Notes under the pieces: generated by a model | The model's input: only the letters and a program-made list of their open reading frames with translations | Databases searched by the model: none | What the model was told of the DNA's origin: nothing | Shown: in pieces, positions 1-64,000 of the stretch | Layout of the letters: every line of letters starts with the position of its first letter | Numbering within the stretch: the stretch's first letter is position 1 | Translations under genes and position numbers: made by a program | Assembly: GCF_963853765.1 (NCBI RefSeq) | Contig: NC_088861.1 | Location: 21,292,281-21,356,280, forward strand | Direction of reading: 5' to 3' | Length of the DNA: 64,000 nucleotides | Source of the DNA: Magallana gigas | Taxonomy: Eukaryota

Positions 1-2780
1 TAGGAATATATAGAGAAAATCTGTAAACTTTCTTCTCAAAAACAATGACGCCAGGAAAGCTCAAATTCAAATGGAAGCATCCTCAGGTAATGTAGATTTT
101 AGTTTGTTCAAATCATGGTCCCCGGGGGAAGGGTTGGGCCACAGTAGGGGGATCAAGTTTTACATAGGAATATATAGAGAAAATCTTTAAACTTTCTTCT
201 CAAAAACTATGACGCCAGGAAAGCTCAAATTAAAATGGAAGCATCCTCAGGTAGTGTAGATTTTAGTTTGTTCAAATCATGGTCCCCGGGGGTAGGGTAG
301 GGCCACAGTAGGGGGATCAAGTTTTACATAGAAATATATAGAGAAAATCTTTAGACTTTCTTCTAAAAAACTATGACGACAGGAAAGCTCAAATTAAAAT
401 GGAAGCATCCTCAGGTAGGGTAGATTTTAGTTTGTTCAAATCATGGTCCCCGGGGGGTAGATTTGGGCCACAGTAGGGGGATCAAGTTTTACTTAGGAAT
501 ATATAGAGAAAATCTTTAAACATTCATCAAAAAAACTATGACGCCAGGAAAGCTCAAATTAAAATGGAAGCATCCTCAGGTAGTGTAGATTTTCGTTTGT
601 TCAAATCATGGTCCCCAGGGGTAGGGTAGGGCCACAGTAGGGGGATCAAGTTTTACATAGGAATATATAGAGAAAATCTGTCAACTTTCTTCTGAAAATC
701 TATGACGCCAGTAAAGCTCAAATTAAAATGGAAGCATCCTCAGGTAGTATAGATTTTAGTTTGTTCAAATCATGGTCCCCGGGGGTAGAGTTGGGCCACA
801 GTAGGGGGATCAAGTTTTACTTAGGAATATATACAGAAAATCTTTAAACTTTCTTCTCAAAAACTATGACGCCAGGAAAGCTCAAATTAAAATGGAAGCA
901 TCCTCAGGTAGTGTAGATTTTAGTTTGTTCAAATCATGGTCCCCGGGGGTAGGGTAGGGCCACAGTAGGGGGATCAAGTTTTACATAGGAATATAAAGAG
1001 AAAATCTGTAAACTTTCTTCTCAAAAACTATGACGCCAGGAAAGCTCAAATTCAAATGGAAGCATCCTCAGGAAGTGAATATTCTTGTTTGTTCAAATCA
1101 TGGTCCCCGGATGTAGGGTAGGGCCACAGTAGGGGGATCAAGTTTTACATAGGAGTATAGAGAGAAAATCTTTAAACTTTCTTCTCAAAAACTATGACGC
1201 CAGGAAAGCTCAAATTAAAATGGAAGAATCCTCAGGTAGTGTAGATTTTAGTTTGTTCAAATCATGGTCCCCGGGGGTAGGGTAGGGCCACAGTAGGGGG
1301 ATCAAGTTTTACATAGGAATATAAAGAGAAAATCTGTAAACTTTCTTCTCAAAAACTATGACGCCAGGAAAGCTCAAATTCAAATGGAAGCATCCTCAGG
1401 AAGTGAATATTCTTGTTTGTTCAAATCATGGTCCCCGGATGTAGGGTAGGGCCACAGGAGGGGGATCAAGTTTTACATAGGAGTATAGAGAGAAAATCTT
1501 TAAACTTTCTTCTCAAAAACTATGACGCCAGGAAAGCTCAAATTAAAATGGAAGCATCCTCAGGTAGTGTAGATTTTAGTTTGTTCAAATCATGGTCCCC
1601 GGAGGTAGGGTTGGGCCACAGTAGGGGGATCAAGTTTTACATAGGAATATATAGAGAAAATCTGTAAACTTTCTTCTCAAAAACTATGACGCCAGGAAAG
1701 CTCAAATTAAAATGGAAGCATCCTCAGGAAGTGAATATTCTTGTTTATTCAAATCATGGCCCCCGGATGTAGGGTAGGGCAACAGTAGGGGGATCAAGTT
1801 TTACGTAGGAAAATATATAGAGAAAATCTGTAAACTTTCTTCTCAAAAACTATGACGCCAGGAAAGCTCAAATTAAAATGGAAGCATCCTCAGGTAGTGT
1901 AGATTTAAGTTTGTTCAAATCGTGGTCGTCGGGGGTAGGGTTGGGCAACAGTAGGGGGATCAACTTTTATTTAGGAATATATAGAGAAAATCTGTAAACT
2001 TTCTTCTCAAAAACTATGACGCCAGGAAAGCTCAAATTCAAATGGAAGCATCCTCAGGAAGTGAATATTCTTGTTTGTTCAAATTAAGGTCCCCCGGGGT
2101 AGGGTTGGGCCACAGTAGGGGGATCAAGTTTTACATAGGAGTATATAGAGAAAATCTTTAAACTTTCTTCTCAAAAACTATGACGCCAGGAAAGCTCAAA
2201 TTAAAATGGAAGTATCCTCTGGTAGTGTAGATTTTAGTTTGTTCAAATCATGGTCCCCGGGGGTAGGGTTGGGCCACAGTAGGGGGATCAAGTTTTACAT
2301 AGGAATATATAGAGAACATTTTTAAACTTTCTTCTCAAAAACTATGACGCCAGGAAAGCTCAAATTAAAATAGAAGCATCCTCAGGAAGTGAATATTCTT
2401 GTATGTTCAAATCATGGTCCCCGGGGGTAGGGTTGGGCCACAGTAGGGGGATCAAGTTTTACATAGGAATATATAGAGAAAATCTTTAAACTTTCTTCCC
2501 AAAAACTATGACGCCAGGAAAGCTCAAAATAAAACGGAAGCATCCTCAGAAAATGAATATTCTTGTTTGTTCAAATCATGGTCCCCGGGGGAAGGGATGG
2601 GCCACAGTAGGGGGATCAAGTTTTACATAGGAGTATATAGAGAAAATCTTTAAACTTTCTTCTCAAAAACTATGACACCAAAAAAGCCCAAATTAAAATG
2701 GAAGCATCCTCTGGTAGTGTAGATTTTAGTTTGTTCAAATCATGGTCCCCGGGGCTAGGGTTGGGCCACAGTAGGGGGAT
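1..2780. repeat. Block duplicated at 14810-17590 (offset ~14.81 kb); the duplication extends upstream of the window
   Basis: 1-70 matches 14811-14880. The 84 aa marker ORF at 1413 matches the one at 16220. cgtggtcgtc variant monomers sit at ~1921 and ~16731. GAACATTTTTAAAC ... GTATGTTC landmarks sit at ~2290-2400 and ~17110-17211. The match ends at about 2780/17590. Confidence 0.75.
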
Positions 2781-5700
2781 CAAGTTTTACATAGGAATAT
2801 ATAAAGAAAATTTTTAAACTTTCTTCTCAAAAACTATGACGCCAGGAAAGCTCAAATTAAAATGGAAGAATCCTCAGGTAGTGTAGATTTTAGTTTGTTC
2901 AAATCCTGGTCCCCGGAGGTAGGGTTGGGCCACAGTAGGGGGATAAAGTTTTACATAGGAATATATAGAGAAAATCTGTAAACTTTCTTCTCAAAAACTA
3001 TGACGCCAGGAAAGCTCAAATTAAAATGGAAGCATCCTGAGGAAGTGAATATTCCTGTTTGTTCAAATCATGGTCCCCGGATGTAGGGTAGGGCCACAGT
3101 AGGGGGATCACCTTTTACATAGGAATATATAGAGAAAATCTTTAAATTTTCTTCTCAAAAACTATGACGCCAGGAAAGCTCAAATTAAAATGGAAGCATC
3201 CTCAGGAAGTAAATATTCTTGTTTGCTCAAATCATGGTCCCAGGATGTAGGGTAGGGCTACAGTAGGGGGATCAAGTTTTAAATAGGAATATATAGAGAA
3301 AATCTGTAAACTTTCTTCTCAAAAACTATGACGCCAGGAAAGCTCAAATCAAAATGGAAGCATCCTCAGGTAGTGTAGATTTTAGTTGGTTCAAATCATG
3401 GTCCCCGGGGGTAAGTTTGGGCCACAGTAGGGGGATCAACTTTTACATAGAAATATATAGAGAAAATCTGTAAACTTTCTTCTCAAAAACAATGACGTCA
3501 GGAAAGCTCAAATTCAAATGGAAGCATCCTCAGGAAGTGAATATTCTTGTTTGTTCAAATTATGGTCCCCGGGGGTAGGGTTGGGCCACAGTAGGGGGAT
3601 CAAGTTTTACTTAGGAGTATAAAGAGAAAATCTTTAAACTTTCTTCTCAAAAACTATGACGCCAGGAAAGCTCAAATTAAAATCGAAGTATCCTCTGGTA
3701 GTGTAGATTTTAGTTTGTTCAAATCATGGTCCCCGGGGGTAGGGTTGGGCAACAGTAGGGGGATCACCTTTTACATAGGAATATATAGAGAAAATCTTTA
3801 AATTTTCTTCTCAACAACTATGACGCCAGGAAGGCTCAAATTAAAATGAAAGTATCCCCAGGAAGTGAATATTCTTCTTTGTTCAAATCATGGTCCCAGG
3901 ATGTAGGGTAGGGCAACAGTAGGGGGATAAAGTTTTAAATAGGAATATAAAGAGAAAATCTGTAAACTTTCTTCTCAAAAACTACGACGCCTGGAAAGCT
4001 CAAATTAAAATGAAAGCATCTTCAGGTAGTGTAAATTTTAGTTTGTTCAAATCATGGTCCCCGGGGGTAGGGTTGGGCCACAGTATGGGGATCAAGTTTT
4101 ACGTAGGAATATATAGAGAATATCTCTAAACTTTCTTCTCAAAAACTATGACGCCAGGAAAGCTCAAATTAAAATGGAAGCATCCTCAGGAAGTGAATAT
4201 TCCTGTTTGTTCAAATCATGGTCCCCGGATGTACGGTAGGGCCACAGTAGGGGGATCAAGTTTGTAATTGGAATATATAGTGAAAATCTTTAAACTTTCT
4301 TCTAAAAAACAATGACGTCAGGAAAGCTCAAATTCAAATGGAAGCATCCTCAGGAAGTGAATATTCTTGTTTGTTCAAAGCATGGCACCCGGATGTAGGG
4401 TAGGGCCACAGTAGGGGGATCAAGTTTTACGTAGGAATATATATAGAGAAAATCTGTAAACTTTCTTCTCAAAAACTATGACTCCAGGAAAGCTCAAATT
4501 AAAATGGAAGCATCCTCAGGTAGTGTAGATTTAAGTTTGTTCAAATCGTGGTCGTCGGGGGTAGGGTTGGGCAACAGTAGGGGGATCAACTTTTATTTAG
4601 GAATATATAGAGAAAATCTGTAAACTTTCTTCTCAAAAACTATGACGCCAGGAAAGCTCAAATTCAAATGGAAGCATCCTCAGGAAGTGAATATTCTTGT
4701 TTGTTCAAATTAAGGTCCCCCGGGGTAGGGTTGGGCCACAGTAGGGGGATCAAGTTTTACATAGGAGTATATAGAGAAAATCTTTAAACTTTCTTCTCAA
4801 AAACTATGACGCCAGGAAAGCTCAAATTAAAATGGAAGTATCCTCTGGTAGTGTAGATATTAGTTTGTTCAAATCATTGTCCCCGGGGGTAGGGTTGGGC
4901 CACAGTAGGGGGATCAAGTTTTACATAGGAGTATAGAGAGAAAATCTTTAAACTTTCTAATCAAAAACTATGACGCCAGGAAAGCTCAAATTAAAATGGA
5001 AGAATCCTCAGGTAGTGTAGATTTTAGTTTGTTCAAATCCTGGTCCCCGGAGGTAGGGTTGGGCCACAGTAGGGGGATAAAGTTTTACATAGGAATATAT
5101 AGAGAAAATCTGTAAACTTTCTTCTCAAAAACTATGACGCCAGGAAAGCTCAAATTAAAATGGAAGCATCCTGAGGAAGTGAATATTCCTGTTTGTTCAA
5201 ATCATGGTCCCCGGATGTAGGGTAGGGCCACAGTAGGGGGATCAAGTTTGTAATTGGAATATATAGTGAAAATCTGTAAACTTTCTTCTCAAAAACTATG
5301 ACGCCAGGAAAGCTCAAATTAAAATGGAAGCATCCTCAGGAAGTGAATGTTCTTGTTTGTTTAAATCATGGTCCCCGGGGGTAGGGTTGGGGCACAGTAG
5401 GGGGATCAAGTTTTACATAGGAGTATATAGAGAAAATCTTTAAATTTTCTTCTCAAAAATTATGACGCCAGGAAAGCTCAAATTAAAATGGAAGTATCCT
5501 CTGGTAGAGTAGATTTTAGTTTCTTCAAATCATGGTCCCCGGGGGTAGGGTTTGGCAACAGTAGGGGGATCACCTTTTACATAGGAATATATAGAGAAAA
5601 TCTGTAAACTTTCTTCTCAAAAACTATGACGCCAGGAAAGCTCAAATTAAAATGGAGGTATCCTCTGGTAGTGTAGATTTTATTTTATTCAAATCCTGGT

Positions 5701-6003
5701 CCCCGGAGGTAGGGTTGGGCCACAGTAGGGGGATAAAGTTTTACTTAGGAATATATAGAGAAAATCTGTAAACTTTCTTCTCAAAAACTATGACGCCAGG
5801 AAAGCTCAAATTAAAATGGAAGCATCCTCAGGAAGTGAATATTCCTGTTTGTTCAAATCATGGTCCCCGGATGTAGGGTAGGGCCACAGTAGGGGGATCA
5901 AGTTTGTAATTGGAATATATAGTGAAAATCTTTAAACTTTCTTCTCAAAAACTATGACGCCAGGAAAGCTCAAATTAAAATGGAAGCATCCTCAGGAAGT
6001 GAA

Positions 6004-6063
6004 CGATATCGGCAGTCTTACTCTCACAGTATCCTGAATCACGGCCTAAAAAAATTGGGTGAA
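6004..6063. other. Non-satellite ~60 bp segment replacing ~43 bp of a monomer (CGATATCGGCAGTCTTACTCTCACAGTATCCTGAATCACGGCCTAAAAAAATTGGGTGAAT); candidate mobile-element or filler-DNA remnant
   Basis: The segment has no similarity to any part of the monomer consensus. It is flanked on both sides by normal monomer sequence (…CTCAGGAAGTGAA | insert | AGGGCCACAGTAGGGGG…). It contains an EcoRV site and a short A-run. Confidence 0.7.
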
Positions 6064-9000
6064 TAGGGCCACAGTAGGGGGATTAAGTTTTAAATAGGAA
6101 TATAAAGAGAAAATCTGTAAACTTTCTTCTCAAAAACTATGACGCCAGGAAAGCTCAAATTAAAATGAAAGCATCTTCAGGTAGTGTAAATTTTAGTTTG
6201 TTTAAATCATGGTCCCCGGAGGTAGGGTTGGGCCACAGTAGGGGGATCAAGTTTTACGTAGGAATATAAAGAGAAAATCTTTAAACTTTCTTCTCAAAAA
6301 CTATGACGCCAGGAAAGCTCAAATTAAAATGGAAGAATCCTCAGGTAGTGTAGATTTTAGTTTGTTCAAATCATGGTCCCCGGAGGTAGGGTTGGGCCAC
6401 AGTAGGGGGATAAAGTTTTACATAGGAATATATAGAGAAAATCTGTAAACTTTCTTCTCAAAAACTATGACGCCAGGAAAGCTCAAATTAAAATGGAAGC
6501 ATCCTCAGGAAGTGAATATTCTTGTTTGTTCAAATCATGGCCCCCGGATGTAGGGTAGGGCAACAGTAGGGGGATCAAGTTTTACGTAGGAATATATATA
6601 GAGAAAATCTGTAAACTTTCTTCTCAAAAACTATGACGCCAGGAAAGCTCAAATTAAAATGGAAGCATCCTCAGGTAGTGTAGATTTAAGTTTGTTCAAA
6701 TCGTGGTCGTCGGGGGTAGGGTTGGGCAACAGTAGGGGGATCAACTTTTATTTAGGAATATATAGAGAAAATCTGTAAACTTTCTTCTCAAAAACTATGA
6801 CGCCAGGAAAGCTCAAATTCAAATGGAAGCATCCTCAGGAAGTGAATATTCTTGTTTGTTCAAATTAAGGTCCCCCGGGGTAGGGTTGGGCCACAGTAGG
6901 GGGATCAAGTTTTACATAGGAGTATATAGAGAAAATCTTTAAACTTTCTTCTCAAAAACTATGACGCCAGGAAAGCTCAAATTAAAATGGAAGTATCCTC
7001 TGGTAGTGTAGATTTTAGTTTGTTCAAATCATGGTCCCCGGGGGTAGGGTTGGGCCACAGTAGGGGGATCAAGTTTTACATAGGAATATATAGAGAACAT
7101 TTTTAAACTTTCTTCTCAAAAACTATGACGCCAGGAAAGCTCAAATTAAAATAGAAGCATCCTCAGGTAGTGAATATTCTTGTTTGTTCAAATCATGGTC
7201 CCCGGGGGTAGGGTTGGGCCACAGTAGGGGGATCAAGTTTTATTTAGAAATATATAGAGAAAATCTTTAAACTTTCTTCCCAAAAACTATGACCCCAGGA
7301 AAGCTCAAATTAAAATGGAAGAATCCTCAGGTAGTGTAGATTTTAGTTTGTTCAAATCATGGTCCCCGGAGGTAGGGTTGGGCCACAGTAGGGGGATAAA
7401 GTTTTACATAGGAATATATAGAGAAAATCTGTAAACTTTCTTCTCAAAAACTATGACGCCAGGAAAGCTCAAATTAAAATGGAAGCATCCTCAGGAAGTG
7501 AATATTCTTGTTTGTTCAAATCATGGCCCCCGGATGTAGGGTAGGGCAACAGTAGGGGGATCAAGTTTTACGTAGGAATATATATAGAGAAAATCTGTAA
7601 ACTTTCTTCTCAAAAACTATGACGCCAGGAAAGCTCAAATTAAAATGGAAGCATCCTCAGGTAGTGTAGATTTAAGTTTGTTCAAATCGTGGTCGTCGGG
7701 GGTAGGGTTGGGCAACAGTAGGGGGATCAACTTTTATTTAGGAATATATAGAGAAAATCTGTAAACTTTCTTCTCAAAAACTATGACGCCAGGAAAGCTC
7801 AAATTCAAATGGAAGCATCCTCAGGAAGTGAATATTCTTGTTTGTTCAAATTAAGGTCCCCCGGGGTAGGTTTGGGCCACAGTAGGGGGATCAAGTTTTA
7901 CATAGGAGTATATAGAGAAAATCTTTAAACTTTCTTCTCAAAAACTATGACGCCAGGAAAGCTCAAATTAAAATGGAAGTATCCTCTGGTAGTGTAGATA
8001 TTAGTTTGTTCAAATCATGGTCCCCGGGGGTAGGGTTGGGCCACAGTAGGGGGATCAAGTTTTACATAGGAATATATAGAGAACATTTTTAAACTTTCTT
8101 CACAAAAACTATGACGCCAGGAAAGCTCAAATTAAAATAGAAGCATCCTCAGGTAGTGAATATTCTTGTTTGTTCAAATCATGGTCCCCGGGGGTAGGGT
8201 AGGGCCACAGTAGGGGGATCAAGTTTTATTTAGGAATATATAGAGAAAATCTTTAAACTTTCTTCCCAAAAACTATGACGCCAGGAAAGCTTAAAATAAA
8301 ACGGAAGCATCCTCAGAAAATGAATATTCTTGTTTGTTCAAATCATGGTCCCCGGGGGAAGGGATGGGCCACAGTAGGGGGATCAAGTTTTACATAGGAA
8401 TATATAGAGAAAATCTGTAAACTTTCTTCTCAAAAACTATGACGCCAGGAAAGCTCAAATTAAAATGGAAGCATCCTCAGGAACTGAATATTCTTGTTTG
8501 TTCAAATTATGGTCCCTGGGGGTAGGGTTGGGCCACAGTAGGGGGATCAAGTTTTACATAGGAGTATATAGAGAAAATCTTTAAACTTTCTTCTCAAAAA
8601 CTATGACACCAGAAAAGCCCAAATTAAAATGGAAGCATCCTCTGGTAGTGTAGATTTTAGTTTGTTCAAATCATGGTCCCCGGGGGTAGGGTTGGGCCAC
8701 AGTAGGGGGATCAAGTTTTAAATAGGAATATAGAGAAAATTTTTAAACTTTCTTCTCAAAAATTATGACGCCAGGAAAGCTCAAAATAAAATGGAAGCAT
8801 CCTCAGAAAGTGAATATTCTTGTTTGTTCAGATCATGGTCCCCGGGGGTAGAGATGGGCCACAGTAGAGGGGTCAACTTTTACATAGGAATATATAGAGA
8901 AATCTGTAAACTTTCTTCTCAAAAACTATGACGCCAGGAAAGCTCAAATTAAAATGGAAGCATCCTCAGGAACTGAATATTCTTGTTCGTTCAAATTATG

Positions 9001-11767
9001 GTCCCCGGGGGTAGGGTTGGGCCACAGTAGGGGGATCAAGTTTTACATAGGAGTATATAGAGAAAATCTTTAAACTTTCTTCTCAAAAACTATGACACCA
9101 AAAAAGCCCAAATTAAAATGGAAGCATCCTCTGGTAGTGTAGATTTTAGTTTTTTCAAATCATGGTCCCCGGGGCTAGGGTTGGGCCACAGTAGGGGGAT
9201 CAAGTTTTACATAGGAATATATAGAGAACATTTTTAAACTTTCTTCTCAAAAACTATGACGCCAGGAAAGCTCAAATTAAAATGGAAGCATCCTCAGGAA
9301 CTGAATTTTCTTGTTTGTTCAAATCATGGTCCCCGGGGGTAGGGTTGGGCCACAGTAGGGGGATCAAGTTTTACATAGGAATATATAGAGAAAATCTTTA
9401 AACTTTCTTTTCAAAAACAATGACGCCAGTAAAGCTCAAATTAAAATGGAAGCATTCTCAGAAAGTGAATATTCTTGTTTGTTCAAATTATGGTCCCCGG
9501 GGGCAGGGTTGGGCCACAGTAGGGGGATCAAGTTTTACATAGGAATATATAGAGAAAATCTTTGAACTTTCTTCCCAAAGACTATGACGCAAGGAAAGCT
9601 CAAATTAAAATGGAAGTATCCTCTGGTAGTGTAGATTTTTGTTTGTTCAAATCATGGTCCCCGGGGGTAGGGTTGGGCCACAGTAGGGGGATCAAGTTTT
9701 ACATAGGAATATATAGAGAAAATCTTTAAACTTTCTTCTCAAAAACTATGACGCCAGGAAAGCTCAAATTAAAATGGAAGCATCCTCAGGTAGTGTAGAT
9801 TTAAGTTTGTTCAAATCATGGTCCCCGGGGGTAGGTTTGGGCCACAGTAGGGGGATGAAGTTTTACATAGGAATATATAGAGAAAATCTGTAAACTTTCT
9901 TCTCAAAAACAATGACGCCAGGAAAGCTCAAATTCAAATGGAAGCATCCTCAGGTAATGTAGATTTTAGTTTGTTCAAATCATGGTCCCCGGGGGAAGGG
10001 TTGGGCCACAGTAGGGGGATCAAGTTTTACATAGGAATATATAGAGAAAATCTTTAAACTTTCTTCTCAAAAACAATGACGTCAGGAAAGCTCAAATTCA
10101 AATGGAAGCATCCTCAGGAAGTGAATATTCTTGTTTGTTCAAATCATGGCACCCGGATGTAGGGTAGGGCCACAGTAGGGGGATCAAGTTTTACGTAGGA
10201 ATATATATAGAGAAAATCTGTAAACTTTCTTCTCAAAAACTATGACGCCAGGAAAGCTCAAATTAAAATCGAAGCATCCTCAGGTAGTGTAGATTTAAGT
10301 TTGTTCAAATCGTGGTCGTCGGGGGTAGGGTTGGGCAACAGTAGGGGGATCAACTTTTATTTAGGAATATATAGAGAAAATCTGTAAACTTTCTTCTCAA
10401 AAACTATGACGCCAGGAAAGCTCAAATTCAAATGGAAGCATCCTCAGGAAGTGAATATTCTTGTTTGTTCAAATTAAGGTCCCCCGGGGTAGGGTTGGGC
10501 CACAGTAGGGGGATCAAGTTTTACATAGGAGTATATAGAGAAAATCTTTAAACTTTCTTCTCAAAAACTATGACGCCAGGAAAGCTCAAATTAAAATGGA
10601 AGTATCCTCTGGTAGTGTAGATATTAGTTTGTTCAAATCATTGTCCCCGGGGGTAGGGTTGGGCCACAGTAGGGGGATCAAGTTTTACATAGGAGTATAG
10701 AGAGAAAATCTTTAAACTTTCTAATCAAAAACTATGACGCCAGGAAAGCTCAAATTAAAATGGAAGAATCCTCAGGTAGTGTAGATTTTAGTTTGTTCAA
10801 ATCCTGGTCCCCGGAGGTAGGGTTGGGCCACAGTATGGGGATAAAGTTTTACATAGGAATATATAGAGAAAATCTGTAAACTTTCTTCTCAAAAACTATG
10901 ACGCCAGGAAAGCTCAAATTAAAATGGAAGCATCCTGAGGAAGTGAATATTCCTGTTTGTTCAAATCATGGTCCCCGGATGTAGGGTATGGCCACAGTAG
11001 GGGGATCAAGTTTGTAATTGGAATATATAGTGAAAATCTGTAAACTTTCTTCTCAAAAACTATGACGCCAGGAAAGCTCAAATTAAAATGGAAGCATCCT
11101 CAGGAAGTGAATGTTCTTGTTTGTTTAAATCATGGTCCCCGGGGGCAGGGTTGGGGCACAGTAGGGGGATCAAGTTTTACATAGGAGTATATAGAGAAAA
11201 TCTTTAAATTTTCTTCTCAAAAATTATGACGCCAGGAAAGCTCAAATTAAAATGGAAGTATCCTCTGGTAGAGTAGATTTTAGTTTCTTCAAATCATGGT
11301 CCCCGGGGGTAGGGTTTGGCAACAGTAGGGGGATCACCTTTTACATAGGAATATATAGAGAAAATCTTTAAACTTTCTTCTCAAAAACTATGACGCCAGG
11401 AAAGCTCAAATTAAAATGGAGGTATCCTCTGGTAGTGTAGATTTTATTTTATTCAAATCCTGGTCCCCGGAGGTAGGGTTGGGCCACAGTAGGGGGATAA
11501 AGTTTTACTTAGGAATATATAGAGAAAATCTGTAAACTTTCTTCTCAAAAACTATGACGCCAGGAAAGCTCAAATTAAAATGGAAGCATCCTCAGGAAGT
11601 GAATATTCCTGTTTGTTCAAATCATGGTCCCCGGATGTAGGGTAGGGCCACAGTAGGGGGATCAAGTTTGTAATTGGAATATATAGTGAAAATCTTTAAA
11701 CTTTCTTCTCAAAAACTATGACGCCAGGAAAGCTCAAATTAAAATGGAAGCATCCTCAGGAAGTGAA

Positions 11768-11827
11768 CGATATCGGCAGTCTTACTCTCACAGTATCCTG
11801 AATCACGGCCTAAAAAATTGGGTGAAT
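11768..11827. other. Second copy of the non-satellite ~60 bp segment, copied as part of the 5.77 kb HOR; it differs from the first copy only by one fewer A in the A-run
   Basis: It is identical in sequence and monomer context to 6004-6063 and lies 5764 bp downstream. Confidence 0.7.
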
Positions 11828-14809
11828 AGGGCCACAGTAGGGGGATTAAGTTTTAAATAGGAATATAAAGAGAAAATCTGTAAACTTTCTTCTCAAAAAC
11901 TATGACGCCAGGAAAGCTCAAATTAAAATGAAAGCATCTTCAGGTAGTGTAAATTTTAGTTTGTTTAAATCATGGTCCCCGGAGGTAGGGTTGGGCCACA
12001 GTAGGGGGATCAAGTTTTACGTAGGAATATAAAGAGAAAATCTTTAAACTTTCTTCTCAAAAACTATGACGCCAGGAAAGCTCAAATTAAAATGGAAGAA
12101 TCCTCAGGTAGTGTAGATTTTAGTTTGTTCAAATCATGGTCCCCGGAGGTAGGGTTGGGCCACAGTAGGGGGATAAAGTTTTACATAGGAATATATAGAG
12201 AAAATCTGTAAACTTTCTTCTCAAAAACTATGACGCCAGGAAAGCTCAAATTAAAATGGAAGCATCCTCAGGAAGTGAATATTCTTGTTTGTTCAAATCA
12301 TGGCCCCCGGATGTAGGGTAGGGCAACAGTAGGGGGATCAAGTTTTACGTAGGAATATATATAGAGAAAATCTGTAAACTTTCTTCTCAAAAACTATGAC
12401 GCCAGGAAAGCTCAAATTAAAATGGAAGCATCCTCAGGTAGTGTAGATTTAAGTTTGTTCAAATCGTGGTCGACGGGGGTAGGGTTGGACAACAGTAGGG
12501 GGATCAACTTTTATTTAGGAATATATAGAGAAAATCTGTAAACTTTCTTCTCAAAAACTATGACGCCAGGAAAGCTCAAATTCAAATGGAAGCATCTTCA
12601 GGAAGTGAATATTCTTGTTTGTTCAAATTAAGGTCCCCCGGGGTAGGGTTGGGCCACAGTAGGGGGATCAAGTTTTACATAGGAGTATATAGAGAAAATC
12701 TTTAAACTTTCTTCTCAAAAACTATGACGCCAGGAAAGCTCAAATTAAAATGGAAGTATCCTCTGGTAGTGTAGATTTTAGTTTGTTCAAATCATGGTCC
12801 CCGGGGCTAGGGTTGGGCCACAGTAGGGGGATCAAGTTTTACATAGGAGTATATAGAGAAAATCTTTAAACTTTCTTCTCAAAAACTATGACGCCAGGAA
12901 AGCTCAAATTAAAATGGAAGTATCCTCTGGTAGTGTAGATTTTAGTTTGTTCAAATCATGGTCCCCGGGGCTAGGGTTGGGCCACAGTAGGGGGATCAAG
13001 TTTTACATAGGAATATATAGAGAACATTTTTAAACTTTATTCTCAAAAACTATGACGCCAGGAAAGCTCAAATTAAAATAGAAGCATCCTCAGGTAGTGA
13101 ATATTCTTGTTTGTTCAAATCATGGTCCCCGGGGGTAGGGTTGGGCCACAGTAGGGGGATCAAGTTTTACATAGGAATATATAGAGAAAATCTTTAAACT
13201 TTCTTCCCAAAAACTATGACGCCAGGAAAGCTCAAAATAAAACGGAAGCATCCTCAGAAAATGAATATTCTTGTTTGTTCAAATCATGGTCCCCGGGGGA
13301 AGGGATTGGCCACAGTAGGGGGATCAAGTTTTACATAGGAATATATAGAGAAAATCTGTAAACTTCTTCTCAAAAACTATGACGCCAGGAAAGCTCAAAT
13401 TAAAATGGAAGCATCCTCAGGAACTGAATATTCTTGTTTGTTCAAATTATGGTCCCTGGGGGTAGGGTTGGGCTACAGTAGGGGGATCAAGTTTTACATA
13501 GGAGTATATAGAGAAAATCTTTAAACTTTCTTCTCAAAAACTATGACACCAGAAAAGCCCAAATTAAAATGGAAGCATCCTCTGGTAGTGTAGATTTTAG
13601 TTTGTTCAAATCATGGTCCCCGGGGGTAGGGTTGGGCCACAGTAGGGGGATCAAGTTTTAAATAGGAATATAGAGAAAATTTTTAAACTTTCTTCTCAAA
13701 AATTATGACGCCAGGAAAGCTCAAAATAAAATGGAAGCATCCTCAGAAAGTGAATATTCTTGTTTGTTCAGATCATGGTCCCCGGGGGTAGGGATGGGCC
13801 ACAGTAGAGGGGTCAACTTTTACATAGGAATATATAGAGAAATCTGTAAACTTTCTTCTCAAAAACTATGACGCCAGGAAAGCTCAAATTAAAATGGAAG
13901 CATCCCCAGGAACTGAATATTCTTGTTTGTTCAAATTATGGTCCCCGGGGGTAGGGTTGGGCCACAGTAGGGGGATCAAGTTTTACATAGGAGTATATAG
14001 AGAAAATCTTTAAACTTTCTTCTCAAAAACTATGACACCAAAAAAGCCCAAATTAAAATGGAAGCATCCTCTGGTAGTGTAGATTTTAGTTTTTTCAAAT
14101 CATGGTCCCCGGGGCTAGGGTTGGGCCACAGTAGGGGGATCAAGTTTTACATAGGAATATATAGAGAAAATTTTTAAACTTTCTTCTCAAAAACTATGAC
14201 GCCAGGAAAGCTCAAATTAAAATGGAAGCATCCTCAGGAACTGAATATTCTTGTTTGTTCAAATCATGGTCCCCGGGGGTAGGGTTGGGCCACAGTAGGG
14301 GGATCAAGTTTTATATAGGAATATATAGAGAAAATCTTTAAACTTTCTTTTCAAAAACAATGACGCCAGTAAAGCTCAAATTAAAATGGAAGCATTCTCA
14401 GAAAGTGAATATTCTTGTTTGTTCAAATTATGGTCCCCGGGGGTAGGGTTGGGCAACAGTAGGGGGATCAACTTTTACATAGGAATATATAGAGAAAATC
14501 TTTGAACTTTCTTCCCAAAGACTATGACGCAAGGAAAGCTCAAATTAAAATGGAAGTATCCTCTGGTAGTGTAGATTTTTGTTTGTTCAAATCATGGTCC
14601 CCGGGGGTAGGGTTGGGCCACAGTAGGGGGATCAAGTTTTACATAGGAATATATAGAGAAAATCTTTAAACTTTCTTCTCAAAAACTATGACGCCAGGAA
14701 AGCTCAAATTAAAATGGAAGCATCCTCAGGTAGTGTAGATTTAAGTTTGTTCAAATCATGGTCCCCGGGGGTAGGTTTGGGCCACAGTAGGGGGATGAAG
14801 TTTTACATA

Positions 14810-17590
14810 GGAATATATAGAGAAAATCTGTAAACTTTCTTCTCAAAAACAATGACGCCAGGAAAGCTCAAATTCAAATGGAAGCATCCTCAGGTAATGT
14901 AGATTTTAGTTTGTTCAAATCATGGTCCCCGGGGGAAGGGTTGGGCCACAGTAGGGGGATCAAGTTTTACATAGGAATATATAGAGAAAATCTTTAAACT
15001 TTCTTCTCAAAAACTATGACGCCAGGAAAGCTCAAATTAAAATGGAAGCATCCTCAGGTAGTGTAGATTTTAGTTTGTTCAAATCATGGTCCCCGGGGGT
15101 AGGGTAGGGCCACAGTAGGGGGATCAAGTTTTACATAGAAATATATAGAGAAAATCTTTAGACTTTCTTCTAAAAAACTATGACGACAGGAAAGCTCAAA
15201 TTAAAATGGAAGCATCCTCAGGTAGGGTAGATTTTAGTTTGTTCAAATCATGGTCCCCGGGGGGTAGATTTGGGCCACAGTAGGGGGATCAAGTTTTACT
15301 TAGGAATATATAGAGAAAATCTTTAAACATTCATCAAAAAAACTATGACGCCAGGAAAGCTCAAATTAAAATGGAAGCATCCTCAGGTAGTGTAGATTTT
15401 CGTTTGTTCAAATCATGGTCCCCAGGGGTAGGGTAGGGCCACAGTAGGGGGATCAAGTTTTACATAGGAATATATAGAGAAAATCTGTCAACTTTCTTCT
15501 GAAAATCTATGACGCCAGTAAAGCTCAAATTAAAATGGAAGCATCCTCAGGTAGTATAGATTTTAGTTTGTTCAAATCATGGTCCCCGGGGGTAGAGTTG
15601 GGCCACAGTAGGGGGATCAAGTTTTACTTAGGAATATATACAGAAAATCTTTAAACTTTCTTCTCAAAAACTATGACGCCAGGAAAGCTCAAATTAAAAT
15701 GGAAGCATCCTCAGGTAGTGTAGATTTTAGTTTGTTCAAATCATGGTCCCCGGGGGTAGGGTAGGGCCACAGTAGGGGGATCAAGTTTTACATAGGAATA
15801 TAAAGAGAAAATCTGTAAACTTTCTTCTCAAAAACTATGACGCCAGGAAAGCTCAAATTCAAATGGAAGCATCCTCAGGAAGTGAATATTCTTGTTTGTT
15901 CAAATCATGGTCCCCGGATGTAGGGTAGGGCCACAGTAGGGGGATCAAGTTTTACATAGGAGTATAGAGAGAAAATCTTTAAACTTTCTTCTCAAAAACT
16001 ATGACGCCAGGAAAGCTCAAATTAAAATGGAAGAATCCTCAGGTAGTGTAGATTATAGTTTGTTCAAATCATGGTCCCCGGGGGTAGGGTAGGGCCACAG
16101 TAGGGGGATCAAGTTTTACATAGGAATATAAAGAGAAAATCTGTAAACTTTCTTCTCAAAAACTATGACGCCAGGAAAGCTCAAATTCAAATGGAAGCAT
16201 CCTCAGGAAGTGAATATTCTTGTTTGTTCAAATCATGGTCCCCGGATGTAGGGTAGGGCCACAGGAGGGGGATCAAGTTTTACATAGGAGTATAGAGAGA
16301 AAATCTTTAAACTTTCTTCTCAAAAACTATGACGCCAGGAAAGCTCAAATTAAAATGGAAGCATCCTCAGGTAGTGTAGATTTTAGTTTGTTCAAATCAT
16401 GGTCCCCGGAGGTAGGGTTGGGCCACAGTAGGGGGATCAAGTTTTACATAGGAATATATAGAGAAAATCTGTAAACTTTCTTCTCAAAAACTATGACGCC
16501 AGGAAAGCTCAAATTAAAATGGAAGCATCCTCAGGAAGTGAATATTCTTGTTTATTCAAATCATGGCCCCCGGATGTAGGGTAGGGCAACAGTAGGGGGA
16601 TCAAGTTTTACGTAGGAATATATATAGAGAAAATCTGTAAACTTTCTTCTCAAAAACTATGACGCCAGGAAAGCTCAAATTAAAATGGAAGCATCCTCAG
16701 GTAGTGTAGATTTAAGTTTGTTCAAATCGTGGTCGTCGGGGGTAGGGTTGGGCAACAGTAGGGGGATCAACTTTTATTTAGGAATATATAGAGAAAATCT
16801 GTAAACTTTCTTCTCAAAAACTATGACGCCAGGAAAGCTCAAATTCAAATGGAAGCATCCTCAGGAAGTGAATATTCTTGTTTGTTCAAATTAAGGTCCC
16901 CCGGGGTAGGGTTGGGCCACAGTAGGGGGATCAAGTTTTACATAGGAGTATATAGAGAAAATCTTTAAACTTTCTTCTCAAAAACTATGACGCCAGGAAA
17001 GCTCAAATTAAAATGGAAGTATCCTCTGGTAGTGTAGATTTTAGTTTGTTCAAATCATGGTCCCCGGGGGTAGGGTTGGGCCACAGTAGGGGGATCAAGT
17101 TTTACATAGGAATATATAGAGAACATTTTTAAACTTTCTTCTCAAAAACTATGACGCCAGGAAAGCTCAAATTAAAATAGAAGCATCCTCAGGAAGTGAA
17201 TATTCTTGTATGTTCAAATCATGGTCCCCGGGGGTAGGGTTGGGCCACAGTAGGGGGATCAAGTTTTACATAGGAATATATAGAGAAAATCTTTAAACTT
17301 TCTTCCCAAAAACTATGACGCCAGGAAAGCTCAAAATAAAACGGAAGCATCCTCAGAAAATGAATATTCTTGTTTGTTCAAATCATGGTCCCCGGGGGAA
17401 GGGATGGGCCACAGTAGGGGGATCAAGTTTTACATAGGAGTATATAGAGAAAATCTTTAAACTTTCTTCTCAAAAACTATGACACCAAAAAAGCCCAAAT
17501 TAAAATGGAAGCATCCTCTGGTAGTGTAGATTTTAGTTTGTTCAAATCATGGTCCCCGGGGCTAGGGTTGGGCCACAGTAGGGGGATCAA
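14810..17590. repeat. Duplicate of 1-2780
   Basis: See the paired feature 1-2780. Confidence 0.75.
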
Positions 17591-18978
17591 GTTTTACATA
17601 GGAATATATAGAGAACATTTTTAAACTTTCTTCTCAAAAACTATGACGCAAGGAAAGCTCAAATTAAAATGGAAGCATCCTCAGGAACTGAATATTCTTG
17701 TTTGTTCAAATCATGGTCCCCGGGGGTAGGGTTGGGCCACAGTAGGGGGATCAAGTTTTACATAGGAATATATAGAGAAAATCTTTAAACTTTCTTTTCA
17801 AAAACAATGACGCCAGTAAAGCTCAAATTAAAATGGAAGCATTCTCAGAAAGTGAATATTCTTGTTTGTTCAAATTATGGTCCCCGGGGGTAGGGTTGGG
17901 CCACAGTAGGGGGATCAAGTTTTACATAGGAATATATAGAGAAAATCTTTGAACTTTCTTCCCAAAGACTATGACGCAAGGAAAGCTCAAATTAAAATGG
18001 AAGTATCCTCTGGTAGTGTAGATTTTTGTTTGTTCAAATCATGGTCCCCGGGGGTAGGGTTGGGCCACAGTAGGGGGATCAAGTTTTACATAGGAATATA
18101 TAGAGAAAATCTTTAAACTTTCTTCTCAAAAACTATGACGCCAGGAAAGCTCAAATTAAAATAGAAGCATCCTCAGGTAGTGTAGATTTAAGTTTGTTCA
18201 AATCATGGTCCCCGGGGGTAGGTTTTGGCCACAGTAGGGGGATGAAGTTTTACATAGGAATATATAGAGAAAATCTGTAAACTTTCTTCTCAAAAACAAT
18301 GACGCCAGGAAAGCTCAAATTCAAATGGAAGCATCCTCAGGTAATGTAGATTTTAGTTTGTTCAAATCATGGTCCCCGGGGGAAGGGTTGGGCCACAGTA
18401 GGGGGATCAAGTTTTACATAGGAATATATAGAGAAAATCTTTAAACTTTCTTCTCAAAAACTATGACGCCAGGAAAGCTCAAATTAAAATGGAAGCATCC
18501 TCAGGTAGTGTAGATTTTAGTTTGTTCAAATCATGGTCCCCGGGGGTAGGGTAGGGCCACAGTAGGGGGATCAAGTTTTACATAGAAATATATAGAGAAA
18601 ATCTTTAGACTTTCTTCTAAAAAACTATGACGACAGGAAAACTCAAATTAAAATGGAAGCATCCTCAGGTAGGGTAGATTTTAGTTTGTTCAAATCATGG
18701 TCCCCGGGGGTAGATTTGGGCCACAGTAGGGGGATCAAGTTTTACTTAGGAATATATAGAGGAAATCTTTAAACATTCATCAAAAAAACTATGACGCCTG
18801 GAAAGCTCAAATTAAAATGGAAGCATCCTCAGGTAGTGTAGATTTTAGTTTGTTCAAATTATGGTCCCTGGATGTAGGGTAGGGCCACAGTATGGGGTTC
18901 AAGATTTACTTAGAGATATAGAGAAAATCTTTAAACTTTCTTCTCAAACACTATGACGCCAGGAAAGCTCAAATTAAA

Positions 18979-21900
18979 ATGGAAGCATCCTCAGGTAGTG
19001 TAGATTTTAGTTTGTTCAAATCATGGTCCCCAGGGGTAGGGTTGGGCCACAGTAGGGGGATCAAGTTTTACTTAGGAATATATAGAGAAAATCTTTATAC
19101 ATTCTTCGATAAAACTATGACGCCAGGAAAGCTCAAATTAAAATGGAAGCATCCTCAGGTAGTGTAGATTTTAGTTTGCACAGTAGGGGGATCAAGTTTT
19201 ACATAGGAATATATAGAGAAAATCTTTAAACTTTCTTCTCAAAAACTATGACGCCAGGAAAGCTCAAATTAAAATGGAAGCATCCTCAGGTAGTGTAGAT
19301 TTTAGTTTGTTCAAATCATGGTCCCCGGGGGTAGGGTAGGGCCACAGGTGGGGGATCAAGTTTTACATAGGAATATATAGAGAAAATCTGTAAACTTTCT
19401 TCTCAAAAACTATGACGCCAGGAAAGCTCAAATTCAAATGGAAGCATCCTCAGGAAGTGAATATTCTTGTTTGTTCAAATCATGGTCCCCGGATGTAGGG
19501 TAGGGCCACAGGAGGGGGATCAAGTTTTACATAGGAGTATAGAGAGAAAATCTTTAAACTTTCTTCTCAAAAACTATGACGCCAGGAAAGCTCAAATTAA
19601 AATGGAAGAATCCTCAGGTAGTGTAGATTTTAGTTTGTTCAAATCATGGTCCCCGGAGGTAGGGTTGGGCCACAGTAGGGGGATCAAGTTTTACATAGGA
19701 ATATATAGAGAAAATCTGTAAACTTTCTTCTCAAAAACTATGACGCCAGGAAAGCTCAAATTAAAATGGAAGCATCCTCAGGAAGTGAATATTCTTGTTT
19801 ATTCAAATCATGGCCCCCGGATGTAGGGTAGGGCAACAGTAGGGGGATCAAGTTTTACGTAGGAATATATATAGAGAAAATCTGTAAACTTTCTTCTCAA
19901 AAACTATGACGCCAGGAAAGCTCAAATTAAAATGGAAGCATCCTCAGGTAGTGTAGATTTAAGTTTGTTCAAATCGTGGTCGTCGGGGGTAGGGTTGGGC
20001 AACAGTAGGGGGATCAACTTTTATTTAGGAATATATAGAGAAAATCTGTAAACTTTCTTCTCAAAAACTATGACGCCAGGAAAGCTCAAATTCAAATGGA
20101 AGCATCCTCAGGAAGTGAATATTCTTGTTTGTTCAAATTAAGGTCCCCCGGGGTAGGGTTGGGCCACAGTAGGGGGATCAAGTTTTACATAGGAGTATAT
20201 AGAGAAAATCTTTAAACTTTCTTCTCAAAAACTATGACGCCAGGAAAGCTCAAATTAAAATGGAAGTATCCTCTGGTAGTGTAGATTTTAGTTTGTTCAA
20301 ATCATGGTCCCCGGGGGTAGGGTTGGGCCACAGTAGGGGGATCAAGTTTTACATAGCAATATATAGAGAACATTTTTAAACTTTCTCCTCAAAAACTATG
20401 ACGCCAGGAAAGCTCAAATTAAAATAGAAGCATCCTCAGGAAGTGAATATTCTTGTTTGTTCAAATCATGGTCCCCGGGGGTAGGGTTGGGCCACAGTAG
20501 GGGGATCAAGTTTTACATAGGAATATATAGAGAAAATCTTTAAACTTTCTTCCCAAAAACTATGACGCCAGGAAAGCTCAAAATAAAACGGAAGCATCCT
20601 CAGAAAATGAATATTCTTGTTTGTTCAAATCATGGTCCCCGGGGGGAGGGATGGGCCACAGTAGGGGGATCAAGTTTTACATAGGAGTATATAGAGAAAA
20701 TCTTTAAACTTTCTTCTCAAAAACTATGACACCAAAAAAGCCCAAATTAAAATGGAAGCATCCTCTGGTAGTGTAGATTTTAGTTTGTTCAAATCATGGT
20801 CCCCGGGGCTAGGGTTGGGCCACAGTAGGGGGATCAAGTTTTACATAGGAATATATAGAGAAAATTTTTAAACTTTCTTCTCAAAAACTATGACGCCAGG
20901 AAAGCTCAAATTAAAATGGAAGCATCCTCAGGAACTGAATATTCTTGTTTGTTCAAATCATGGTCCCCGGGGGTAGGGTTGGGCCACAGTAGGGGGATCA
21001 AGTTTTACATAGGAATATATAGAGAAAATCTTTAAACTTTCTTTTCAAAAACAATGACGCCAGTAAAGCTCAAATTAAAATGGAAGCATTCTCAGAAAGT
21101 GAATATTCTTGTTTGTTCAAATTATGGTCCCCGGGGGTAGGGTTGGGCCACAGTAGGGGGATCAAGTTTTACATAGGAATATATAGAGAAAATCTTTGAA
21201 CTTTCTTCCCAAAGACTATGACGCAAGGAAAGCTCAAATTAAAATGGAAGTATCCTCTGGTAGTGTAGATTTTTGTTTGTTCAAATCATGGTCCCCGGGG
21301 GTAGGGTTGGGCCACAGTAGGGGGATCAAGTTTTACATAGGAATATATAGAGAAAATCTTTAAACTTTCTTCTCAAAAACTATGACGCCAGGAAAGCTCA
21401 AATTAAAATAGAAGCATCCTCAGGTAGTGTAGATTTAAGTTTGTTTAAATCATGGTCCCCGGGGGTAGGTTTGGGCCACAGTAGGGGGATGAAGTTTTAC
21501 ATAGGAATATATAGAGAAAATCTGTAAACTTTCTTCTCAAAATCAATGACGCCAGGAAAGCTCAAATTCAATTGGAAGCATCCTCAGGTAATGTACATTT
21601 TAGTTTGTTCAAATCATGGTCCCCGGGGGAAGGGTTGGGCCACAGTAGGGGGATCAAGTTTTACATAGGAATATATAGAGAAAATCTTTAAACTTTCTTC
21701 TCAAAAACTATGACGCCAGGAAAGCTCAAATTAAAATGGAAGCATCCTCAGGTAGTGTAGATTTTAGTTTGTTCAAATCATGGTCCCCGGGGGTAGGGTT
21801 GGGCCACAGTAGGGGGATCAAGTTTTACATAGAAATATATAGAGAAAATCTTTAGACTTTCTTCTAAAAAACTATGACGCCAGGAAAGCTCAAATTAAAA

Positions 21901-24900
21901 TGGAAGCATCCTCAGGTAGTGTAGATTTTAGTTTGTTCAAATTATGGTCCCTGGATGTAGGGTAGGGCCACAGTATGGGGTTCAAGATTTACTTAGAGAT
22001 ATAGAGAAAATCTTTAAACTTTCTTCTCAAACACTATGACGCCAGGAAAGCTCAAATTAAAATGGAAGCATCCTCAGGTAGTGTAGATTTTAGTTTGTTC
22101 AAATCATGGTCCCCAGGGGTAGGGTTGGGCCACAGTAGGGGGATCAAGTTTTACTTAGGAATATATAGAGAAAATCTTTATACATTCTTCGATAAAACTA
22201 TGACGCCAGGAAAGCTCAAATTAAAATGGAAGCATCCTCAGGTAGTGTAGATTTTAGTTTGCACAGTAGGGGGATCAAGGAATATATAGAGAAAATCTTT
22301 AAACTTTCTTCTCAAAAACTATGACGCCAGGAAAGCTCAAATTAAAATGGAAGCATCCTCAGGTAGTGTAGGTTTTAATTTGTTCAAATCATGGTCCCCG
22401 GGGGTAGGGTTGGGCCACAGTAGAGGGATCAAGTTTTTCATAGGAATATATAGAGAAAATCTTTCAACTTTCTTCTCAAAAACTATGGCGCCAGGAAAGC
22501 TCAAATTAAAATGGAAGCATCCTCAGATAGAGTAGATTTTAGTTTGTTCAAATCATGGTCCCCGGGGGTAGGTTTGGGCCACAGTAGGGGGTTCAACTTT
22601 TACATAGGAATATATAGAGAAAATCTTTAAACTTTCTTCTCAAAAACTATGACGCCAGGAAAGCTCAAATTAAAATGGAAGCATCCTCAGGAAGTGAATA
22701 TTCTTGTTTATTCAAATCATGGCCCCCGGATGTAGGGTAGGGCAACAGTAGGGGGATCAAGTTTTACGTAGGAATATATATAGAGGAAATCTGTAAACTT
22801 TCTTCTCAAAAACTATGACGCCAGGAAAGCTCAAATTAAAATGGAAGCATCCTCAGGTAGTGTAGATTTAAGTTTGTTCAAATCGTGGTCGTCGGGGGTA
22901 GGGTTGGGCAACAGTAGGGGGATCAACTTTTATTTAGGAATATATAGAGAAAATCTGTAAACTTTCTTCTCAAAAACTATGACGCCAGGAAAGCTCAAAT
23001 TCAAATGGAAGCATCCTCAGGAAGTGAATATTCTTGTTTGTTCAAATTAAGGTCCCCCGGGGTAGGGTTGGGCCACAGTAGGGGGATCAAGTTTTACATA
23101 GGAGTATATAGAGAAAATCTTTAAACTTTCTTCTCAAAAACTATGACGCCAGGAAAGCTAAAATTAAAATGGAAGTATCCTCTGGTAGTGTAGATTTTAG
23201 TTTGTTCAAATCATGGTCCCCGGGGGTAGGGTTGGGCCACAGTAGGGGGATCAAGTTTTACATAGGAATATATAGAGAACATTTTTAAACTTTCTTCTCA
23301 AAAACTATGACGCCAGGAAAGCTCAAATTAAAATAGAAGCATCCTCAGGAAGTGAATATTCTTGTATGTTCAAATCATGGTCCCCGGGGGTAGGGTTGGG
23401 CCACAGTAGGGGGATCAAGTTTTACATAGGAATATATAGAGAAAATCTTTAAACTTTCTTCCCAAAAACTATGACGCCAGGAAAGCTCAAAATAAAACGG
23501 AAGCATCCTCAGAAAATGAATATTCTTGTTTGTTCAAATCATGGTCCCCGGGGGAAGGGATGGGCCACAGTAGGGGGATCAAGTTTTACATAGGAGTATA
23601 TAGAGAAAATCTTTAAACTTTCTTCTCAAAAACTATGACACCAAAAAAGCCCAAATTAAAATGGAAGCATCCTCTGGTAGTGTAGATTTTAGTTTGTTCA
23701 AATCATGGTCCCCGGGGCTAGGGTTGGGCCACAGTAGGGGGATCAAGTTTTACATAGGAATATATAGAGAAAATTTTTAAACTTTCTTCTCAAAAACTAT
23801 GACGCAAGGAAAGCTCAAATTAAAATGGAAGCATCCTCAGGAACTGAATATTCTTGTTTGTTCAAATCATGGTCCCCGGGGGTAGGGTTGGGCCACAGTA
23901 GGGGGATCAAGTTTTACATAGGAATATATAGAGAAAATCTTTAAACTTTCTTTTCAAAAACAATGACGCCAGTAAAGCTCAAATTAAAATGGAAGCATTC
24001 TCAGAAAGTGAATATTCTTGTTTGTTCAAATTATGGTCCCCGGGGGTAGGGTTGGGCCACAGTAGGGGGATCAAGTTTTACATAGGAATATATAGAGAAA
24101 ATCTTTGAACTTTCTTCCCAAAGACTATGACGCAAGGAAAGCTCAAATTAAAATGGAAGTATCCTCTGGTAGTGTAGATTTTTGTTTGTTCAAATCATGG
24201 TCCCCGGGGGTAGGGTTGGGCCACAGTAGGGGGATCAAGTTTTACATAGGAATATATAGAGAAAATCTTTAAACTTTCTTCTCAAAAACTATGACGCCAG
24301 GAAAGCTCAAATTAAAATAGAAGCATCCTCAGGTAGTGTAGATTTAAGTTTGTTCAAATCATGGTCCCCGGGGGTAGGTTTTGGCCACAGTAGGGGGATG
24401 AAGTTTTACATAGGAATATATAGAGAAAATCTGTAAACTTTCTTCTCAAAAACAATGACGCCAGGAAAGCTCAAATTCAAATGGAAGCATCCTCAGGTAA
24501 TGTAGATTTTAGTTTGTTCAAATCATGGTCCCCGGGGGAAGGGTTGGGCCACAGTAGGGGGATCAAGTTTTACATAGGAATATATAGAGAAAATCTTTAA
24601 ACTTTCTTCTCAAAAACTATGACGCCAGGAAAGCTCAAATTAAAATGGAAGCATCCTCAGGTAGTGTAGATTTTAGTTTGTTCAAATCATGGTCCCCGGG
24701 GGTAGGGTAGGGCCACAGTAGGGGGATCAAGTTTTACATAGAAATATATAGAGAAAATCTTTAGACTTTCTTCTAAAAAACTATGACGACAGGAAAACTC
24801 AAATTAAAATGGAAGCATCCTCAGGTAGGGTAGATTTTAGTTTGTTCAAATCATGGTCCCCGGGGGTAGATTTGGGCCACAGTAGGGGGATCAAGTTTTA

Positions 24901-25134
24901 CTTAGGAATATATAGAGGAAATCTTTAAACATTCATCAAAAAAACTATGACGCCTGGAAAGCTCAAATTAAAATGGAAGCATCCTCAGGTAGTGTAGATT
25001 TTAGTTTGTTCAAATTATGGTCCCTGGATGTAGGGTAGGGCCACAGTATGGGGTTCAAGATTTACTTAGAGATATAGAGAAAATCTTTAAACTTTCTTCT
25101 CAAACACTATGACGCCAGGAAAGCTCAAATTAAA
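18979..25134. repeat. Older copy of the 5.66 kb HOR family (6156 bp variant): one monomer is deleted before B2 and it has a longer tail
   Basis: Marker order is B1 18979, A 19467, G ~19981, B2 22062 (+3083 rather than +3247; a 164 bp monomer is missing at ~21852), C 22347, next B1 25135. Confidence 0.65.
19168..19200. repeat. Truncated monomer variant with a 33 bp internal deletion (AGTTTG|CACAGTAGGGGG, junction near 19178); a recurring HOR phase marker
   Basis: The 33 bp TTCAAATCATGGTCCCCGGGGGTAGGGTTGGGC is missing. The same junction recurs at about 22261, 25334, 27923, 30337, 33584, 38954, 42037, 45110, 46223, 49470, 51884, 55131, 57545 and 60792. A subset (22261, 27923, 33584, 42037, 49470, 55131, 60792) carries a further ~10 bp deletion (GATCAAGG|AATATATAG). 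Confidence 0.85.
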
Positions 25135-28100
25135 ATGGAAGCATCCTCAGGTAGTGTAGATTTTAGTTTGTTCAAATCATGGTCCCCAGGGGTAGGGTTG
25201 GGCCACAGTAGGGGGATCAAGTTTTACTTAGGAATATATAGAGAAAATCTTTATACATTCTTCGATAAAACTATGACGCCAGGAAAGCTCAAATTAAAAT
25301 GGAAGCATCCTCAGGTAGTGTAGATTTTAGTTTGCACAGTAGGGGGATCAAGTTTTACATAGGAATATATAGAGAAAATCTGTAAACTTTCTTCTCAAAA
25401 ACTATGACGCCAGGAAAGCTCAAATTAAAATGGAAGCATCCTCAGGTAGTGTAGATTTTAGTTTGTTCAAATCATGGTCCCCGGGGGTAGGGTAGGGCCA
25501 CAGGTGGGGGATCAAGTTTTACATAGGAATATATAGAGAAAATCTGTAAACTTTCTTCTCAAAAACTATGACGCCAGGAAAGCTCAAATTCAAATGGAAG
25601 CATCCTCAGGAAGTGAATATTCTTGTTTGTTCAAATCATGGTCCCCGGATGTAGGGTAGGGCCACAGGAGGGGGATCAAGTTTTACATAGGAGTATAGAG
25701 AGAAAATCTTTAAACTTTCTTCTCAAAAACTATGACGCCAGGAAAGCTCAAATTAAAATGGAAGTATCCTCTGGTAGTGTAGATTTTAGTTTGTTCAAAT
25801 CATGGTCCCCGGGGGTAGGGTTGGGCCACAGTAGGGGGATCAAGTTTTACATAGCAATATATAGAGAACATTTTTAAACTTTCTTCTCAAAAACTATGAC
25901 GCCAGGAAAGCTCAAATTAAAATAGAAGCATCCTCAGGAAGTGAATATTCTTGTATGTTCAAATCATGTTCCCCGGGGGTAGGGTTGGGCCACAGTAGGG
26001 GGATCAAGTTTTACATAGGAATATATAGAGAAAATCTTTAAACTTTCTTCCCAAAAACTATGACGCCAGGAAAGCTCAAAATAAAACGGAAGCATCCTCA
26101 GAAAATGAATATTCTTGTTTGTTCAAATCATGGTCCCCGGGGGAAGGGATGGGCCACAGTAGGGGGATCAAGTTTTACATAGGAGTATATAGAGAAAATC
26201 TTTAAACTTTCTTCTCAAAAACTATGACACCAAAAAAGCCCAAATTAAAATGGAAGCATCCTCTGGTAGTGTAGATTTTAGTTTGTTCAAATCATGGTCC
26301 CCGGGGCTAGGGTTGGGCCACAGTAGGGGGATCAAGTTTTACATAGGAATATATAGAGAAAATTTTTAAACTTTCTTCTCAAAAACTATGACGCCAGGAA
26401 AGCTCAAATTAAAATGGAAGCATCCTCAGGAACTGAATATTCTTGTTTGTTCAAATCATGGTCCCCGGGGGTAGGGTTGGGCCACAGTAGGGGGATCAAG
26501 TTTTACATAGGAATATATAGAGAAAATCTTTAAACTTTCTTTTCAAAAACAATGACGCCAGTAAAGCTCAAATTAAAATGGAAGCATTCTCAGAAAGTGA
26601 ATATTCTTGTTTGTTCAAATTATGGTCCCCGGGGGTAGGGTTGGGCCACAGTAGGGGGATCAAGTTTTACATAGGAATATATAGAGAAAATCTTTGAACT
26701 TTCTTCCCAAAGACTATGACGCAAGGAAAGCTCAAATTAAAATGGAAGTATCCTCTGGTAGTGTAGATTTTTGTTTGTTCAAATCATGGTCCCCGGGGGT
26801 AGGGTTGGGCCACAGTAGGGGGATCAAGTTTTACATAGGAATATATAGAGAAAATCTTTAAACTTTCTTCTCAAAAACTATGACGCCAGGAAAGCTCAAA
26901 TTAAAATAGAAGCATCCTCAGGTAGTGTAGATTTAAGTTTGTTTAAATCATGGTCCCCGGGGGTAGGTTTGGGCCACAGTAGGGGGATGAAGTTTTACAT
27001 AGGAATATATAGAGAAAATCTGTAAACTTTCTTCTCAAAAACAATGACGCCAGGAAAGCTCAAATTCAATTGGAAGCATCCTCAGGTAATGTACATTTTA
27101 GTTTGTTCAAATCATGGTCCCCGGGGGAAGGGTTGGGCCACAGTAGGGGGATCAAGTTTTACATAGGAATATATAGAGAAAATCTTTAAACTTTCTTCTC
27201 AAAAACTATGACGCCAGGAAAGCTCAAATTAAAATGGAAGCATCCTCAGGTAGTGTAGATTTTAGTTTGTTCAAATCATGGTCCCCGGGGGTAGGGTTGG
27301 GCCACAGTAGGGGGATCAAGTTTTACATAGAAATATATAGAGAAAATCTTTAGACTTTCTTCTAAAAAACTATGACGACAGGAAAACTCAAATTAAAATG
27401 GAAGCATCCTCAGGTAGGGTAGATTTTAGTTTGTTCAAATCATGGTCCCCGGGGGTAGATTTGGGCCACAGTAGGGGGATCAAGTTTTACTTAGGAATAT
27501 ATAGAGAAAATCTTTAAACATTCATCAAAAAAACTATGACGCCAGGAAAGCTCAAATTAAAATGGAAGCATCCTCAGGTAGTGTAGATTTTAGTTTGTTC
27601 AAATTATGGTCCCTGGATGTAGGGTTGGGCCACAGTATGGGGTTCAAGATTTACTTAGAGATATAGAGAAAATCTTTAAACTTTCTTCTCAAACACTATG
27701 ACGCCAGGAAAGCTCAAATTAAAATGGAAGCATCCTCAGGTAGTGTAGATTTTAGTTTGTTCAAATCATGGTCCCCAGGGGTAGGGTTGGGCCACAGTAG
27801 GGGGATCAAGTTTTACTTAGGAATATATAGAGAAAATCTTTATACATTCTTCGATAAAACTATGACGCCAGGAAAGCTCAAATTAAAATGGAAGCATCCT
27901 CAGGTAGTGTAGATTTTAGTTTGCACAGTAGGGGGATCAAGGAATATATAGAGAAAATCTTTAAACTTTCTTCTCAAAAACTATGACGCCAGGAAAGCTC
28001 AAATTAAAATGGAAGCATCCTCAGGTAGTGTAGGTTTTAATTTGTTCAAATCATGGTCCCCGGGGGTAGGGTTGGGCCACAGTAGAGGGATCAAGTTTTT

Positions 28101-30137
28101 CATAGGAATATATAGAGAAAATCTTTCAACTTTCTTCTCAAAAACTATGGCGCCAGGAAAGCTCAAATTAAAATGGAAGCATCCTCAGGTAGAGTAGATT
28201 TTAGTTTGTTCAAATCATGGTCCCCGGGGGTAGGTTTGGGCCACAGTAGGGGGTTCAACTTTTACATAGGAATATATAGAGAAAATCTTTAAACTTTCTT
28301 CTCAAAAACTATGACGCCAGGAAAGCTCAAATTAAAATGGAAGCATCCTCAGGTAGTGTAAATTTTAGTTTGTTCAAATCATGGTCCCCGGGGGTAGGGT
28401 TGGGCCACAGTAGGGGGATCAAGTTTTACATAAGAATATATAGAGAAAATCTGTAAACTTTCTTTTCAAAAACTATGACGCCAGGAAAGCTCAAATTAAA
28501 ATGGAAGCATTCTCAGAAAGTGAATATTCTTGTTTGTTCAAATCATGGTCCCCGGGGGTAGGGTTGGGCCACAGTAGGGGGATCAAGTTTTACATAGGAA
28601 TATATAGAGAAAATCTGTCAACTTTCTTCTCAAAAACTATGACGCCAGGAAAACTCAAATTAAAATGGAAGCATCCTCTGGTAGTATAGATTTTAGTTTG
28701 TTCAAATCATGGTCCCCGGGGGTAGAGTTGGGCCACAGTAGGGGGATCAAGTTTTACTTAGGAATATATACAGAAAATCTTTAAACTTTCTTCTCAAAAA
28801 CTATGACGCCAGGAAAGCTCAAATTAAAATGGAAGCATCCTCAGGTAGTGTAGATTTTAGTTTGTTCAAATCATGGTCCCCGGGGCTAGGGTTGGGCCAC
28901 AGTAGGGGGATCAAGTTTTACATAGGAATATATAGAGAAAATCTGTAAACTTTCTTCTCAAAAACTATGACGCCAGGAAAGCTCAAATTAAAATGGAAGC
29001 ATCCTCAGGAAGTGAATATTCTTGTTTGTTCAAATCATGGTCCCCGGATGTAGGGTAGGGCCACAGGAGGGGGATCAAGTTTTACTTAACAATATATACA
29101 GAAAATCTTTAAACATTCTTCTCAAAAACTATGACGCCAAGAAAGCTCAAATTCAAATGGAAGCATCCTCAGGTAGAGTAGATTTAGTTTGTTCAAATCA
29201 TGGTCCCCGGGGGTAGGGTTGGGCCACAGTAGGGGGATCAAGTTTTACATAGGAATATATAGAGAAAATCTTTAAACTTTCTTCTCAAAAACTATGACGC
29301 CAGGAAAGCTCAAATTAAAATAGAAGCATCCTCAGGTAGTGTAGATTTAAGTTTGTTCAAATCATGGTCCCCGGGGGTAGGTTTTGGCCACAGTAGGGGG
29401 ATGAAGTTTTACATAGGAATATATAGAGAAAATCTGTAAACTTTCTTCTCAAAAACAATGACGCCAGGAAAGCTCAAATTCAAATGGAAGCATCCTCAGG
29501 TAATGTAGATTTTAGTTTGTTCAAATCATGGTCCCCGGGGGAAGGGTTGGGCCACAGTAGGGGGATCAAGTTTTACATAGGAATATATAGAGAAAATCTT
29601 TAAACTTTCTTCTCAAAAACTATGACGCCAGGAAAGCTCAAATTAAAATGGAAGCATCCTCAGGTAGTGTAGATTTTAGTTTGTTCAAATCATGGTCCCC
29701 GGGGGTAGGGTAGGGCCACAGTAGGGGGATCAAGTTTTACATAGAAATATATAGAGAAAATCTTTAGACTTTCTTCTAAAAAACTATGACGACAGGAAAA
29801 CTCAAATTAAAATGGAAGCATCCTCAGGTAGGGTAGATTTTAGTTTGTTCAAATCATGGTCCCCGGGGGTAGATTTGGGCCACAGTAGGGGGATCAAGTT
29901 TTACTTAGGAATATATAGAGGAAATCTTTAAACATTCATCAAAAAAACTATGACGCCTGGAAAGCTCAAATTAAAATGGAAGCATCCTCAGGTAGTGTAG
30001 ATTTTAGTTTGTTCAAATTATGGTCCCTGGATGTAGGGTAGGGCCACAGTATGGGGTTCAAGATTTACTTAGAGATATAGAGAAAATCTTTAAACTTTCT
30101 TCTCAAACACTATGACGCCAGGAAAGCTCAAATTAAA
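25135..30137. repeat. HOR family copy with a 4-monomer (~658 bp) deletion just after marker A (5003 bp)
   Basis: B1 25135, A-variant 25623, B2 27724 (+2589 rather than +3247), C 28009, D 28501, E 29022. Downstream of B2 the offsets are canonical. Confidence 0.65.
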
Positions 30138-33100
30138 ATGGAAGCATCCTCAGGTAGTGTAGATTTTAGTTTGTTCAAATCATGGTCCCCAGGGGTAGGG
30201 TTGGGCCACAGTAGGGGGATCAAGTTTTACTTAGGAATATATAGAGAAAATCTTTATACATTCTTCGATAAAACTATGACGCCAGGAAAGCTCAAATTAA
30301 AATGGAAGCATCCTCAGGTAGTGTAGATTTTAGTTTGCACAGTAGGGGGATCAAGTTTTACATAGGAATATATAGAGAAAATCTGTAAACTTTCTTCTCA
30401 AAAACTATGACGCCAGGAAAGCTCAAATTAAAATGGAAGCATCCTCAGGTAGTGTAGATTTTAGTTTGTTCAAATCATGGTCCCCGGGGGTAGGGTAGGG
30501 CCACAGTAGGGGGATCAAGTTTTACATAGGAATATATAGAGAAAATCTGTAAACTTTCTTCTCAAAAACTATGACGCCAGGAAAGCTCAAATTCAAATGG
30601 AAGCATCCTCAGGAAGTGAATATTCTTGTTTGTTCAAATCATGGTCCCCGGATGTAGGGTAGGGCCACAGGAGGGGGATCAAGTTTTACATAGGAGTATA
30701 GAGAGAAAATCTTTAAACTTTCTTCTCAAAAACTATGACGCCAGGAAAGCTCAAATTAAAATGGAAGAATCCTCAGGTAGTGTAGATTTTAGTTTGTTCA
30801 AATCATGGTCCCCGGAGGTAGGGTTGGGCCACAGTAGGGGGATCAAGTTTTACATAGGAATATATAGAGAAAATCTGTAAACTTTCTTCTCAAAAACTAT
30901 GACGCCAGGAAAGCTCAAATTAAAATGGAAGCATCCTCAGGAAGTGAATATTCTTGTTTATTCAAATCATGGCCCCCGGATGTAGGGTAGGGCAACAGTA
31001 GGGGGATCAAGTTTTACGTAGGAATATATATAGAGAAAATCTGTAAACTTTCTTCTCAAAAACTATGACGCCAGGAAAGCTCAAATTAAAATGGAAGCAT
31101 CCTCAGGTAGTGTAGATTTAAGTTTGTTCAAATCGTGGTCGTCGGGGGTAGGGTTGGGCAACAGTAGGGGGATCAACTTTTATTTAGGAATATATAGAGA
31201 AAATCTGTAAACTTTCTTCTCAAAAACTATGACGCCAGGAAAGCTCAAATTCAAATGGAAGCATCCTCAGGAAGTGAATATTCTTGTTTGTTCAAATTAA
31301 GGTCCCCCGGGGTAGGGTTGGGCCACAGTAGGGGGATCAAGTTTTACATAGGAGTATATAGAGAAAATCTTTAAACTTTCTTCTCAAAAACTATGACGCC
31401 AGGAAAGCTCAAATTAAAATGGAAGTATCCTCTGGTAGTGTAGATTTTAGTTTGTTCAAATCATGGTCCCCGGGGGTAGGGTTGGGCCACAGTAGGGGGA
31501 TCAAGTTTTACATAGCAATATATAGAGAACATTTTTAAACTTTCTTCTCAAAAACTATGACGCCAGGAAAGCTCAAATTAAAATAGAAGCATCCTCAGGA
31601 AGTGAATATTCTTGTATGTTCAAATCATGGTCCCCGGGGGTAGGGTTGGGCCACAGTAGGGGGATCAAGTTTTACATAGGAATATATAGAGAAAATCTTT
31701 AAACTTTCTTCCCAAAAACTATGACGCCAGGAAAGCTCAAAATAAAACGGAAGCATCCTCAGAAAATGAATATTCTTGTTTGTTCAAATCATGGTCCCCG
31801 GGGGAAGGGATGGGCCACAGTAGGGGGATCAAGTTTTACATAGGAGTATATAGAGAAAATCTTTAAACTTTCTTCTCAAAAACTATGACACCAAAAAAGC
31901 CCAAATTAAAATGGAAGCATCCTCTGGTAGTGTAGATTTTAGTTTGTTCAAATCATGGTCCCCGGGGCTAGGGTTGGGCCACAGTAGGGGGATCAAGTTT
32001 TACATAGGAATATATAGAGAAAATTTTTAAACTTTCTTCTCAAAAACTATGACGCCAGGAAAGCTCAAATTAAAATGGAAGCATCCTCAGGAACTGAATA
32101 TTCTTGTTTGTTCAAATCATGGTCCCCGGGGGTAGGGTTGGGCCACAGTAGGGGGATCAAGTTTTACATAGGAATATATAGAGAAAATCTTTAAACTTTC
32201 TTTTCAAAAACAATGACGCCAGTAAAGCTCAAATTAAAATGGAAGCATTCTCAGAAAGTGAATATTCTTGTTTGTTCAAATTATGGTCCCCGGGGGTAGG
32301 GTTGGGCCACAGTAGGGGGATCAAGTTTTACATAGGAATATATAGAGAAAATCTTTGAACTTTCTTCCCAAAGACTATGACGCAAGGAAAGCTCAAATTA
32401 AAATGGAAGTATCCTCTGGTAGTGTAGATTTTTGTTTGTTCAAATCATGGTCCCCGGGGGTAGGGTTGGGCCACAGTAGGGGGATCAAGTTTTACATAGG
32501 AATATATAGAGAAAATCTTTAAACTTTCTTCTCAAAAACTATGACGCCAGGAAAGCTCAAATTAAAATAGAAGCATCCTCAGGTAGTGTAGATTTAAGTT
32601 TGTTTAAATCATGGTCCCCGGGGGTAGGTTTGGGCCACAGTAGGGGGATGAAGTTTTACATAGGAATATATAGAGAAAATCTGTAAACTTTCTTCTCAAA
32701 AACAATGACGCCAGGAAAGCTCAAATTCAATTGGAAGCATCCTCAGGTAATGTACATTTTAGTTTGTTCAAATCATGGTCCCCGGGGGAAGGGTTGGGCC
32801 ACAGTAGGGGGATCAAGTTTTACATAGGAATATATAGAGAAAATCTTTAAACTTTCTTCTCAAAAACTATGACGCCAGGAAAGCTCAAATTAAAATGGAA
32901 GCATCCTCAGGTAGTGTAGATTTTAGTTTGTTCAAATCATGGTCCCCGGGGGTAGGGTTGGGCCACAGTAGGGGGATCAAGTTTTACATAGAAATATATA
33001 GAGAAAATCTTTAGACTTTCTTCTAAAAAACTATGACGACAGGAAAACTCAAATTAAAATGGAAGCATCCTCAGGTAGGGTAGATTTTAGTTTGTTCAAA

Positions 33101-34190
33101 TCATGGTCCCCGGGGGTAGATTTGGGCCACAGTAGGGGGATCAAGTTTTACTTAGGAATATATAGAGAAAATCTTTAAACATTCATCAAAAAAACTATGA
33201 CGCCAGGAAAGCTCAAATTAAAATGGAAGCATCCTCAGGTAGTGTAGATTTTAGTTTGTTCAAATTATGGTCCCTGGATGTAGGGTAGGGCCACAGTATG
33301 GGGTTCAAGATTTACTTAGAGATATAGAGAAAATCTTTAAACTTTCTTCTCAAACACTATGACGCCAGGAAAGCTCAAATTAAAATGGAAGCATCCTCAG
33401 GTAGTGTAGATTTTAGTTTGTTCAAATCATGGTCCCCAGGGGTAGGGTTGGGCCACAGTAGGGGGATCAAGTTTTACTTAGGAATATATAGAGAAAATCT
33501 TTATACATTCTTCGATAAAACTATGACGCCAGGAAAGCTCAAATTAAAATGGAAGCATCCTCAGGTAGTGTAGATTTTAGTTTGCACAGTAGGGGGATCA
33601 AGGAATATATAGAGAAAATCTGTAAACTTTCTTCTCAAAAACTATGACGCCAGGAAAGCTCAAATTAAAATGGAAGCATCCTCAGGTAGTGTAGGTTTTA
33701 ATTTGTTCAAATCATGGTCCCTGGGGGTAGGGTTGGGCCACAGTAGAGGGATCAAGTTTTTCATAGGAATATATAGAGAAAATCTTTCAACTTTCTTCTC
33801 AAAAACTATGGCGCCAGGAAAGCTCAAATTAAAATGGAAGCATCCTCAGGTAGAGTAGATTTTAGTTTGTTCAAATCATGGTCCCCGGGGGTAGGTTTGG
33901 GCCACAGTAGGGGGTTCAACTTTTACATAGGAATATATAGAGAAAATCTTTAAACTTTCTTCTCAAAAACTATGACGCCAGGAAAGCTCAAATTAAAATG
34001 GAAGCATCCTCAGGTAGTGTAAATTTTAGTTTGTTCAAATCATGGTCCCCGGGGGTAGGGTTGGGCCACAGTAGGGGGATCAAGTTTTACATAAGAATAT
34101 ATAGAGAAAATCTGTAAACTTTCTTTTCAAAAACTATGACGCCAGGAAAGCTCAAATTAAAATGGAAGCATTCTCAGAAAGTGAATATTC
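30138..34190. repeat. HOR family copy truncated at the segmental-duplication junction
   Basis: B1 30138, A 30626, B2 33385 (+3247) and C 33670 sit at canonical offsets. A recombinant junction at ~34190 replaces the D/E part of the unit. 27724-34190 matches 49271-55737 at an offset of 21547. Confidence 0.65.
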
Positions 34191-37100
34191 TTGTTTGTTC
34201 AAATTATGGTCCCCGGGGGTAGGGTTGGGCAACAGTAGGGGGATCAACTTTTACATAGGAATATATAGAGAAAATCTTTGAACTTTCTTCCCAAAGACTA
34301 TGACGCAAGGAAAGCTCAAATTAAAATGGAAGTATCCTCTGGTAGTGTAGATTTTTGTTTGTTCAAATCATGGTCCCCGGGGGTAGGGTTGGGCCACAGT
34401 AGGGGGATCAAGTTTTACATAGGAATATATAGAGAAAATCTTTAAACTTTCTTCTCAAAAACTATGACGCCAGGAAAGCTCAAATTAAAATGGAAGCATC
34501 CTCAGGTAGTGTAGATTTAAGTTTGTTCAAATCATGGTCCCCGGGGGTAGGTTTGGGCCACAGTAGGGGGATGAAGTTTTACATAGGAATATATAGAGAA
34601 AATCTGTAAACTTTCTTCTCAAAAACAATGACGCCAGGAAAGCTCAAATTCAAATGGAAGCATCCTCAGGTAATGTAGATTTTAGTTTGTTCAAATCATG
34701 GTCCCCGGGGGAAGGGTTGGGCCACAGTAGGGGAATCAAGTTTTACATAGGAATATATAGAGAAAATCTTTAAACTTTCTTCTCAAAAACTATGACGCCA
34801 GGAAAGCTCAAATTAAAATGGAAGCATCCTCAGGTAGTGTAGATTTTAGTTTGTTCAAATCATGGTCCCCGGGGGTAGGGTAGGGCCACAGTAGGGGGAT
34901 CAAGTTTTACATAGAAATATATAGAGAAAATCTTTAGACTTTCTTCTAAAAAACTATGACGACAGGAAAGCTCAAATTAAAATGGAAGCATCCTCAGGTA
35001 GGGTAGATTTTAGTTTGTTCAAATCATGGTCCCCGGGGGGTAGATTTGGGCCACAGTAGGGGGATCAAGTTTTACTTAGGAATATATAGAGAAAATCTTT
35101 AAACATTCATCAAAAAAACTATGACGCCAGGAAAGCTCAAATTAAAATGGAAGCATCCTCAGGTAGTGTAGATTTTCGTTTGTTCAAATCATGGTCCCCA
35201 GGGGTAGGGTAGGGCCACAGTAGGGGGATCAAGTTTTACATAGGAATATATAGAGAAAATCTGTCAACTTTCTTCTGAAAATCTATGACGCCAGTAAAGC
35301 TCAAATTAAAATGGAAGCATCCTCAGGTAGTATAGATTTTAGTTTGTTCAAATCATGGTCCCCGGGGGTAGAGTTGGGCCACAGTAGGGGGATCAAGTTT
35401 TACTTAGGAATATATACAGAAAATCTTTAAACTTTCTTCTCAAAAACTATGACGCCAGGAAAGCTCAAATTAAAATGGAAGCATCCTCAGGTAGTGTAGA
35501 TTTTAGTTTGTTCAAATCATGGTCCCCGGGGGTAGGGTAGGGCCACAGTAGGGGGATCAAGTTTTACATAGGAATATAAAGAGAAAATCTGTAAACTTTC
35601 TTCTCAAAAACTATGACGCCAGGAAAGCTCAAATTCAAATGGAAGCATCCTCAGGAAGTGAATATTCTTGTTTGTTCAAATCATGGTCCCCGGATGTAGG
35701 GTAGGGCCACAGTAGGGGGATCAAGTTTTACATAGGAGTATAGAGAGAAAATCTTTAAACTTTCTTCTCAAAAACTATGACGCCAGGAAAGCTCAAATTA
35801 AAATGGAAGAATCCTCAGGTAGTGTAGATTATAGTTTGTTCAAATCATGGTCCCCGGGGGTAGGGTAGGGCCACAGTAGGGGGATCAAGTTTTACATAGG
35901 AATATAAAGAGAAAATCTGTAAACTTTCTTCTCAAAAACTATGACGCCAGGAAAGCTCAAATTCAAATGGAAGCATCCTCAGGAAGTGAATATTCTTGTT
36001 TGTTCAAATCATGGTCCCCGGATGTAGGGTAGGGCCACAGGAGGGGGATCAAGTTTTACATAGGAGTATAGAGAGAAAATCTTTAAACTTTCTTCTCAAA
36101 AACTATGACGCCAGGAAAGCTCAAATTAAAATGGAAGCATCCTCAGGTAGTGTAGATTTTAGTTTGTTCAAATCATGGTCCCCGGAGGTAGGGTTGGGCC
36201 ACAGTAGGGGGATCAAGTTTTACATAGGAATATATAGAGAAAATCTGTAAACTTTCTTCTCAAAAACTATGACGCCAGGAAAGCTCAAATTAAAATGGAA
36301 GCATCCTCAGGAAGTGAATATTCTTGTTTATTCAAATCATGGCCCCCGGATGTAGGGTAGGGCAACAGTAGGGGGATCAAGTTTTACGTAGGAATATATA
36401 TAGAGAAAATCTGTAAACTTTCTTCTCAAAAACTATGACGCCAGGAAAGCTCAAATTAAAATGGAAGCATCCTCAGGTAGTGTAGATTTAAGTTTGTTCA
36501 AATCGTGGTCGTCGGGGGTAGGGTTGGGCAACAGTAGGGGGATCAACTTTTATTTAGGAATATATAGAGAAAATCTGTAAACTTTCTTCTCAAAACCTAT
36601 GACGCCAGGAAAGCTCAAATTCAAATGGAAGCATCCTCAGGAAGTGAATATTCTTGTTTGTTCAAATTAAGGTCCCCCGGGGTAGGGTTGGGCCACAGTA
36701 GGGGGATCAAGTTTTACATAGGAGTATATAGAGAAAATCTTTAAACTTTCTTCTCAAAAACTATGACGCCAGGAAAGCTCAAATTAAAATGGAAGTATCC
36801 TCTGGTAGTGTAGATTTTAGTTTGTTCAAATCATGGTCCCCGGGGGTAGGGTTGGGCCACAGTAGGGGGATCAAGTTTTACATAGGAATATATAGAGAAC
36901 ATTTTTAAACTTTCTTCTCAAAAACTATGACGCCAGGAAAGCTCAAATTAAAATAGAAGCATCCTCAGGAAGTGAATATTCTTGTATGTTCAAATCATGG
37001 TCCCCGGGGGTAGGGTTGGGCCACAGTAGGGGGATCAAGTTTTACATAGGAATATATAGAGAAAATCTTTAAACTTTCTTCCCAAAAACTATGACGCCAG

Positions 37101-40100
37101 GAAAGCTCAAAATAAAACGGAAGCATCCTCAGAAAATGAATATTCTTGTTTGTTCAAATCATGGTCCCCGGGGGAAGGGATGGGCCACAGTAGGGGGATC
37201 AAGTTTTACATAGGAGTATATAGAGAAAATCTTTAAACTTTCTTCTCAAAAACTATGACACCAAAAAAGCCCAAATTAAAATGGAAGCATCCTCTGGTAG
37301 TGTAGATTTTAGTTTGTTCAAATCATGGTCCCCGGGGCTAGGGTTGGGCCACAGTAGGGGGATCAAGTTTTACATAGGAATATATAGAGAACATTTTTAA
37401 ACTTTCTTCTCAAAAACTATGACGCAAGGAAAGCTCAAATTAAAATGGAAGCATCCTCAGGAACTGAATATTCTTGTTTGTTCAAATCATGGTCCCCGGG
37501 GGTAGGGTTGGGCCACAGTAGGGGGATCAAGTTTTACATAGGAATATATAGAGAAAATCTTTAAACTTTCTTTTCAAAAACAATGACGCCAGTAAAGCTC
37601 AAATTAAAATGGAAGCATTCTCAGAAAGTGAATATTCTTGTTTGTTCAAATTATGGTCCCCGGGGGTAGGGTTGGGCCACAGTAGGGGGATCAAGTTTTA
37701 CATAGGAATATATAGAGAAAATCTTTGAACTTTCTTCCCAAAGACTATGACGCAAGGAAAGCTCAAATTAAAATGGAAGTATCCTCTGGTAGTGTAGATT
37801 TTTGTTTGTTCAAATCATGGTCCCCGGGGGTAGGGTTGGGCCACAGTAGGGGGATCAAGTTTTACATAGGAATATATAGAGAAAATCTTTAAACTTTCTT
37901 CTCAAAAACTATGACGCCAGGAAAGCTCAAATTAAAATAGAAGCATCCTCAGGTAGTGTAGATTTAAGTTTGTTCAAATCATGGTCCCCGGGGGTAGGTT
38001 TTGGCCACAGTAGGGGGATGAAGTTTTACATAGGAATATATAGAGAAAATCTGTAAACTTTCTTCTCAAAAACAATGACGCCAGGAAAGCTCAAATTCAA
38101 ATGGAAGCATCCTCAGGTAATGTAGATTTTAGTTTGTTCAAATCATGGTCCCCGGGGGAAGGGTTGGGCCACAGTAGGGGGATCAAGTTTTACATAGGAA
38201 TATATAGAGAAAATCTTTAAACTTTCTTCTCAAAAACTATGACGCCAGGAAAGCTCAAATTAAAATGGAAGCATCCTCAGGTAGTGTAGATTTTAGTTTG
38301 TTCAAATCATGGTCCCCGGGGGTAGGGTAGGGCCACAGTAGGGGGATCAAGTTTTACATAGAAATATATAGAGAAAATCTTTAGACTTTCTTCTAAAAAA
38401 CTATGACGACAGGAAAACTCAAATTAAAATGGAAGCATCCTCAGGTAGGGTAGATTTTAGTTTGTTCAAATCATGGTCCCCGGGGGTAGATTTGGGCCAC
38501 AGTAGGGGGATCAAGTTTTACTTAGGAATATATAGAGGAAATCTTTAAACATTCATCAAAAAAACTATGACGCCTGGAAAGCTCAAATTAAAATGGAAGC
38601 ATCCTCAGGTAGTGTAGATTTTAGTTTGTTCAAATTATGGTCCCTGGATGTAGGGTAGGGCCACAGTATGGGGTTCAAGATTTACTTAGAGATATAGAGA
38701 AAATCTTTAAACTTTCTTCTCAAACACTATGACGCCAGGAAAGCTCAAATTAAAATGGAAGCATCCTCAGGTAGTGTAGATTTTAGTTTGTTCAAATCAT
38801 GGTCCCCAGGGGTAGGGTTGGGCCACAGTAGGGGGATCAAGTTTTACTTAGGAATATATAGAGAAAATCTTTATACATTCTTCGATAAAACTATGACGCC
38901 AGGAAAGCTCAAATTAAAATGGAAGCATCCTCAGGTAGTGTAGATTTTAGTTTGCACAGTAGGGGGATCAAGTTTTACATAGGAATATATAGAGAAAATC
39001 TTTAAACTTTCTTCTCAAAAACTATGACGCCAGGAAAGCTCAAATTAAAATGGAAGCATCCTCAGGTAGTGTAGATTTTAGTTTGTTCAAATCATGGTCC
39101 CCGGGGGTAGGGTAGGGCCACAGGTGGGGGATCAAGTTTTACATAGGAATATATAGAGAAAATCTGTAAACTTTCTTCTCAAAAACTATGACGCCAGGAA
39201 AGCTCAAATTCAAATGGAAGCATCCTCAGGAAGTGAATATTCTTGTTTGTTCAAATCATGGTCCCCGGATGTAGGGTAGGGCCACAGGAGGGGGATCAAG
39301 TTTTACATAGGAGTATAGAGAGAAAATCTTTAAACTTTCTTCTCAAAAACTATGACGCCAGGAAAGCTCAAATTAAAATGGAAGAATCCTCAGGTAGTGT
39401 AGATTTTAGTTTGTTCAAATCATGGTCCCCGGAGGTAGGGTTGGGCCACAGTAGGGGGATCAAGTTTTACATAGGAATATATAGAGAAAATCTGTAAACT
39501 TTCTTCTCAAAAACTATGACGCCAGGAAAGCTCAAATTAAAATGGAAGCATCCTCAGGAAGTGAATATTCTTGTTTATTCAAATCATGGCCCCCGGATGT
39601 AGGGTAGGGCAACAGTAGGGGGATCAAGTTTTACGTAGGAATATATATAGAGAAAATCTGTAAACTTTCTTCTCAAAAACTATGACGCCAGGAAAGCTCA
39701 AATTAAAATGGAAGCATCCTCAGGTAGTGTAGATTTAAGTTTGTTCAAATCGTGGTCGTCGGGGGTAGGGTTGGGCAACAGTAGGGGGATCAACTTTTAT
39801 TTAGGAATATATAGAGAAAATCTGTAAACTTTCTTCTCAAAAACTATGACGCCAGGAAAGCTCAAATTCAAATGGAAGCATCCTCAGGAAGTGAATATTC
39901 TTGTTTGTTCAAATTAAGGTCCCCCGGGGTAGGGTTGGGCCACAGTAGGGGGATCAAGTTTTACATAGGAGTATATAGAGAAAATCTTTAAACTTTCTTC
40001 TCAAAAACTATGACGCCAGGAAAGCTCAAATTAAAATGGAAGTATCCTCTGGTAGTGTAGATTTTAGTTTGTTCAAATCATGGTCCCCGGGGGTAGGGTT

Positions 40101-43100
40101 GGGCCACAGTAGGGGGATCAAGTTTTACATAGCAATATATAGAGAACATTTTTAAACTTTCTTCTCAAAAACTATGACGCCAGGAAAGCTCAAATTAAAA
40201 TAGAAGCATCCTCAGGAAGTGAATATTCTTGTTTGTTCAAATCATGGTCCCCGGGGGTAGGGTTGGGCCACAGTAGGGGGATCAAGTTTTACATAGGAAT
40301 ATATAGAGAAAATCTTTAAACTTTCTTCCCAAAAACTATGACGCCAGGAAAGCTCAAAATAAAACGGAAGCATCCTCAGAAAATGAATATTCTTGTTTGT
40401 TCAAATCATGGTCCCCGGGGGGAGGGATGGGCCACAGTAGGGGGATCAAGTTTTACATAGGAGTATATAGAGAAAATCTTTAAACTTTCTTCTCAAAAAC
40501 TATGACACCAAAAAAGCCCAAATTAAAATGGAAGCATCCTCTGGTAGTGTAGATTTTAGTTTGTTCAAATCATGGTCCCCGGGGCTAGGGTTGGGCCACA
40601 GTAGGGGGATCAAGTTTTACATAGGAATATATAGAGAAAATTTTTAAACTTTCTTCTCAAAAACTATGACGCCAGGAAAGCTCAAATTAAAATGGAAGCA
40701 TCCTCAGGAACTGAATATTCTTGTTTGTTCAAATCATGGTCCCCGGGGGTAGGGTTGGGCCACAGTAGGGGGATCAAGTTTTACATAGGAATATATAGAG
40801 AAAATCTTTAAACTTTCTTTTCAAAAACAATGACGCCAGTAAAGCTCAAATTAAAATGGAAGCATTCTCAGAAAGTGAATATTCTTGTTTGTTCAAATTA
40901 TGGTCCCCGGGGGTAGGGTTGGGCCACAGTAGGGGGATCAAGTTTTACATAGGAATATATAGAGAAAATCTTTGAACTTTCTTCCCAAAGACTATGACGC
41001 AAGGAAAGCTCAAATTAAAATGGAAGTATCCTCTGGTAGTGTAGATTTTTGTTTGTTCAAATCATGGTCCCCGGGGGTAGGGTTGGGCCACAGTAGGGGG
41101 ATCAAGTTTTACATAGGAATATATAGAGAAAATCTTTAAACTTTCTTCTCAAAAACTATGACGCCAGGAAAGCTCAAATTAAAATAGAAGCATCCTCAGG
41201 TAGTGTAGATTTAAGTTTGTTTAAATCATGGTCCCCGGGGGTAGGTTTGGGCCACAGTAGGGGGATGAAGTTTTACATAGGAATATATAGAGAAAATCTG
41301 TAAACTTTCTTCTCAAAATCAATGACGCCAGGAAAGCTCAAATTCAATTGGAAGCATCCTCAGGTAATGTACATTTTAGTTTGTTCAAATCATGGTCCCC
41401 GGGGGAAGGGTTGGGCCACAGTAGGGGGATCAAGTTTTACATAGGAATATATAGAGAAAATCTTTAAACTTTCTTCTCAAAAACTATGACGCCAGGAAAG
41501 CTCAAATTAAAATGGAAGCATCCTCAGGTAGTGTAGATTTTAGTTTGTTCAAATCATGGTCCCCGGGGGTAGGGTTGGGCCACAGTAGGGGGATCAAGTT
41601 TTACATAGAAATATATAGAGAAAATCTTTAGACTTTCTTCTAAAAAACTATGACGCCAGGAAAGCTCAAATTAAAATGGAAGCATCCTCAGGTAGTGTAG
41701 ATTTTAGTTTGTTCAAATTATGGTCCCTGGATGTAGGGTAGGGCCACAGTATGGGGTTCAAGATTTACTTAGAGATATAGAGAAAATCTTTAAACTTTCT
41801 TCTCAAACACTATGACGCCAGGAAAGCTCAAATTAAAATGGAAGCATCCTCAGGTAGTGTAGATTTTAGTTTGTTCAAATCATGGTCCCCAGGGGTAGGG
41901 TTGGGCCACAGTAGGGGGATCAAGTTTTACTTAGGAATATATAGAGAAAATCTTTATACATTCTTCGATAAAACTATGACGCCAGGAAAGCTCAAATTAA
42001 AATGGAAGCATCCTCAGGTAGTGTAGATTTTAGTTTGCACAGTAGGGGGATCAAGGAATATATAGAGAAAATCTTTAAACTTTCTTCTCAAAAACTATGA
42101 CGCCAGGAAAGCTCAAATTAAAATGGAAGCATCCTCAGGTAGTGTAGGTTTTAATTTGTTCAAATCATGGTCCCCGGGGGTAGGGTTGGGCCACAGTAGA
42201 GGGATCAAGTTTTTCATAGGAATATATAGAGAAAATCTTTCAACTTTCTTCTCAAAAACTATGGCGCCAGGAAAGCTCAAATTAAAATGGAAGCATCCTC
42301 AGATAGAGTAGATTTTAGTTTGTTCAAATCATGGTCCCCGGGGGTAGGTTTGGGCCACAGTAGGGGGTTCAACTTTTACATAGGAATATATAGAGAAAAT
42401 CTTTAAACTTTCTTCTCAAAAACTATGACGCCAGGAAAGCTCAAATTAAAATGGAAGCATCCTCAGGAAGTGAATATTCTTGTTTATTCAAATCATGGCC
42501 CCCGGATGTAGGGTAGGGCAACAGTAGGGGGATCAAGTTTTACGTAGGAATATATATAGAGGAAATCTGTAAACTTTCTTCTCAAAAACTATGACGCCAG
42601 GAAAGCTCAAATTAAAATGGAAGCATCCTCAGGTAGTGTAGATTTAAGTTTGTTCAAATCGTGGTCGTCGGGGGTAGGGTTGGGCAACAGTAGGGGGATC
42701 AACTTTTATTTAGGAATATATAGAGAAAATCTGTAAACTTTCTTCTCAAAAACTATGACGCCAGGAAAGCTCAAATTCAAATGGAAGCATCCTCAGGAAG
42801 TGAATATTCTTGTTTGTTCAAATTAAGGTCCCCCGGGGTAGGGTTGGGCCACAGTAGGGGGATCAAGTTTTACATAGGAGTATATAGAGAAAATCTTTAA
42901 ACTTTCTTCTCAAAAACTATGACGCCAGGAAAGCTAAAATTAAAATGGAAGTATCCTCTGGTAGTGTAGATTTTAGTTTGTTCAAATCATGGTCCCCGGG
43001 GGTAGGGTTGGGCCACAGTAGGGGGATCAAGTTTTACATAGGAATATATAGAGAACATTTTTAAACTTTCTTCTCAAAAACTATGACGCCAGGAAAGCTC

Positions 43101-45530
43101 AAATTAAAATAGAAGCATCCTCAGGAAGTGAATATTCTTGTATGTTCAAATCATGGTCCCCGGGGGTAGGGTTGGGCCACAGTAGGGGGATCAAGTTTTA
43201 CATAGGAATATATAGAGAAAATCTTTAAACTTTCTTCCCAAAAACTATGACGCCAGGAAAGCTCAAAATAAAACGGAAGCATCCTCAGAAAATGAATATT
43301 CTTGTTTGTTCAAATCATGGTCCCCGGGGGAAGGGATGGGCCACAGTAGGGGGATCAAGTTTTACATAGGAGTATATAGAGAAAATCTTTAAACTTTCTT
43401 CTCAAAAACTATGACACCAAAAAAGCCCAAATTAAAATGGAAGCATCCTCTGGTAGTGTAGATTTTAGTTTGTTCAAATCATGGTCCCCGGGGCTAGGGT
43501 TGGGCCACAGTAGGGGGATCAAGTTTTACATAGGAATATATAGAGAAAATTTTTAAACTTTCTTCTCAAAAACTATGACGCAAGGAAAGCTCAAATTAAA
43601 ATGGAAGCATCCTCAGGAACTGAATATTCTTGTTTGTTCAAATCATGGTCCCCGGGGGTAGGGTTGGGCCACAGTAGGGGGATCAAGTTTTACATAGGAA
43701 TATATAGAGAAAATCTTTAAACTTTCTTTTCAAAAACAATGACGCCAGTAAAGCTCAAATTAAAATGGAAGCATTCTCAGAAAGTGAATATTCTTGTTTG
43801 TTCAAATTATGGTCCCCGGGGGTAGGGTTGGGCCACAGTAGGGGGATCAAGTTTTACATAGGAATATATAGAGAAAATCTTTGAACTTTCTTCCCAAAGA
43901 CTATGACGCAAGGAAAGCTCAAATTAAAATGGAAGTATCCTCTGGTAGTGTAGATTTTTGTTTGTTCAAATCATGGTCCCCGGGGGTAGGGTTGGGCCAC
44001 AGTAGGGGGATCAAGTTTTACATAGGAATATATAGAGAAAATCTTTAAACTTTCTTCTCAAAAACTATGACGCCAGGAAAGCTCAAATTAAAATAGAAGC
44101 ATCCTCAGGTAGTGTAGATTTAAGTTTGTTCAAATCATGGTCCCCGGGGGTAGGTTTTGGCCACAGTAGGGGGATGAAGTTTTACATAGGAATATATAGA
44201 GAAAATCTGTAAACTTTCTTCTCAAAAACAATGACGCCAGGAAAGCTCAAATTCAAATGGAAGCATCCTCAGGTAATGTAGATTTTAGTTTGTTCAAATC
44301 ATGGTCCCCGGGGGAAGGGTTGGGCCACAGTAGGGGGATCAAGTTTTACATAGGAATATATAGAGAAAATCTTTAAACTTTCTTCTCAAAAACTATGACG
44401 CCAGGAAAGCTCAAATTAAAATGGAAGCATCCTCAGGTAGTGTAGATTTTAGTTTGTTCAAATCATGGTCCCCGGGGGTAGGGTAGGGCCACAGTAGGGG
44501 GATCAAGTTTTACATAGAAATATATAGAGAAAATCTTTAGACTTTCTTCTAAAAAACTATGACGACAGGAAAACTCAAATTAAAATGGAAGCATCCTCAG
44601 GTAGGGTAGATTTTAGTTTGTTCAAATCATGGTCCCCGGGGGTAGATTTGGGCCACAGTAGGGGGATCAAGTTTTACTTAGGAATATATAGAGGAAATCT
44701 TTAAACATTCATCAAAAAAACTATGACGCCTGGAAAGCTCAAATTAAAATGGAAGCATCCTCAGGTAGTGTAGATTTTAGTTTGTTCAAATTATGGTCCC
44801 TGGATGTAGGGTAGGGCCACAGTATGGGGTTCAAGATTTACTTAGAGATATAGAGAAAATCTTTAAACTTTCTTCTCAAACACTATGACGCCAGGAAAGC
44901 TCAAATTAAAATGGAAGCATCCTCAGGTAGTGTAGATTTTAGTTTGTTCAAATCATGGTCCCCAGGGGTAGGGTTGGGCCACAGTAGGGGGATCAAGTTT
45001 TACTTAGGAATATATAGAGAAAATCTTTATACATTCTTCGATAAAACTATGACGCCAGGAAAGCTCAAATTAAAATGGAAGCATCCTCAGGTAGTGTAGA
45101 TTTTAGTTTGCACAGTAGGGGGATCAAGTTTTACATAGGAATATATAGAGAAAATCTGTAAACTTTCTTCTCAAAAACTATGACGCCAGGAAAGCTCAAA
45201 TTAAAATGGAAGCATCCTCAGGTAGTGTAGATTTTAGTTTGTTCAAATCATGGTCCCCGGGGGTAGGGTAGGGCCACAGGTGGGGGATCAAGTTTTACAT
45301 AGGAATATATAGAGAAAATCTGTAAACTTTCTTCTCAAAAACTATGACGCCAGGAAAGCTCAAATTCAAATGGAAGCATCCTCAGGAAGTGAATATTCTT
45401 GTTTGTTCAAATCATGGTCCCCGGATGTAGGGTAGGGCCACAGGAGGGGGATCAAGTTTTACATAGGAGTATAGAGAGAAAATCTTTAAACTTTCTTCTC
45501 AAAAACTATGACGCCAGGAAAGCTCAAATT
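34190..45530. repeat. Segmental duplication, copy 2: duplicate of 14410-25750
   Basis: Same evidence as copy 1. The left junction at ~34190-34200 lies inside the conserved stretch ATTCTCAGAAAGTGAATATTCTTGTTTGTTCAAAT, where sequence of the 28500 type (AAATCATGG) switches to sequence of the 14400 type (AAATTATGG). The right junction at ~45530 is where GAAGCATCCTCAGGTAGTG replaces GAAGTATCCTCTGGTAGTG. Confidence 0.85.
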
Positions 45531-46023
45531 AAAATGGAAGCATCCTCAGGTAGTGTAGATTTTAGTTTGTTCAAATCATGGTCCCCGGGGGTAGGGTAGG
45601 GCCACAGTAGGGGGATCAAGTTTTACATAGAAATATATAGAGAAAATCTTTAGACTTTCTTCTAAAAAACTATGACGACAGGAAAACTCAAATTAAAATG
45701 GAAGCATCCTCAGGTAGGGTAGATTTTAGTTTGTTCAAATCATGGTCCCCGGGGGTAGATTTGGGCCACAGTAGGGGGATCAAGTTTTACTTAGGAATAT
45801 ATAGAGGAAATCTTTAAACATTCATCAAAAAAACTATGACGCCTGGAAAGCTCAAATTAAAATGGAAGCATCCTCAGGTAGTGTAGATTTTAGTTTGTTC
45901 AAATTATGGTCCCTGGATGTAGGGTAGGGCCACAGTATGGGGTTCAAGATTTACTTAGAGATATAGAGAAAATCTTTAAACTTTCTTCTCAAACACTATG
46001 ACGCCAGGAAAGCTCAAATTAAA
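44911..46023. repeat. Local 1113 bp tandem reduplication with a chimeric junction monomer at about 45530-45600
   Basis: Marker pair B1/A occurs at 44911/45399 and again at 46024/46512. The 45399 ORF is a truncated chimera (A-type start, B-type end). After ~45560 the sequence returns to the TTAGACTTTC monomer that is also found at ~44521. Confidence 0.65.
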
Positions 46024-49000
46024 ATGGAAGCATCCTCAGGTAGTGTAGATTTTAGTTTGTTCAAATCATGGTCCCCAGGGGTAGGGTTGGGCCACAGTAG
46101 GGGGATCAAGTTTTACTTAGGAATATATAGAGAAAATCTTTATACATTCTTCGATAAAACTATGACGCCAGGAAAGCTCAAATTAAAATGGAAGCATCCT
46201 CAGGTAGTGTAGATTTTAGTTTGCACAGTAGGGGGATCAAGTTTTACATAGGAATATATAGAGAAAATCTGTAAACTTTCTTCTCAAAAACTATGACGCC
46301 AGGAAAGCTCAAATTAAAATGGAAGCATCCTCAGGTAGTGTAGATTTTAGTTTGTTCAAATCATGGTCCCCGGGGGTAGGGTAGGGCCACAGGTGGGGGA
46401 TCAAGTTTTACATAGGAATATATAGAGAAAATCTGTAAACTTTCTTCTCAAAAACTATGACGCCAGGAAAGCTCAAATTCAAATGGAAGCATCCTCAGGA
46501 AGTGAATATTCTTGTTTGTTCAAATCATGGTCCCCGGATGTAGGGTAGGGCCACAGGAGGGGGATCAAGTTTTACATAGGAGTATAGAGAGAAAATCTTT
46601 AAACTTTCTTCTCAAAAACTATGACGCCAGGAAAGCTCAAATTAAAATGGAAGAATCCTCAGGTAGTGTAGATTTTAGTTTGTTCAAATCATGGTCCCCG
46701 GAGGTAGGGTTGGGCCACAGTAGGGGGATCAAGTTTTACATAGGAATATATAGAGAAAATCTGTAAACTTTCTTCTCAAAAACTATGACGCCAGGAAAGC
46801 TCAAATTAAAATGGAAGCATCCTCAGGAAGTGAATATTCTTGTTTATTCAAATCATGGCCTCCGGATGTAGGGTAGGGCAACAGTAGGGGGATCAAGTTT
46901 TACGTAGGAATATATATAGAGAAAATCTGTAAACTTTCTTCTCAAAAACTATGACGCCAGGAAAGCTCAAATTAAAATGGAAGCATCCTCAGGTAGTGTA
47001 GATTTAAGTTTGTTCAAATCGTGGTCGTCGGGGGTAGGGTTGGGCAACAGTAGGGGGATCAACTTTTATTTAGGAATATATAGAGAAAATCTGTAAACTT
47101 TCTTCTCAAAAACTATGACGCCAGGAAAGCTCAAATTCAAATGGAAGCATCCTCAGGAAGTGAATATTCTTGTTTGTTCAAATTAAGGTCCCCCGGGGTA
47201 GGGTTGGGCCACAGTAGGGGGATCAAGTTTTACATAGGAGTATATAGAGAAAATCTTTAAACTTTCTTCTCAAAAACTATGACGTCAGGAAAGCTCAAAT
47301 TAAAATGGAAGTATCCTCTGGTAGTGTAGATTTTAGTTTGTTCAAATCATGGTCCCCGGGGGTAGGGTTGGGCCACAGTAGGGGGATCAAGTTTTACATA
47401 GCAATATATAGAGAACATTTTTAAACTTTCTTCTCAAAAACTATGACGCCAGGAAAGCTCAAATTAAAATAGAAGCATCCTCAGGAAGTGAATATTCTTG
47501 TATGTTCAAATCATGGTCCCCGGGGGTAGGGTTGGGCCACAGTAGGGGGATCAAGTTTTACATAGGAATATATAGAGAAAATCTTTAAACTTTCTTCCCA
47601 AAAACTATGACGCCAGGAAAGCTCAAAATAAAACGGAAGCATCCTCAGAAAATGAATATTCTTGTTTGTTCAAATCATGGTCCCCGGGGGAAGGGATGGG
47701 CCACAGTAGGGGGATCAAGTTTTACATAGGAGTATATAGAGAAAATCTTTAAACTTTCTTCTCAAAAACTATGACACCAAAAAAGCCCAAATTAAAATGG
47801 AAGCATCCTCTGGTAGTGTAGATTTTAGTTTGTTCAAATCATGGTCCCCGGGGCTAGGGTTGGGCCACAGTAGGGGGATCAAGTTTTACATAGGAATATA
47901 TAGAGAAAATTTTTAAACTTTCTTCTCAAAAACTATGACGCCAGGAAAGCTCAAATTAAAATGGAAGCATCCTCAGGAACTGAATATTCTTGTTTGTTCA
48001 AATCATGGTCCCCGGGGGTAGGGTTGGGCCACAGTAGGGGGATCAAGTTTTACATAGGAATATATAGAGAAAATCTTTAAACTTTCTTTTCAAAAACAAT
48101 GACGCCAGTAAAGCTCAAATTAAAATGGAAGCATTCTCAGAAAGTGAATATTCTTGTTTGTTCAAATTATGGTCCCCGGGGGTAGGGTTGGGCCACAGTA
48201 GGGGGATCAAGTTTTACATAGGAATATATAGAGAAAATCTTTGAACTTTCTTCCCAAAGACTATGACGCAAGGAAAGCTCAAATTAAAATGGAAGTATCC
48301 TCTGGTAGTGTAGATTTTTGTTTGTTCAAATCATGGTCCCCGGGGGTAGGGTTGGGCCACAGTAGGGGGATCAAGTTTTACATAGGAATATATAGAGAAA
48401 ATCTTTAAACTTTCTTCTCAAAAACTATGACGCCAGGAAAGCTCAAATTAAAATAGAAGCATCCTCAGGTAGTGTAGATTTAAGTTTGTTTAAATCATGG
48501 TCCCCGGGGGTAGGTTTGGGCCACAGTAGGGGGATGAAGTTTTACATAGGAATATATAGAGAAAATCTGTAAACTTTCTTCTCAAAAACAATGACGCCAG
48601 GAAAGCTCAAATTCAATTGGAAGCATCCTCAGGTAATGTACATTTTAGTTTGTTCAAATCATGGTCCCCGGGGGAAGGGTTGGGCCACAGTAGGGGGATC
48701 AAGTTTTACATAGGAATATATAGAGAAAATCTTTAAACTTTCTTCTCAAAAACTATGACGCCAGGAAAGCTCAAATTAAAATGGAAGCATCCTCAGGTAG
48801 TGTAGATTTTAGTTTGTTCAAATCATGGTCCCCGGGGGTAGGGTTGGGCCACAGTAGGGGGATCAAGTTTTACATAGAAATATATAGAGAAAATCTTTAG
48901 ACTTTCTTCTAAAAAACTATGACGACAGGAAAACTCAAATTAAAATGGAAGCATCCTCAGGTAGGGTAGATTTTAGTTTGTTCAAATCATGGTCCCCGGG

Positions 49001-51684
49001 GGTAGATTTGGGCCACAGTAGGGGGATCAAGTTTTACTTAGGAATATATAGAGAAAATCTTTAAACATTCATCAAAAAAACTATGACGCCAGGAAAGCTC
49101 AAATTAAAATGGAAGCATCCTCAGGTAGTGTAGATTTTAGTTTGTTCAAATTATGGTCCCTGGATGTAGGGTTGGGCCACAGTATGGGGTTCAAGATTTA
49201 CTTAGAGATATAGAGAAAATCTTTAAACTTTCTTCTCAAACACTATGACGCCAGGAAAGCTCAAATTAAAATGGAAGCATCCTCAGGTAGTGTAGATTTT
49301 AGTTTGTTCAAATCATGGTCCCCAGGGGTAGGGTTGGGCCACAGTAGGGGGATCAAGTTTTACTTAGGAATATATAGAGAAAATCTTTATACATTCTTCG
49401 ATAAAACTATGACGCCAGGAAAGCTCAAATTAAAATGGAAGCATCCTCAGGTAGTGTAGATTTTAGTTTGCACAGTAGGGGGATCAAGGAATATATAGAG
49501 AAAATCTTTAAACTTTCTTCTCAAAAACTATGACGCCAGGAAAGCTCAAATTAAAATGGAAGCATCCTCAGGTAGTGTAGGTTTTAATTTGTTCAAATCA
49601 TGGTCCCCGGGGGTAGGGTTGGGCCACAGTAGAGGGATCAAGTTTTTCATAGGAATATATAGAGAAAATCTTTCAACTTTCTTCTCAAAAACTATGGCGC
49701 CAGGAAAGCTCAAATTAAAATGGAAGCATCCTCAGGTAGAGTAGATTTTAGTTTGTTCAAATCATGGTCCCCGGGGGTAGGTTTGGGCCACAGTAGGGGG
49801 TTCAACTTTTACATAGGAATATATAGAGAAAATCTTTAAACTTTCTTCTCAAAAACTATGACGCCAGGAAAGCTCAAATTAAAATGGAAGCATCCTCAGG
49901 TAGTGTAAATTTTAGTTTGTTCAAATCATGGTCCCCGGGGGTAGGGTTGGGCCACAGTAGGGGGATCAAGTTTTACATAAGAATATATAGAGAAAATCTG
50001 TAAACTTTCTTTTCAAAAACTATGACGCCAGGAAAGCTCAAATTAAAATGGAAGCATTCTCAGAAAGTGAATATTCTTGTTTGTTCAAATCATGGTCCCC
50101 GGGGGTAGGGTTGGGCCACAGTAGGGGGATCAAGTTTTACATAGGAATATATAGAGAAAATCTGTCAACTTTCTTCTCAAAAACTATGACGCCAGGAAAA
50201 CTCAAATTAAAATGGAAGCATCCTCTGGTAGTATAGATTTTAGTTTGTTCAAATCATGGTCCCCGGGGGTAGAGTTGGGCCACAGTAGGGGGATCAAGTT
50301 TTACTTAGGAATATATACAGAAAATCTTTAAACTTTCTTCTCAAAAACTATGACGCCAGGAAAGCTCAAATTAAAATGGAAGCATCCTCAGGTAGTGTAG
50401 ATTTTAGTTTGTTCAAATCATGGTCCCCGGGGCTAGGGTTGGGCCACAGTAGGGGGATCAAGTTTTACATAGGAATATATAGAGAAAATCTGTAAACTTT
50501 CTTCTCAAAAACTATGACGCCAGGAAAGCTCAAATTAAAATGGAAGCATCCTCAGGAAGTGAATATTCTTGTTTGTTCAAATCATGGTCCCCGGATGTAG
50601 GGTAGGGCCACAGGAGGGGGATCAAGTTTTACTTAACAATATATACAGAAAATCTTTAAACATTCTTCTCAAAAACTATGACGCCAAGAAAGCTCAAATT
50701 CAAATGGAAGCATCCTCAGGTAGAGTAGATTTAGTTTGTTCAAATCATGGTCCCCGGGGGTAGGGTTGGGCCACAGTAGGGGGATCAAGTTTTACATAGG
50801 AATATATAGAGAAAATCTTTAAACTTTCTTCTCAAAAACTATGACGCCAGGAAAGCTCAAATTAAAATAGAAGCATCCTCAGGTAGTGTAGATTTAAGTT
50901 TGTTCAAATCATGGTCCCCGGGGGTAGGTTTTGGCCACAGTAGGGGGATGAAGTTTTACATAGGAATATATAGAGAAAATCTGTAAACTTTCTTCTCAAA
51001 AACAATGACGCCAGGAAAGCTCAAATTCAAATGGAAGCATCCTCAGGTAATGTAGATTTTAGTTTGTTCAAATCATGGTCCCCGGGGGAAGGGTTGGGCC
51101 ACAGTAGGGGGATCAAGTTTTACATAGGAATATATAGAGAAAATCTTTAAACTTTCTTCTCAAAAACTATGACGCCAGGAAAGCTCAAATTAAAATGGAA
51201 GCATCCTCAGGTAGTGTAGATTTTAGTTTGTTCAAATCATGGTCCCCGGGGGTAGGGTAGGGCCACAGTAGGGGGATCAAGTTTTACATAGAAATATATA
51301 GAGAAAATCTTTAGACTTTCTTCTAAAAAACTATGACGACAGGAAAACTCAAATTAAAATGGAAGCATCCTCAGGTAGGGTAGATTTTAGTTTGTTCAAA
51401 TCATGGTCCCCGGGGGTAGATTTGGGCCACAGTAGGGGGATCAAGTTTTACTTAGGAATATATAGAGGAAATCTTTAAACATTCATCAAAAAAACTATGA
51501 CGCCTGGAAAGCTCAAATTAAAATGGAAGCATCCTCAGGTAGTGTAGATTTTAGTTTGTTCAAATTATGGTCCCTGGATGTAGGGTAGGGCCACAGTATG
51601 GGGTTCAAGATTTACTTAGAGATATAGAGAAAATCTTTAAACTTTCTTCTCAAACACTATGACGCCAGGAAAGCTCAAATTAAA
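46024..51684. repeat. 5661 bp HOR copy 1 (phase defined from the 33-bp-deleted marker monomer)
   Basis: Marker order within the unit is B1(0), A(+488), G(+995), T(+2867), B2(+3247), C(+3532), D(+4024), E(+4545), T(+5277). Confidence 0.8.
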
Positions 51685-54600
51685 ATGGAAGCATCCTCAG
51701 GTAGTGTAGATTTTAGTTTGTTCAAATCATGGTCCCCAGGGGTAGGGTTGGGCCACAGTAGGGGGATCAAGTTTTACTTAGGAATATATAGAGAAAATCT
51801 TTATACATTCTTCGATAAAACTATGACGCCAGGAAAGCTCAAATTAAAATGGAAGCATCCTCAGGTAGTGTAGATTTTAGTTTGCACAGTAGGGGGATCA
51901 AGTTTTACATAGGAATATATAGAGAAAATCTGTAAACTTTCTTCTCAAAAACTATGACGCCAGGAAAGCTCAAATTAAAATGGAAGCATCCTCAGGTAGT
52001 GTAGATTTTAGTTTGTTCAAATCATGGTCCCCGGGGGTAGGGTAGGGCCACAGTAGGGGGATCAAGTTTTACATAGGAATATATAGAGAAAATCTGTAAA
52101 CTTTCTTCTCAAAAACTATGACGCCAGGAAAGCTCAAATTCAAATGGAAGCATCCTCAGGAAGTGAATATTCTTGTTTGTTCAAATCATGGTCCCCGGAT
52201 GTAGGGTAGGGCCACAGGAGGGGGATCAAGTTTTACATAGGAGTATAGAGAGAAAATCTTTAAACTTTCTTCTCAAAAACTATGACGCCAGGAAAGCTCA
52301 AATTAAAATGGAAGAATCCTCAGGTAGTGTAGATTTTAGTTTGTTCAAATCATGGTCCCCGGAGGTAGGGTTGGGCCACAGTAGGGGGATCAAGTTTTAC
52401 ATAGGAATATATAGAGAAAATCTGTAAACTTTCTTCTCAAAAACTATGACGCCAGGAAAGCTCAAATTAAAATGGAAGCATCCTCAGGAAGTGAATATTC
52501 TTGTTTATTCAAATCATGGCCCCCGGATGTAGGGTAGGGCAACAGTAGGGGGATCAAGTTTTACGTAGGAATATATATAGAGAAAATCTGTAAACTTTCT
52601 TCTCAAAAACTATGACGCCAGGAAAGCTCAAATTAAAATGGAAGCATCCTCAGGTAGTGTAGATTTAAGTTTGTTCAAATCGTGGTCGTCGGGGGTAGGG
52701 TTGGGCAACAGTAGGGGGATCAACTTTTATTTAGGAATATATAGAGAAAATCTGTAAACTTTCTTCTCAAAAACTATGACGCCAGGAAAGCTCAAATTCA
52801 AATGGAAGCATCCTCAGGAAGTGAATATTCTTGTTTGTTCAAATTAAGGTCCCCCGGGGTAGGGTTGGGCCACAGTAGGGGGATCAAGTTTTACATAGGA
52901 GTATATAGAGAAAATCTTTAAACTTTCTTCTCAAAAACTATGACGCCAGGAAAGCTCAAATTAAAATGGAAGTATCCTCTGGTAGTGTAGATTTTAGTTT
53001 GTTCAAATCATGGTCCCCGGGGGTAGGGTTGGGCCACAGTAGGGGGATCAAGTTTTACATAGCAATATATAGAGAACATTTTTAAACTTTCTTCTCAAAA
53101 ACTATGACGCCAGGAAAGCTCAAATTAAAATAGAAGCATCCTCAGGAAGTGAATATTCTTGTATGTTCAAATCATGGTCCCCGGGGGTAGGGTTGGGCCA
53201 CAGTAGGGGGATCAAGTTTTACATAGGAATATATAGAGAAAATCTTTAAACTTTCTTCCCAAAAACTATGACGCCAGGAAAGCTCAAAATAAAACGGAAG
53301 CATCCTCAGAAAATGAATATTCTTGTTTGTTCAAATCATGGTCCCCGGGGGAAGGGATGGGCCACAGTAGGGGGATCAAGTTTTACATAGGAGTATATAG
53401 AGAAAATCTTTAAACTTTCTTCTCAAAAACTATGACACCAAAAAAGCCCAAATTAAAATGGAAGCATCCTCTGGTAGTGTAGATTTTAGTTTGTTCAAAT
53501 CATGGTCCCCGGGGCTAGGGTTGGGCCACAGTAGGGGGATCAAGTTTTACATAGGAATATATAGAGAAAATTTTTAAACTTTCTTCTCAAAAACTATGAC
53601 GCCAGGAAAGCTCAAATTAAAATGGAAGCATCCTCAGGAACTGAATATTCTTGTTTGTTCAAATCATGGTCCCCGGGGGTAGGGTTGGGCCACAGTAGGG
53701 GGATCAAGTTTTACATAGGAATATATAGAGAAAATCTTTAAACTTTCTTTTCAAAAACAATGACGCCAGTAAAGCTCAAATTAAAATGGAAGCATTCTCA
53801 GAAAGTGAATATTCTTGTTTGTTCAAATTATGGTCCCCGGGGGTAGGGTTGGGCCACAGTAGGGGGATCAAGTTTTACATAGGAATATATAGAGAAAATC
53901 TTTGAACTTTCTTCCCAAAGACTATGACGCAAGGAAAGCTCAAATTAAAATGGAAGTATCCTCTGGTAGTGTAGATTTTTGTTTGTTCAAATCATGGTCC
54001 CCGGGGGTAGGGTTGGGCCACAGTAGGGGGATCAAGTTTTACATAGGAATATATAGAGAAAATCTTTAAACTTTCTTCTCAAAAACTATGACGCCAGGAA
54101 AGCTCAAATTAAAATAGAAGCATCCTCAGGTAGTGTAGATTTAAGTTTGTTTAAATCATGGTCCCCGGGGGTAGGTTTGGGCCACAGTAGGGGGATGAAG
54201 TTTTACATAGGAATATATAGAGAAAATCTGTAAACTTTCTTCTCAAAAACAATGACGCCAGGAAAGCTCAAATTCAATTGGAAGCATCCTCAGGTAATGT
54301 ACATTTTAGTTTGTTCAAATCATGGTCCCCGGGGGAAGGGTTGGGCCACAGTAGGGGGATCAAGTTTTACATAGGAATATATAGAGAAAATCTTTAAACT
54401 TTCTTCTCAAAAACTATGACGCCAGGAAAGCTCAAATTAAAATGGAAGCATCCTCAGGTAGTGTAGATTTTAGTTTGTTCAAATCATGGTCCCCGGGGGT
54501 AGGGTTGGGCCACAGTAGGGGGATCAAGTTTTACATAGAAATATATAGAGAAAATCTTTAGACTTTCTTCTAAAAAACTATGACGACAGGAAAACTCAAA

Positions 54601-57345
54601 TTAAAATGGAAGCATCCTCAGGTAGGGTAGATTTTAGTTTGTTCAAATCATGGTCCCCGGGGGTAGATTTGGGCCACAGTAGGGGGATCAAGTTTTACTT
54701 AGGAATATATAGAGAAAATCTTTAAACATTCATCAAAAAAACTATGACGCCAGGAAAGCTCAAATTAAAATGGAAGCATCCTCAGGTAGTGTAGATTTTA
54801 GTTTGTTCAAATTATGGTCCCTGGATGTAGGGTAGGGCCACAGTATGGGGTTCAAGATTTACTTAGAGATATAGAGAAAATCTTTAAACTTTCTTCTCAA
54901 ACACTATGACGCCAGGAAAGCTCAAATTAAAATGGAAGCATCCTCAGGTAGTGTAGATTTTAGTTTGTTCAAATCATGGTCCCCAGGGGTAGGGTTGGGC
55001 CACAGTAGGGGGATCAAGTTTTACTTAGGAATATATAGAGAAAATCTTTATACATTCTTCGATAAAACTATGACGCCAGGAAAGCTCAAATTAAAATGGA
55101 AGCATCCTCAGGTAGTGTAGATTTTAGTTTGCACAGTAGGGGGATCAAGGAATATATAGAGAAAATCTGTAAACTTTCTTCTCAAAAACTATGACGCCAG
55201 GAAAGCTCAAATTAAAATGGAAGCATCCTCAGGTAGTGTAGGTTTTAATTTGTTCAAATCATGGTCCCTGGGGGTAGGGTTGGGCCACAGTAGAGGGATC
55301 AAGTTTTTCATAGGAATATATAGAGAAAATCTTTCAACTTTCTTCTCAAAAACTATGGCGCCAGGAAAGCTCAAATTAAAATGGAAGCATCCTCAGGTAG
55401 AGTAGATTTTAGTTTGTTCAAATCATGGTCCCCGGGGGTAGGTTTGGGCCACAGTAGGGGGTTCAACTTTTACATAGGAATATATAGAGAAAATCTTTAA
55501 ACTTTCTTCTCAAAAACTATGACGCCAGGAAAGCTCAAATTAAAATGGAAGCATCCTCAGGTAGTGTAAATTTTAGTTTGTTCAAATCATGGTCCCCGGG
55601 GGTAGGGTTGGGCAACAGTAGGGGGATCAAGTTTTACATAAGAATATATAGAGAAAATCTGTAAACTTTCTTTTCAAAAACTATGACGCCAGGAAAGCTC
55701 AAATTAAAATGGAAGCATTCTCAGAAAGTGAATATTCTTGTTTGTTCAAATCATGGTCCCCGGGGGTAGGGTTGGGCCACAGTAGGGGGATCAAGTTTTA
55801 CATAGGAATATATAGAGAAAATCTGTCAACTTTCTTCTCAAAAACTATGACGCCAGGAAAACTCAAATTAAAATGGAAGTATCCTCTGGTAGTATAGATT
55901 TTAGTTTGTTCAAATCATGGTCCCCGGGGGTAGAGTTGGGCCACAGTAGGGGGATCAAGTTTTACTTAGGAATATATACAGAAAATCTTTAAACTTTCTT
56001 CTCAAAAACTATGACGCCAGGAAAGCTCAAATTAAAATGGAAGCATCCTCAGGTAGTGTAGATTTTAGTTTGTTCAAATCATGGTCCCCGGGGCTAGGGT
56101 TGGGCCACAGTAGGGGGATCAAGTTTTACATAGGAATATATAGAGAAAATCTGTAAACTTTCTTCTCAAAAACTATGACGCCAGGAAAGCTCAAATTAAA
56201 ATGGAAGCATCCTCAGGAAGTGAATATTCTTGTTTGTTCAAATCATGGTCCCCGGATGTAGGGTAGGGCCACAGGAGGGGGATCAAGTTTTACTTAACAA
56301 TATATACAGAAAATCTTTAAACATTCTTCTCAAAAACTATGACGCCAAGAAAGCTCAAATTCAAATGGAAGCATCCTCAGGTAGAGTAGATTTAGTTTGT
56401 TCAAATCATGGTCCCCGGGGGTAGGGTTGGGCCACAGTAGGGGGATCAAGTTTTACATAGGAATATATAGAGAAAATCTTTAAACTTTCTTCTCAAAAAC
56501 TATGACGCCAGGAAAGCTCAAATTAAAATAGAAGCATCCTCAGGTAGTGTAGATTTAAGTTTGTTCAAATCATGGTCCCCGGGGGTAGGTTTTGGCCACA
56601 GTAGGGGGATGAAGTTTTACATAGGAATATATAGAGAAAATCTGTAAACTTTCTTCTCAAAAACAATGACGCCAGGAAAGCTCAAATTCAAATGGAAGCA
56701 TCCTCAGGTAATGTAGATTTTAGTTTGTTCAAATCATGGTCCCCGGGGGAAGGGTTGGGCCACAGTAGGGGGATCAAGTTTTACATAGGAATATATAGAG
56801 AAAATCTTTAAACTTTCTTCTCAAAAACTATGACGCCAGGAAAGCTCAAATTAAAATGGAAGCATCCTCAGGTAGTGTAGATTTTAGTTTGTTCAAATCA
56901 TGGTCCCCGGGGGTAGGGTAGGGCCACAGTAGGGGGATCAAGTTTTACATAGAAATATATAGAGAAAATCTTTAGACTTTCTTCTAAAAAACTATGACGA
57001 CAGGAAAACTCAAATTAAAATGGAAGCATCCTCAGGTAGGGTAGATTTTAGTTTGTTCAAATCATGGTCCCCGGGGGTAGATTTGGGCCACAGTAGGGGG
57101 ATCAAGTTTTACTTAGGAATATATAGAGGAAATCTTTAAACATTCATCAAAAAAACTATGACGCCTGGAAAGCTCAAATTAAAATGGAAGCATCCTCAGG
57201 TAGTGTAGATTTTAGTTTGTTCAAATTATGGTCCCTGGATGTAGGGTAGGGCCACAGTATGGGGTTCAAGATTTACTTAGAGATATAGAGAAAATCTTTA
57301 AACTTTCTTCTCAAACACTATGACGCCAGGAAAGCTCAAATTAAA
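51685..57345. repeat. 5661 bp HOR copy 2
   Basis: Same marker order at the same offsets as copy 1; near-identical sequence. Confidence 0.8.
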
Positions 57346-60300
57346 ATGGAAGCATCCTCAGGTAGTGTAGATTTTAGTTTGTTCAAATCATGGTCCCCAG
57401 GGGTAGGGTTGGGCCACAGTAGGGGGATCAAGTTTTACTTAGGAATATATAGAGAAAATCTTTATACATTCTTCGATAAAACTATGACGCCAGGAAAGCT
57501 CAAATTAAAATGGAAGCATCCTCAGGTAGTGTAGATTTTAGTTTGCACAGTAGGGGGATCAAGTTTTACATAGGAATATATAGAGAAAATCTGTAAACTT
57601 TCTTCTCAAAAACTATGACGCCAGGAAAGCTCAAATTAAAATGGAAGCATCCTCAGGTAGTGTAGATTTTAGTTTGTTCAAATCATGGTCCCCGGGGGTA
57701 GGGTAGGGCCACAGTAGGGGGATCAAGTTTTACATAGGAATATATAGAGAAAATCTGTAAACTTTCTTCTCAAAAACTATGACGCCAGGAAAGCTCAAAT
57801 TCAAATGGAAGCATCCTCAGGAAGTGAATATTCTTGTTTGTTCAAATCATGGTCCCCGGATGTAGGGTAGGGCCACAGGAGGGGGATCAAGTTTTACATA
57901 GGAGTATAGAGAGAAAATCTTTAAACTTTCTTCTCAAAAACTATGACGCCAGGAAAGCTCAAATTAAAATGGAAGAATCCTCAGGTAGTGTAGATTTTAG
58001 TTTGTTCAAATCATGGTCCCCGGAGGTAGGGTTGGGCCACAGTAGGGGGATCAAGTTTTACATAGGAATATATAGAGAAAATCTGTAAACTTTCTTCTCA
58101 AAAACTATGACGCCAGGAAAGCTCAAATTAAAATGGAAGCATCCTCAGGAAGTGAATATTCTTGTTTATTCAAATCATGGCCCCCGGATGTAGGGTAGGG
58201 CAACAGTAGGGGGATCAAGTTTTACGTAGGAATATATATAGAGAAAATCTGTAAACTTTCTTCTCAAAAACTATGACGCCAGGAAAGCTCAAATTAAAAT
58301 GGAAGCATCCTCAGGTAGTGTAGATTTAAGTTTGTTCAAATCGTGGTCGTCGGGGGTAGGGTTGGGCAACAGTAGGGGGATCAACTTTTATTTAGGAATA
58401 TATAGAGAAAATCTGTAAACTTTCTTCTCAAAAACTATGACGCCAGGAAAGCTCAAATTCAAATGGAAGCATCCTCAGGAAGTGAATATTCTTGTTTGTT
58501 CAAATTAAGGTCCCCCGGGGTAGGGTTGGGCCACAGTAGGGGGATCAAGTTTTACATAGGAGTATATAGAGAAAATCTTTAAACTTTCTTCTCAAAAACT
58601 ATGACGCCAGGAAAGCTCAAATTAAAATGGAAGTATCCTCTGGTAGTGTAGATTTTAGTTTGTTCAAATCATGGTCCCCGGGGGTAGGGTTGGGCCACAG
58701 TAGGGGGATCAAGTTTTACATAGCAATATATAGAGAACATTTTTAAACTTTCTTCTCAAAAACTATGACGCCAGGAAAGCTCAAATTAAAATAGAAGCAT
58801 CCTCAGGAAGTGAATATTCTTGTATGTTCAAATCATGGTCCCCGGGGGTAGGGTTGGGCCACAGTAGGGGGATCAAGTTTTACATAGGAATATATAGAGA
58901 AAATCTTTAAACTTTCTTCCCAAAAACTATGACGCCAGGAAAGCTCAAAATAAAACGGAAGCATCCTCAGAAAATGAATATTCTTGTTTGTTCAAATCAT
59001 GGTCCCCGGGGGAAGGGATGGGCCACAGTAGGGGGATCAAGTTTTACATAGGAGTATATAGAGAAAATCTTTAAACTTTCTTCTCAAAAACTATGACACC
59101 AAAAAAGCCCAAATTAAAATGGAAGCATCCTCTGGTAGTGTAGATTTTAGTTTGTTCAAATCATGGTCCCCGGGGCTAGGGTTGGGCCACAGTAGGGGGA
59201 TCAAGTTTTACATAGGAATATATAGAGAAAATTTTTAAACTTTCTTCTCAAAAACTATGACGCCAGGAAAGCTCAAATTAAAATGGAAGCATCCTCAGGA
59301 ACTGAATATTCTTGTTTGTTCAAATCATGGTCCCCGGGGGTAGGGTTGGGCCACAGTAGGGGGATCAAGTTTTACATAGGAATATATAGAGAAAATCTTT
59401 AAACTTTCTTTTCAAAAACAATGACGCCAGTAAAGCTCAAATTAAAATGGAAGCATTCTCAGAAAGTGAATATTCTTGTTTGTTCAAATTATGGTCCCCG
59501 GGGGTAGGGTTGGGCCACAGTAGGGGGATCAAGTTTTACATAGGAATATATAGAGAAAATCTTTGAACTTTCTTCCCAAAGACTATGACGCAAGGAAAGC
59601 TCAAATTAAAATGGAAGTATCCTCTGGTAGTGTAGATTTTTGTTTGTTCAAATCATGGTCCCCGGGGGTAGGGTTGGGCCACAGTAGGGGGATCAAGTTT
59701 TACATAGGAATATATAGAGAAAATCTTTAAACTTTCTTCTCAAAAACTATGACGCCAGGAAAGCTCAAATTAAAATAGAAGCATCCTCAGGTAGTGTAGA
59801 TTTAAGTTTGTTTAAATCATGGTCCCCGGGGGTAGGTTTGGGCCACAGTAGGGGGATGAAGTTTTACATAGGAATATATAGAGAAAATCTGTAAACTTTC
59901 TTCTCAAAAACAATGACGCCAGGAAAGCTCAAATTCAATTGGAAGCATCCTCAGGTAATGTACATTTTAGTTTGTTCAAATCATGGTCCCCGGGGGAAGG
60001 GTTGGGCCACAGTAGGGGGATCAAGTTTTACATAGGAATATATAGAGAAAATCTTTAAACTTTCTTCTCAAAAACTATGACGCCAGGAAAGCTCAAATTA
60101 AAATGGAAGCATCCTCAGGTAGTGTAGATTTTAGTTTGTTCAAATCATGGTCCCCGGGGGTAGGGTTGGGCCACAGTAGGGGGATCAAGTTTTACATAGA
60201 AATATATAGAGAAAATCTTTAGACTTTCTTCTAAAAAACTATGACGACAGGAAAACTCAAATTAAAATGGAAGCATCCTCAGGTAGGGTAGATTTTAGTT

Positions 60301-62095
60301 TGTTCAAATCATGGTCCCCGGGGGTAGATTTGGGCCACAGTAGGGGGATCAAGTTTTACTTAGGAATATATAGAGAAAATCTTTAAACATTCATCAAAAA
60401 AACTATGACGCCAGGAAAGCTCAAATTAAAATGGAAGCATCCTCAGGTAGTGTAGATTTTAGTTTGTTCAAATTATGGTCCCTGGATGTAGGGTAGGGCC
60501 ACAGTATGGGGTTCAAGATTTACTTAGAGATATAGAGAAAATCTTTAAACTTTCTTCTCAAACACTATGACGCCAGGAAAGCTCAAATTAAAATGGAAGC
60601 ATCCTCAGGTAGTGTAGATTTTAGTTTGTTCAAATCATGGTCCCCAGGGGTAGGGTTGGGCCACAGTAGGGGGATCAAGTTTTACTTAGGAATATATAGA
60701 GAAAATCTTTATACATTCTTCGATAAAACTATGACGCCAGGAAAGCTCAAATTAAAATGGAAGCATCCTCAGGTAGTGTAGATTTTAGTTTGCACAGTAG
60801 GGGGATCAAGGAATATATAGAGAAAATCTGTAAACTTTCTTCTCAAAAACTATGACGCCAGGAAAGCTCAAATTAAAATGGAAGCATCCTCAGGTAGTGT
60901 AGGTTTTAATTTGTTCAAATCATGGTCCCTGGGGGTAGGGTTGGGCCACAGTAGAGGGATCAAGTTTTTCATAGGAATATATAGAGAAAATCTTTCAACT
61001 TTCTTCTCAAAAACTATGGCGCCAGGAAAGCTCAAATTAAAATGGAAGCATCCTCAGGTAGAGTAGATTTTAGTTTGTTCAAATCATGGTCCCCGGGGGT
61101 AGGTTTGGGCCACAGTAGGGGGTTCAACTTTTACATAGGAATATATAGAGAAAATCTTTAAACTTTCTTCTCAAAAACTATGACGCCAGGAAAGCTCAAA
61201 TTAAAATGGAAGCATCCTCAGGTAGTGTAAATTTTAGTTTGTTCAAATCATGGTCCCCGGGGGTAGGGTTGGGCCACAGTAGGGGGATCAAGTTTTACAT
61301 AAGAATATATAGAGAAAATCTGTAAACTTTCTTTTCAAAAACTATGACGCCAGGAAAGCTCAAATTAAAATGGAAGCATTCTCAGAAAGTGAATATTCTT
61401 GTTTGTTCAAATCATGGTCCCCGGGGGTAGGGTTGGGCCACAGTAGGGGGATCAAGTTTTACATAGGAATATATAGAGAAAATCTGTCAACTTTCTTCTC
61501 AAAAACTATGACGCCAGGAAAACTCAAATTAAAATGGAAGTATCCTCTGGTAGTATAGATTTTAGTTTGTTCAAATCATGGTCCCCGGGGGTAGAGTTGG
61601 GCCACAGTAGGGGGATCAAGTTTTACTTAGGAATATATACAGAAAATCTTTAAACTTTCTTCTCAAAAACTATGACGCCAGGAAAGCTCAAATTAAAATG
61701 GAAGCATCCTCAGGTAGTGTAGATTTTAGTTTGTTCAAATCATGGTCCCCGGGGCTAGGGTTGGGCCACAGTAGGGGGATCAAGTTTTACATAGGAATAT
61801 ATAGAGAAAATCTGTAAACTTTCTTCTCAAAAACTATGACGCCAGGAAAGCTCAAATTAAAATGGAAGCATCCTCAGGAAGTGAATATTCTTGTTTGTTC
61901 AAATCATGGTCCCCGGATGTAGGGTAGGGCCACAGGAGGGGGATCAAGTTTTACTTAGCAATATATACAGAAAATCTTTAAACATTCTTCTCAAAAACTA
62001 TGACGCCAAGAAAGCTCAAATTCAAATGGAAGCATCCTCAGGTAGAGTAGATTTAGTTTGTTCAAATCATGGTCCCCGGGGGTAGGGTTGGGCCA
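57346..62095. repeat. 5661 bp HOR copy 3, canonical up to ~62095 and then replaced by a 985 bp HOR
   Basis: Markers sit at canonical offsets through E (61891). At ~62095 the sequence GGGGGTTCAACTTTTACAT replaces the canonical GGGGGATCAAGTTTTACAT and the register jumps back about 985 bp. Confidence 0.7.
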
Positions 62096-64000
62096 CAGTA
62101 GGGGGTTCAACTTTTACATAGGAATATATAGAGAAAATCTTTAAACTTTCTTCTCAAAAACTATGGCACCAGGAAAGCTCAAATTAAAATGGAAGCATCC
62201 TCAGGTAGAGTAGATTTTAGTTTGTTCAAATCATGGTCCCCGGGGGGTAGGGTTGGGCTGCAGTAGGGGTATCAAGTATTACATAGGAATATATAGAGAA
62301 AATCTGTAAACTTTCTCTTCATAAACTATGACGCCAGGAAAGCTCAAATTAAAATGAATGCATTCTCAGAAAGTGAATATTCTTGTTTGTTCAAATTATG
62401 GTCCCCGGGGGTAGGGTTGGGCCACAGTAGGGGGGTCAAGTTTTACATAGGAATATATAGAGAAAATCTGTCAGCTTTCTTCTCAAAAACTATGACGCCA
62501 GGAAAGCTCAAATTAAAATGGAAGTATCCTCTGGTAGTATAGATTTTAGTTTGTTCAAATCATGGTCCCCGGGGGTAGAGTTGGGCCACAGTAGGGGGAT
62601 CAAGTTTTACTTAGGAATATATACAGAAAATCTTTAAACTTTCTTCTCAAAAACTATGACGCCAGGAAAGCTCAAATTAAAATGGAAGCATCCTCAGGTA
62701 GTGTAGATTTTAGTCTGTTCAAATCATGGTCCCCGGGGGTAGGGTAGGGCCACAGTAGGGGGATCAAGTTTTACATAGGAATATATAGAGAAAATCTGTA
62801 AACTTTCTTCTCAAAAACTATGACGCCAGGAAAGCTCAAATTAAAATTGAAGCATCCTCAGGAAGTGAATATTCTTGTTTGTTCAAATCATGGTCCCCGG
62901 ATGTAGGGTAGGGCCACAGGAGGGGGATCAAGTTTTACTTAGGAATATATACAGAAAATCTTTAAACATTCTTCTCAAAAACTATGACGCCAAGAAAGCT
63001 CAAATTAAAATGGAAGCATCCTCAGGTAGAGTAGATTTAGTTTGTTCAAATCATGGTCCCCGGGGGTAGGGTTGGGCCACAGTAGGGGATTCAACTTTTA
63101 CATAGGAAAATATAGAGAAAATCTTTAAACTTTCTTCTCAAAAACTATGACGCCAGGAAAGCTCAAATTAAAATGGAAGCATCCTCAGGTAGTGTAGATT
63201 TCAGTTTGTTCAAATCATGGTCCCCGGGGGTAGGGTTGGGCTGCAGTAGGGGGATCAAGTATTACATAGGAATATATAGAGAAAATCTGTAAACTTTCTT
63301 TTCAAAAACTATGACGCCAGGAAAGCTCAAATTAAAATGAATGCATTCTCAGAAAGTGAATATTCTTGTTTGTTCAAATTATGGTCCCCGGGGGTAGGGT
63401 TGGGCCACAGTAGGGGGATCAAGTTTAACATAGGAATATATAGAGAAAATCTGTAAACTTTCTTCTCAAACACTATGACGCCAGGAAAGCTCAAATTAAA
63501 ATGAAAGCATCCTCAGGAAGTGAATATTCTTCTTTGTTCAAATCATGGTCCCCGGATGTAGGGTAGGGCCACAGTAGGGGGATCAAGTTTTACTTAGGAA
63601 TAAATAGAGAAAATCTGTAAACTTTCTTCTCGAAAACAATGACGCCAGGAAAGCTCAAATTAAAATGGAAGCATCCTCAGGTAGTGTAGATTTTAGTTTG
63701 TTCAAATCGTGGTCCCCAGGGGTAGGGTAGGGCCACAGTAGGGGGATCAAGTTTTACATAGAAATATATACAGAAAATCTTTAAACTTTCTTCTCAAAAA
63801 CTATGACGCCAGGAAAGCTCAAATTAAAATGGAAGCATCCTCAGGTAGTGTAGATTTTAGTTTGTTCAAATCATGGTCCCCGGGGGTAGGGTAGGGCCAC
63901 AGTAGGGGGATCAAGTTTTATATAGGAATATATAGAGAACATCTTTCAACTTTTTTCTCAAAAACTATGACGCCAGGAAAGCTCAAATTAAAATGGAAGC
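61110..64000. repeat. Short HOR: ~985 bp (6-monomer) unit in about 2.9 tandem copies at the 3' end of the window
   Basis: Marker ORFs at 61370/62354 and 61891/62875 are 984 bp apart. The variant ATGAATGCATTCTCAGAAAGTGAATATTC recurs at ~62354 and ~63340. GGGG(G/A)TTCAACTTTTACAT recurs at ~61110, ~62100 and ~63085. Confidence 0.7.

Follow-up and report, generated by a model that had tools for sequence, protein, structure and literature searches.

The 64,000-nucleotide stretch analysed here (hereafter the window) is filled by a short tandem repeat, which a sequence-only reading had taken for (peri)centromeric satellite of an unidentified ~164-bp family, and it raises the question of which satellite this is, how its array was built, and whether it belongs to a centromere. 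The family could be named by comparison with the reference consensus for CgiSat01a (Data S1 of PMC8268682), of which the + strand of the window is the reverse complement: the window consensus is identical to it at 163 of 164 positions, and the sole differing column is itself polymorphic within the window (T 243, C 131). Individual monomers share 89.6–99.4% identity (mean, 94.9%) with CgiSat01a and 75–83% (mean, 78.8%) with CgiSat01b, the 166-bp sister subfamily; all 394 units score higher against CgiSat01a, leaving zero 01b-type units. CgiSat01b shares with the window its family membership and the conserved blocks GGAAGCATCCTCAGGTAGTGTAGATT, AAATCATG..CCCCGGGGGTAGGGT.GGGCCACA and TTTTACATAGGAATATATAGAG, but its monomer is 2 nt longer and diverges in the CTCAAATTAAAATGG / CTGAAACTTGTGTGG segment. 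Length, identity, head-to-tail tandem order and AT content (~60%) all agree with CgiSat01a (monomer, 164 bp; 59.8% AT; PMC8268682 Table 1), with no difference at the monomer level. On these sequence grounds, the window belongs to the 164-bp subfamily CgiSat01a of the Cg170/HindIII satDNA (Clabby 1996; López-Flores 2004; Tunjić-Cvitanić 2021, PMC8268682). Far from being unidentified, the monomer family is one already known and described since 1996.

The restriction site in the name of the family calls for comment. The window contains a single AAGCTT in 64 kb (at 8287), and AAGCTC 357 times. HindIII satDNA was first isolated through its HindIII site (AAGCTT), one per monomer. Since AAGCTC stands likewise in the published CgiSat01a consensus, the absence of AAGCTT is no argument against membership of this subfamily, which is merely uncut by HindIII. 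CgiSat01a has a C. angulata counterpart, CanSat01a. A published comparison of six oyster species, C. sikamea not being one of them, confines the family to Ostreidae and reports the 164-bp variant from C. gigas and C. angulata alone (PMC11136912). The source of the window would accordingly be the Pacific oyster, Crassostrea (Magallana) gigas, or its sister species C. angulata. Exact 18–25-mers of the window consensus were not found in full-text papers; the published sequence is the opposite strand. A 38-nt and a 26-nt conserved motif had no exact match in the metagenome, prokaryote-genome and viral contigs scanned, and a search with an 84-aa open reading frame (ORF) of the window led to three short ENA metagenome contigs, one of which (L001) is the same satellite, the other two (L002 and L003) carrying related repeats in short arrays that adjoin non-repeat flanks.

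The window (1..64000, + strand) is occupied throughout by one array in which 394 units of the 164-bp monomer follow one another head to tail on the same strand; the array continues past both window ends. TRF returned a period of 164 across the entire window (90–92% matches, ~0% indels, scores up to 30,595), the 404 blastn HSPs of the window consensus, none of them on the minus strand, left only 492 nt unaligned, and wrap-around alignment to the cyclic consensus matched 63,916 bases, with 84 inserted and 614 deleted. The units, which comprise 135 distinct sequences, are 164 bp long exactly in 324 cases and 162–166 bp in 52; the remainder measure 131 bp (8 units), 121/122 bp (7) and 184/185 bp (2), plus one terminal partial unit of 78 bp. 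GC content is flat at 38–39% (61% AT). The sequence-only reading had proposed ~390 nucleosome-sized monomers of ~164 bp over the full window, in satellite DNA of an animal genome, and had suggested TRF as the check on period and copy number; each of these points is borne out by the values above and by the oyster origin of CgiSat01a.

Its further claim that neither genes nor transposons break the run of monomers also stands. The longest ORF, at 84 aa within the checked positions 1–12,000, is a chance reading frame rather than a protein; ARAGORN detected no tRNA in the window, and no Rfam family was matched at gathering score over 64 kb or at E<=1 over 1.5 kb. Given this lack of an Rfam match and a single-strand fold of the monomer that is unremarkable (z = -1.13), a ribozyme or structured-RNA satellite (e.g., hammerhead) was ruled out. 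Within the 64 kb, no transposon interrupts the array, and blastn and wrap-around alignment revealed no subTIR, microsatellite or other flank sequence. The array is therefore single, as had been stated, but not wholly devoid of unique sequence, because two units contain 61–62 nt that fail to align with the satellite (Table 1). This patch has no match in the window beyond its two copies, the second of which lies in a block duplicated at a lag of ~5,764 bp, and no counterpart among the C. gigas satellitome consensus sequences.

A GC-rich palindrome had been noted in the monomer, and CCCCGGGG is indeed present in 258 of the 394 units (CCCCGGGGG in 222), with self-complementarity limited to this 8-bp core. 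An extended dyad or cruciform was ruled out, as there are no longer inverted repeats and the fold is ordinary. Nor was there support for methylation-related CpG decay at the palindrome: of 130 distinct monomers, 113 retain CG at one of its two sites and 124 at the other.

The predicted multi-kb higher-order repeats (HORs) were found in the form of a nested hierarchy of four levels: monomers that are ~90% alike; ~3-kb sub-blocks ending in truncated 131- or 121-bp units, ~99.4% alike; a 35-monomer unit of 5,661 bp at 99.8–99.9%; and a 19.8-kb duplication whose copies are 99.97% identical. Monomers compared at a distance of 35 units are 99.9% identical and at 70 units 99.8%, whereas other lags give a median of 89.6%; the higher-order units are far more alike (99.90–99.97% over 10.8–11.3 kb) than the monomers inside them. 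The two 11.6-kb copies differ by 3 mismatches in 11,301 bp and include an exact run of 5,377 bp, and the 8.6-kb segment, which represents a detached and earlier part of the 35-mer HOR, shows 2 and 6 mismatches to its two near-identical counterparts over 8,351 bp, with uninterrupted identity along 8,097 bp. The 492-bp period also returned by TRF, corresponding to a 3-mer HOR, is not a real level (89% match versus 90% for 164 bp).

Table 1 Coordinates of higher-order copies, truncated units and non-satellite patches within the window.
Feature	Position	Strand	Description
35-mer HOR, 5,661 bp	45426..62217	+	~3 tandem copies; 11 mismatches/10,801 bp at lag 5661
11.6-kb segment, first copy	14251..25876	+	duplicated 19,776 bp (122 monomers) downstream
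11.6-kb segment, second copy	34027..45652	+	paired with 14251..25876
8.6-kb segment	25640..34295	+	near-identical to 47195-55842 and 52848-61503
2.9-kb block	1..2883	+	repeated at 14808-17690 and 34584-37466, 99.85-99.93% identity
131-bp unit, first of 8	19073..19203	+	consensus positions 107-139 lost, including the CCCCGGGG palindrome
131-bp units, others (starts)	25229, 30232, 38849, 45005, 46118, 51779, 57440		
121-bp unit, first of 7	22156..22276	+	same 33-bp deletion plus loss of AGTTTTACAT
121-bp units, others (starts)	27818, 33479, 41932, 49365, 55026, 60687		
62-nt patch not aligning to the satellite	6003..6064	+	in 185-bp unit 5910-6094; replaces consensus ~93-133
Second patch copy	11767..11827	+	one A shorter; in 184-bp unit 11674-11857

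The truncated units serve as markers of this organisation. They have diagnostic substitutions in common, and the additional 10-bp loss in the 121-bp units lies between two AG dinucleotides. Successive 131- and 121-bp markers are spaced by 3083, 3073, 2589, 2414, 3247, 5370 ... bp, and TRF also shows periods of 121 and 285 bp. In the 45426..62217 tract, a 131-bp and a 121-bp unit occur once each per copy of the 5,661-bp HOR, at spacings of 3,247 and 2,414 bp. Structural variants of this kind (35-mer versus 38-mer; 131- versus 121-bp units) set the length of the blocks. Specific to the HORs are the junctions of the 131/121-bp units (the GTTTGCACAGTAGG junction of truncated units and the GATCAAGGAATA junction), the 62-nt patch and two linked monomer sub-types (linked sub-type, GGAAGTGAATATTCTTG).

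Whether such an array belongs to a centromere was considered in the light of published cytogenetics. By FISH, Cg170 gives strong signals at the primary constrictions of 4–7 of the 10 chromosome pairs, and it co-localises with Cg-CenH3 in gonadal nuclei (PMC7348941); both observations favour the earlier label "(peri)centromeric". Against it, Cg170 fell short of the CenH3-ChIP enrichment criteria, which demand ChIP/Input > 1.7 and > 500 hits in both replicates; the authors ascribed this to dilution by dispersed copies, C. gigas centromeres being described as heterogeneous and TE-rich (PMC7348941). In addition, the bulk of the family consists of short arrays scattered within Helitron/Helentron elements (PMC7492417, PMC8268682, PMC11136912). 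The sequence-only reading had named a match to a dispersed repeat or a depletion of CENP-A as grounds for abandoning a centromeric location, and this objection holds by half, for the Cg170 family overall. Since strong discrete FISH signals need long arrays, an array of the size of the window fits the primary-constriction signals. Judged from the published FISH, an array of this length is most likely the source of one of the strong primary-constriction signals of Cg170, which would make it centromere-associated satellite chromatin.

It is rather unlikely that the window instead holds a genuine Cg170 array of interstitial or chromosome-arm location without a centromere role, as a large member of the dispersed population. 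Cg170 is dispersed on all ten chromosomes (PMC8268682, PMC7348941) and inconsistently enriched in CenH3 ChIP (PMC7348941), and the sister species C. angulata is reported to have intercalary and telomeric heterochromatin too (PMC10048060), which would be relevant if the window came from that species; however, the dispersed copies form short arrays mostly too small for FISH, and the strong signals sit at primary constrictions. The array has an analogue in primate alpha satellite, which, as here, combines a ~170-bp monomer and ~10% monomer divergence with HORs at >99% and nested structural variants. This is an analogy only, as the two have no sequence relationship, and the HORs of alpha satellite bind CENP-A, whereas Cg170 did not reach the CenH3 enrichment thresholds.

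One could attribute the near-identity of the multi-kb copies to the assembly, with a shorter real array having been over-expanded or tiled and part of the HOR hierarchy being spurious. Mis-assembly of satellite arrays is notorious, the previously longest Cg170 array held an assembly gap (PMC8268682), and exact runs of 5–8 kb (up to 8.1 kb) occur between copies here. Nevertheless, we consider this explanation improbable, because the copies differ by scattered single-base changes shared in a nested fashion, those at 46393-50219, for instance, appearing at both lags 5661 and 11322, and because block lengths vary by defined structural variants (35-mer/38-mer; 131/121 bp), as in real HOR arrays.

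Taking the hierarchy as real, the four levels of identity and the marker units let the order of duplication be reconstructed. The Cg170 monomer is derived from tandem repeats at the centre of non-autonomous Helentron/Helitron elements (Cg_HINE, "pearl"-type; PMC7492417), which normally carry ~1–10 repeats and are scattered over all chromosomes; according to the literature, the monomers of Cg_HINE_1/2/10/13, of the CvA "pearl" element of C. virginica and of the BIV160 bivalve satellite superfamily are homologous to that of the window. Presumably, one Helentron-borne array escaped its element and then grew by unequal crossing-over or replication-based duplication. The nested structure records this growth: a block of ~15–20 monomers, marked by a unit with the 33-bp deletion, underwent duplication, after which one copy of the block lost 10 bp more, and the block pair became a higher-order unit of 35 or 38 monomers. 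This unit, together with larger segments of up to 19.8 kb, was copied again very recently, because the copies are 99.8–99.97% identical and neighbouring monomers only ~90%. That the array is still TE-borne, as the enormously multiplied central repeats of one non-autonomous Helentron/Helitron element (Cg_HINE), is very improbable: although 3,661 of the 5,333 Cg170 arrays in C. gigas are TE-incorporated (PMC11136912), Cg_HINE elements have Cg170-type repeats at their centre (PMC7492417) and neither array end falls within the window, TE-associated arrays on record reach at most 89 monomers, and Cg170 arrays of >100 monomers mostly stand alone (PMC8268682), whereas the array here has at least 394 units, is organised in HORs and shows neither TE termini nor any other flank anywhere in 64 kb. 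Taken as a whole, the window is very probably explained as a long, stand-alone and non-coding CgiSat01a array that grew by nested duplication and is most likely centromere-associated.

The identification answers the earlier question of family identity, and what it adds is modest and lies at the level of the array. The monomer itself is an ordinary known satellite; new are the length of the array beyond 232 monomers and its higher-order organisation. The longest Cg170 array on record comprises 232 monomers over ~40 kb with a gap inside (PMC8268682), which the present ungapped array exceeds with at least 394 monomers and at least 64 kb, and no mention of HORs for Cg170 was found in the literature searched. 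In both length and regularity the array surpasses every other one described in that literature, in which reviews up to 2025 cast Pacific oyster satellites as short, dispersed and tied to Helitron/Helentron transposons (PMC12692304, PMC10048060). The published ChIP analysis was unable to resolve CenH3 on long arrays, and the HOR-specific variants could act as unique probes or k-mers for CenH3 on long arrays specifically. Beyond centromere association, there is some chance, which we put forward tentatively, that the array is a true oyster centromere core, namely, a recently homogenised HOR satellite domain that was collapsed or gapped in earlier assemblies and whose CenH3 signal was masked, in read-clustering ChIP, by thousands of dispersed Helentron-borne copies. 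If this were so, the view that the C. gigas satellitome is fully dispersed, and that its centromeres are TE-built and lack specific satellites, would have to be revised, and oysters would become a clear case of a transposon-derived repeat turned into an HOR centromere satellite.

The family of the array was recognised by way of the bivalve satellite literature, and specifically from the paper on the C. gigas satellitome (PMC8268682), where a motif search of its Data S1 matched CgiSat01a, the 164-bp subfamily of the Cg170/HindIII satellite DNA; exact 18–25-mers of the window's 164-bp monomer consensus had no match in paper full texts. This consensus is identical to the reverse complement of CgiSat01a at 163 of 164 positions, and the sole mismatch, column 99, is polymorphic within the window (T 243, C 131). 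Moreover, all 394 segmented units are closer to CgiSat01a (89.6–99.4%, mean 94.9%) than to the 166-bp subfamily CgiSat01b (75–83%). The sequence-only reading, which had placed the satellite in an animal or plant genome and left it without a family name, was thus right on the first point and wrong on the second, and there is little doubt that the array is Cg170/CgiSat01a. An alignment of the consensus with CgiSat01a, CgiSat01b and three metagenome loci (L001–L003) displays conserved family blocks and one variable segment, CTCAAATTAAAATGG in CgiSat01a versus CTGAAACTTGTGTGG in CgiSat01b; the 2-nt indel that sets 164 apart from 166 bp is visible among the consensus and the two subfamilies in the same alignment.

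The Cg170/HindIII family has been in the literature since 1996 (Clabby), with a later account by López-Flores et al. in 2004. CgiSat01a (164 bp) accounts for 0.72% of the genome, with 59.8% AT and a Repbase match to DNA/Helitron (PMC8268682); of six species compared, C. gigas and C. angulata alone were reported to have the 164-bp variant, which the authors dated after the Crassostrea branch split and before the C. gigas/C. angulata divergence (PMC11136912). One of these two oysters is thus very probably the source of the window. At the monomer level the array is a textbook member of CgiSat01a/Cg170, with every testable defining feature present. The HindIII site AAGCTT occurs once in the 64 kb, at 8287, and AAGCTC 357 times; the published CgiSat01a consensus likewise reads AAGCTC and is without the name-giving site, so that the 164-bp subfamily would escape the HindIII digests that revealed the 'HindIII satDNA' family.

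That the satellite extends across the whole window, as had been claimed from the sequence, was borne out by three methods. Tandem Repeats Finder (TRF) gave a period of 164 bp throughout, with 90–92% matches, indels near 0 and scores up to 30,595, its rows breaking only at the positions of shorter units; blastn with the consensus returned 404 HSPs, all on the plus strand, leaving 492 nt unaligned; and wrap-around dynamic-programming alignment to the cyclic consensus aligned 63,916 of 64,000 bases, with 84 inserted and 614 deleted. The 394 units obtained by segmentation comprise 135 distinct sequences, and composition is flat along the window (GC 38–39%, GC skew about +0.18). A TRF period of 492 bp was rejected as a level of organisation, having 89% matches versus 90% at 164 bp. 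The sequence has no sign of coding or structured-RNA capacity: the longest ORF in the scanned positions 1–12,000 is a chance frame of 84 aa, the window has no tRNAs, and Rfam families were absent at the gathering score over the whole window and at E ≤ 1 over 1.5 kb. The palindrome described from the sequence is present, as CCCCGGGG in 258 and CCCCGGGGG in 222 of the 394 units, and is self-complementary over an 8-bp core only; no inverted repeats were found beyond this core, and the single-strand fold of the monomer is ordinary (z = −1.13).

Unit classes and non-satellite patch copies in the window (positions in window coordinates)
Feature	Number	Position(s)	Remark
164-bp units	324		exactly 164 bp
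162–166-bp units	52		other than 164 bp
131-bp units	8	19073, 25229, 30232, 38849, 45005, 46118, 51779, 57440	
121-bp units	7	22156, 27818, 33479, 41932, 49365, 55026, 60687	length 121/122 bp
184/185-bp units	2		
Last unit of window	1		partial, 78 bp
Non-satellite patch, copy 1		6003–6064	in unit 5910–6094; no satellite alignment
Non-satellite patch, copy 2		11767–11827	in unit 11674–11857; no satellite alignment

In published FISH, strong Cg170 signals mark the primary constrictions of 4–7 of 10 chromosome pairs, and in gonadal nuclei Cg170 co-localises with Cg-CenH3 (PMC7348941), so that the centromeric character proposed in the sequence-only reading is plausible for the family; Cg170 fell short of the CenH3-ChIP enrichment criteria, for which the authors suggest dilution by dispersed copies (PMC7348941). 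For this particular array we infer the location from the published FISH, not from observation: since only long arrays give strong discrete signals, the dispersed copies being short, an array of 64 kb or more most likely lies at one of the FISH-marked primary constrictions. A centromere-associated location is accordingly considered probable, and a role as the functional CenH3 core doubtful. It is also possible that the array is real but interstitial and non-centromeric, a reading that would gain strength under a C. angulata origin, intercalary heterochromatin having been reported there (PMC10048060).

Mean pairwise monomer identity is 90%, and neighbours (0.900) are as alike as monomers at lags 2–12 (0.898–0.905), so that a local gradient is absent. 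Against this background, the multi-kb higher-order repeats (HORs) proposed earlier are confirmed and can now be given precisely. Between 45,426 and 62,217, identity reaches 99.9% at a lag of 35 monomers and 99.8% at 70, versus a median of 89.6% at other lags, and the 5,661-bp unit (35-mer) recurs with 11 mismatches in 10,801 bp. Between 14,251 and 45,652 a lag of 122 monomers (19,776 bp) prevails, with two 11.6-kb copies that differ at 3 of 11,301 positions. The segment 25,640–34,295 is copied at 47,195–55,842 and 52,848–61,503 (2 and 6 mismatches in 8,351 bp), and segment 1–2,883 reappears at 14,808 and 34,584. An exact repeat of 8,097 bp (25970–34066 versus 47517–55613) stands amid monomers that diverge by ~10%, and marks either a duplication of very recent date or a place where the assembly deserves a check. 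Sub-blocks of ~3 kb inside the HOR are ~99.4% alike (lags 3247 and 2909), and the first 14 kb is less regular; it includes a duplication whose copies, ~5,764 bp apart, are 98% identical. Over-expansion of the repeat by the assembler, possible in principle, would be in keeping with the long exact runs between copies; however, the copies also carry scattered substitutions shared in a nested fashion, and differ by defined structural variants, like real HOR arrays.

Fifteen truncated units occur from 19,073 onward, at a spacing of 7–33 monomers, mostly 15–20. In the 131-bp units, consensus positions 107–139 are deleted together with the palindrome; the 121-bp units have this deletion and diagnostic substitutions (TTTATACATTCTTCGATAAAAC) in common with them, likewise missing CCCCGGGG, and further lack AGTTTTACAT, deleted between two AG dinucleotides (microhomology). 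From the shared deletion and substitutions and the extra loss, it follows that the 121-bp form descends from the 131-bp form, which also gives the relative order of the duplication events. Two linked sub-types, GGTAGTGTAGATTTTAG and GGAAGTGAATATTCTTG, account for some 73 and 57, respectively, of the 130 distinct monomers, and are distinguished at consensus columns 88, 93, 95, 99 and 101; column by column, the genome-wide consensus in the literature resembles a blend of both, in which the first background carries C at column 99. Both copies of the ~5,764-bp-lag duplication contain a 61–62-nt patch (ACGATATCGGCAGTCTTACTCTCACAGTATCCTGAATCACGGCCTAAAAAAATTGGGTGAAT), which takes the place of consensus positions ~93–133 and abolishes the palindrome. 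The patch had no match elsewhere in the window or in the file of consensus sequences for the C. gigas satellitome, and could represent filler DNA or a conversion tract from some other source.

Monomers of the Cg170 type form the tandem repeats at the centre of the non-autonomous Helentron/Helitron elements known as Cg_HINE, whose C. virginica equivalents are named 'pearl'/CvA (PMC7492417). About 69% of Cg170 arrays are TE-incorporated and 5–10% stand-alone (PMC8268682, PMC11136912); TE-borne arrays reach at most 89 monomers, whilst most arrays of >100 monomers stand alone (PMC8268682). Although both ends of the present array fall beyond the window, its at least 394 monomers, versus this TE-borne maximum, make it unlikely that it still lies within a Helentron. 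Rather, the array is probably a stand-alone descendant of element-borne repeats, grown by unequal exchange or replication-based duplication. As read from the marker units, a block of ~15–20 monomers with a 131-bp unit was duplicated, one copy then suffered the microhomology-flanked 10-bp deletion, the pair became a 35-mer (5,661 bp) or 38-mer (6,156 bp) unit, and this unit, followed by larger segments, was duplicated once more. Array expansion has left its footprint in the nested levels of identity and in the marker deletions that units share, and the identity of 99.9% or more between copies indicates that the duplications are very recent.

Outside the window, the metagenome, prokaryotic-genome and viral collections contained no match to conserved 26- and 38-mers. 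When the 84-aa ORF served as query in protein space, three short ENA metagenome contigs were recovered, one of which (L001, 1–542; ERZ27264537, contig k141_607366) contains three and a fraction units of the 164-bp satellite, 89–95% identical to the consensus, and is presumably oyster host DNA within a microbiome sample. The others (L003, 1–537, ERZ27265005; L002, 1–723, ERZ8157676) contain two to three units of related 166-bp-type repeats that stop abruptly at non-repeat sequence, and look like the transposon-borne short-array form of the literature. In L003 this flank abounds in GTCGG/GGTTCGG motifs, which recall the GTCY microsatellite described from Cg_HINE left flanks.

In its HOR organisation the array works like other satellites of this kind, such as primate alpha satellite, to which its sequence is unrelated; demonstrated CENP-A binding sets the alpha-satellite HORs apart. 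Among reported arrays the longest, on LG3, comprises 232 monomers (~40 kb) and is interrupted by a gap in the assembly (PMC8268682); the at least 394 uninterrupted units here exceed it, and with it any array in the searchable literature. HORs are not mentioned in PMC8268682 or PMC11136912, and a broader search of the Cg170/CgiSat01 literature since 2022 retrieved only PMC11136912 and an incidental mention in a limpet paper (PMC11121367); the explicit HOR hierarchy goes past the searchable literature on this family. In reviews to November 2025, the oyster satellitome is still an extreme dispersed case (PMC12692304, PMC10048060). The array length and the HOR hierarchy are refinements of an already known element.

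What the first reader, a model, noticed from the sequence alone, without database searches (positions are those of the whole stretch)
6004..11827. Foreign ~60 bp sequence embedded in a monomer and propagated with its HOR
CGATATCGGCAGTCTTACTCTCACAGTATCCTGAATCACGGCCTAAAAAAATTGGGTGAAT replaces the central ~43 bp of a monomer at 6004-6063 and again at 11768-11827, exactly one 5764 bp HOR period apart. It has no resemblance to the satellite consensus and ends in an A-run. It could be a SINE or retroelement tail, a captured fragment of unique DNA, or NHEJ filler. Because it interrupts an otherwise pure satellite, it is the only non-satellite sequence in 64 kb and a useful phylogenetic and diagnostic tag for this HOR. 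The single-base difference between the copies (A7 vs A6) indicates a very recent duplication.
Basis: seen in the sequence. Interest (0 to 1): 0.6.

Follow-up and report, generated by a model that had tools for sequence, protein, structure and literature searches.

The report
Repair scar in oyster Cg170 satellite
A 60-base stretch of unrelated DNA replaces about 39 bases of one repeat unit in an oyster Cg170 satellite array and was later copied once by a local 5.8-kb duplication; it is an ordinary mutational scar of a kind already described for this satellite, and its source could not be traced here.

Summary
The string is present exactly twice, at 6004-6064 (A7) and 11768-11827 (A6), 5764 bp apart. 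It is the only non-satellite sequence in the window and shows no gapped similarity to the satellite on either strand.

The window is a pure array of CgiSat01a (Cg170/HindIII satDNA) of Crassostrea gigas or a close relative, matching the published consensus at 162/164.

The host monomer matches an intact neighbour 656 bp upstream at 118/119 bases up to the left junction. About 39 bp of satellite were lost and about 60 bp gained. A 5-bp direct repeat, GTGAA, brackets the insert.

The "5764-bp HOR" is a two-copy tandem duplication, 0.46% diverged and with an 824-bp indel. It is not the array's repeat period. It is about 20 times more diverged than the youngest duplications in the window, so it is not "very recent".

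The best reading is a break repaired by end joining with captured filler DNA, then carried along passively. This equals the "cut-and-replace" events described for Cg170 monomers in 2016.

The origin of the 60-mer is unresolved because no oyster genome or transposon library was searchable. Interest is low.

The parts
6004..6063 (+). Foreign segment, copy 1. It is 60 bp, or 61 bp if the ambiguous T at 6064 is counted. It contains the 8-bp palindrome CGATATCG at 6004-6011 and the A7 run at 6048-6054.
11768..11826 (+). Foreign segment, copy 2. It is 59 bp, with the A6 run at 11812-11817, and is otherwise identical to copy 1.
5885..6069 (+). Host monomer 'Z', copy 1 (185 bp). Its first 119 bp are W-type satellite, followed by the foreign segment, followed by TAGGGC of the monomer end.
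11649..11832 (+). Host monomer 'Z', copy 2 (184 bp).
5229..5392 (+). Intact paralogous monomer 'W', 656 bp (four monomers) upstream. It shows the pre-event state: 118/119 identical to Z up to the left junction, after which similarity stops abruptly.
5999..6003 (+). GTGAA, the last satellite bases before the insert. This is the left copy of the 5-bp direct repeat.
   Evidence: (found in 0.3% of shuffles; a post hoc test)
6059..6063 (+). GTGAA at the right end of the insert, followed by T and then AGGGC. This is the right copy of the direct repeat.
4305..10068 (+). Copy 1 of the local tandem duplication that carries the insert, about 35 monomers long. The boundaries are approximate.
10069..15010 (+). 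Copy 2 of the tandem duplication, about 30 monomers long. It lacks 5 monomers (824 bp) relative to copy 1. The two copies differ at 0.46% of aligned bases.

Best explanation
The feature is a single old mutational scar with no function of its own.

Inferred event: a double-strand break, or a collapsed replication fork, occurred inside one W-type Cg170 monomer. It was repaired by non-homologous or microhomology-assisted end joining. The repair removed about 39 bp of satellite (monomer positions about 120-158 in the CACAGTAGGGGG phase). It filled the gap with about 55-60 bp of DNA copied or captured from somewhere outside the array.

Later, a tandem duplication of about 5.76 kb, of the kind unequal exchange produces, copied the whole block including the scar (shown). 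One copy then gained or lost one A in the homopolymer, or the difference is a sequencing error.

This is the same outcome as the 'cut-and-replace' events reported for Cg170 monomers.

Shown: the sequence is foreign, deletion and insertion sit at the same site, the junctions are abrupt, a 5-bp direct repeat brackets the insert, and the scar is older than its duplication. Inferred: the repair pathway and the absence of function. Unknown: the donor of the filler.
For: Identity of the array. It is CgiSat01a/Cg170, matching the published consensus at 162/164.

Foreign nature. The insert is unrelated to the satellite on either strand and to the segment it replaces.

Event in an existing array. The intact paralogue W matches 118/119 up to the junction. 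The local four-monomer periodicity [W X Y N][Z a b E] continues across the site: Z resembles W and E resembles N. So the event hit an existing array rather than joining two arrays.

Typical end-joining features. Loss of about 39 bp and gain of about 60 bp occur at one point. GTGAA is repeated at both edges of the insert, which happens in 0.3% of shuffles; this fits microhomology use.

No mobile-element or RNA signature. There is no hairpin (z = +0.74). No inverted repeat touches the insert. There is no tRNA or Rfam match.

Passive propagation. The insert occurs only in the two copies of one local duplication among 392 monomers.

Precedent. PMC5139131 describes Cg170 monomer parts excised and replaced by unrelated sequence of similar length.
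Against: The donor sequence was not found, so 'captured filler' is a default reading rather than a demonstrated one.

An insert of 55-60 bp with no template anywhere in the 64-kb window is long for polymerase-theta-type filler, which is usually copied from nearby sequence.

The A7 run near the 3' end and the 5-bp flanking repeat could instead be the tail and target-site duplication of a 5'-truncated retroelement.

The high-identity tract at the 656-bp lag, 5032-5347 against 5688-6003 with 3 mismatches, stops exactly at the left junction. This could mean a more complex event, such as gene conversion or template switching, or simply that later conversion stopped where homology ended.

The negative searches are weak. 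The oyster satellite itself is absent from the metagenome collection that was scanned.
Confidence: 0.55

Rival explanations
1. The insert is the 3' end of a 5'-truncated non-LTR retroelement (SINE or LINE). It was inserted by target-primed reverse transcription, or captured as cDNA at a break, with an accompanying target deletion.
For: There is an A7 run near the 3' end. A GTGAA direct repeat brackets the insert, which is rare by chance. Bivalve SINEs end in poly-A or a microsatellite and carry target-site duplications (PMC11481361). Very short 5'-truncated copies are common for such elements (general knowledge).
Against: The A-run is not terminal: TTGG lies between it and the repeat. The repeat is 5 bp, whereas bivalve SINE duplications are reported as 6-18 bp. 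About 39 bp of target were lost, whereas a normal insertion loses none. There is no tRNA-like or Rfam signal. The two open frames of the insert share no word clusters with any protein in the 5.8-billion-protein set.
Confidence: 0.2
2. The insert is a remnant of a Helentron (Cg_HINE) flank. These elements carry Cg170-type repeats followed by a right flank of about 60 bp, so the insert could be a fossil element end embedded in the array.
For: Most CgiSat01 copies (91%) are associated with Helitron/Helentron elements, and the right flank is described as a roughly 60-bp segment after the last repeat (PMC7492417; PMC8268682). An 8-bp palindrome lies at one end of the insert. In the published orientation of the satellite, that palindrome is followed by TT.
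Against: The palindrome CGATATCG cannot form a stem-loop, and the fold is no better than shuffles. No subterminal inverted repeat touches the insert. There is no microsatellite. The monomer phase and the local four-monomer pattern continue across the site. Six 10-11-mers of the insert are absent from the supplementary text of the Cg_HINE and satellitome papers. However, the flank consensus figure and Table S2 were not readable.
Confidence: 0.1
3. The insert is a scrambled or strongly diverged piece of the satellite monomer itself, not foreign DNA.
For: Short chance matches exist, for example CACAGTA, and GAATCACGG-CC against AAATCATGGTCC.
Against: Local, whole-window and position-specific gapped alignments all score no better than shuffled controls.
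Confidence: 0.03
4. The insert is an assembly or read artefact, such as a chimeric read or adapter remnant, duplicated by misassembly.
For: Satellite arrays are hard to assemble. A7 against A6 is a typical homopolymer read error.
Against: The two copies sit in blocks that differ at 20 substitutions and an 824-bp indel, so they are distinct loci in the assembly. There is no match to plasmid, E. coli or phage DNA. From memory only, the sequence resembles no common sequencing adapter.
Confidence: 0.04

Closest known systems
'Cut-and-replace' events in Cg170 satellite monomers (Satovic et al. 2016, BMC Genomics, PMC5139131)
   Same: It is the same satellite family. Part of a monomer is missing and is replaced at the same spot by unrelated sequence of comparable length. 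The junctions are abrupt, the monomer continues in register on both sides, and the arrangement is then multiplied by copying.
   Different: The published cases lie in the flanks of short, Helitron-associated arrays; the main example is a 54-bp spacer replacing 63 bp. This one lies deep inside a long array of at least 64 kb. Its insert is longer than the deleted piece (60 against 39 bp), and it shows a 5-bp direct repeat at the edges. No sequence identity to the published spacers could be checked beyond the absence of six 10-11-mers in that paper's supplements.
Filler or captured DNA at end-joined double-strand breaks (NHEJ or alternative end joining)
   Same: There is a simultaneous deletion and insertion, short direct repeats or microhomology at the junctions, and no transposon termini.
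   Different: Polymerase-theta fillers are usually shorter and copied from nearby sequence, and no template exists in the 64-kb window. The pathway cannot be shown from sequence alone.
5'-truncated SINE/LINE insertions
   Same: There is an A-rich stretch towards one end and a short flanking direct repeat.
   Different: The A-run is not terminal, the repeat is only 5 bp, target DNA was lost, and no homology to any element could be tested.
Cg_HINE non-autonomous Helentrons carrying Cg170-type repeats (PMC7492417)
   Same: A segment of about 60 bp follows a Cg170-type repeat, and there is a palindrome at one end.
   Different: There is no hairpin-forming palindrome, no subterminal inverted repeats and no microsatellite. 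The array also continues in phase beyond the insert.

Membership tests
Cg170 / CgiSat01a satellite DNA (host array) | Monomer of 164-166 bp with high identity to the published consensus | tested here: met
   The window consensus (164 bp) matches the reverse complement of CgiSat01a at 162/164.
Cg170 / CgiSat01a satellite DNA (host array) | Head-to-tail tandem arrangement | tested here: met
   There are 392 monomers across the whole window, 322 of them exactly 164 bp.
Cut-and-replace event in Cg170 (PMC5139131) | Part of a monomer is missing while the rest continues in register on both sides | tested here: met
   About 39 bp are missing relative to paralogues W and N. The monomer resumes at TAGGGC and the next monomer is in phase.
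Cut-and-replace event in Cg170 (PMC5139131) | The missing part is replaced by sequence unrelated to the satellite | tested here: met
   no similarity beyond chance.
Cut-and-replace event in Cg170 (PMC5139131) | The replacement is of similar length to the missing part | tested here: inconclusive
   60 bp replace 39 bp, a net gain of 21 bp. The published example is 54 bp replacing 63 bp.
SINE/LINE 3' end inserted by target-primed reverse transcription | Poly-A or microsatellite tail at the very 3' end, abutting the target-site duplication | tested here: not met
   The A7 run (6048-6054) is followed by TTGG before the GTGAA repeat.
SINE/LINE 3' end inserted by target-primed reverse transcription | Target-site duplication (6-18 bp in bivalve SINEs) with no loss of target | tested here: not met
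   The direct repeat is only 5 bp, and about 39 bp of target are lost.
SINE/LINE 3' end inserted by target-primed reverse transcription | Homology to a known element's 3' region | not testable with these tools
   No oyster genome or transposon library was available. There were no Rfam or tRNA hits.
Cg_HINE Helentron flank (PMC7492417) | Palindrome able to form a stem-loop in the right flank | tested here: not met
   The DNA fold of 5994-6074 gives -4.2 kcal/mol, z = +0.74 against shuffles. The only palindrome is the loop-less 8-mer CGATATCG.
Cg_HINE Helentron flank (PMC7492417) | Subterminal inverted repeats of 11-12 bp, and a microsatellite in the left flank | tested here: not met
   No inverted repeat involves 6004-6064, and there is no microsatellite in the insert.
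Cg_HINE Helentron flank (PMC7492417) | Sequence similarity to the published LF and RF consensus | not testable with these tools
   The consensus sequences are in a figure and Table S2 is illegible in the held text. The six 10-11-mers of the insert that were searched are absent from the supplements.
Higher-order repeat (HOR) of 5764 bp | A multi-monomer unit repeated many times as the period of the array | tested here: not met
   There are only two copies, differing by a five-monomer indel. Identity at lag 5764 over the whole window is 30%. The dominant lags are 5661, 3247, 2909 and 19776.
Locally templated polymerase-theta filler | The insert is copied from sequence near the break | tested here: not met
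   The best match anywhere in the 64-kb window is 8 bp, no better than shuffles.

The most novel reading that the evidence does not exclude
The 60-mer could be the footprint of a specific, recurrent process acting on Cg170. Candidates are the transposition-like 'cut-and-replace' exchange speculated in 2016, or an undescribed small mobile element that targets the G-rich block at the end of the monomer. In that case the same or related inserts would be found at the same monomer position in independent arrays. The evidence here does not exclude this. All three structural lesions of 10 bp or more in the window have a breakpoint in or within 3 nt of the G-run block GGGGGTAGGGTTGGGCCACAGTAGGGGG.
Probability: 0.07. 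Interest if true: 0.45.

Novelty: new member of a known kind. Interest (0 to 1): 0.15.

Why it matters
It matters little in itself. It is one more example, inside a long array rather than at an array edge, of satellite monomers being partly replaced by unrelated DNA. That phenomenon is already described for this oyster satellite.

Its practical value is as a unique sequence tag in an otherwise featureless array of at least 64 kb. It can anchor reads, check the assembly, and date one local duplication relative to the younger expansions around it. If the donor locus were identified, it would give one data point on how breaks in oyster satellite DNA are repaired.

Tried and rejected
Searches for the donor, all negative:
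- Two exact scans of viral contigs with 22-24-mers.
- One scan of JGI metagenome contigs.
- One scan of prokaryotic genome contigs.
- blastn against plasmids, E. coli genomes and phages.

A control scan of the metagenome collection with a conserved satellite pattern also found nothing. The host is therefore not represented there, and that negative carries no weight.

A protein word search with the two stop-free frames of the insert found no candidate. It is unclear how well oyster proteins and transposon ORFs are covered in that set.

A full-text search of papers for 14-15-mers of the insert gave only one chance hit, in a rat paper.

Supplement searches for six 10-11-mers in the oyster satellitome, Cg_HINE and junction papers were negative. 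Three further papers have no supplements held as text.

Rfam and ARAGORN found nothing on the region.

The 'scrambled monomer' reading was rejected by three alignment tests. The 'junction of two unrelated arrays' reading was rejected because the four-monomer pattern continues across the site.

I also asked whether the insert-bearing monomer corresponds positionally to the recurrent 131-bp truncated monomer of the main repeat. The flanking monomers do not support a specific correspondence.
Full report
**What is in the window.** The whole 64-kb window is one tandem array of a 164-bp repeat. Tandem Repeats Finder reports period 164 throughout. Cutting at the conserved motif CACAGTAGGGGG gives 392 monomers, 322 of them exactly 164 bp. 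Base composition is flat at 38-39% G+C.

The consensus matches the reverse complement of CgiSat01a at 162 of 164 positions. [quoted passage not shown] The source is therefore C. gigas or a very close relative.

Cg170 is the most abundant oyster satellite. [quoted passage not shown] It is also carried in short arrays inside non-autonomous Helentron elements (PMC7348941; PMC7492417; PMC8268682).

**Checking the observation.** Its 43-nt core occurs exactly twice, even allowing three mismatches; none is expected by chance.
- Copy 1 is 6004-6064, with A7 at 6048-6054.
- Copy 2 is 11768-11827, with A6.
- The starts are 5764 bp apart.
- The host monomers are 185 and 184 bp.

A scan for runs of rare 12-mers shows these two sites are the only stretches of non-satellite sequence in the window. 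The next longest run, at 62249-62289, is just a monomer with clustered point mutations.

Three versions were run, and none supports cryptic satellite origin.
- Local alignment to the consensus dimer on both strands scored 8, against 9.1 +/- 1.5 for shuffles.
- blastn-short against the whole window with the inserts masked gave a best match of 8 bp. Shuffled inserts did as well or better 92% of the time.
- Position-specific global alignment to the segment it replaces used four monomer variants, including the CgiSat01b sub-family, under four scoring schemes. It gave p between 0.24 and 1.0.

**Anatomy of the event.** The first 119 bp of the host monomer (5885-6003) differ at one base from monomer W at 5229-5392, four monomers (656 bp) upstream. 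W therefore shows the state before the event. Similarity to W and to the other GGAAGTGAAT-type monomers ends abruptly after ...GGAAGTGAA. It resumes at TAGGGC, the last bases of the monomer. About 39 bp of satellite (TATTCC...GTAGGG) were lost and 60 bp were gained.

The local array has a decayed four-monomer pattern, [H I V N][W X Y N][Z a b E]. The first and fourth positions still match across the insert: Z resembles W, and E resembles N. So the event happened inside an existing array and did not join two unrelated arrays.

A tract of near identity at the 656-bp lag, 5032-5347 against 5688-6003 with three mismatches, ends exactly at the left junction. Either the event included copying from the upstream paralogue, or a later conversion tract simply stopped where homology ended. 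I cannot separate these two readings.

The five bases GTGAA that precede the insert recur as its last five bases (5999-6003 and 6059-6063). In shuffles this happens 0.3% of the time, although the test is post hoc.

The insert has 43% G+C and starts with the 8-bp palindrome CGATATCG. It shows none of the following:
- a better-than-random fold (z = +0.74);
- an inverted repeat with its surroundings;
- a tRNA or Rfam match.

**The "HOR".** A map of monomer types and lag-specific mismatch counts show that 5764 bp is not the period of the array. It is a two-copy tandem duplication, about 4305-10068 and 10069-15010. The second copy lacks five monomers (824 bp). The copies differ at 20 of 4379 aligned bases (0.46%).

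Elsewhere in the window the prominent long-range periods are 5661, 3247, 2909, 6156, 14807 and 19776 bp. Some blocks are almost identical, with 2 mismatches in 8 kb at lag 19776.

The insertion is therefore older than the 5.76-kb duplication. That duplication is in turn roughly twenty times more diverged than the youngest expansions. The single A7/A6 difference inside the 60-mer does not indicate a very recent duplication. It may even be a homopolymer read error.

**Where did the 60 bases come from?** This could not be determined, because no oyster genome or transposon library is reachable with the tools.

Exact scans of viral, metagenome and prokaryotic contig collections found nothing, and neither did blastn against plasmids, E. 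coli and phages. A control scan showed that the satellite itself is absent from the metagenome collection, so that negative says nothing about the host genome.

- A protein word search with the two open frames found no candidate.
- A full-text search of papers gave only one chance hit, in an unrelated rat paper.
- Searches of the supplements of the relevant oyster papers found nothing.

**Most likely mechanism.** One break inside a monomer was repaired by end joining. The repair lost about 39 bp and incorporated about 55-60 bp of unrelated DNA. The scar was then carried passively by a tandem duplication.

The shown parts are the foreign nature of the insert, the coincident loss and gain, the abrupt junctions, the edge repeat, and the order of events. 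The repair pathway and the lack of function are inferred.

The outcome is what Satovic et al. 2016 called "cut-and-replace" in Cg170. In those cases, parts of monomers are excised and replaced by unrelated sequence of similar length, and the arrangement is then multiplied (PMC5139131).

**Rivals.**
- A 5'-truncated retroelement tail is the main alternative. The A7 run and the 5-bp flanking repeat favour it. Against it, the A-run is not terminal and the repeat is shorter than the 6-18 bp reported for bivalve SINEs. Target DNA was also lost.
- A Helentron flank remnant is suggested by the roughly 60-bp right flank described for Cg_HINE elements. However, the stem-loop, the subterminal inverted repeats and the microsatellite are all missing.
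- A scrambled monomer is rejected by the alignment tests.
- An assembly artefact is unlikely, because the two copies sit in clearly diverged blocks.

**Verdict.** It is nonetheless an ordinary repair or insertion scar of a kind already described for this satellite, copied once by a local duplication that is not the array's HOR. Interest is low. Its main use is as a unique tag in the array.

Noticed in passing
window 1-64000: The array runs off both ends of the window, so it has at least 392 monomers (at least 64 kb). This is longer than the longest standalone CgiSat01 array reported in 2021, which had 232 monomers (about 40 kb) and contained an assembly gap (PMC8268682). It has a nested structure of segmental duplications at lags 5661, 3247, 2909, 6156, 14807 and 19776 bp. 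Some copies differ at only 2 bases in 8 kb. A higher-order organisation of Cg170 is not mentioned in the satellitome paper I read.
   Followed up: partly
e.g. 19179-19309, 25335-25465, 30338-30468 (15 copies in all): A recurrent 131-bp truncated monomer carries a 33-bp deletion (...TAGTTTG|CACAGTAGG...). The deletion removes TTCAAATCATGGTCCCCGGGGGTAGGGTTGGGC, which overlaps the segment lost at the insert site. It is propagated with the main repeat blocks.
   Followed up: partly
e.g. around 22278-22290, 27940, 33601 (7 copies in all): A recurrent 154-bp monomer carries a 10-bp deletion (AGTTTTACAT) just after GGGGGATCA. In every case it directly follows a 131-bp truncated monomer. Tandem Repeats Finder reports the pair as a 121-bp period.
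   Followed up: no
every monomer junction, e.g. 6213-6240: Each monomer boundary carries the G-run block GGGGGTAGGGTTGGGCCACAGTAGGGGG, four G-tracts with loops of 2, 2 and 8 nt. It overlaps the palindrome CCCCGGGG. All three structural lesions of 10 bp or more in the window have a breakpoint inside this block or within 3 nt of it. These lesions are the insert with its deletion, the 33-bp deletion and the 10-bp deletion. A rough post hoc estimate gives a chance of about 0.05. This may mark a fragile spot.
   Followed up: partly
L001 (ENA ERZ27264537) and L002 (ENA ERZ8157676): A protein search with an 84-aa open frame of the satellite found two metagenome contigs. L001 is a tandem array of a related but diverged Cg170-type repeat. 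L002 holds about 1.5 strongly diverged, non-tandem copies flanked by unrelated sequence, which is reminiscent of the element-borne form of this repeat family.
   Followed up: no
e.g. 57834-58088 (+), and 9 similar sites: Stop-free stretches of 81-86 codons run across one and a half monomers in several monomer types. The only similar sequences found in the protein database are the two satellite-derived ORFs on metagenome contigs. They are most likely chance open frames in a low-complexity repeat.
   Followed up: partly
2767-4406 (monomer types M to U): A stretch of about ten monomer types occurs only once in the window and differs by 6-28 bases from every other type. It lies between a copy of the main repeat block and the insert-bearing duplication. 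It looks like an older, non-homogenised part of the array.
   Followed up: no

Follow-up and report, generated by a model that had tools for sequence, protein, structure and literature searches.

The Cg170 or HindIII satellite of Crassostrea (Magallana) gigas was reportedly described in Clabby 1996 and Lopez-Flores 2004, and the unequal crossover model of tandem-repeat evolution, against which satellites of this kind can be read, is said to go back to Smith 1976. The Cg170 family is also carried by related oysters, e.g., C. angulata. One of its subfamilies is CgiSat01a (Tunjic-Cvitanic 2021, PMC8268682). Helentrons, a group of elements that replicate by a rolling-circle process, include non-autonomous members whose central repeats are Cg170 monomers (PMC7492417, PMC8268682), and the oyster satellite literature stresses the short arrays borne by these elements (PMC8268682, PMC11136912, PMC7348941, PMC7492417). 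Such Helentron-borne arrays (Cg_HINE or pearl elements) average ~6 monomers, hold 89 at most, and have Helentron ends as their flanks (PMC7492417). FISH has placed Cg170 at the centromeres of some oyster chromosomes, and its enrichment in CenH3 ChIP is weak (PMC7348941). A term search of PMC8268682, PMC11136912, PMC7348941, and PMC7492417 found no mention of higher-order structure, and a literature search for telomere-to-telomere or centromere higher-order analyses of oysters returned nothing relevant.

The longest standalone Cg170 array reported in these papers has 232 monomers (~40 kb, with a gap inside), whereas the window analyzed here, a single stretch of 64,000 bp, holds at least 394 monomers organized in three nested levels. 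The window shares its monomer family with the Helentron-borne arrays but lacks their flanks. With human alpha satellite and Arabidopsis CEN180 it shares repeat units that are more alike (98–100%) than the monomers within them (92.4%), as well as multi-kb near-identical blocks that are nested in an older, diverged array and have in-register junctions. It differs from both in that the sequence is unrelated, and any centromere function of the array is putative. Monomers within a unit diverge by ~8% in the window, as compared with the 20–40% that is typical of alpha satellite.

Identity and nested structure of the array

The whole window is one continuous, unidirectional, head-to-tail array of 394 monomers of ~164 bp each and is free of any N. 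TRF reported a 164-bp period over the entire window, and the spacing between anchors was exactly 164 bp in 331 of the 393 intervals. The window consensus agreed with the reverse complement of the published CgiSat01a consensus, which was taken from the supplement of PMC8268682, at 162 of 164 positions; the local alignment score was 160 for CgiSat01a vs. 104 for CgiSat01b, the latter match being far weaker. The AT content of the array (~61%) is as in Cg170. Head-to-tail monomers of ~164–166 bp, together with identity to the published consensus, make this a Cg170 array of the CgiSat01a subfamily. The historical hallmark of one HindIII site per monomer is absent, as AAGCTT occurs a single time in the window (8287) and AAGCTC 357 times; this scarcity is no argument against membership in CgiSat01a because the published consensus carries the same GAGCTT. 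The orientation of the published consensus corresponds to the minus strand of the window.

No Helentron flank, other non-satellite sequence, or interruption was seen across the 64 kb, and the window contained no inverted repeats of at least 60 bp. A coding or RNA function was rejected, given that no ORF in the window exceeds 84 aa, the longest one opening with TTG, and that an Rfam search of 14000–35000 returned zero matches. Searches with monomer substrings in the main texts of the literature gave unrelated matches only, and the core of an odd 185/184-bp monomer was absent from the CgiSat supplement.

Three levels of repetition are nested in the array: a 20-monomer repeat, a 35-monomer repeat of 5,661 bp, and a duplication of 122/133 monomers, with nested array periodicities of 3,247 and 5,661 bp. 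The canonical copy of the 35-monomer repeat (Table 1) has tandem neighbors starting at 46162 and 57484, such that three consecutive copies run from 46162. Mean monomer identity within this unit is 92.4% and tandem copies of the unit are 98.97% to 100% identical; the units are more alike than the monomers inside them, which is the mark of a higher-order repeat. In the window as a whole, monomer pairs average 92.2% identity, and in-register older higher-order copies are 98.0–99.5% identical. Several multi-kb pairs are nearly identical, the largest being the 11,394-bp pair described below; others are 50220–56296 and 55881–61957 (1 mismatch) and 28673–34204 and 55881–61412 (0 mismatches). The ~20-kb duplication is thus one layer of a nested higher-order structure, not a singular feature.

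Anatomy of the ~20-kb duplication

The duplication spans 14371–55693 and consists of two tandem copies, U1 and U2, of a ~20-kb unit comprising ~125 repeat units. The copies are adjacent, in the same orientation, and without a spacer, U1 ending at 34146 and U2 starting at 34147. Aligned bases are identical at 19,771 of 19,776 positions, leaving five substitutions and one in-register indel of 1,771 bp, which bears out the proposal of an earlier note on this DNA that a unit of ~19.8 kb had been duplicated as a block. That note had called 14410–25750 and 34190–45530 near-identical; both ranges lie inside an ungapped alignment of 11,394 bp at an offset of 19,776 with 3 mismatches (14958, 16820, 20387). 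The identity exceeds the array background, and chance is ruled out because it is far above that of both the monomers and the older higher-order copies. The copy-specific indels described earlier are likewise shared: the length-variant monomers at 15180 through 25273 (spacings of 165, 166, 162, 131, 166, 162, 121, 166, 162, and 131 bp) each recur exactly 19,776 bp downstream.

Just beyond the 11,394-bp block, identity at the same offset drops to ~91%, after which the register is lost. The earlier note had placed the end of the duplication here, near 25750/45530, and had regarded the intervening 8.4 kb as related but distinct. Both readings have to be revised, as this boundary is instead a secondary 1,771-bp indel with a 26-bp window, and the 8.4 kb beyond it has its own twin at an offset of 21,547 with 2 substitutions (25969, 34067), the second copy lying past the 45530 at which the event was thought to end. 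The two tails carry an identical ordered succession of higher-order variants. Two private transitions (46861, 47285) fall inside the segment found only in U2. The 26-bp crossover window of the indel adjoins a perfect 1,113-bp tandem duplication in U2, whose own junction window is 66 bp long (45475–45540), and a further abrupt breakpoint lies between 2803 and 2804; in view of these nearby junctions and this breakpoint, in-register exchanges recur in the array.

Table 1. Coordinates of the satellite array, the duplicated copies, and their junctions, numbered from the first base of the window
Feature	Position	Strand	Details
Cg170/HindIII satellite array, subfamily CgiSat01a	1–64000	-	164-bp period and consensus match
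U1, first copy of duplicated unit	14371–34146		19,776 bp, 122 monomers
U2, second copy of duplicated unit	34147–55693		21,547 bp, 133 monomers
Left block of the earlier note	14371–25764		Partner 34147–45540, 3 substitutions
Right block of the earlier note	34147–45540		Partner 14371–25764
U1 tail	25739–34204		Matches 47286–55751 at offset 21,547; 2 substitutions
U2 tail	47286–55751		Partner of 25739–34204; beyond the range of the earlier note
Hybrid monomer, sole novel junction	34136–34299		Four-way alignment; 70-mer unique in window
Downstream parental monomer, X/U1 boundary	14360–14523		Native context
Upstream parental monomer, U2/Y boundary	55683–55846		Native context of 5,661-bp repeat
U2-only segment	45541–47311		1,771 bp, 11 monomers, absent from U1; placement ambiguous by 26 bp
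Crossover window of the putative U1 deletion (1,771 bp or 658 bp)	25739–25764		26 bp; "right junction" of the earlier note
Local tandem duplication in U2, 1,113 bp	44362–46653		Perfect: 44362–45540 = 45475–46653, 0 mismatches
Canonical 5,661-bp, 35-monomer higher-order repeat copy	51823–57483		Includes two truncated monomers (131 and 121 bp)

The duplication has a single hybrid junction, and both of its outer boundaries are native. The hybrid monomer begins, at its 5' end, like the upstream parent and continues, toward its 3' end, like the downstream parent. The sequence switch reported earlier for this left junction is present, but the shared stretch, somewhere within which the switch lies, is 58 bp long (34147–34204, identical in the hybrid and both parental monomers) and not 35 bp. 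Diagnostic bases flank this stretch at 34146 (G) and 34205 (T), and at 34205 the sequence changes from AAATCATGG (upstream-type parent) to AAATTATGG. The hybrid 70-mer at 34141–34210 occurs once in the window, as compared with 4 and 13 occurrences for the versions found in the two parents. For ~1.3 kb around the join, the local alignment of the parents is ~93–95% identical, and the 58-bp switch tract is the fourth-longest perfect tract in this alignment, after tracts of 86, 66, and 66 bp. At the upstream edge of the duplication, an older paralog at 7860–9990 (offset 4,940, ~99% identity) continues unbroken through 14371; at the downstream edge, the match between 50220–56296 and 55881–61957 passes straight through 55683–55846, and a copy of the 5,661-bp repeat spans 55751. 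An exact-pattern scan of metagenome_contigs and genome_contigs left the hybrid 70-mer, a truncated-monomer marker, and the commonest 30-mer all unmatched, which for the hybrid 70-mer is uninformative because both sets are devoid of Cg170.

The five substitutions between U1 and U2 are all private and derived, three in U2 and two in U1, and such differences in both copies are expected after a duplication. All five are shifts of a homopolymer boundary (X^n Y^m to X^n-1 Y^m+1), a class that makes up ~12% (41/352) of the older differences, and four fall in columns that are invariant among the other 330 monomers. Conversion from other monomers and mis-mapped polishing were rejected as sources for four of the five, whose derived alleles have no other occurrence in the window. 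Over 19.8 kb, the copies never differ by a 1-bp indel. The pattern suggests that the five differences are possible consensus errors, in which case U1 and U2 would perhaps be truly identical, as may fit a duplication that happened very recently or, equally, a path that was duplicated during assembly.

Origin of the duplication

The best explanation for U1 and U2 is probably an unequal homologous exchange. The copies are direct and adjacent, one in-register hybrid repeat joins them, the switch falls in a tract of perfect shared identity, and both parents are retained. These features are common to the window and the model of Smith 1976, with which the window data present no conflict, and the homology-driven misaligned exchange proposed in the earlier note draws its support from the same single hybrid, the 58-bp identical tract, and the retained parents. 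Under such an exchange, a monomer of the type now at 55683–55846 would have mispaired, on chromatids or homologs, with one of the type now at 14360–14523 some ~120–130 monomers away, and the exchange would have been resolved inside the 58 bp that are identical between the two, yielding an X-U-U-Y arrangement with the hybrid monomer at the boundary between the two copies of U. A later in-register exchange would then have shortened U1 by 11 monomers (1,771 bp); another possibility is that U1 lost 658 bp and that 1,113 bp were duplicated in U2. The outcome would be array expansion and the spread of higher-order variants (concerted evolution), with no gene function. We infer the mechanism of recombination, the order of events, and the fidelity of the assembly from the DNA as assembled, and sister-chromatid exchange, meiotic unequal crossover between homologs, and replication-based template switching would be inseparable on that basis. 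The duplication has the form that textbooks give for misaligned recombination, and there is nothing unusual about its biology.

An unlikely competitor is an assembly artefact, in which the assembler placed side by side either two haplotype versions of one locus, distinguished by the 1,771-bp indel, or one locus through which it had passed two times. The route may have been a spurious overlap of paralogous monomers, which would make the hybrid monomer a chimeric consensus. Such an error is favored by the nature of satellite arrays, which no other regions surpass in difficulty of assembly, and by the high heterozygosity of oysters; the junction, however, contains no N or gap. The copies differ by only one structural variant and five substitutions, the latter all of a form typical of consensus errors, yet the complete lack of 1-bp indels over 19.8 kb speaks against a poor consensus. 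The parental identity of ~93–95% for ~1.3 kb at the join could mislead an overlapper working on noisy reads, and a false join within a satellite would likewise produce a clean in-register hybrid monomer; on the other hand, a haplotype bubble can end up as a tandem repeat only by way of a graph edge that true reads would not supply, and several other in-register near-identical duplications and junctions in the window give the array this architecture independently of the join at issue.

Two further routes have a very small probability each. Long-tract gene conversion, by which two older paralogous units of ~20 kb would have been equalized with no change in copy number, is a known means of homogenization in tandem arrays and yields near-identity with sharp ends, but a conversion tract requires two novel boundaries and here there is only one, the other two being native; moreover, a tract of ~20 kb would be exceptionally long. 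About as improbable is a circle-mediated origin, in which U was excised between the parental monomer types, copied by rolling circle, and reintegrated by homology, possibly in connection with Helentrons. A circle of this kind would bear exactly the hybrid junction that was observed, and Cg170 is associated with rolling-circle Helentrons (PMC7492417, PMC8268682); nonetheless, no Helentron flank or non-satellite sequence is present in the 64 kb, the circles are without direct evidence, and the simpler unequal exchange fully explains the two copies. A regular 19.8-kb higher-order repeat with many copies at a stable long period, for which the nested 3,247- and 5,661-bp periodicities might speak, has next to no likelihood and is refuted within the window, where a third copy at that period is absent both up- and downstream, ungapped identity is at the random level upstream (28.5%, 1–14370 vs. 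+19,776) and downstream (32.1%, 34147–42446 vs. 55694–63993), and divergence starts exactly at the junction.

Implications for oyster satellites

The conceptual gain from an unequal exchange at this locus is small because the satellite has been described before and the mechanism is a standard one. The unusual form shared by the five point differences calls for caution about the quality of the consensus where satellite copies are nearly identical. We attach only slight credence to a bolder possibility, that the 20-kb unit was amplified from an excised circle by Helentron rolling-circle replication, or, more mildly, that the homogenized ~48-kb core (14.4–62 kb) with its three nested levels represents an actively expanding oyster centromere. 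If true, the circle route would tie transposon replication to the growth of long higher-order satellite arrays, and with the expanding core an architecture layered in this way would have been described for the first time in a mollusc. What the window displays is that long Cg170 arrays can have a nested higher-order organization, here a 20-mer, a 35-mer, and a 122/133-monomer duplication, and the hybrid 70-mer and the 1,771-bp indel provide markers for assembly correctness and for copy-number polymorphism among oysters.

Identity and composition of the array

A 164-bp period runs across all 64,000 bases, which by TRF and autocorrelation form one tandem array. The anchor motif occurs 394 times, with 331 of the 393 spacings being exactly 164 bp, and the consensus of 331 full-length monomers agrees at 162 of 164 positions with the reverse-complemented sequence of CgiSat01a, the Pacific oyster Cg170/HindIII satellite subfamily with 164-bp monomers (PMC8268682; reference sequence from its Data S1). 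Mean pairwise identity among monomers in the window was 92.2%, and identity to the consensus was ~95% with no gradient along the window. GC content (~39%) and strand skew are likewise even, the strand asymmetry being strong and uniform (GC skew ~+0.18, AT skew ~+0.09). Neither inverted repeats of at least 60 bp nor open reading frames (ORFs) longer than 84 aa were found across the window, and the searched stretch 14000-35000 returned no Rfam match; the window is thus non-coding satellite DNA in a single orientation, and the lack of such inverted repeats indicates that neither inversion nor insertion of foreign DNA has disturbed the run of 394 monomers. Cg170 was absent from the metagenome and prokaryotic genome collections searched.

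The HindIII site that gave the satellite its name (AAGCTT) is present once in 64 kb, at 8287; in 357 monomers its counterpart is AAGCTC, matching the published CgiSat01a consensus; CCCGGG (SmaI-type) occurs 258 times. An 84-aa, TTG-initiated ORF was seen 10 times at one higher-order-repeat position (1413-1667, 16220-16474, 19467-19721, and seven more) and most likely reflects a frame left open by chance within one monomer variant. Two aberrant monomers, 5954-6138 (185 bp) and 11718-11901 (184 bp), lie 5,764 bp apart and have ~70 bp of their core swapped for an unrelated sequence, CGATATCGGCAGTCTTACTCTCACAGTATCCTGAATCACGGCCTAAAAAAATTGGGTGAA, which matched none of the satellite consensus sequences published for C. 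gigas.

Two adjacent copies of a 20-kb unit

The earlier note had described 14410-25750 and 34190-45530 as near-identical down to copy-specific indels, and both observations held. The two segments lie inside an ungapped match of 11,394 bp between 14371-25764 and 34147-45540 (offset 19,776) with three mismatches, and the monomer length variants of the left block (spacings of 165, 166, and 162 bp; truncated monomers of 131 and 121 bp) are all mirrored 19,776 bp downstream. Older higher-order copies compared in register within the window reach 98.0-99.5% identity, so the near-identity of the blocks is far above the array background, that of single monomers included, and cannot be chance. The 8.4-kb segment between them, which the earlier note had called related but distinct, proved to have an identical partner of its own: when all diagonals were scanned, 25970-34066 matched 47517-55613 with no mismatches, and with two substitutions (25969, 34067) the match grows to 25739-34204 against 47286-55751 (offset 21,547), monomer variants following in identical ordered succession in both tails. 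U1 and U2 are therefore adjacent copies of one whole unit, in whose alignment all 19,776 bases of U1 are placed, at the cost of five substitutions and one gap of 1,771 bp. Duplication of a ~19.8-kb unit as a block thus stands, and the proposed right junction (25750/45530) is not its end, as the duplication continues past 25764/45540.

Coordinates of the duplicated unit, its differences, and the repeat landmarks
Feature	Coordinates	Size	Remarks
U1, left copy	14371-34146	19,776 bp	122 monomers
U2, right copy	34147-55693	21,547 bp	133 monomers
Mismatches within the 11,394-bp block	14958, 16820, 20387		
Five differences (U1/U2)	14958/34734, 16820/36596, 20387/40163, 25969/47516, 34067/55614		
Local tandem duplication	44362-45540 = 45475-46653	1,113 bp	perfect; junction window 66 bp
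131-bp monomers	19117, 25273, 30276, 38893, 45049, 46162, 51823, 57484	131 bp	
121-bp monomers	22200, 27862, 33523, 41976, 49409, 55070, 60731	121 bp	
Level 1: 20-monomer blocks and shortened derivatives		3,247 bp	~98-99% alike
Level 2: 35-monomer repeat (20-monomer + 15-monomer block)	tandem from 46162 onward	5,661 bp	copies 98.97-100% identical
Level 3, top layer: U1/U2 duplication			

The gap is an indel: as far as 25764, U1 pairs with U2 at two offsets, 19,776 and 20,889, and from 25739 on it pairs at offset 21,547, the window common to these matches being 26 bp (25739-25764). The sequence present in U2 and not in U1 (45541-47311; 1,771 bp, 11 monomers) comprises the perfect local tandem duplication and four further monomers (658 bp). 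Set against the canonical repeat, U1 has lost 658 bp and U2 has 1,113 bp duplicated; in the other possible history, the ancestor of both copies was U2-like and U1 shed 1,771 bp in a single step. Private transitions within the U2-only segment, at 46861 (C to T, CCCCC to CCTCC) and 47285 (CpG to TpG), argue that it was not recently copied from elsewhere in the window, which favours an ancestral segment lost from U1. Under both histories the indel events are secondary exchanges, in register and similar in kind to the main one.

All five U1/U2 substitutions are private and derived when judged against the other paralogs (three in U2, two in U1); four fall in columns where the other 330 full-length monomers do not vary, and the k-mers that hold their derived bases have no other occurrence in the window. 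All five are also homopolymer-boundary shifts, X^n Y^m to X^n-1 Y^m+1 (e.g., GGGGGA to GGGGAA), a form taken by 41 of 352 (~12%) older differences with matching flanks and, by our own reading of the pair list, by about one of eleven older variable sites common to U1 and U2. Unlike the transitions at 46861 and 47285, which look like genuine mutations, the five may stem from consensus error or else from dislocation-type errors of replication, and the copies may in truth be 100% identical; we therefore rest no age estimate on them.

The hybrid junction and its origin

Four-way alignment showed that through 34204 the sequence at 34 kb equals the canonical copies found at 55 and 61 kb, and that from 34147 onward it equals the sequence from 14371 onward, with an overlap of 58 bp (34147-34204) that is the same in both parents. 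Diagnostic bases delimit this tract on either side: 34146 is G here and T in the downstream parental monomer, and 34205 is T here and C in the upstream one, the latter being the switch from AAATCATGG to AAATTATGG. A left junction inside a shared stretch, with this switch downstream, had been proposed at ~34190; it was recovered, with a longer tract than the 35 bp first given. Within the window, the hybrid 70-mer 34141-34210 is unique, against four occurrences of the version seen in the upstream parent and 13 of that in the downstream parent. In local alignment of the parental contexts, which are ~93-95% identical, the 58-bp tract ranks fourth among perfect tracts (after 86, 66, and 66 bp). The outer boundaries of the duplication are native: an older paralog at 7860-9990 (offset 4,940, ~99% identity) is continuous through 14371, and the match of 50220-56296 to 55881-61957 is continuous through 55751.

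One novel in-register hybrid junction together with two retained parental monomers matches exactly a tandem duplication by unequal homologous exchange, which we consider the best explanation and a probable one; such an exchange within the array would have doubled the ~20-kb unit and left the hybrid monomer at the U1-U2 border. Sister-chromatid exchange, exchange between homologs, and template switching are inseparable by sequence. The mechanism favoured in the earlier note is thereby supported, its anatomy having been incomplete. The main rival, an assembly mis-join or haplotype duplication, appears improbable: a false join in satellite DNA would likewise give a clean hybrid monomer, and the error-like form of the five differences fits, but the junction is without a gap, 1-bp indel differences are absent over 19.8 kb, and several other junctions of the same style lie within the window. 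Long-tract gene conversion, which would leave two novel boundaries against the one here, is unlikely, as is circle-mediated amplification. A regular 19.8-kb period is unlikely too, a third copy at that period being absent (ungapped identity of 28.5% upstream and 32.1% downstream, the random level).

Nested structure and its place among oyster satellites

The truncated monomers serve as landmarks that mark the boundaries of the 20-monomer blocks. Eight 131-bp monomers are without 33 bp, TTCAAATCATGGTCCCCGGGGGTAGGGTTGGGC, a deletion that takes out the monomer's only GC-rich palindromic core, GGTCCCCGGGGG; seven 121-bp monomers carry the same deletion and a further 10-bp loss, and are therefore probably derived from the 131-bp type. 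Nearly the whole span 14371-61957 has partners at ≥99.9% identity. The flanks of this homogenised core, 2804-14370 and 61958-64000, have best partners at only 93.7-99.7% and are of greater age and heterogeneity; the left one has its own looser period of ~5,764 bp. Positions 1-2803 equal 14808-17610 (offset 14,807) with two mismatches in 2,803 bp. The match breaks off abruptly at 2803|2804; in the other direction this additional near-identical copy of the unit's head extends past the left edge, which implies further recent duplications beyond the window. Given this copy and the near-identical partners across the core, the U1/U2 duplication is the largest among several similar events and not singular. 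Such nesting is what long satellite arrays ordinarily show (Smith 1976; human alpha satellite), and its mechanism is textbook; the oyster array resembles human alpha satellite in this respect.

Cg170/HindIII is the most abundant oyster satellite and lies mostly in short arrays within Helentrons. FISH signals place it at the centromeres of 4-7 of the 10 chromosome pairs, with weak CenH3 ChIP enrichment (PMC7348941), and the longest standalone array reported has 232 monomers (PMC8268682). Higher-order repeats for Cg170 are not mentioned in the oyster satellite literature consulted (PMC8268682, PMC11136912, PMC7348941, PMC7492417), and the nested structure may therefore be previously undescribed. 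The duplication itself is a fresh instance of a known phenomenon, the behaviour of satellite arrays and the mechanism being already established.

Follow-up and report, generated by a model that had tools for sequence, protein, structure and literature searches.

The window, by which we mean the whole 64-kb stretch of DNA that was analysed (positions 1 to 64000), is a single unbroken head-to-tail array of a 164-bp satellite in one orientation, with a TRF period of 164 throughout, and it is open at both window ends. It holds 392 complete monomers, 330 of which are exactly 164 bp long. An anchor scan of the window returned 393 anchors spaced 121-185 bp apart, which leaves insertions or inversions no room, and a search for long inverted repeats in 44000-64000 found none. 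Of the 164 positions of the window consensus, 162 agree with CgiSat01a and 2 differ, the + strand being the reverse complement of the published consensus, and the 164-bp monomers (330/392) are 89.0-98.8% identical to CgiSat01a (mean 94.8%). Alignment to CgiSat01b, the 166-bp “b” variant, requires several indels and many substitutions and the window period is 164; this candidate was rejected. The consensus match identifies the satellite, which the initial annotation had left unnamed, as CgiSat01a (= CanSat01a), the 164-bp form of Cg170/HindIII satellite DNA known from the Pacific or Portuguese oyster (Crassostrea/Magallana gigas or C. angulata; Tunjic-Cvitanic 2021, PMC8268682). The 164-bp Cg170 variant has been reported from no species but C. 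gigas and C. angulata (PMC11136912), which makes one of these two the probable source organism.

The window corresponds to what has been called a “standalone” array, a term used for long head-to-tail arrays of >100 monomers, whereas the maximum reported in 2021 was 232 monomers (about 40 kb, gapped) compared to at least 392 monomers (64 kb) here (PMC8268682). Within it the monomers form a higher-order repeat (HOR). The oyster satellite literature examined contained no mention of “HOR” or “higher-order” for Cg170, and HOR structure is apparently undescribed so far for this satellite. Cg170 is the most abundant oyster satellite and has been described mainly as short, dispersed, Helentron-borne arrays; Clabby 1996 and Lopez-Flores 2004 are reportedly the earlier references for Cg170/HindIII.

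As shown in Table 1, the longest unbroken HOR run in the window spans 45475-62105 and comprises 2.94 tandem units, or 102 consecutive monomers over which the order of 35 distinguishable positions is kept. Shifted by exactly 5661 bp, 45475-56444 aligns to 51136-62105 with zero indels over 11 kb. Copy 1 differs from copy 2 by 9 mismatches in 5661 bp (99.84% identity), copy 2 from copy 3 by 2 in 5258 bp (99.96%), and copy 1 from copy 3 by 9 in 5258 bp (99.83%). Beyond 62105 mismatches build up and a 1-bp indel breaks the register. The initial annotation had reported three near-identical 5661-bp blocks in which every landmark recurs at exactly that spacing with >99% identity. The blocks are real and the period is exact, and the intervals chosen in that annotation gave the same result (46024-51684 and 51685-57345 differ at 9 of 5661 positions, 51685-56434 and 57346-62095 at 2 of 4750); only its limits, 45560-62095, needed adjustment to the true tract.

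To judge these values we compared 35-monomer runs of the window in register (63,902 pairs) and obtained a median identity of 92.1%, with 96.3% at the 99th percentile. Only at lags of 35, 122, 133 and 168 monomers did identity reach or exceed 99.5%. In the comparison with random monomer runs that had been named beforehand as the refuting test, the blocks are 99.84-99.96% identical against the median of 92.1%. The unit contains 35 monomers: 33 are full-length (162-166 bp), one is 131 bp and one is 121 bp. Adjacent monomers within the unit are 88.3-100% identical (mean 92.3%, so the 5-15% divergence first estimated was about right), and all monomer pairs within it 84-100% (mean 92.5%). These data support a genuine HOR, with monomers about 8% apart and multimer copies 0.04-0.16% apart.

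Eight substitutions are common to copies 2 and 3 against copy 1, and private substitutions are found in copy 2 at 55614 and in copy 3 at 61958. Among the shared differences are the two pointed out earlier, both confirmed: SWSL, at 55259 and 60920, is not in copy 1, and KYPLVV, at 55877 and 61538, corresponds to KHPLVV at 50216 in copy 1. As had been proposed, this pattern orders the duplication events, and it supports copies 2 and 3 as sisters (haplotype beta) and copy 1 as a distinct haplotype (alpha).

The deletion junction of the 131-bp monomer joins TTTG to CACAG near 46223/46224. The sequence TTAGACTTTC recurs with spacings alternating between 3247 and 2414 bp, and the same two lags are those of an internal duplication of 1196 bp (about 7.3 monomers), whose arms differ by 23-24 mismatches (98.0% identity). 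Identity between positions 15-20 and positions 30-35 is 99-100%, and the arm at 56384-57579 pairs also with 59631-60826 in copy 3. The initial annotation had described this duplication, with 33-bp-deleted monomers twice per unit, and called it ancient. The arrangement is present, but the second short monomer lacks a further 10 bp (121 vs 131 bp), and the age was overstated: at 2% divergence the duplication is older than the HOR copies and far younger than the monomer diversification (~7.5%).

Nor is the HOR unit confined to the region first flagged, as it recurs at 25750-34153. From 25750 to 29588 this second tract differs from copy 1 by 1 mismatch in 3839 bp, with shared variant states, while 29589-34153 differs from copy 2 by 1 mismatch in 4565 bp and is identical to copy 3 (0/4565). 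Block S1 and its duplicate S2 differ by 3 mismatches in 11,372 bp (99.97%), and S1 together with the second tract makes up a super-repeat of 19,776 bp (122 monomers). Both HOR tracts are nested in this enclosing duplication, which had been missed and whose copies are even more alike than the HOR copies.

Altogether the 64 kb contain 4.4 HOR units (2.94 contiguous and 1.49 elsewhere). Elsewhere in the window the pattern is mosaic, the monomer order jumping 39 times, and the left 16 kb is more diverged. Between 16 and 62 kb, pieces of the same 35 monomer types are rearranged into a mosaic in which the order jumps 13 times. Apart from these 13 jumps, the canonical order is kept by monomers 97-380, with at most 0.7 mismatches per monomer outside three short segments (monomers 133-137, 209-214 and 215-218, up to 4.8 mismatches per monomer). 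Array-wide homogeneous iteration of the HOR, in tens to thousands of copies, was not found within the 64-kb window. With only about three contiguous copies, the flagged tract records a highly localised event, and the array as a whole is not homogenised into the HOR.

Table 1. Repeat features of the satellite array (window coordinates; HOR positions numbered 01-35)
Feature	Coordinates	Strand	Remarks
Block S1, 70 monomers of rearranged HOR pieces	14378-25749	+	duplicated as S2 at 34154-45525
Joint 03/07 to 08, first super-repeat	25699-25764	+	
Second HOR tract, 52 monomers (positions 08-35 then 01-24), 1.49 units	25750-34153	+	same alpha-then-beta order
Joint of 19.8-kb duplication, position 24/25 to position 13	34147-34204	+	58-bp identical interval
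Left joint of tract, position 03 to position 32	45475-45540	+	66-bp identical interval
HOR copy 1 (haplotype alpha), 5661 bp, register of lag-5661 match	45475-51135	+	9 mismatches to copy 2, no indels
131-bp monomer (position 01), 33-bp deletion	46180-46310	+	recurs at 51841-51971 and 57502-57632
Internal duplication, arm 1 (positions 15-20 and start of 21)	48309-49504	+	partner 50723-51918
121-bp monomer (position 21), 33-bp deletion and further 10-bp deletion	49427-49547	+	recurs at 55088-55208 and 60749-60869
Internal duplication, partner arm (positions 30-35 and start of 01)	50723-51918		copy-2 equivalents of arm pair: 53970-55165 and 56384-57579
HOR copy 2 (haplotype beta), 5661 bp	51136-56796	+	2 mismatches/5258 bp to copy 3
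HOR copy 3 (haplotype beta), ends after 5309 bp inside monomer position 29	56797-62105	+	
More diverged 6-monomer (984-bp) sub-repeat of positions 23-28	62106-64000	+	terminates homogeneous tract

Three junctions were characterised. All are indel-free and keep the monomer register, and each lies inside 58-66 bp that are identical in both parental sequences. The left joint of the tract lies between 45474, where the sequence last disagrees with the +5661 copy, and 45541, where it first disagrees with the S1/canonical continuation. The joint of the 19.8-kb duplication is bounded by the last S1-distinguishing mismatch (34146) and the first copy-2-distinguishing mismatch (34205). The third joint, in the first super-repeat, explains an 11-monomer (1771-bp) difference from the second super-repeat. 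Each joint connects monomer types that rank first or nearly first among each other's paralogues: positions 25 and 13 match one another best (96%), the best paralogue of position 07 is position 03 (95%), and the 3' ends of positions 03 and 31 are identical. Clean in-register joints of this kind fit amplification by unequal homologous exchange. The unequal crossing-over invoked in the initial annotation agrees with this joint structure, but the mechanism itself is read from end products. Equally clean homologous joints would arise from break-induced replication (BIR) or template switching, from circle reintegration by homologous recombination, or from joining by an assembler.

In our judgement the locus is quite likely a long “standalone” CgiSat01a array with a 35-monomer HOR, reshuffled by repeated homologous exchange between paralogous monomers. 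Some 35 distinguishable monomer variants, two of them with a common 33-bp deletion, have become fixed in a set order as the 5661-bp HOR. Growth and reshuffling of the array would then have proceeded by out-of-register, monomer-in-register homologous exchange between paralogous monomers, and we infer that the route was either unequal sister-chromatid or homologue crossing-over or homology-driven template switching/BIR. We took the order of events from relative divergence, which falls from about 7.5% to 0.03%. Monomer diversification (about 7.5%) came first, followed by the 7-monomer internal duplication that turned a unit of ~20 monomers into the 35-mer (2.0%), and then by the split of the alpha and beta HOR haplotypes (0.16%). 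In the last step the beta unit was duplicated to give copies 2 and 3 (0.04%), and the 122-monomer, 19.8-kb tandem duplication (0.03%) arose, its joint truncating a beta unit at position 24. The three 5.66-kb blocks are the newest local amplification of the 35-monomer HOR, which is ordinary satellite-array behaviour.

One possibility for the near-identity of the copies is an assembly artefact in which the unit copy number, the 19.8-kb “duplication” or both were made or mis-counted by the assembler, either by over-expansion of near-identical repeats or because two haplotypes of a heterozygous oyster locus were set in tandem. Copies are only 0-9 substitutions apart per 4.5-5.7 kb, one pair being identical over 4565 bp; the joints lie within stretches of perfect identity where false overlaps could form; and published oyster assemblies have gaps in such arrays (PMC8268682). 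The 19.8-kb copies moreover differ mainly in structure (the 11-monomer indel and different downstream HOR content), as allelic satellite variants do. However, the substitutions form consistent haplotypes, with alpha and beta shared by distant tracts and single private changes, unlike random errors, and the exact-period structure over 11 kb is within reach of HiFi/ONT reads. Oyster haplotypes are typically ~1% or more apart, and the 99.97% identity of the 19.8-kb copies is higher than expected of haplotypes. We consider an artefact improbable, although none of these counter-arguments is decisive.

It could also be speculated that a 5.66-kb circle, either eccDNA or a Helitron/Helentron-type intermediate, was copied into a concatemer by rolling-circle replication and reinserted into the array. 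Non-autonomous Helitron/Helentron elements, which are rolling-circle replicators, do have Cg170/CgiSat01 repeats as their central arrays (PMC7492417, PMC8268682), and copies 2 and 3 are nearly identical. This origin is nevertheless very unlikely, as element boxes or flanks are found nowhere in the 64 kb and the copies are unequally distant. Since copy 1 represents an older, distinct haplotype that is present also at 25750-29588, the tract was built stepwise and not in a single burst; other joints in the array (7, 11, 20 and 122 monomers) are more economically explained by one general process.

We give next to no weight to the view that the repeat is a functional cluster of tandem genes or RNAs whose near-identity is due to selection, not to recent duplication, for although short + strand ORFs occur (nine of ≥50 aa are listed in 45400-51100, 55-84 aa long) and a profile built from ORFs matches 219 database “proteins”, the 164-bp period shifts the reading frame with each monomer, the repeat period not being a multiple of 3, the longest ORF listed in that interval (84 aa) covers ~1.5 monomers, 19 of 20 checked matches (from the top 150) are short, functionally unannotated ORFs of metagenome/SRA contigs, the single-strand fold of the monomer is no better than that of shuffles (z = 0.06), and ~8% divergence of neighbouring monomers is inconsistent with purifying selection on a product. 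The sole organism-named match among the 20 checked, a Phaseolus protein, is an unrelated tandem repeat.

The array, reshuffled by homologous exchange as we propose, resembles the primate alpha-satellite HORs (D17Z1 16-mer, DXZ1 12-mer) in its nucleosome-scale monomers (164 vs 171 bp) in fixed order, in multimer copies >99% identical despite diverged monomers, and in showing both nested duplications on a larger scale and HOR variants in which monomers were deleted or duplicated at in-register joints. It differs in that the oyster 35-mer is very long and has ~3 consecutive copies where alpha-satellite HORs have hundreds to thousands, that within-unit monomer divergence is ~8% as opposed to 20-40%, and that it has no sequence homology to alpha-satellite and no known CENP-B box equivalent, and that its centromere activity is putative. 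HOR-like, segmentally duplicated arrays attributed to unequal exchange also occur in Arabidopsis CEN178/180, mouse minor satellite and Tribolium TCAST. Like the window, these contain multi-monomer patches of very high identity inside arrays diverged by 5-10%. Their sequences are unrelated, and CENH3 occupancy has been measured for their youngest patches.

Non-autonomous Helitron/Helentron elements of oysters (Cg_HINE, Helitron-N55_CGi, CvA/pearl) carry central tandem repeats of the same family. Element-borne arrays, on the other hand, average ~5-6 monomers, reach 89 at most and have conserved boxes at their flanks, while the window has an HOR superstructure. Helitron/Helentron flanks or boxes, the criterion for Cg_HINE, were found nowhere in the 64 kb, which contains no non-satellite sequence, all anchor gaps being 121-185 bp. 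A dispersed 161-bp relative (82% identity) was found embedded in non-satellite DNA at a separate locus, L002.

The array probably has a pericentromeric or centromeric location. In previous work Cg170 was marginally enriched in ChIP for CenH3 (ChIP/Input 1.2-1.7), and FISH showed it at primary constrictions on 4-7 of the 10 chromosome pairs, with partial co-localisation with CenH3 (PMC7348941). Its centromere role was left open because the ChIP enrichment is diluted by dispersed copies. To our knowledge, oysters are currently described as without centromere-specific satellites and classical long arrays. A doubtful but conceivable reading, close to the active centromere cores invoked in the initial annotation, is that in some oyster centromeres the putative CenH3-bound core consists of long CgiSat01a/35-monomer-HOR arrays, the active site being marked by the youngest tract, at 45.5-62.1 kb, together with its 19.8-kb super-repeat. 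Oyster centromeres would in that case be HOR-based in the manner of alpha-satellite, and short-read ChIP would have missed them since Helentrons scatter the same monomer across the genome.

The process as such, in which unequal exchange builds an HOR, is textbook knowledge. The HOR does, however, provide unique locus markers, namely the 33-bp and 43-bp deletion junctions, position-specific variants and the three joints (25699-25764, 34147-34204 and 45475-45540). With them, long reads, methylation data and CenH3 ChIP signal can be attributed to this locus in particular, so that the centromere role of Cg170 becomes testable. Since the nested events are extremely recent (0-0.16% divergence), copy-number polymorphism between individuals is predicted, and would be of use in studies of satellite turnover rate.

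A scan of the window over all lags matched 45401-56556 to 51062-62217 at a lag of 5661 bp, with 99.78% identity. After base-level trimming, the homologous zone comprised 45475-56444 versus 51136-62105, without an indel. The three resulting copies of this 5661-bp, 35-monomer higher-order repeat (HOR), the third of them partial, make up a tract at 45475-62105. The exact 5661-bp period and >99% likeness of the copies described in the initial annotation are thereby confirmed, with slightly refined coordinates; on the block boundaries originally proposed, we counted 9/5661 and 2/4750 mismatches. As a control we used all pairs of in-register 35-monomer runs within the window (63,902 pairs). Their median identity was 92.1% and the copies lie far above their 99th percentile (96.3%), while identity of at least 99.5% was confined to lags of 35, 122, 133 and 168 monomers. 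The near-identical 5661-bp copies are therefore real and far beyond chance. Neighboring monomers inside the unit were 88-100% identical (mean 92.3%). As previously claimed, the marker SWSL is found in copies 2 and 3 only; KYPLVV is likewise found in copies 2 and 3, its counterpart in copy 1 being KHPLVV.

Features of the HOR array, with window positions, mismatches and divergence
Feature	Position	Comparison or sequence
HOR copy 1	45475-51135	9 mismatches / 5661 bp vs copy 2
HOR copy 2	51136-56796	2 mismatches / 5258 bp vs copy 3 (divergence 0.04%)
HOR copy 3 (partial)	56797-62105	9 mismatches / 5258 bp vs copy 1
Second HOR run	25750-34153	1/3839 vs copy 1; 1/4565 vs copy 2; 0/4565 vs copy 3
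Haplotype alpha	copy 1 and 25750-29588	divergence from beta 0.16%
Haplotype beta	copies 2, 3 and 29589-34153
Block S, copy S1	14378-25749	3 mismatches / 11,372 bp vs S2 (divergence 0.03%)
Block S, copy S2	34154-45525
Joint, HOR position 24/25 to 13	34147-34204
Joint, HOR position 03 to 32	45475-45540
Joint, HOR position 03/07 to 08	25699-25764
33-bp-deletion junction		TTTTAGTTTG / CACAGTAGGG
Monomer diversification		divergence 7.5%
Internal duplication of the unit		divergence 2.0%

The unit consists of 33 full-length monomers (162-166 bp), one of 131 bp (position 01) and one of 121 bp (position 21). Both short monomers carry an identical 33-bp deletion (TTCAAATCATGGTCCCCGGGGGTAGATTTGGGC), and the 121-bp one loses 10 bp more. 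The suggestion that one deleted monomer occurs twice per unit is thus right as to the deletion but not as to the lengths. Positions 15-20 and the start of 21 recur as positions 30-35 and the start of 01 (1196 bp, 98.0% identity, lags 2414 and 3247), which gives the 35-mer the appearance of a 20-mer joined to a 15-mer, with a 7-monomer module common to both. This internal duplication had been recognized and called ancient, a term that overstates its 2% divergence.

When each monomer was assigned to its best-fitting HOR position, with a penalty on jumps, monomers 97-380 (16019-62017) proved to belong to these 35 types and to follow the canonical order, apart from 13 jumps; most segments had at most 0.7 mismatches per monomer and three short ones had 0.7-4.8. 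The tract containing the three copies is the longest run without jumps (102 monomers). A second HOR run of 52 monomers comprises positions 08-35 followed by 01-24. It is preceded by S1, a block of 70 monomers made of rearranged HOR pieces that recurs as S2. Together, S1 and the 52-monomer run form a super-repeat of 19,776 bp (122 monomers), and the tract with the three copies comes after its second copy. This tandem duplication (14378-34153 versus 34154-55700) is both larger and more alike than the 5661-bp repeat; in its HOR part the lag becomes 21,547 bp owing to an 11-monomer (1771-bp) indel. More diverged variants, with 4-10 mismatches per monomer, occupy the window's first 16 kb and its last 1.9 kb. 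The tract initially described as a recently homogenized core is very recent indeed, but it is a small patch in a multi-scale mosaic rather than a large homogenized core.

The left part of the window, which is older and more diverged, also has a 35-monomer periodicity: 4330-7142 matches 10094-12905 at a lag of 5764 bp (~99.5% over 17 monomers) with partly different monomer variants. Positions 1-2885 repeat the beginning of block S a third time (99.7% versus 14808-17692 and 99.6% versus 34584-37468). At 62018-64000 the homogeneous tract gives way to a 984-bp sub-repeat that is more diverged (copies ~97% alike) and comprises six monomers, of HOR positions 23-28.

To place three joints in this mosaic, we looked for the points at which the sequence stops resembling one parent and begins to resemble the second. 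All three are free of indels and in monomer register, and each falls inside a stretch of 58-66 bp that the two parents share without a difference. Close paralogues are involved: monomer types 25 and 13 are 96% identical, 07 and 03 are 95% identical, and 03 and 31 do not differ in their final 52 bp. Monomer 278, at the left joint, is not a hybrid: it is purely of position-03 type, and the exchange falls within the 3' part that is shared. Judged from their sequence, the joints have the footprint that would be expected of homology-driven unequal exchange, and their structure argues against end-joining or transposition. Amplification of the HOR by unequal homologous exchange is our best reading. 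The joints fit crossing-over, BIR and template switching; of the earlier proposal of HOR amplification by unequal crossing-over, the HOR and the homologous exchange are thus favored, but crossing-over is not separable from the other two by the joints. Places of this kind are also where an assembler would join reads, and the copy number could be wrong or two haplotypes could have been placed in tandem. We consider an artefact of this kind unlikely; the few differences between copies form a consistent haplotype structure, which speaks mildly against it.

That structure consists of two HOR haplotypes, alpha and beta, which differ at 8-9 sites. Private changes are limited to one in copy 2 (55614) and one in copy 3 (61958). 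The beta unit is cut at position 24/25 by the joint of the 19.8-kb duplication, and the simplest history is therefore S-alpha-beta-beta, then a 122-monomer duplication, then an 11-monomer indel. With S-alpha-beta-beta already present, a single unequal exchange between a position-25 and a position-13 monomer would have duplicated the 122 monomers, and the later indel would have set the two super-repeat copies apart. Rolling-circle or eccDNA amplification, although made conceivable by a Helentron link, is very improbable in view of the stepwise alpha/beta history, the absence of element sequence and the many joints of differing size in the same array.

Monomer substrings led us to CgiSat01a among the supplementary consensus sequences of the C. 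gigas satellitome study (PMC8268682). Within the Cg170/HindIII satDNA, CgiSat01a is the variant of 164 bp and CgiSat01b that of 166 bp. The window consensus matches the reverse complement of CgiSat01a at 162/164 positions, and the 164-bp monomers of the window have 89-98.8% identity with it. As of 2021, no standalone array longer than 232 monomers was known, and that one contained a gap (PMC8268682); the 164-bp variant has been reported from C. gigas and C. angulata only (PMC11136912). The satellite itself is already known, and its HOR organization appears to be the new part. Higher-order repeats in Cg170 were not mentioned in the oyster literature that we text-searched for them, nor in targeted searches that included T2T/HOR oyster centromeres, and reports may exist outside this literature. 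No paper matched 15-20-nt monomer strings in a full-text search, and "164 bp" with satellite and HOR retrieved Tribolium alone.

By FISH, 4-7 of the 10 chromosome pairs carried Cg170 at their primary constrictions, and the satellite partially co-localized with CenH3; its CenH3 ChIP/Input was just 1.2-1.7, and the authors concluded that oysters have no centromere-specific repeats (PMC7348941). To call the tract with the three copies an active centromere core is an analogy. The HOR provides locus-specific markers for testing whether Cg170/CgiSat01a underlies oyster centromeres.

A conserved 25-mer anchor of the monomer had no matches in JGI metagenomes, where two degenerate-core matches (L003, L004) were chance hits on bacterial-type contigs, and viral contigs gave no matches. 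With an 84-aa ORF as query, just two anonymous ENA metagenome ORFs were retrieved. One lies on a 542-bp contig (ERZ27264537) of the same satellite (90.8% over 3.3 monomers) and the other on a 723-bp contig (ERZ8157676) with a dispersed 161-bp relative (82%) within non-satellite DNA. A profile built from ORFs of the window matched 219 short database "proteins". The 20 that we checked were unnamed metagenome/SRA ORFs, except for one from Phaseolus, and these "proteins" probably represent spurious ORF calls within bivalve-type repeats of environmental/SRA assemblies. The Phaseolus match was spurious, arising from an unrelated tandem repeat. Two Phaseolus coccineus "hypothetical proteins" (KAK7327251.1 and KAK7327252.1; 944 and 1313 aa) are each built from one ~80-aa unit repeated perfectly, likely by translation of a tandem DNA repeat; they bear no relation to the oyster satellite and matched the profile only weakly (E = 7e-7).

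According to TRF, the 164-bp tandem repeat spans the full 64,000 bases, with a unit of 131 bp or 121 bp now and then; GC is flat at 0.38-0.39 and GC skew constantly positive. There are 393 occurrences of the anchor on the + strand, spaced by 164 bp (330 times), 162-166 bp (45), 131 bp (8), 121 bp (7) and 184 or 185 bp (2). The window is therefore a single, uninterrupted satellite array in one orientation without inserted elements. Its 392 complete monomers represent 131 distinct sequences (mean pairwise identity 92.2%). Inverted segments within 44000-64000 were ruled out by a search of that interval, which found no long inverted repeats. A coding or RNA gene cluster was ruled out by the ORFs listed in 45400-51100, monomer divergence and fold z (0.06), and a dyad-symmetry/hairpin monomer by the same fold z.

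The 185-bp (5972-6156) and 184-bp (11736-11919) monomers, 35 monomers apart, carry a ~62-bp segment (GAACGATATCGGCAGTCTTACTCTCACAGTATCCTGAATCACGGCC...) in place of the usual G-rich part; this segment had no match among the C. gigas satellitome consensus sequences or in the fetched loci. Despite the family name, the HindIII site AAGCTT occurs once in 64 kb (at 8287), and the 164-bp variant has AAGCTC at the matching position. A G-quadruplex-like motif, GGGGG-NN-GGG-NN-GGG-CCACAGTA-GGGGG, is present in most full-length monomers (for example at 124-151); it was counted 234 times on the + strand versus 0 on the - strand of the window. The 33-bp deletion of the short monomers takes out three of its four G-runs.
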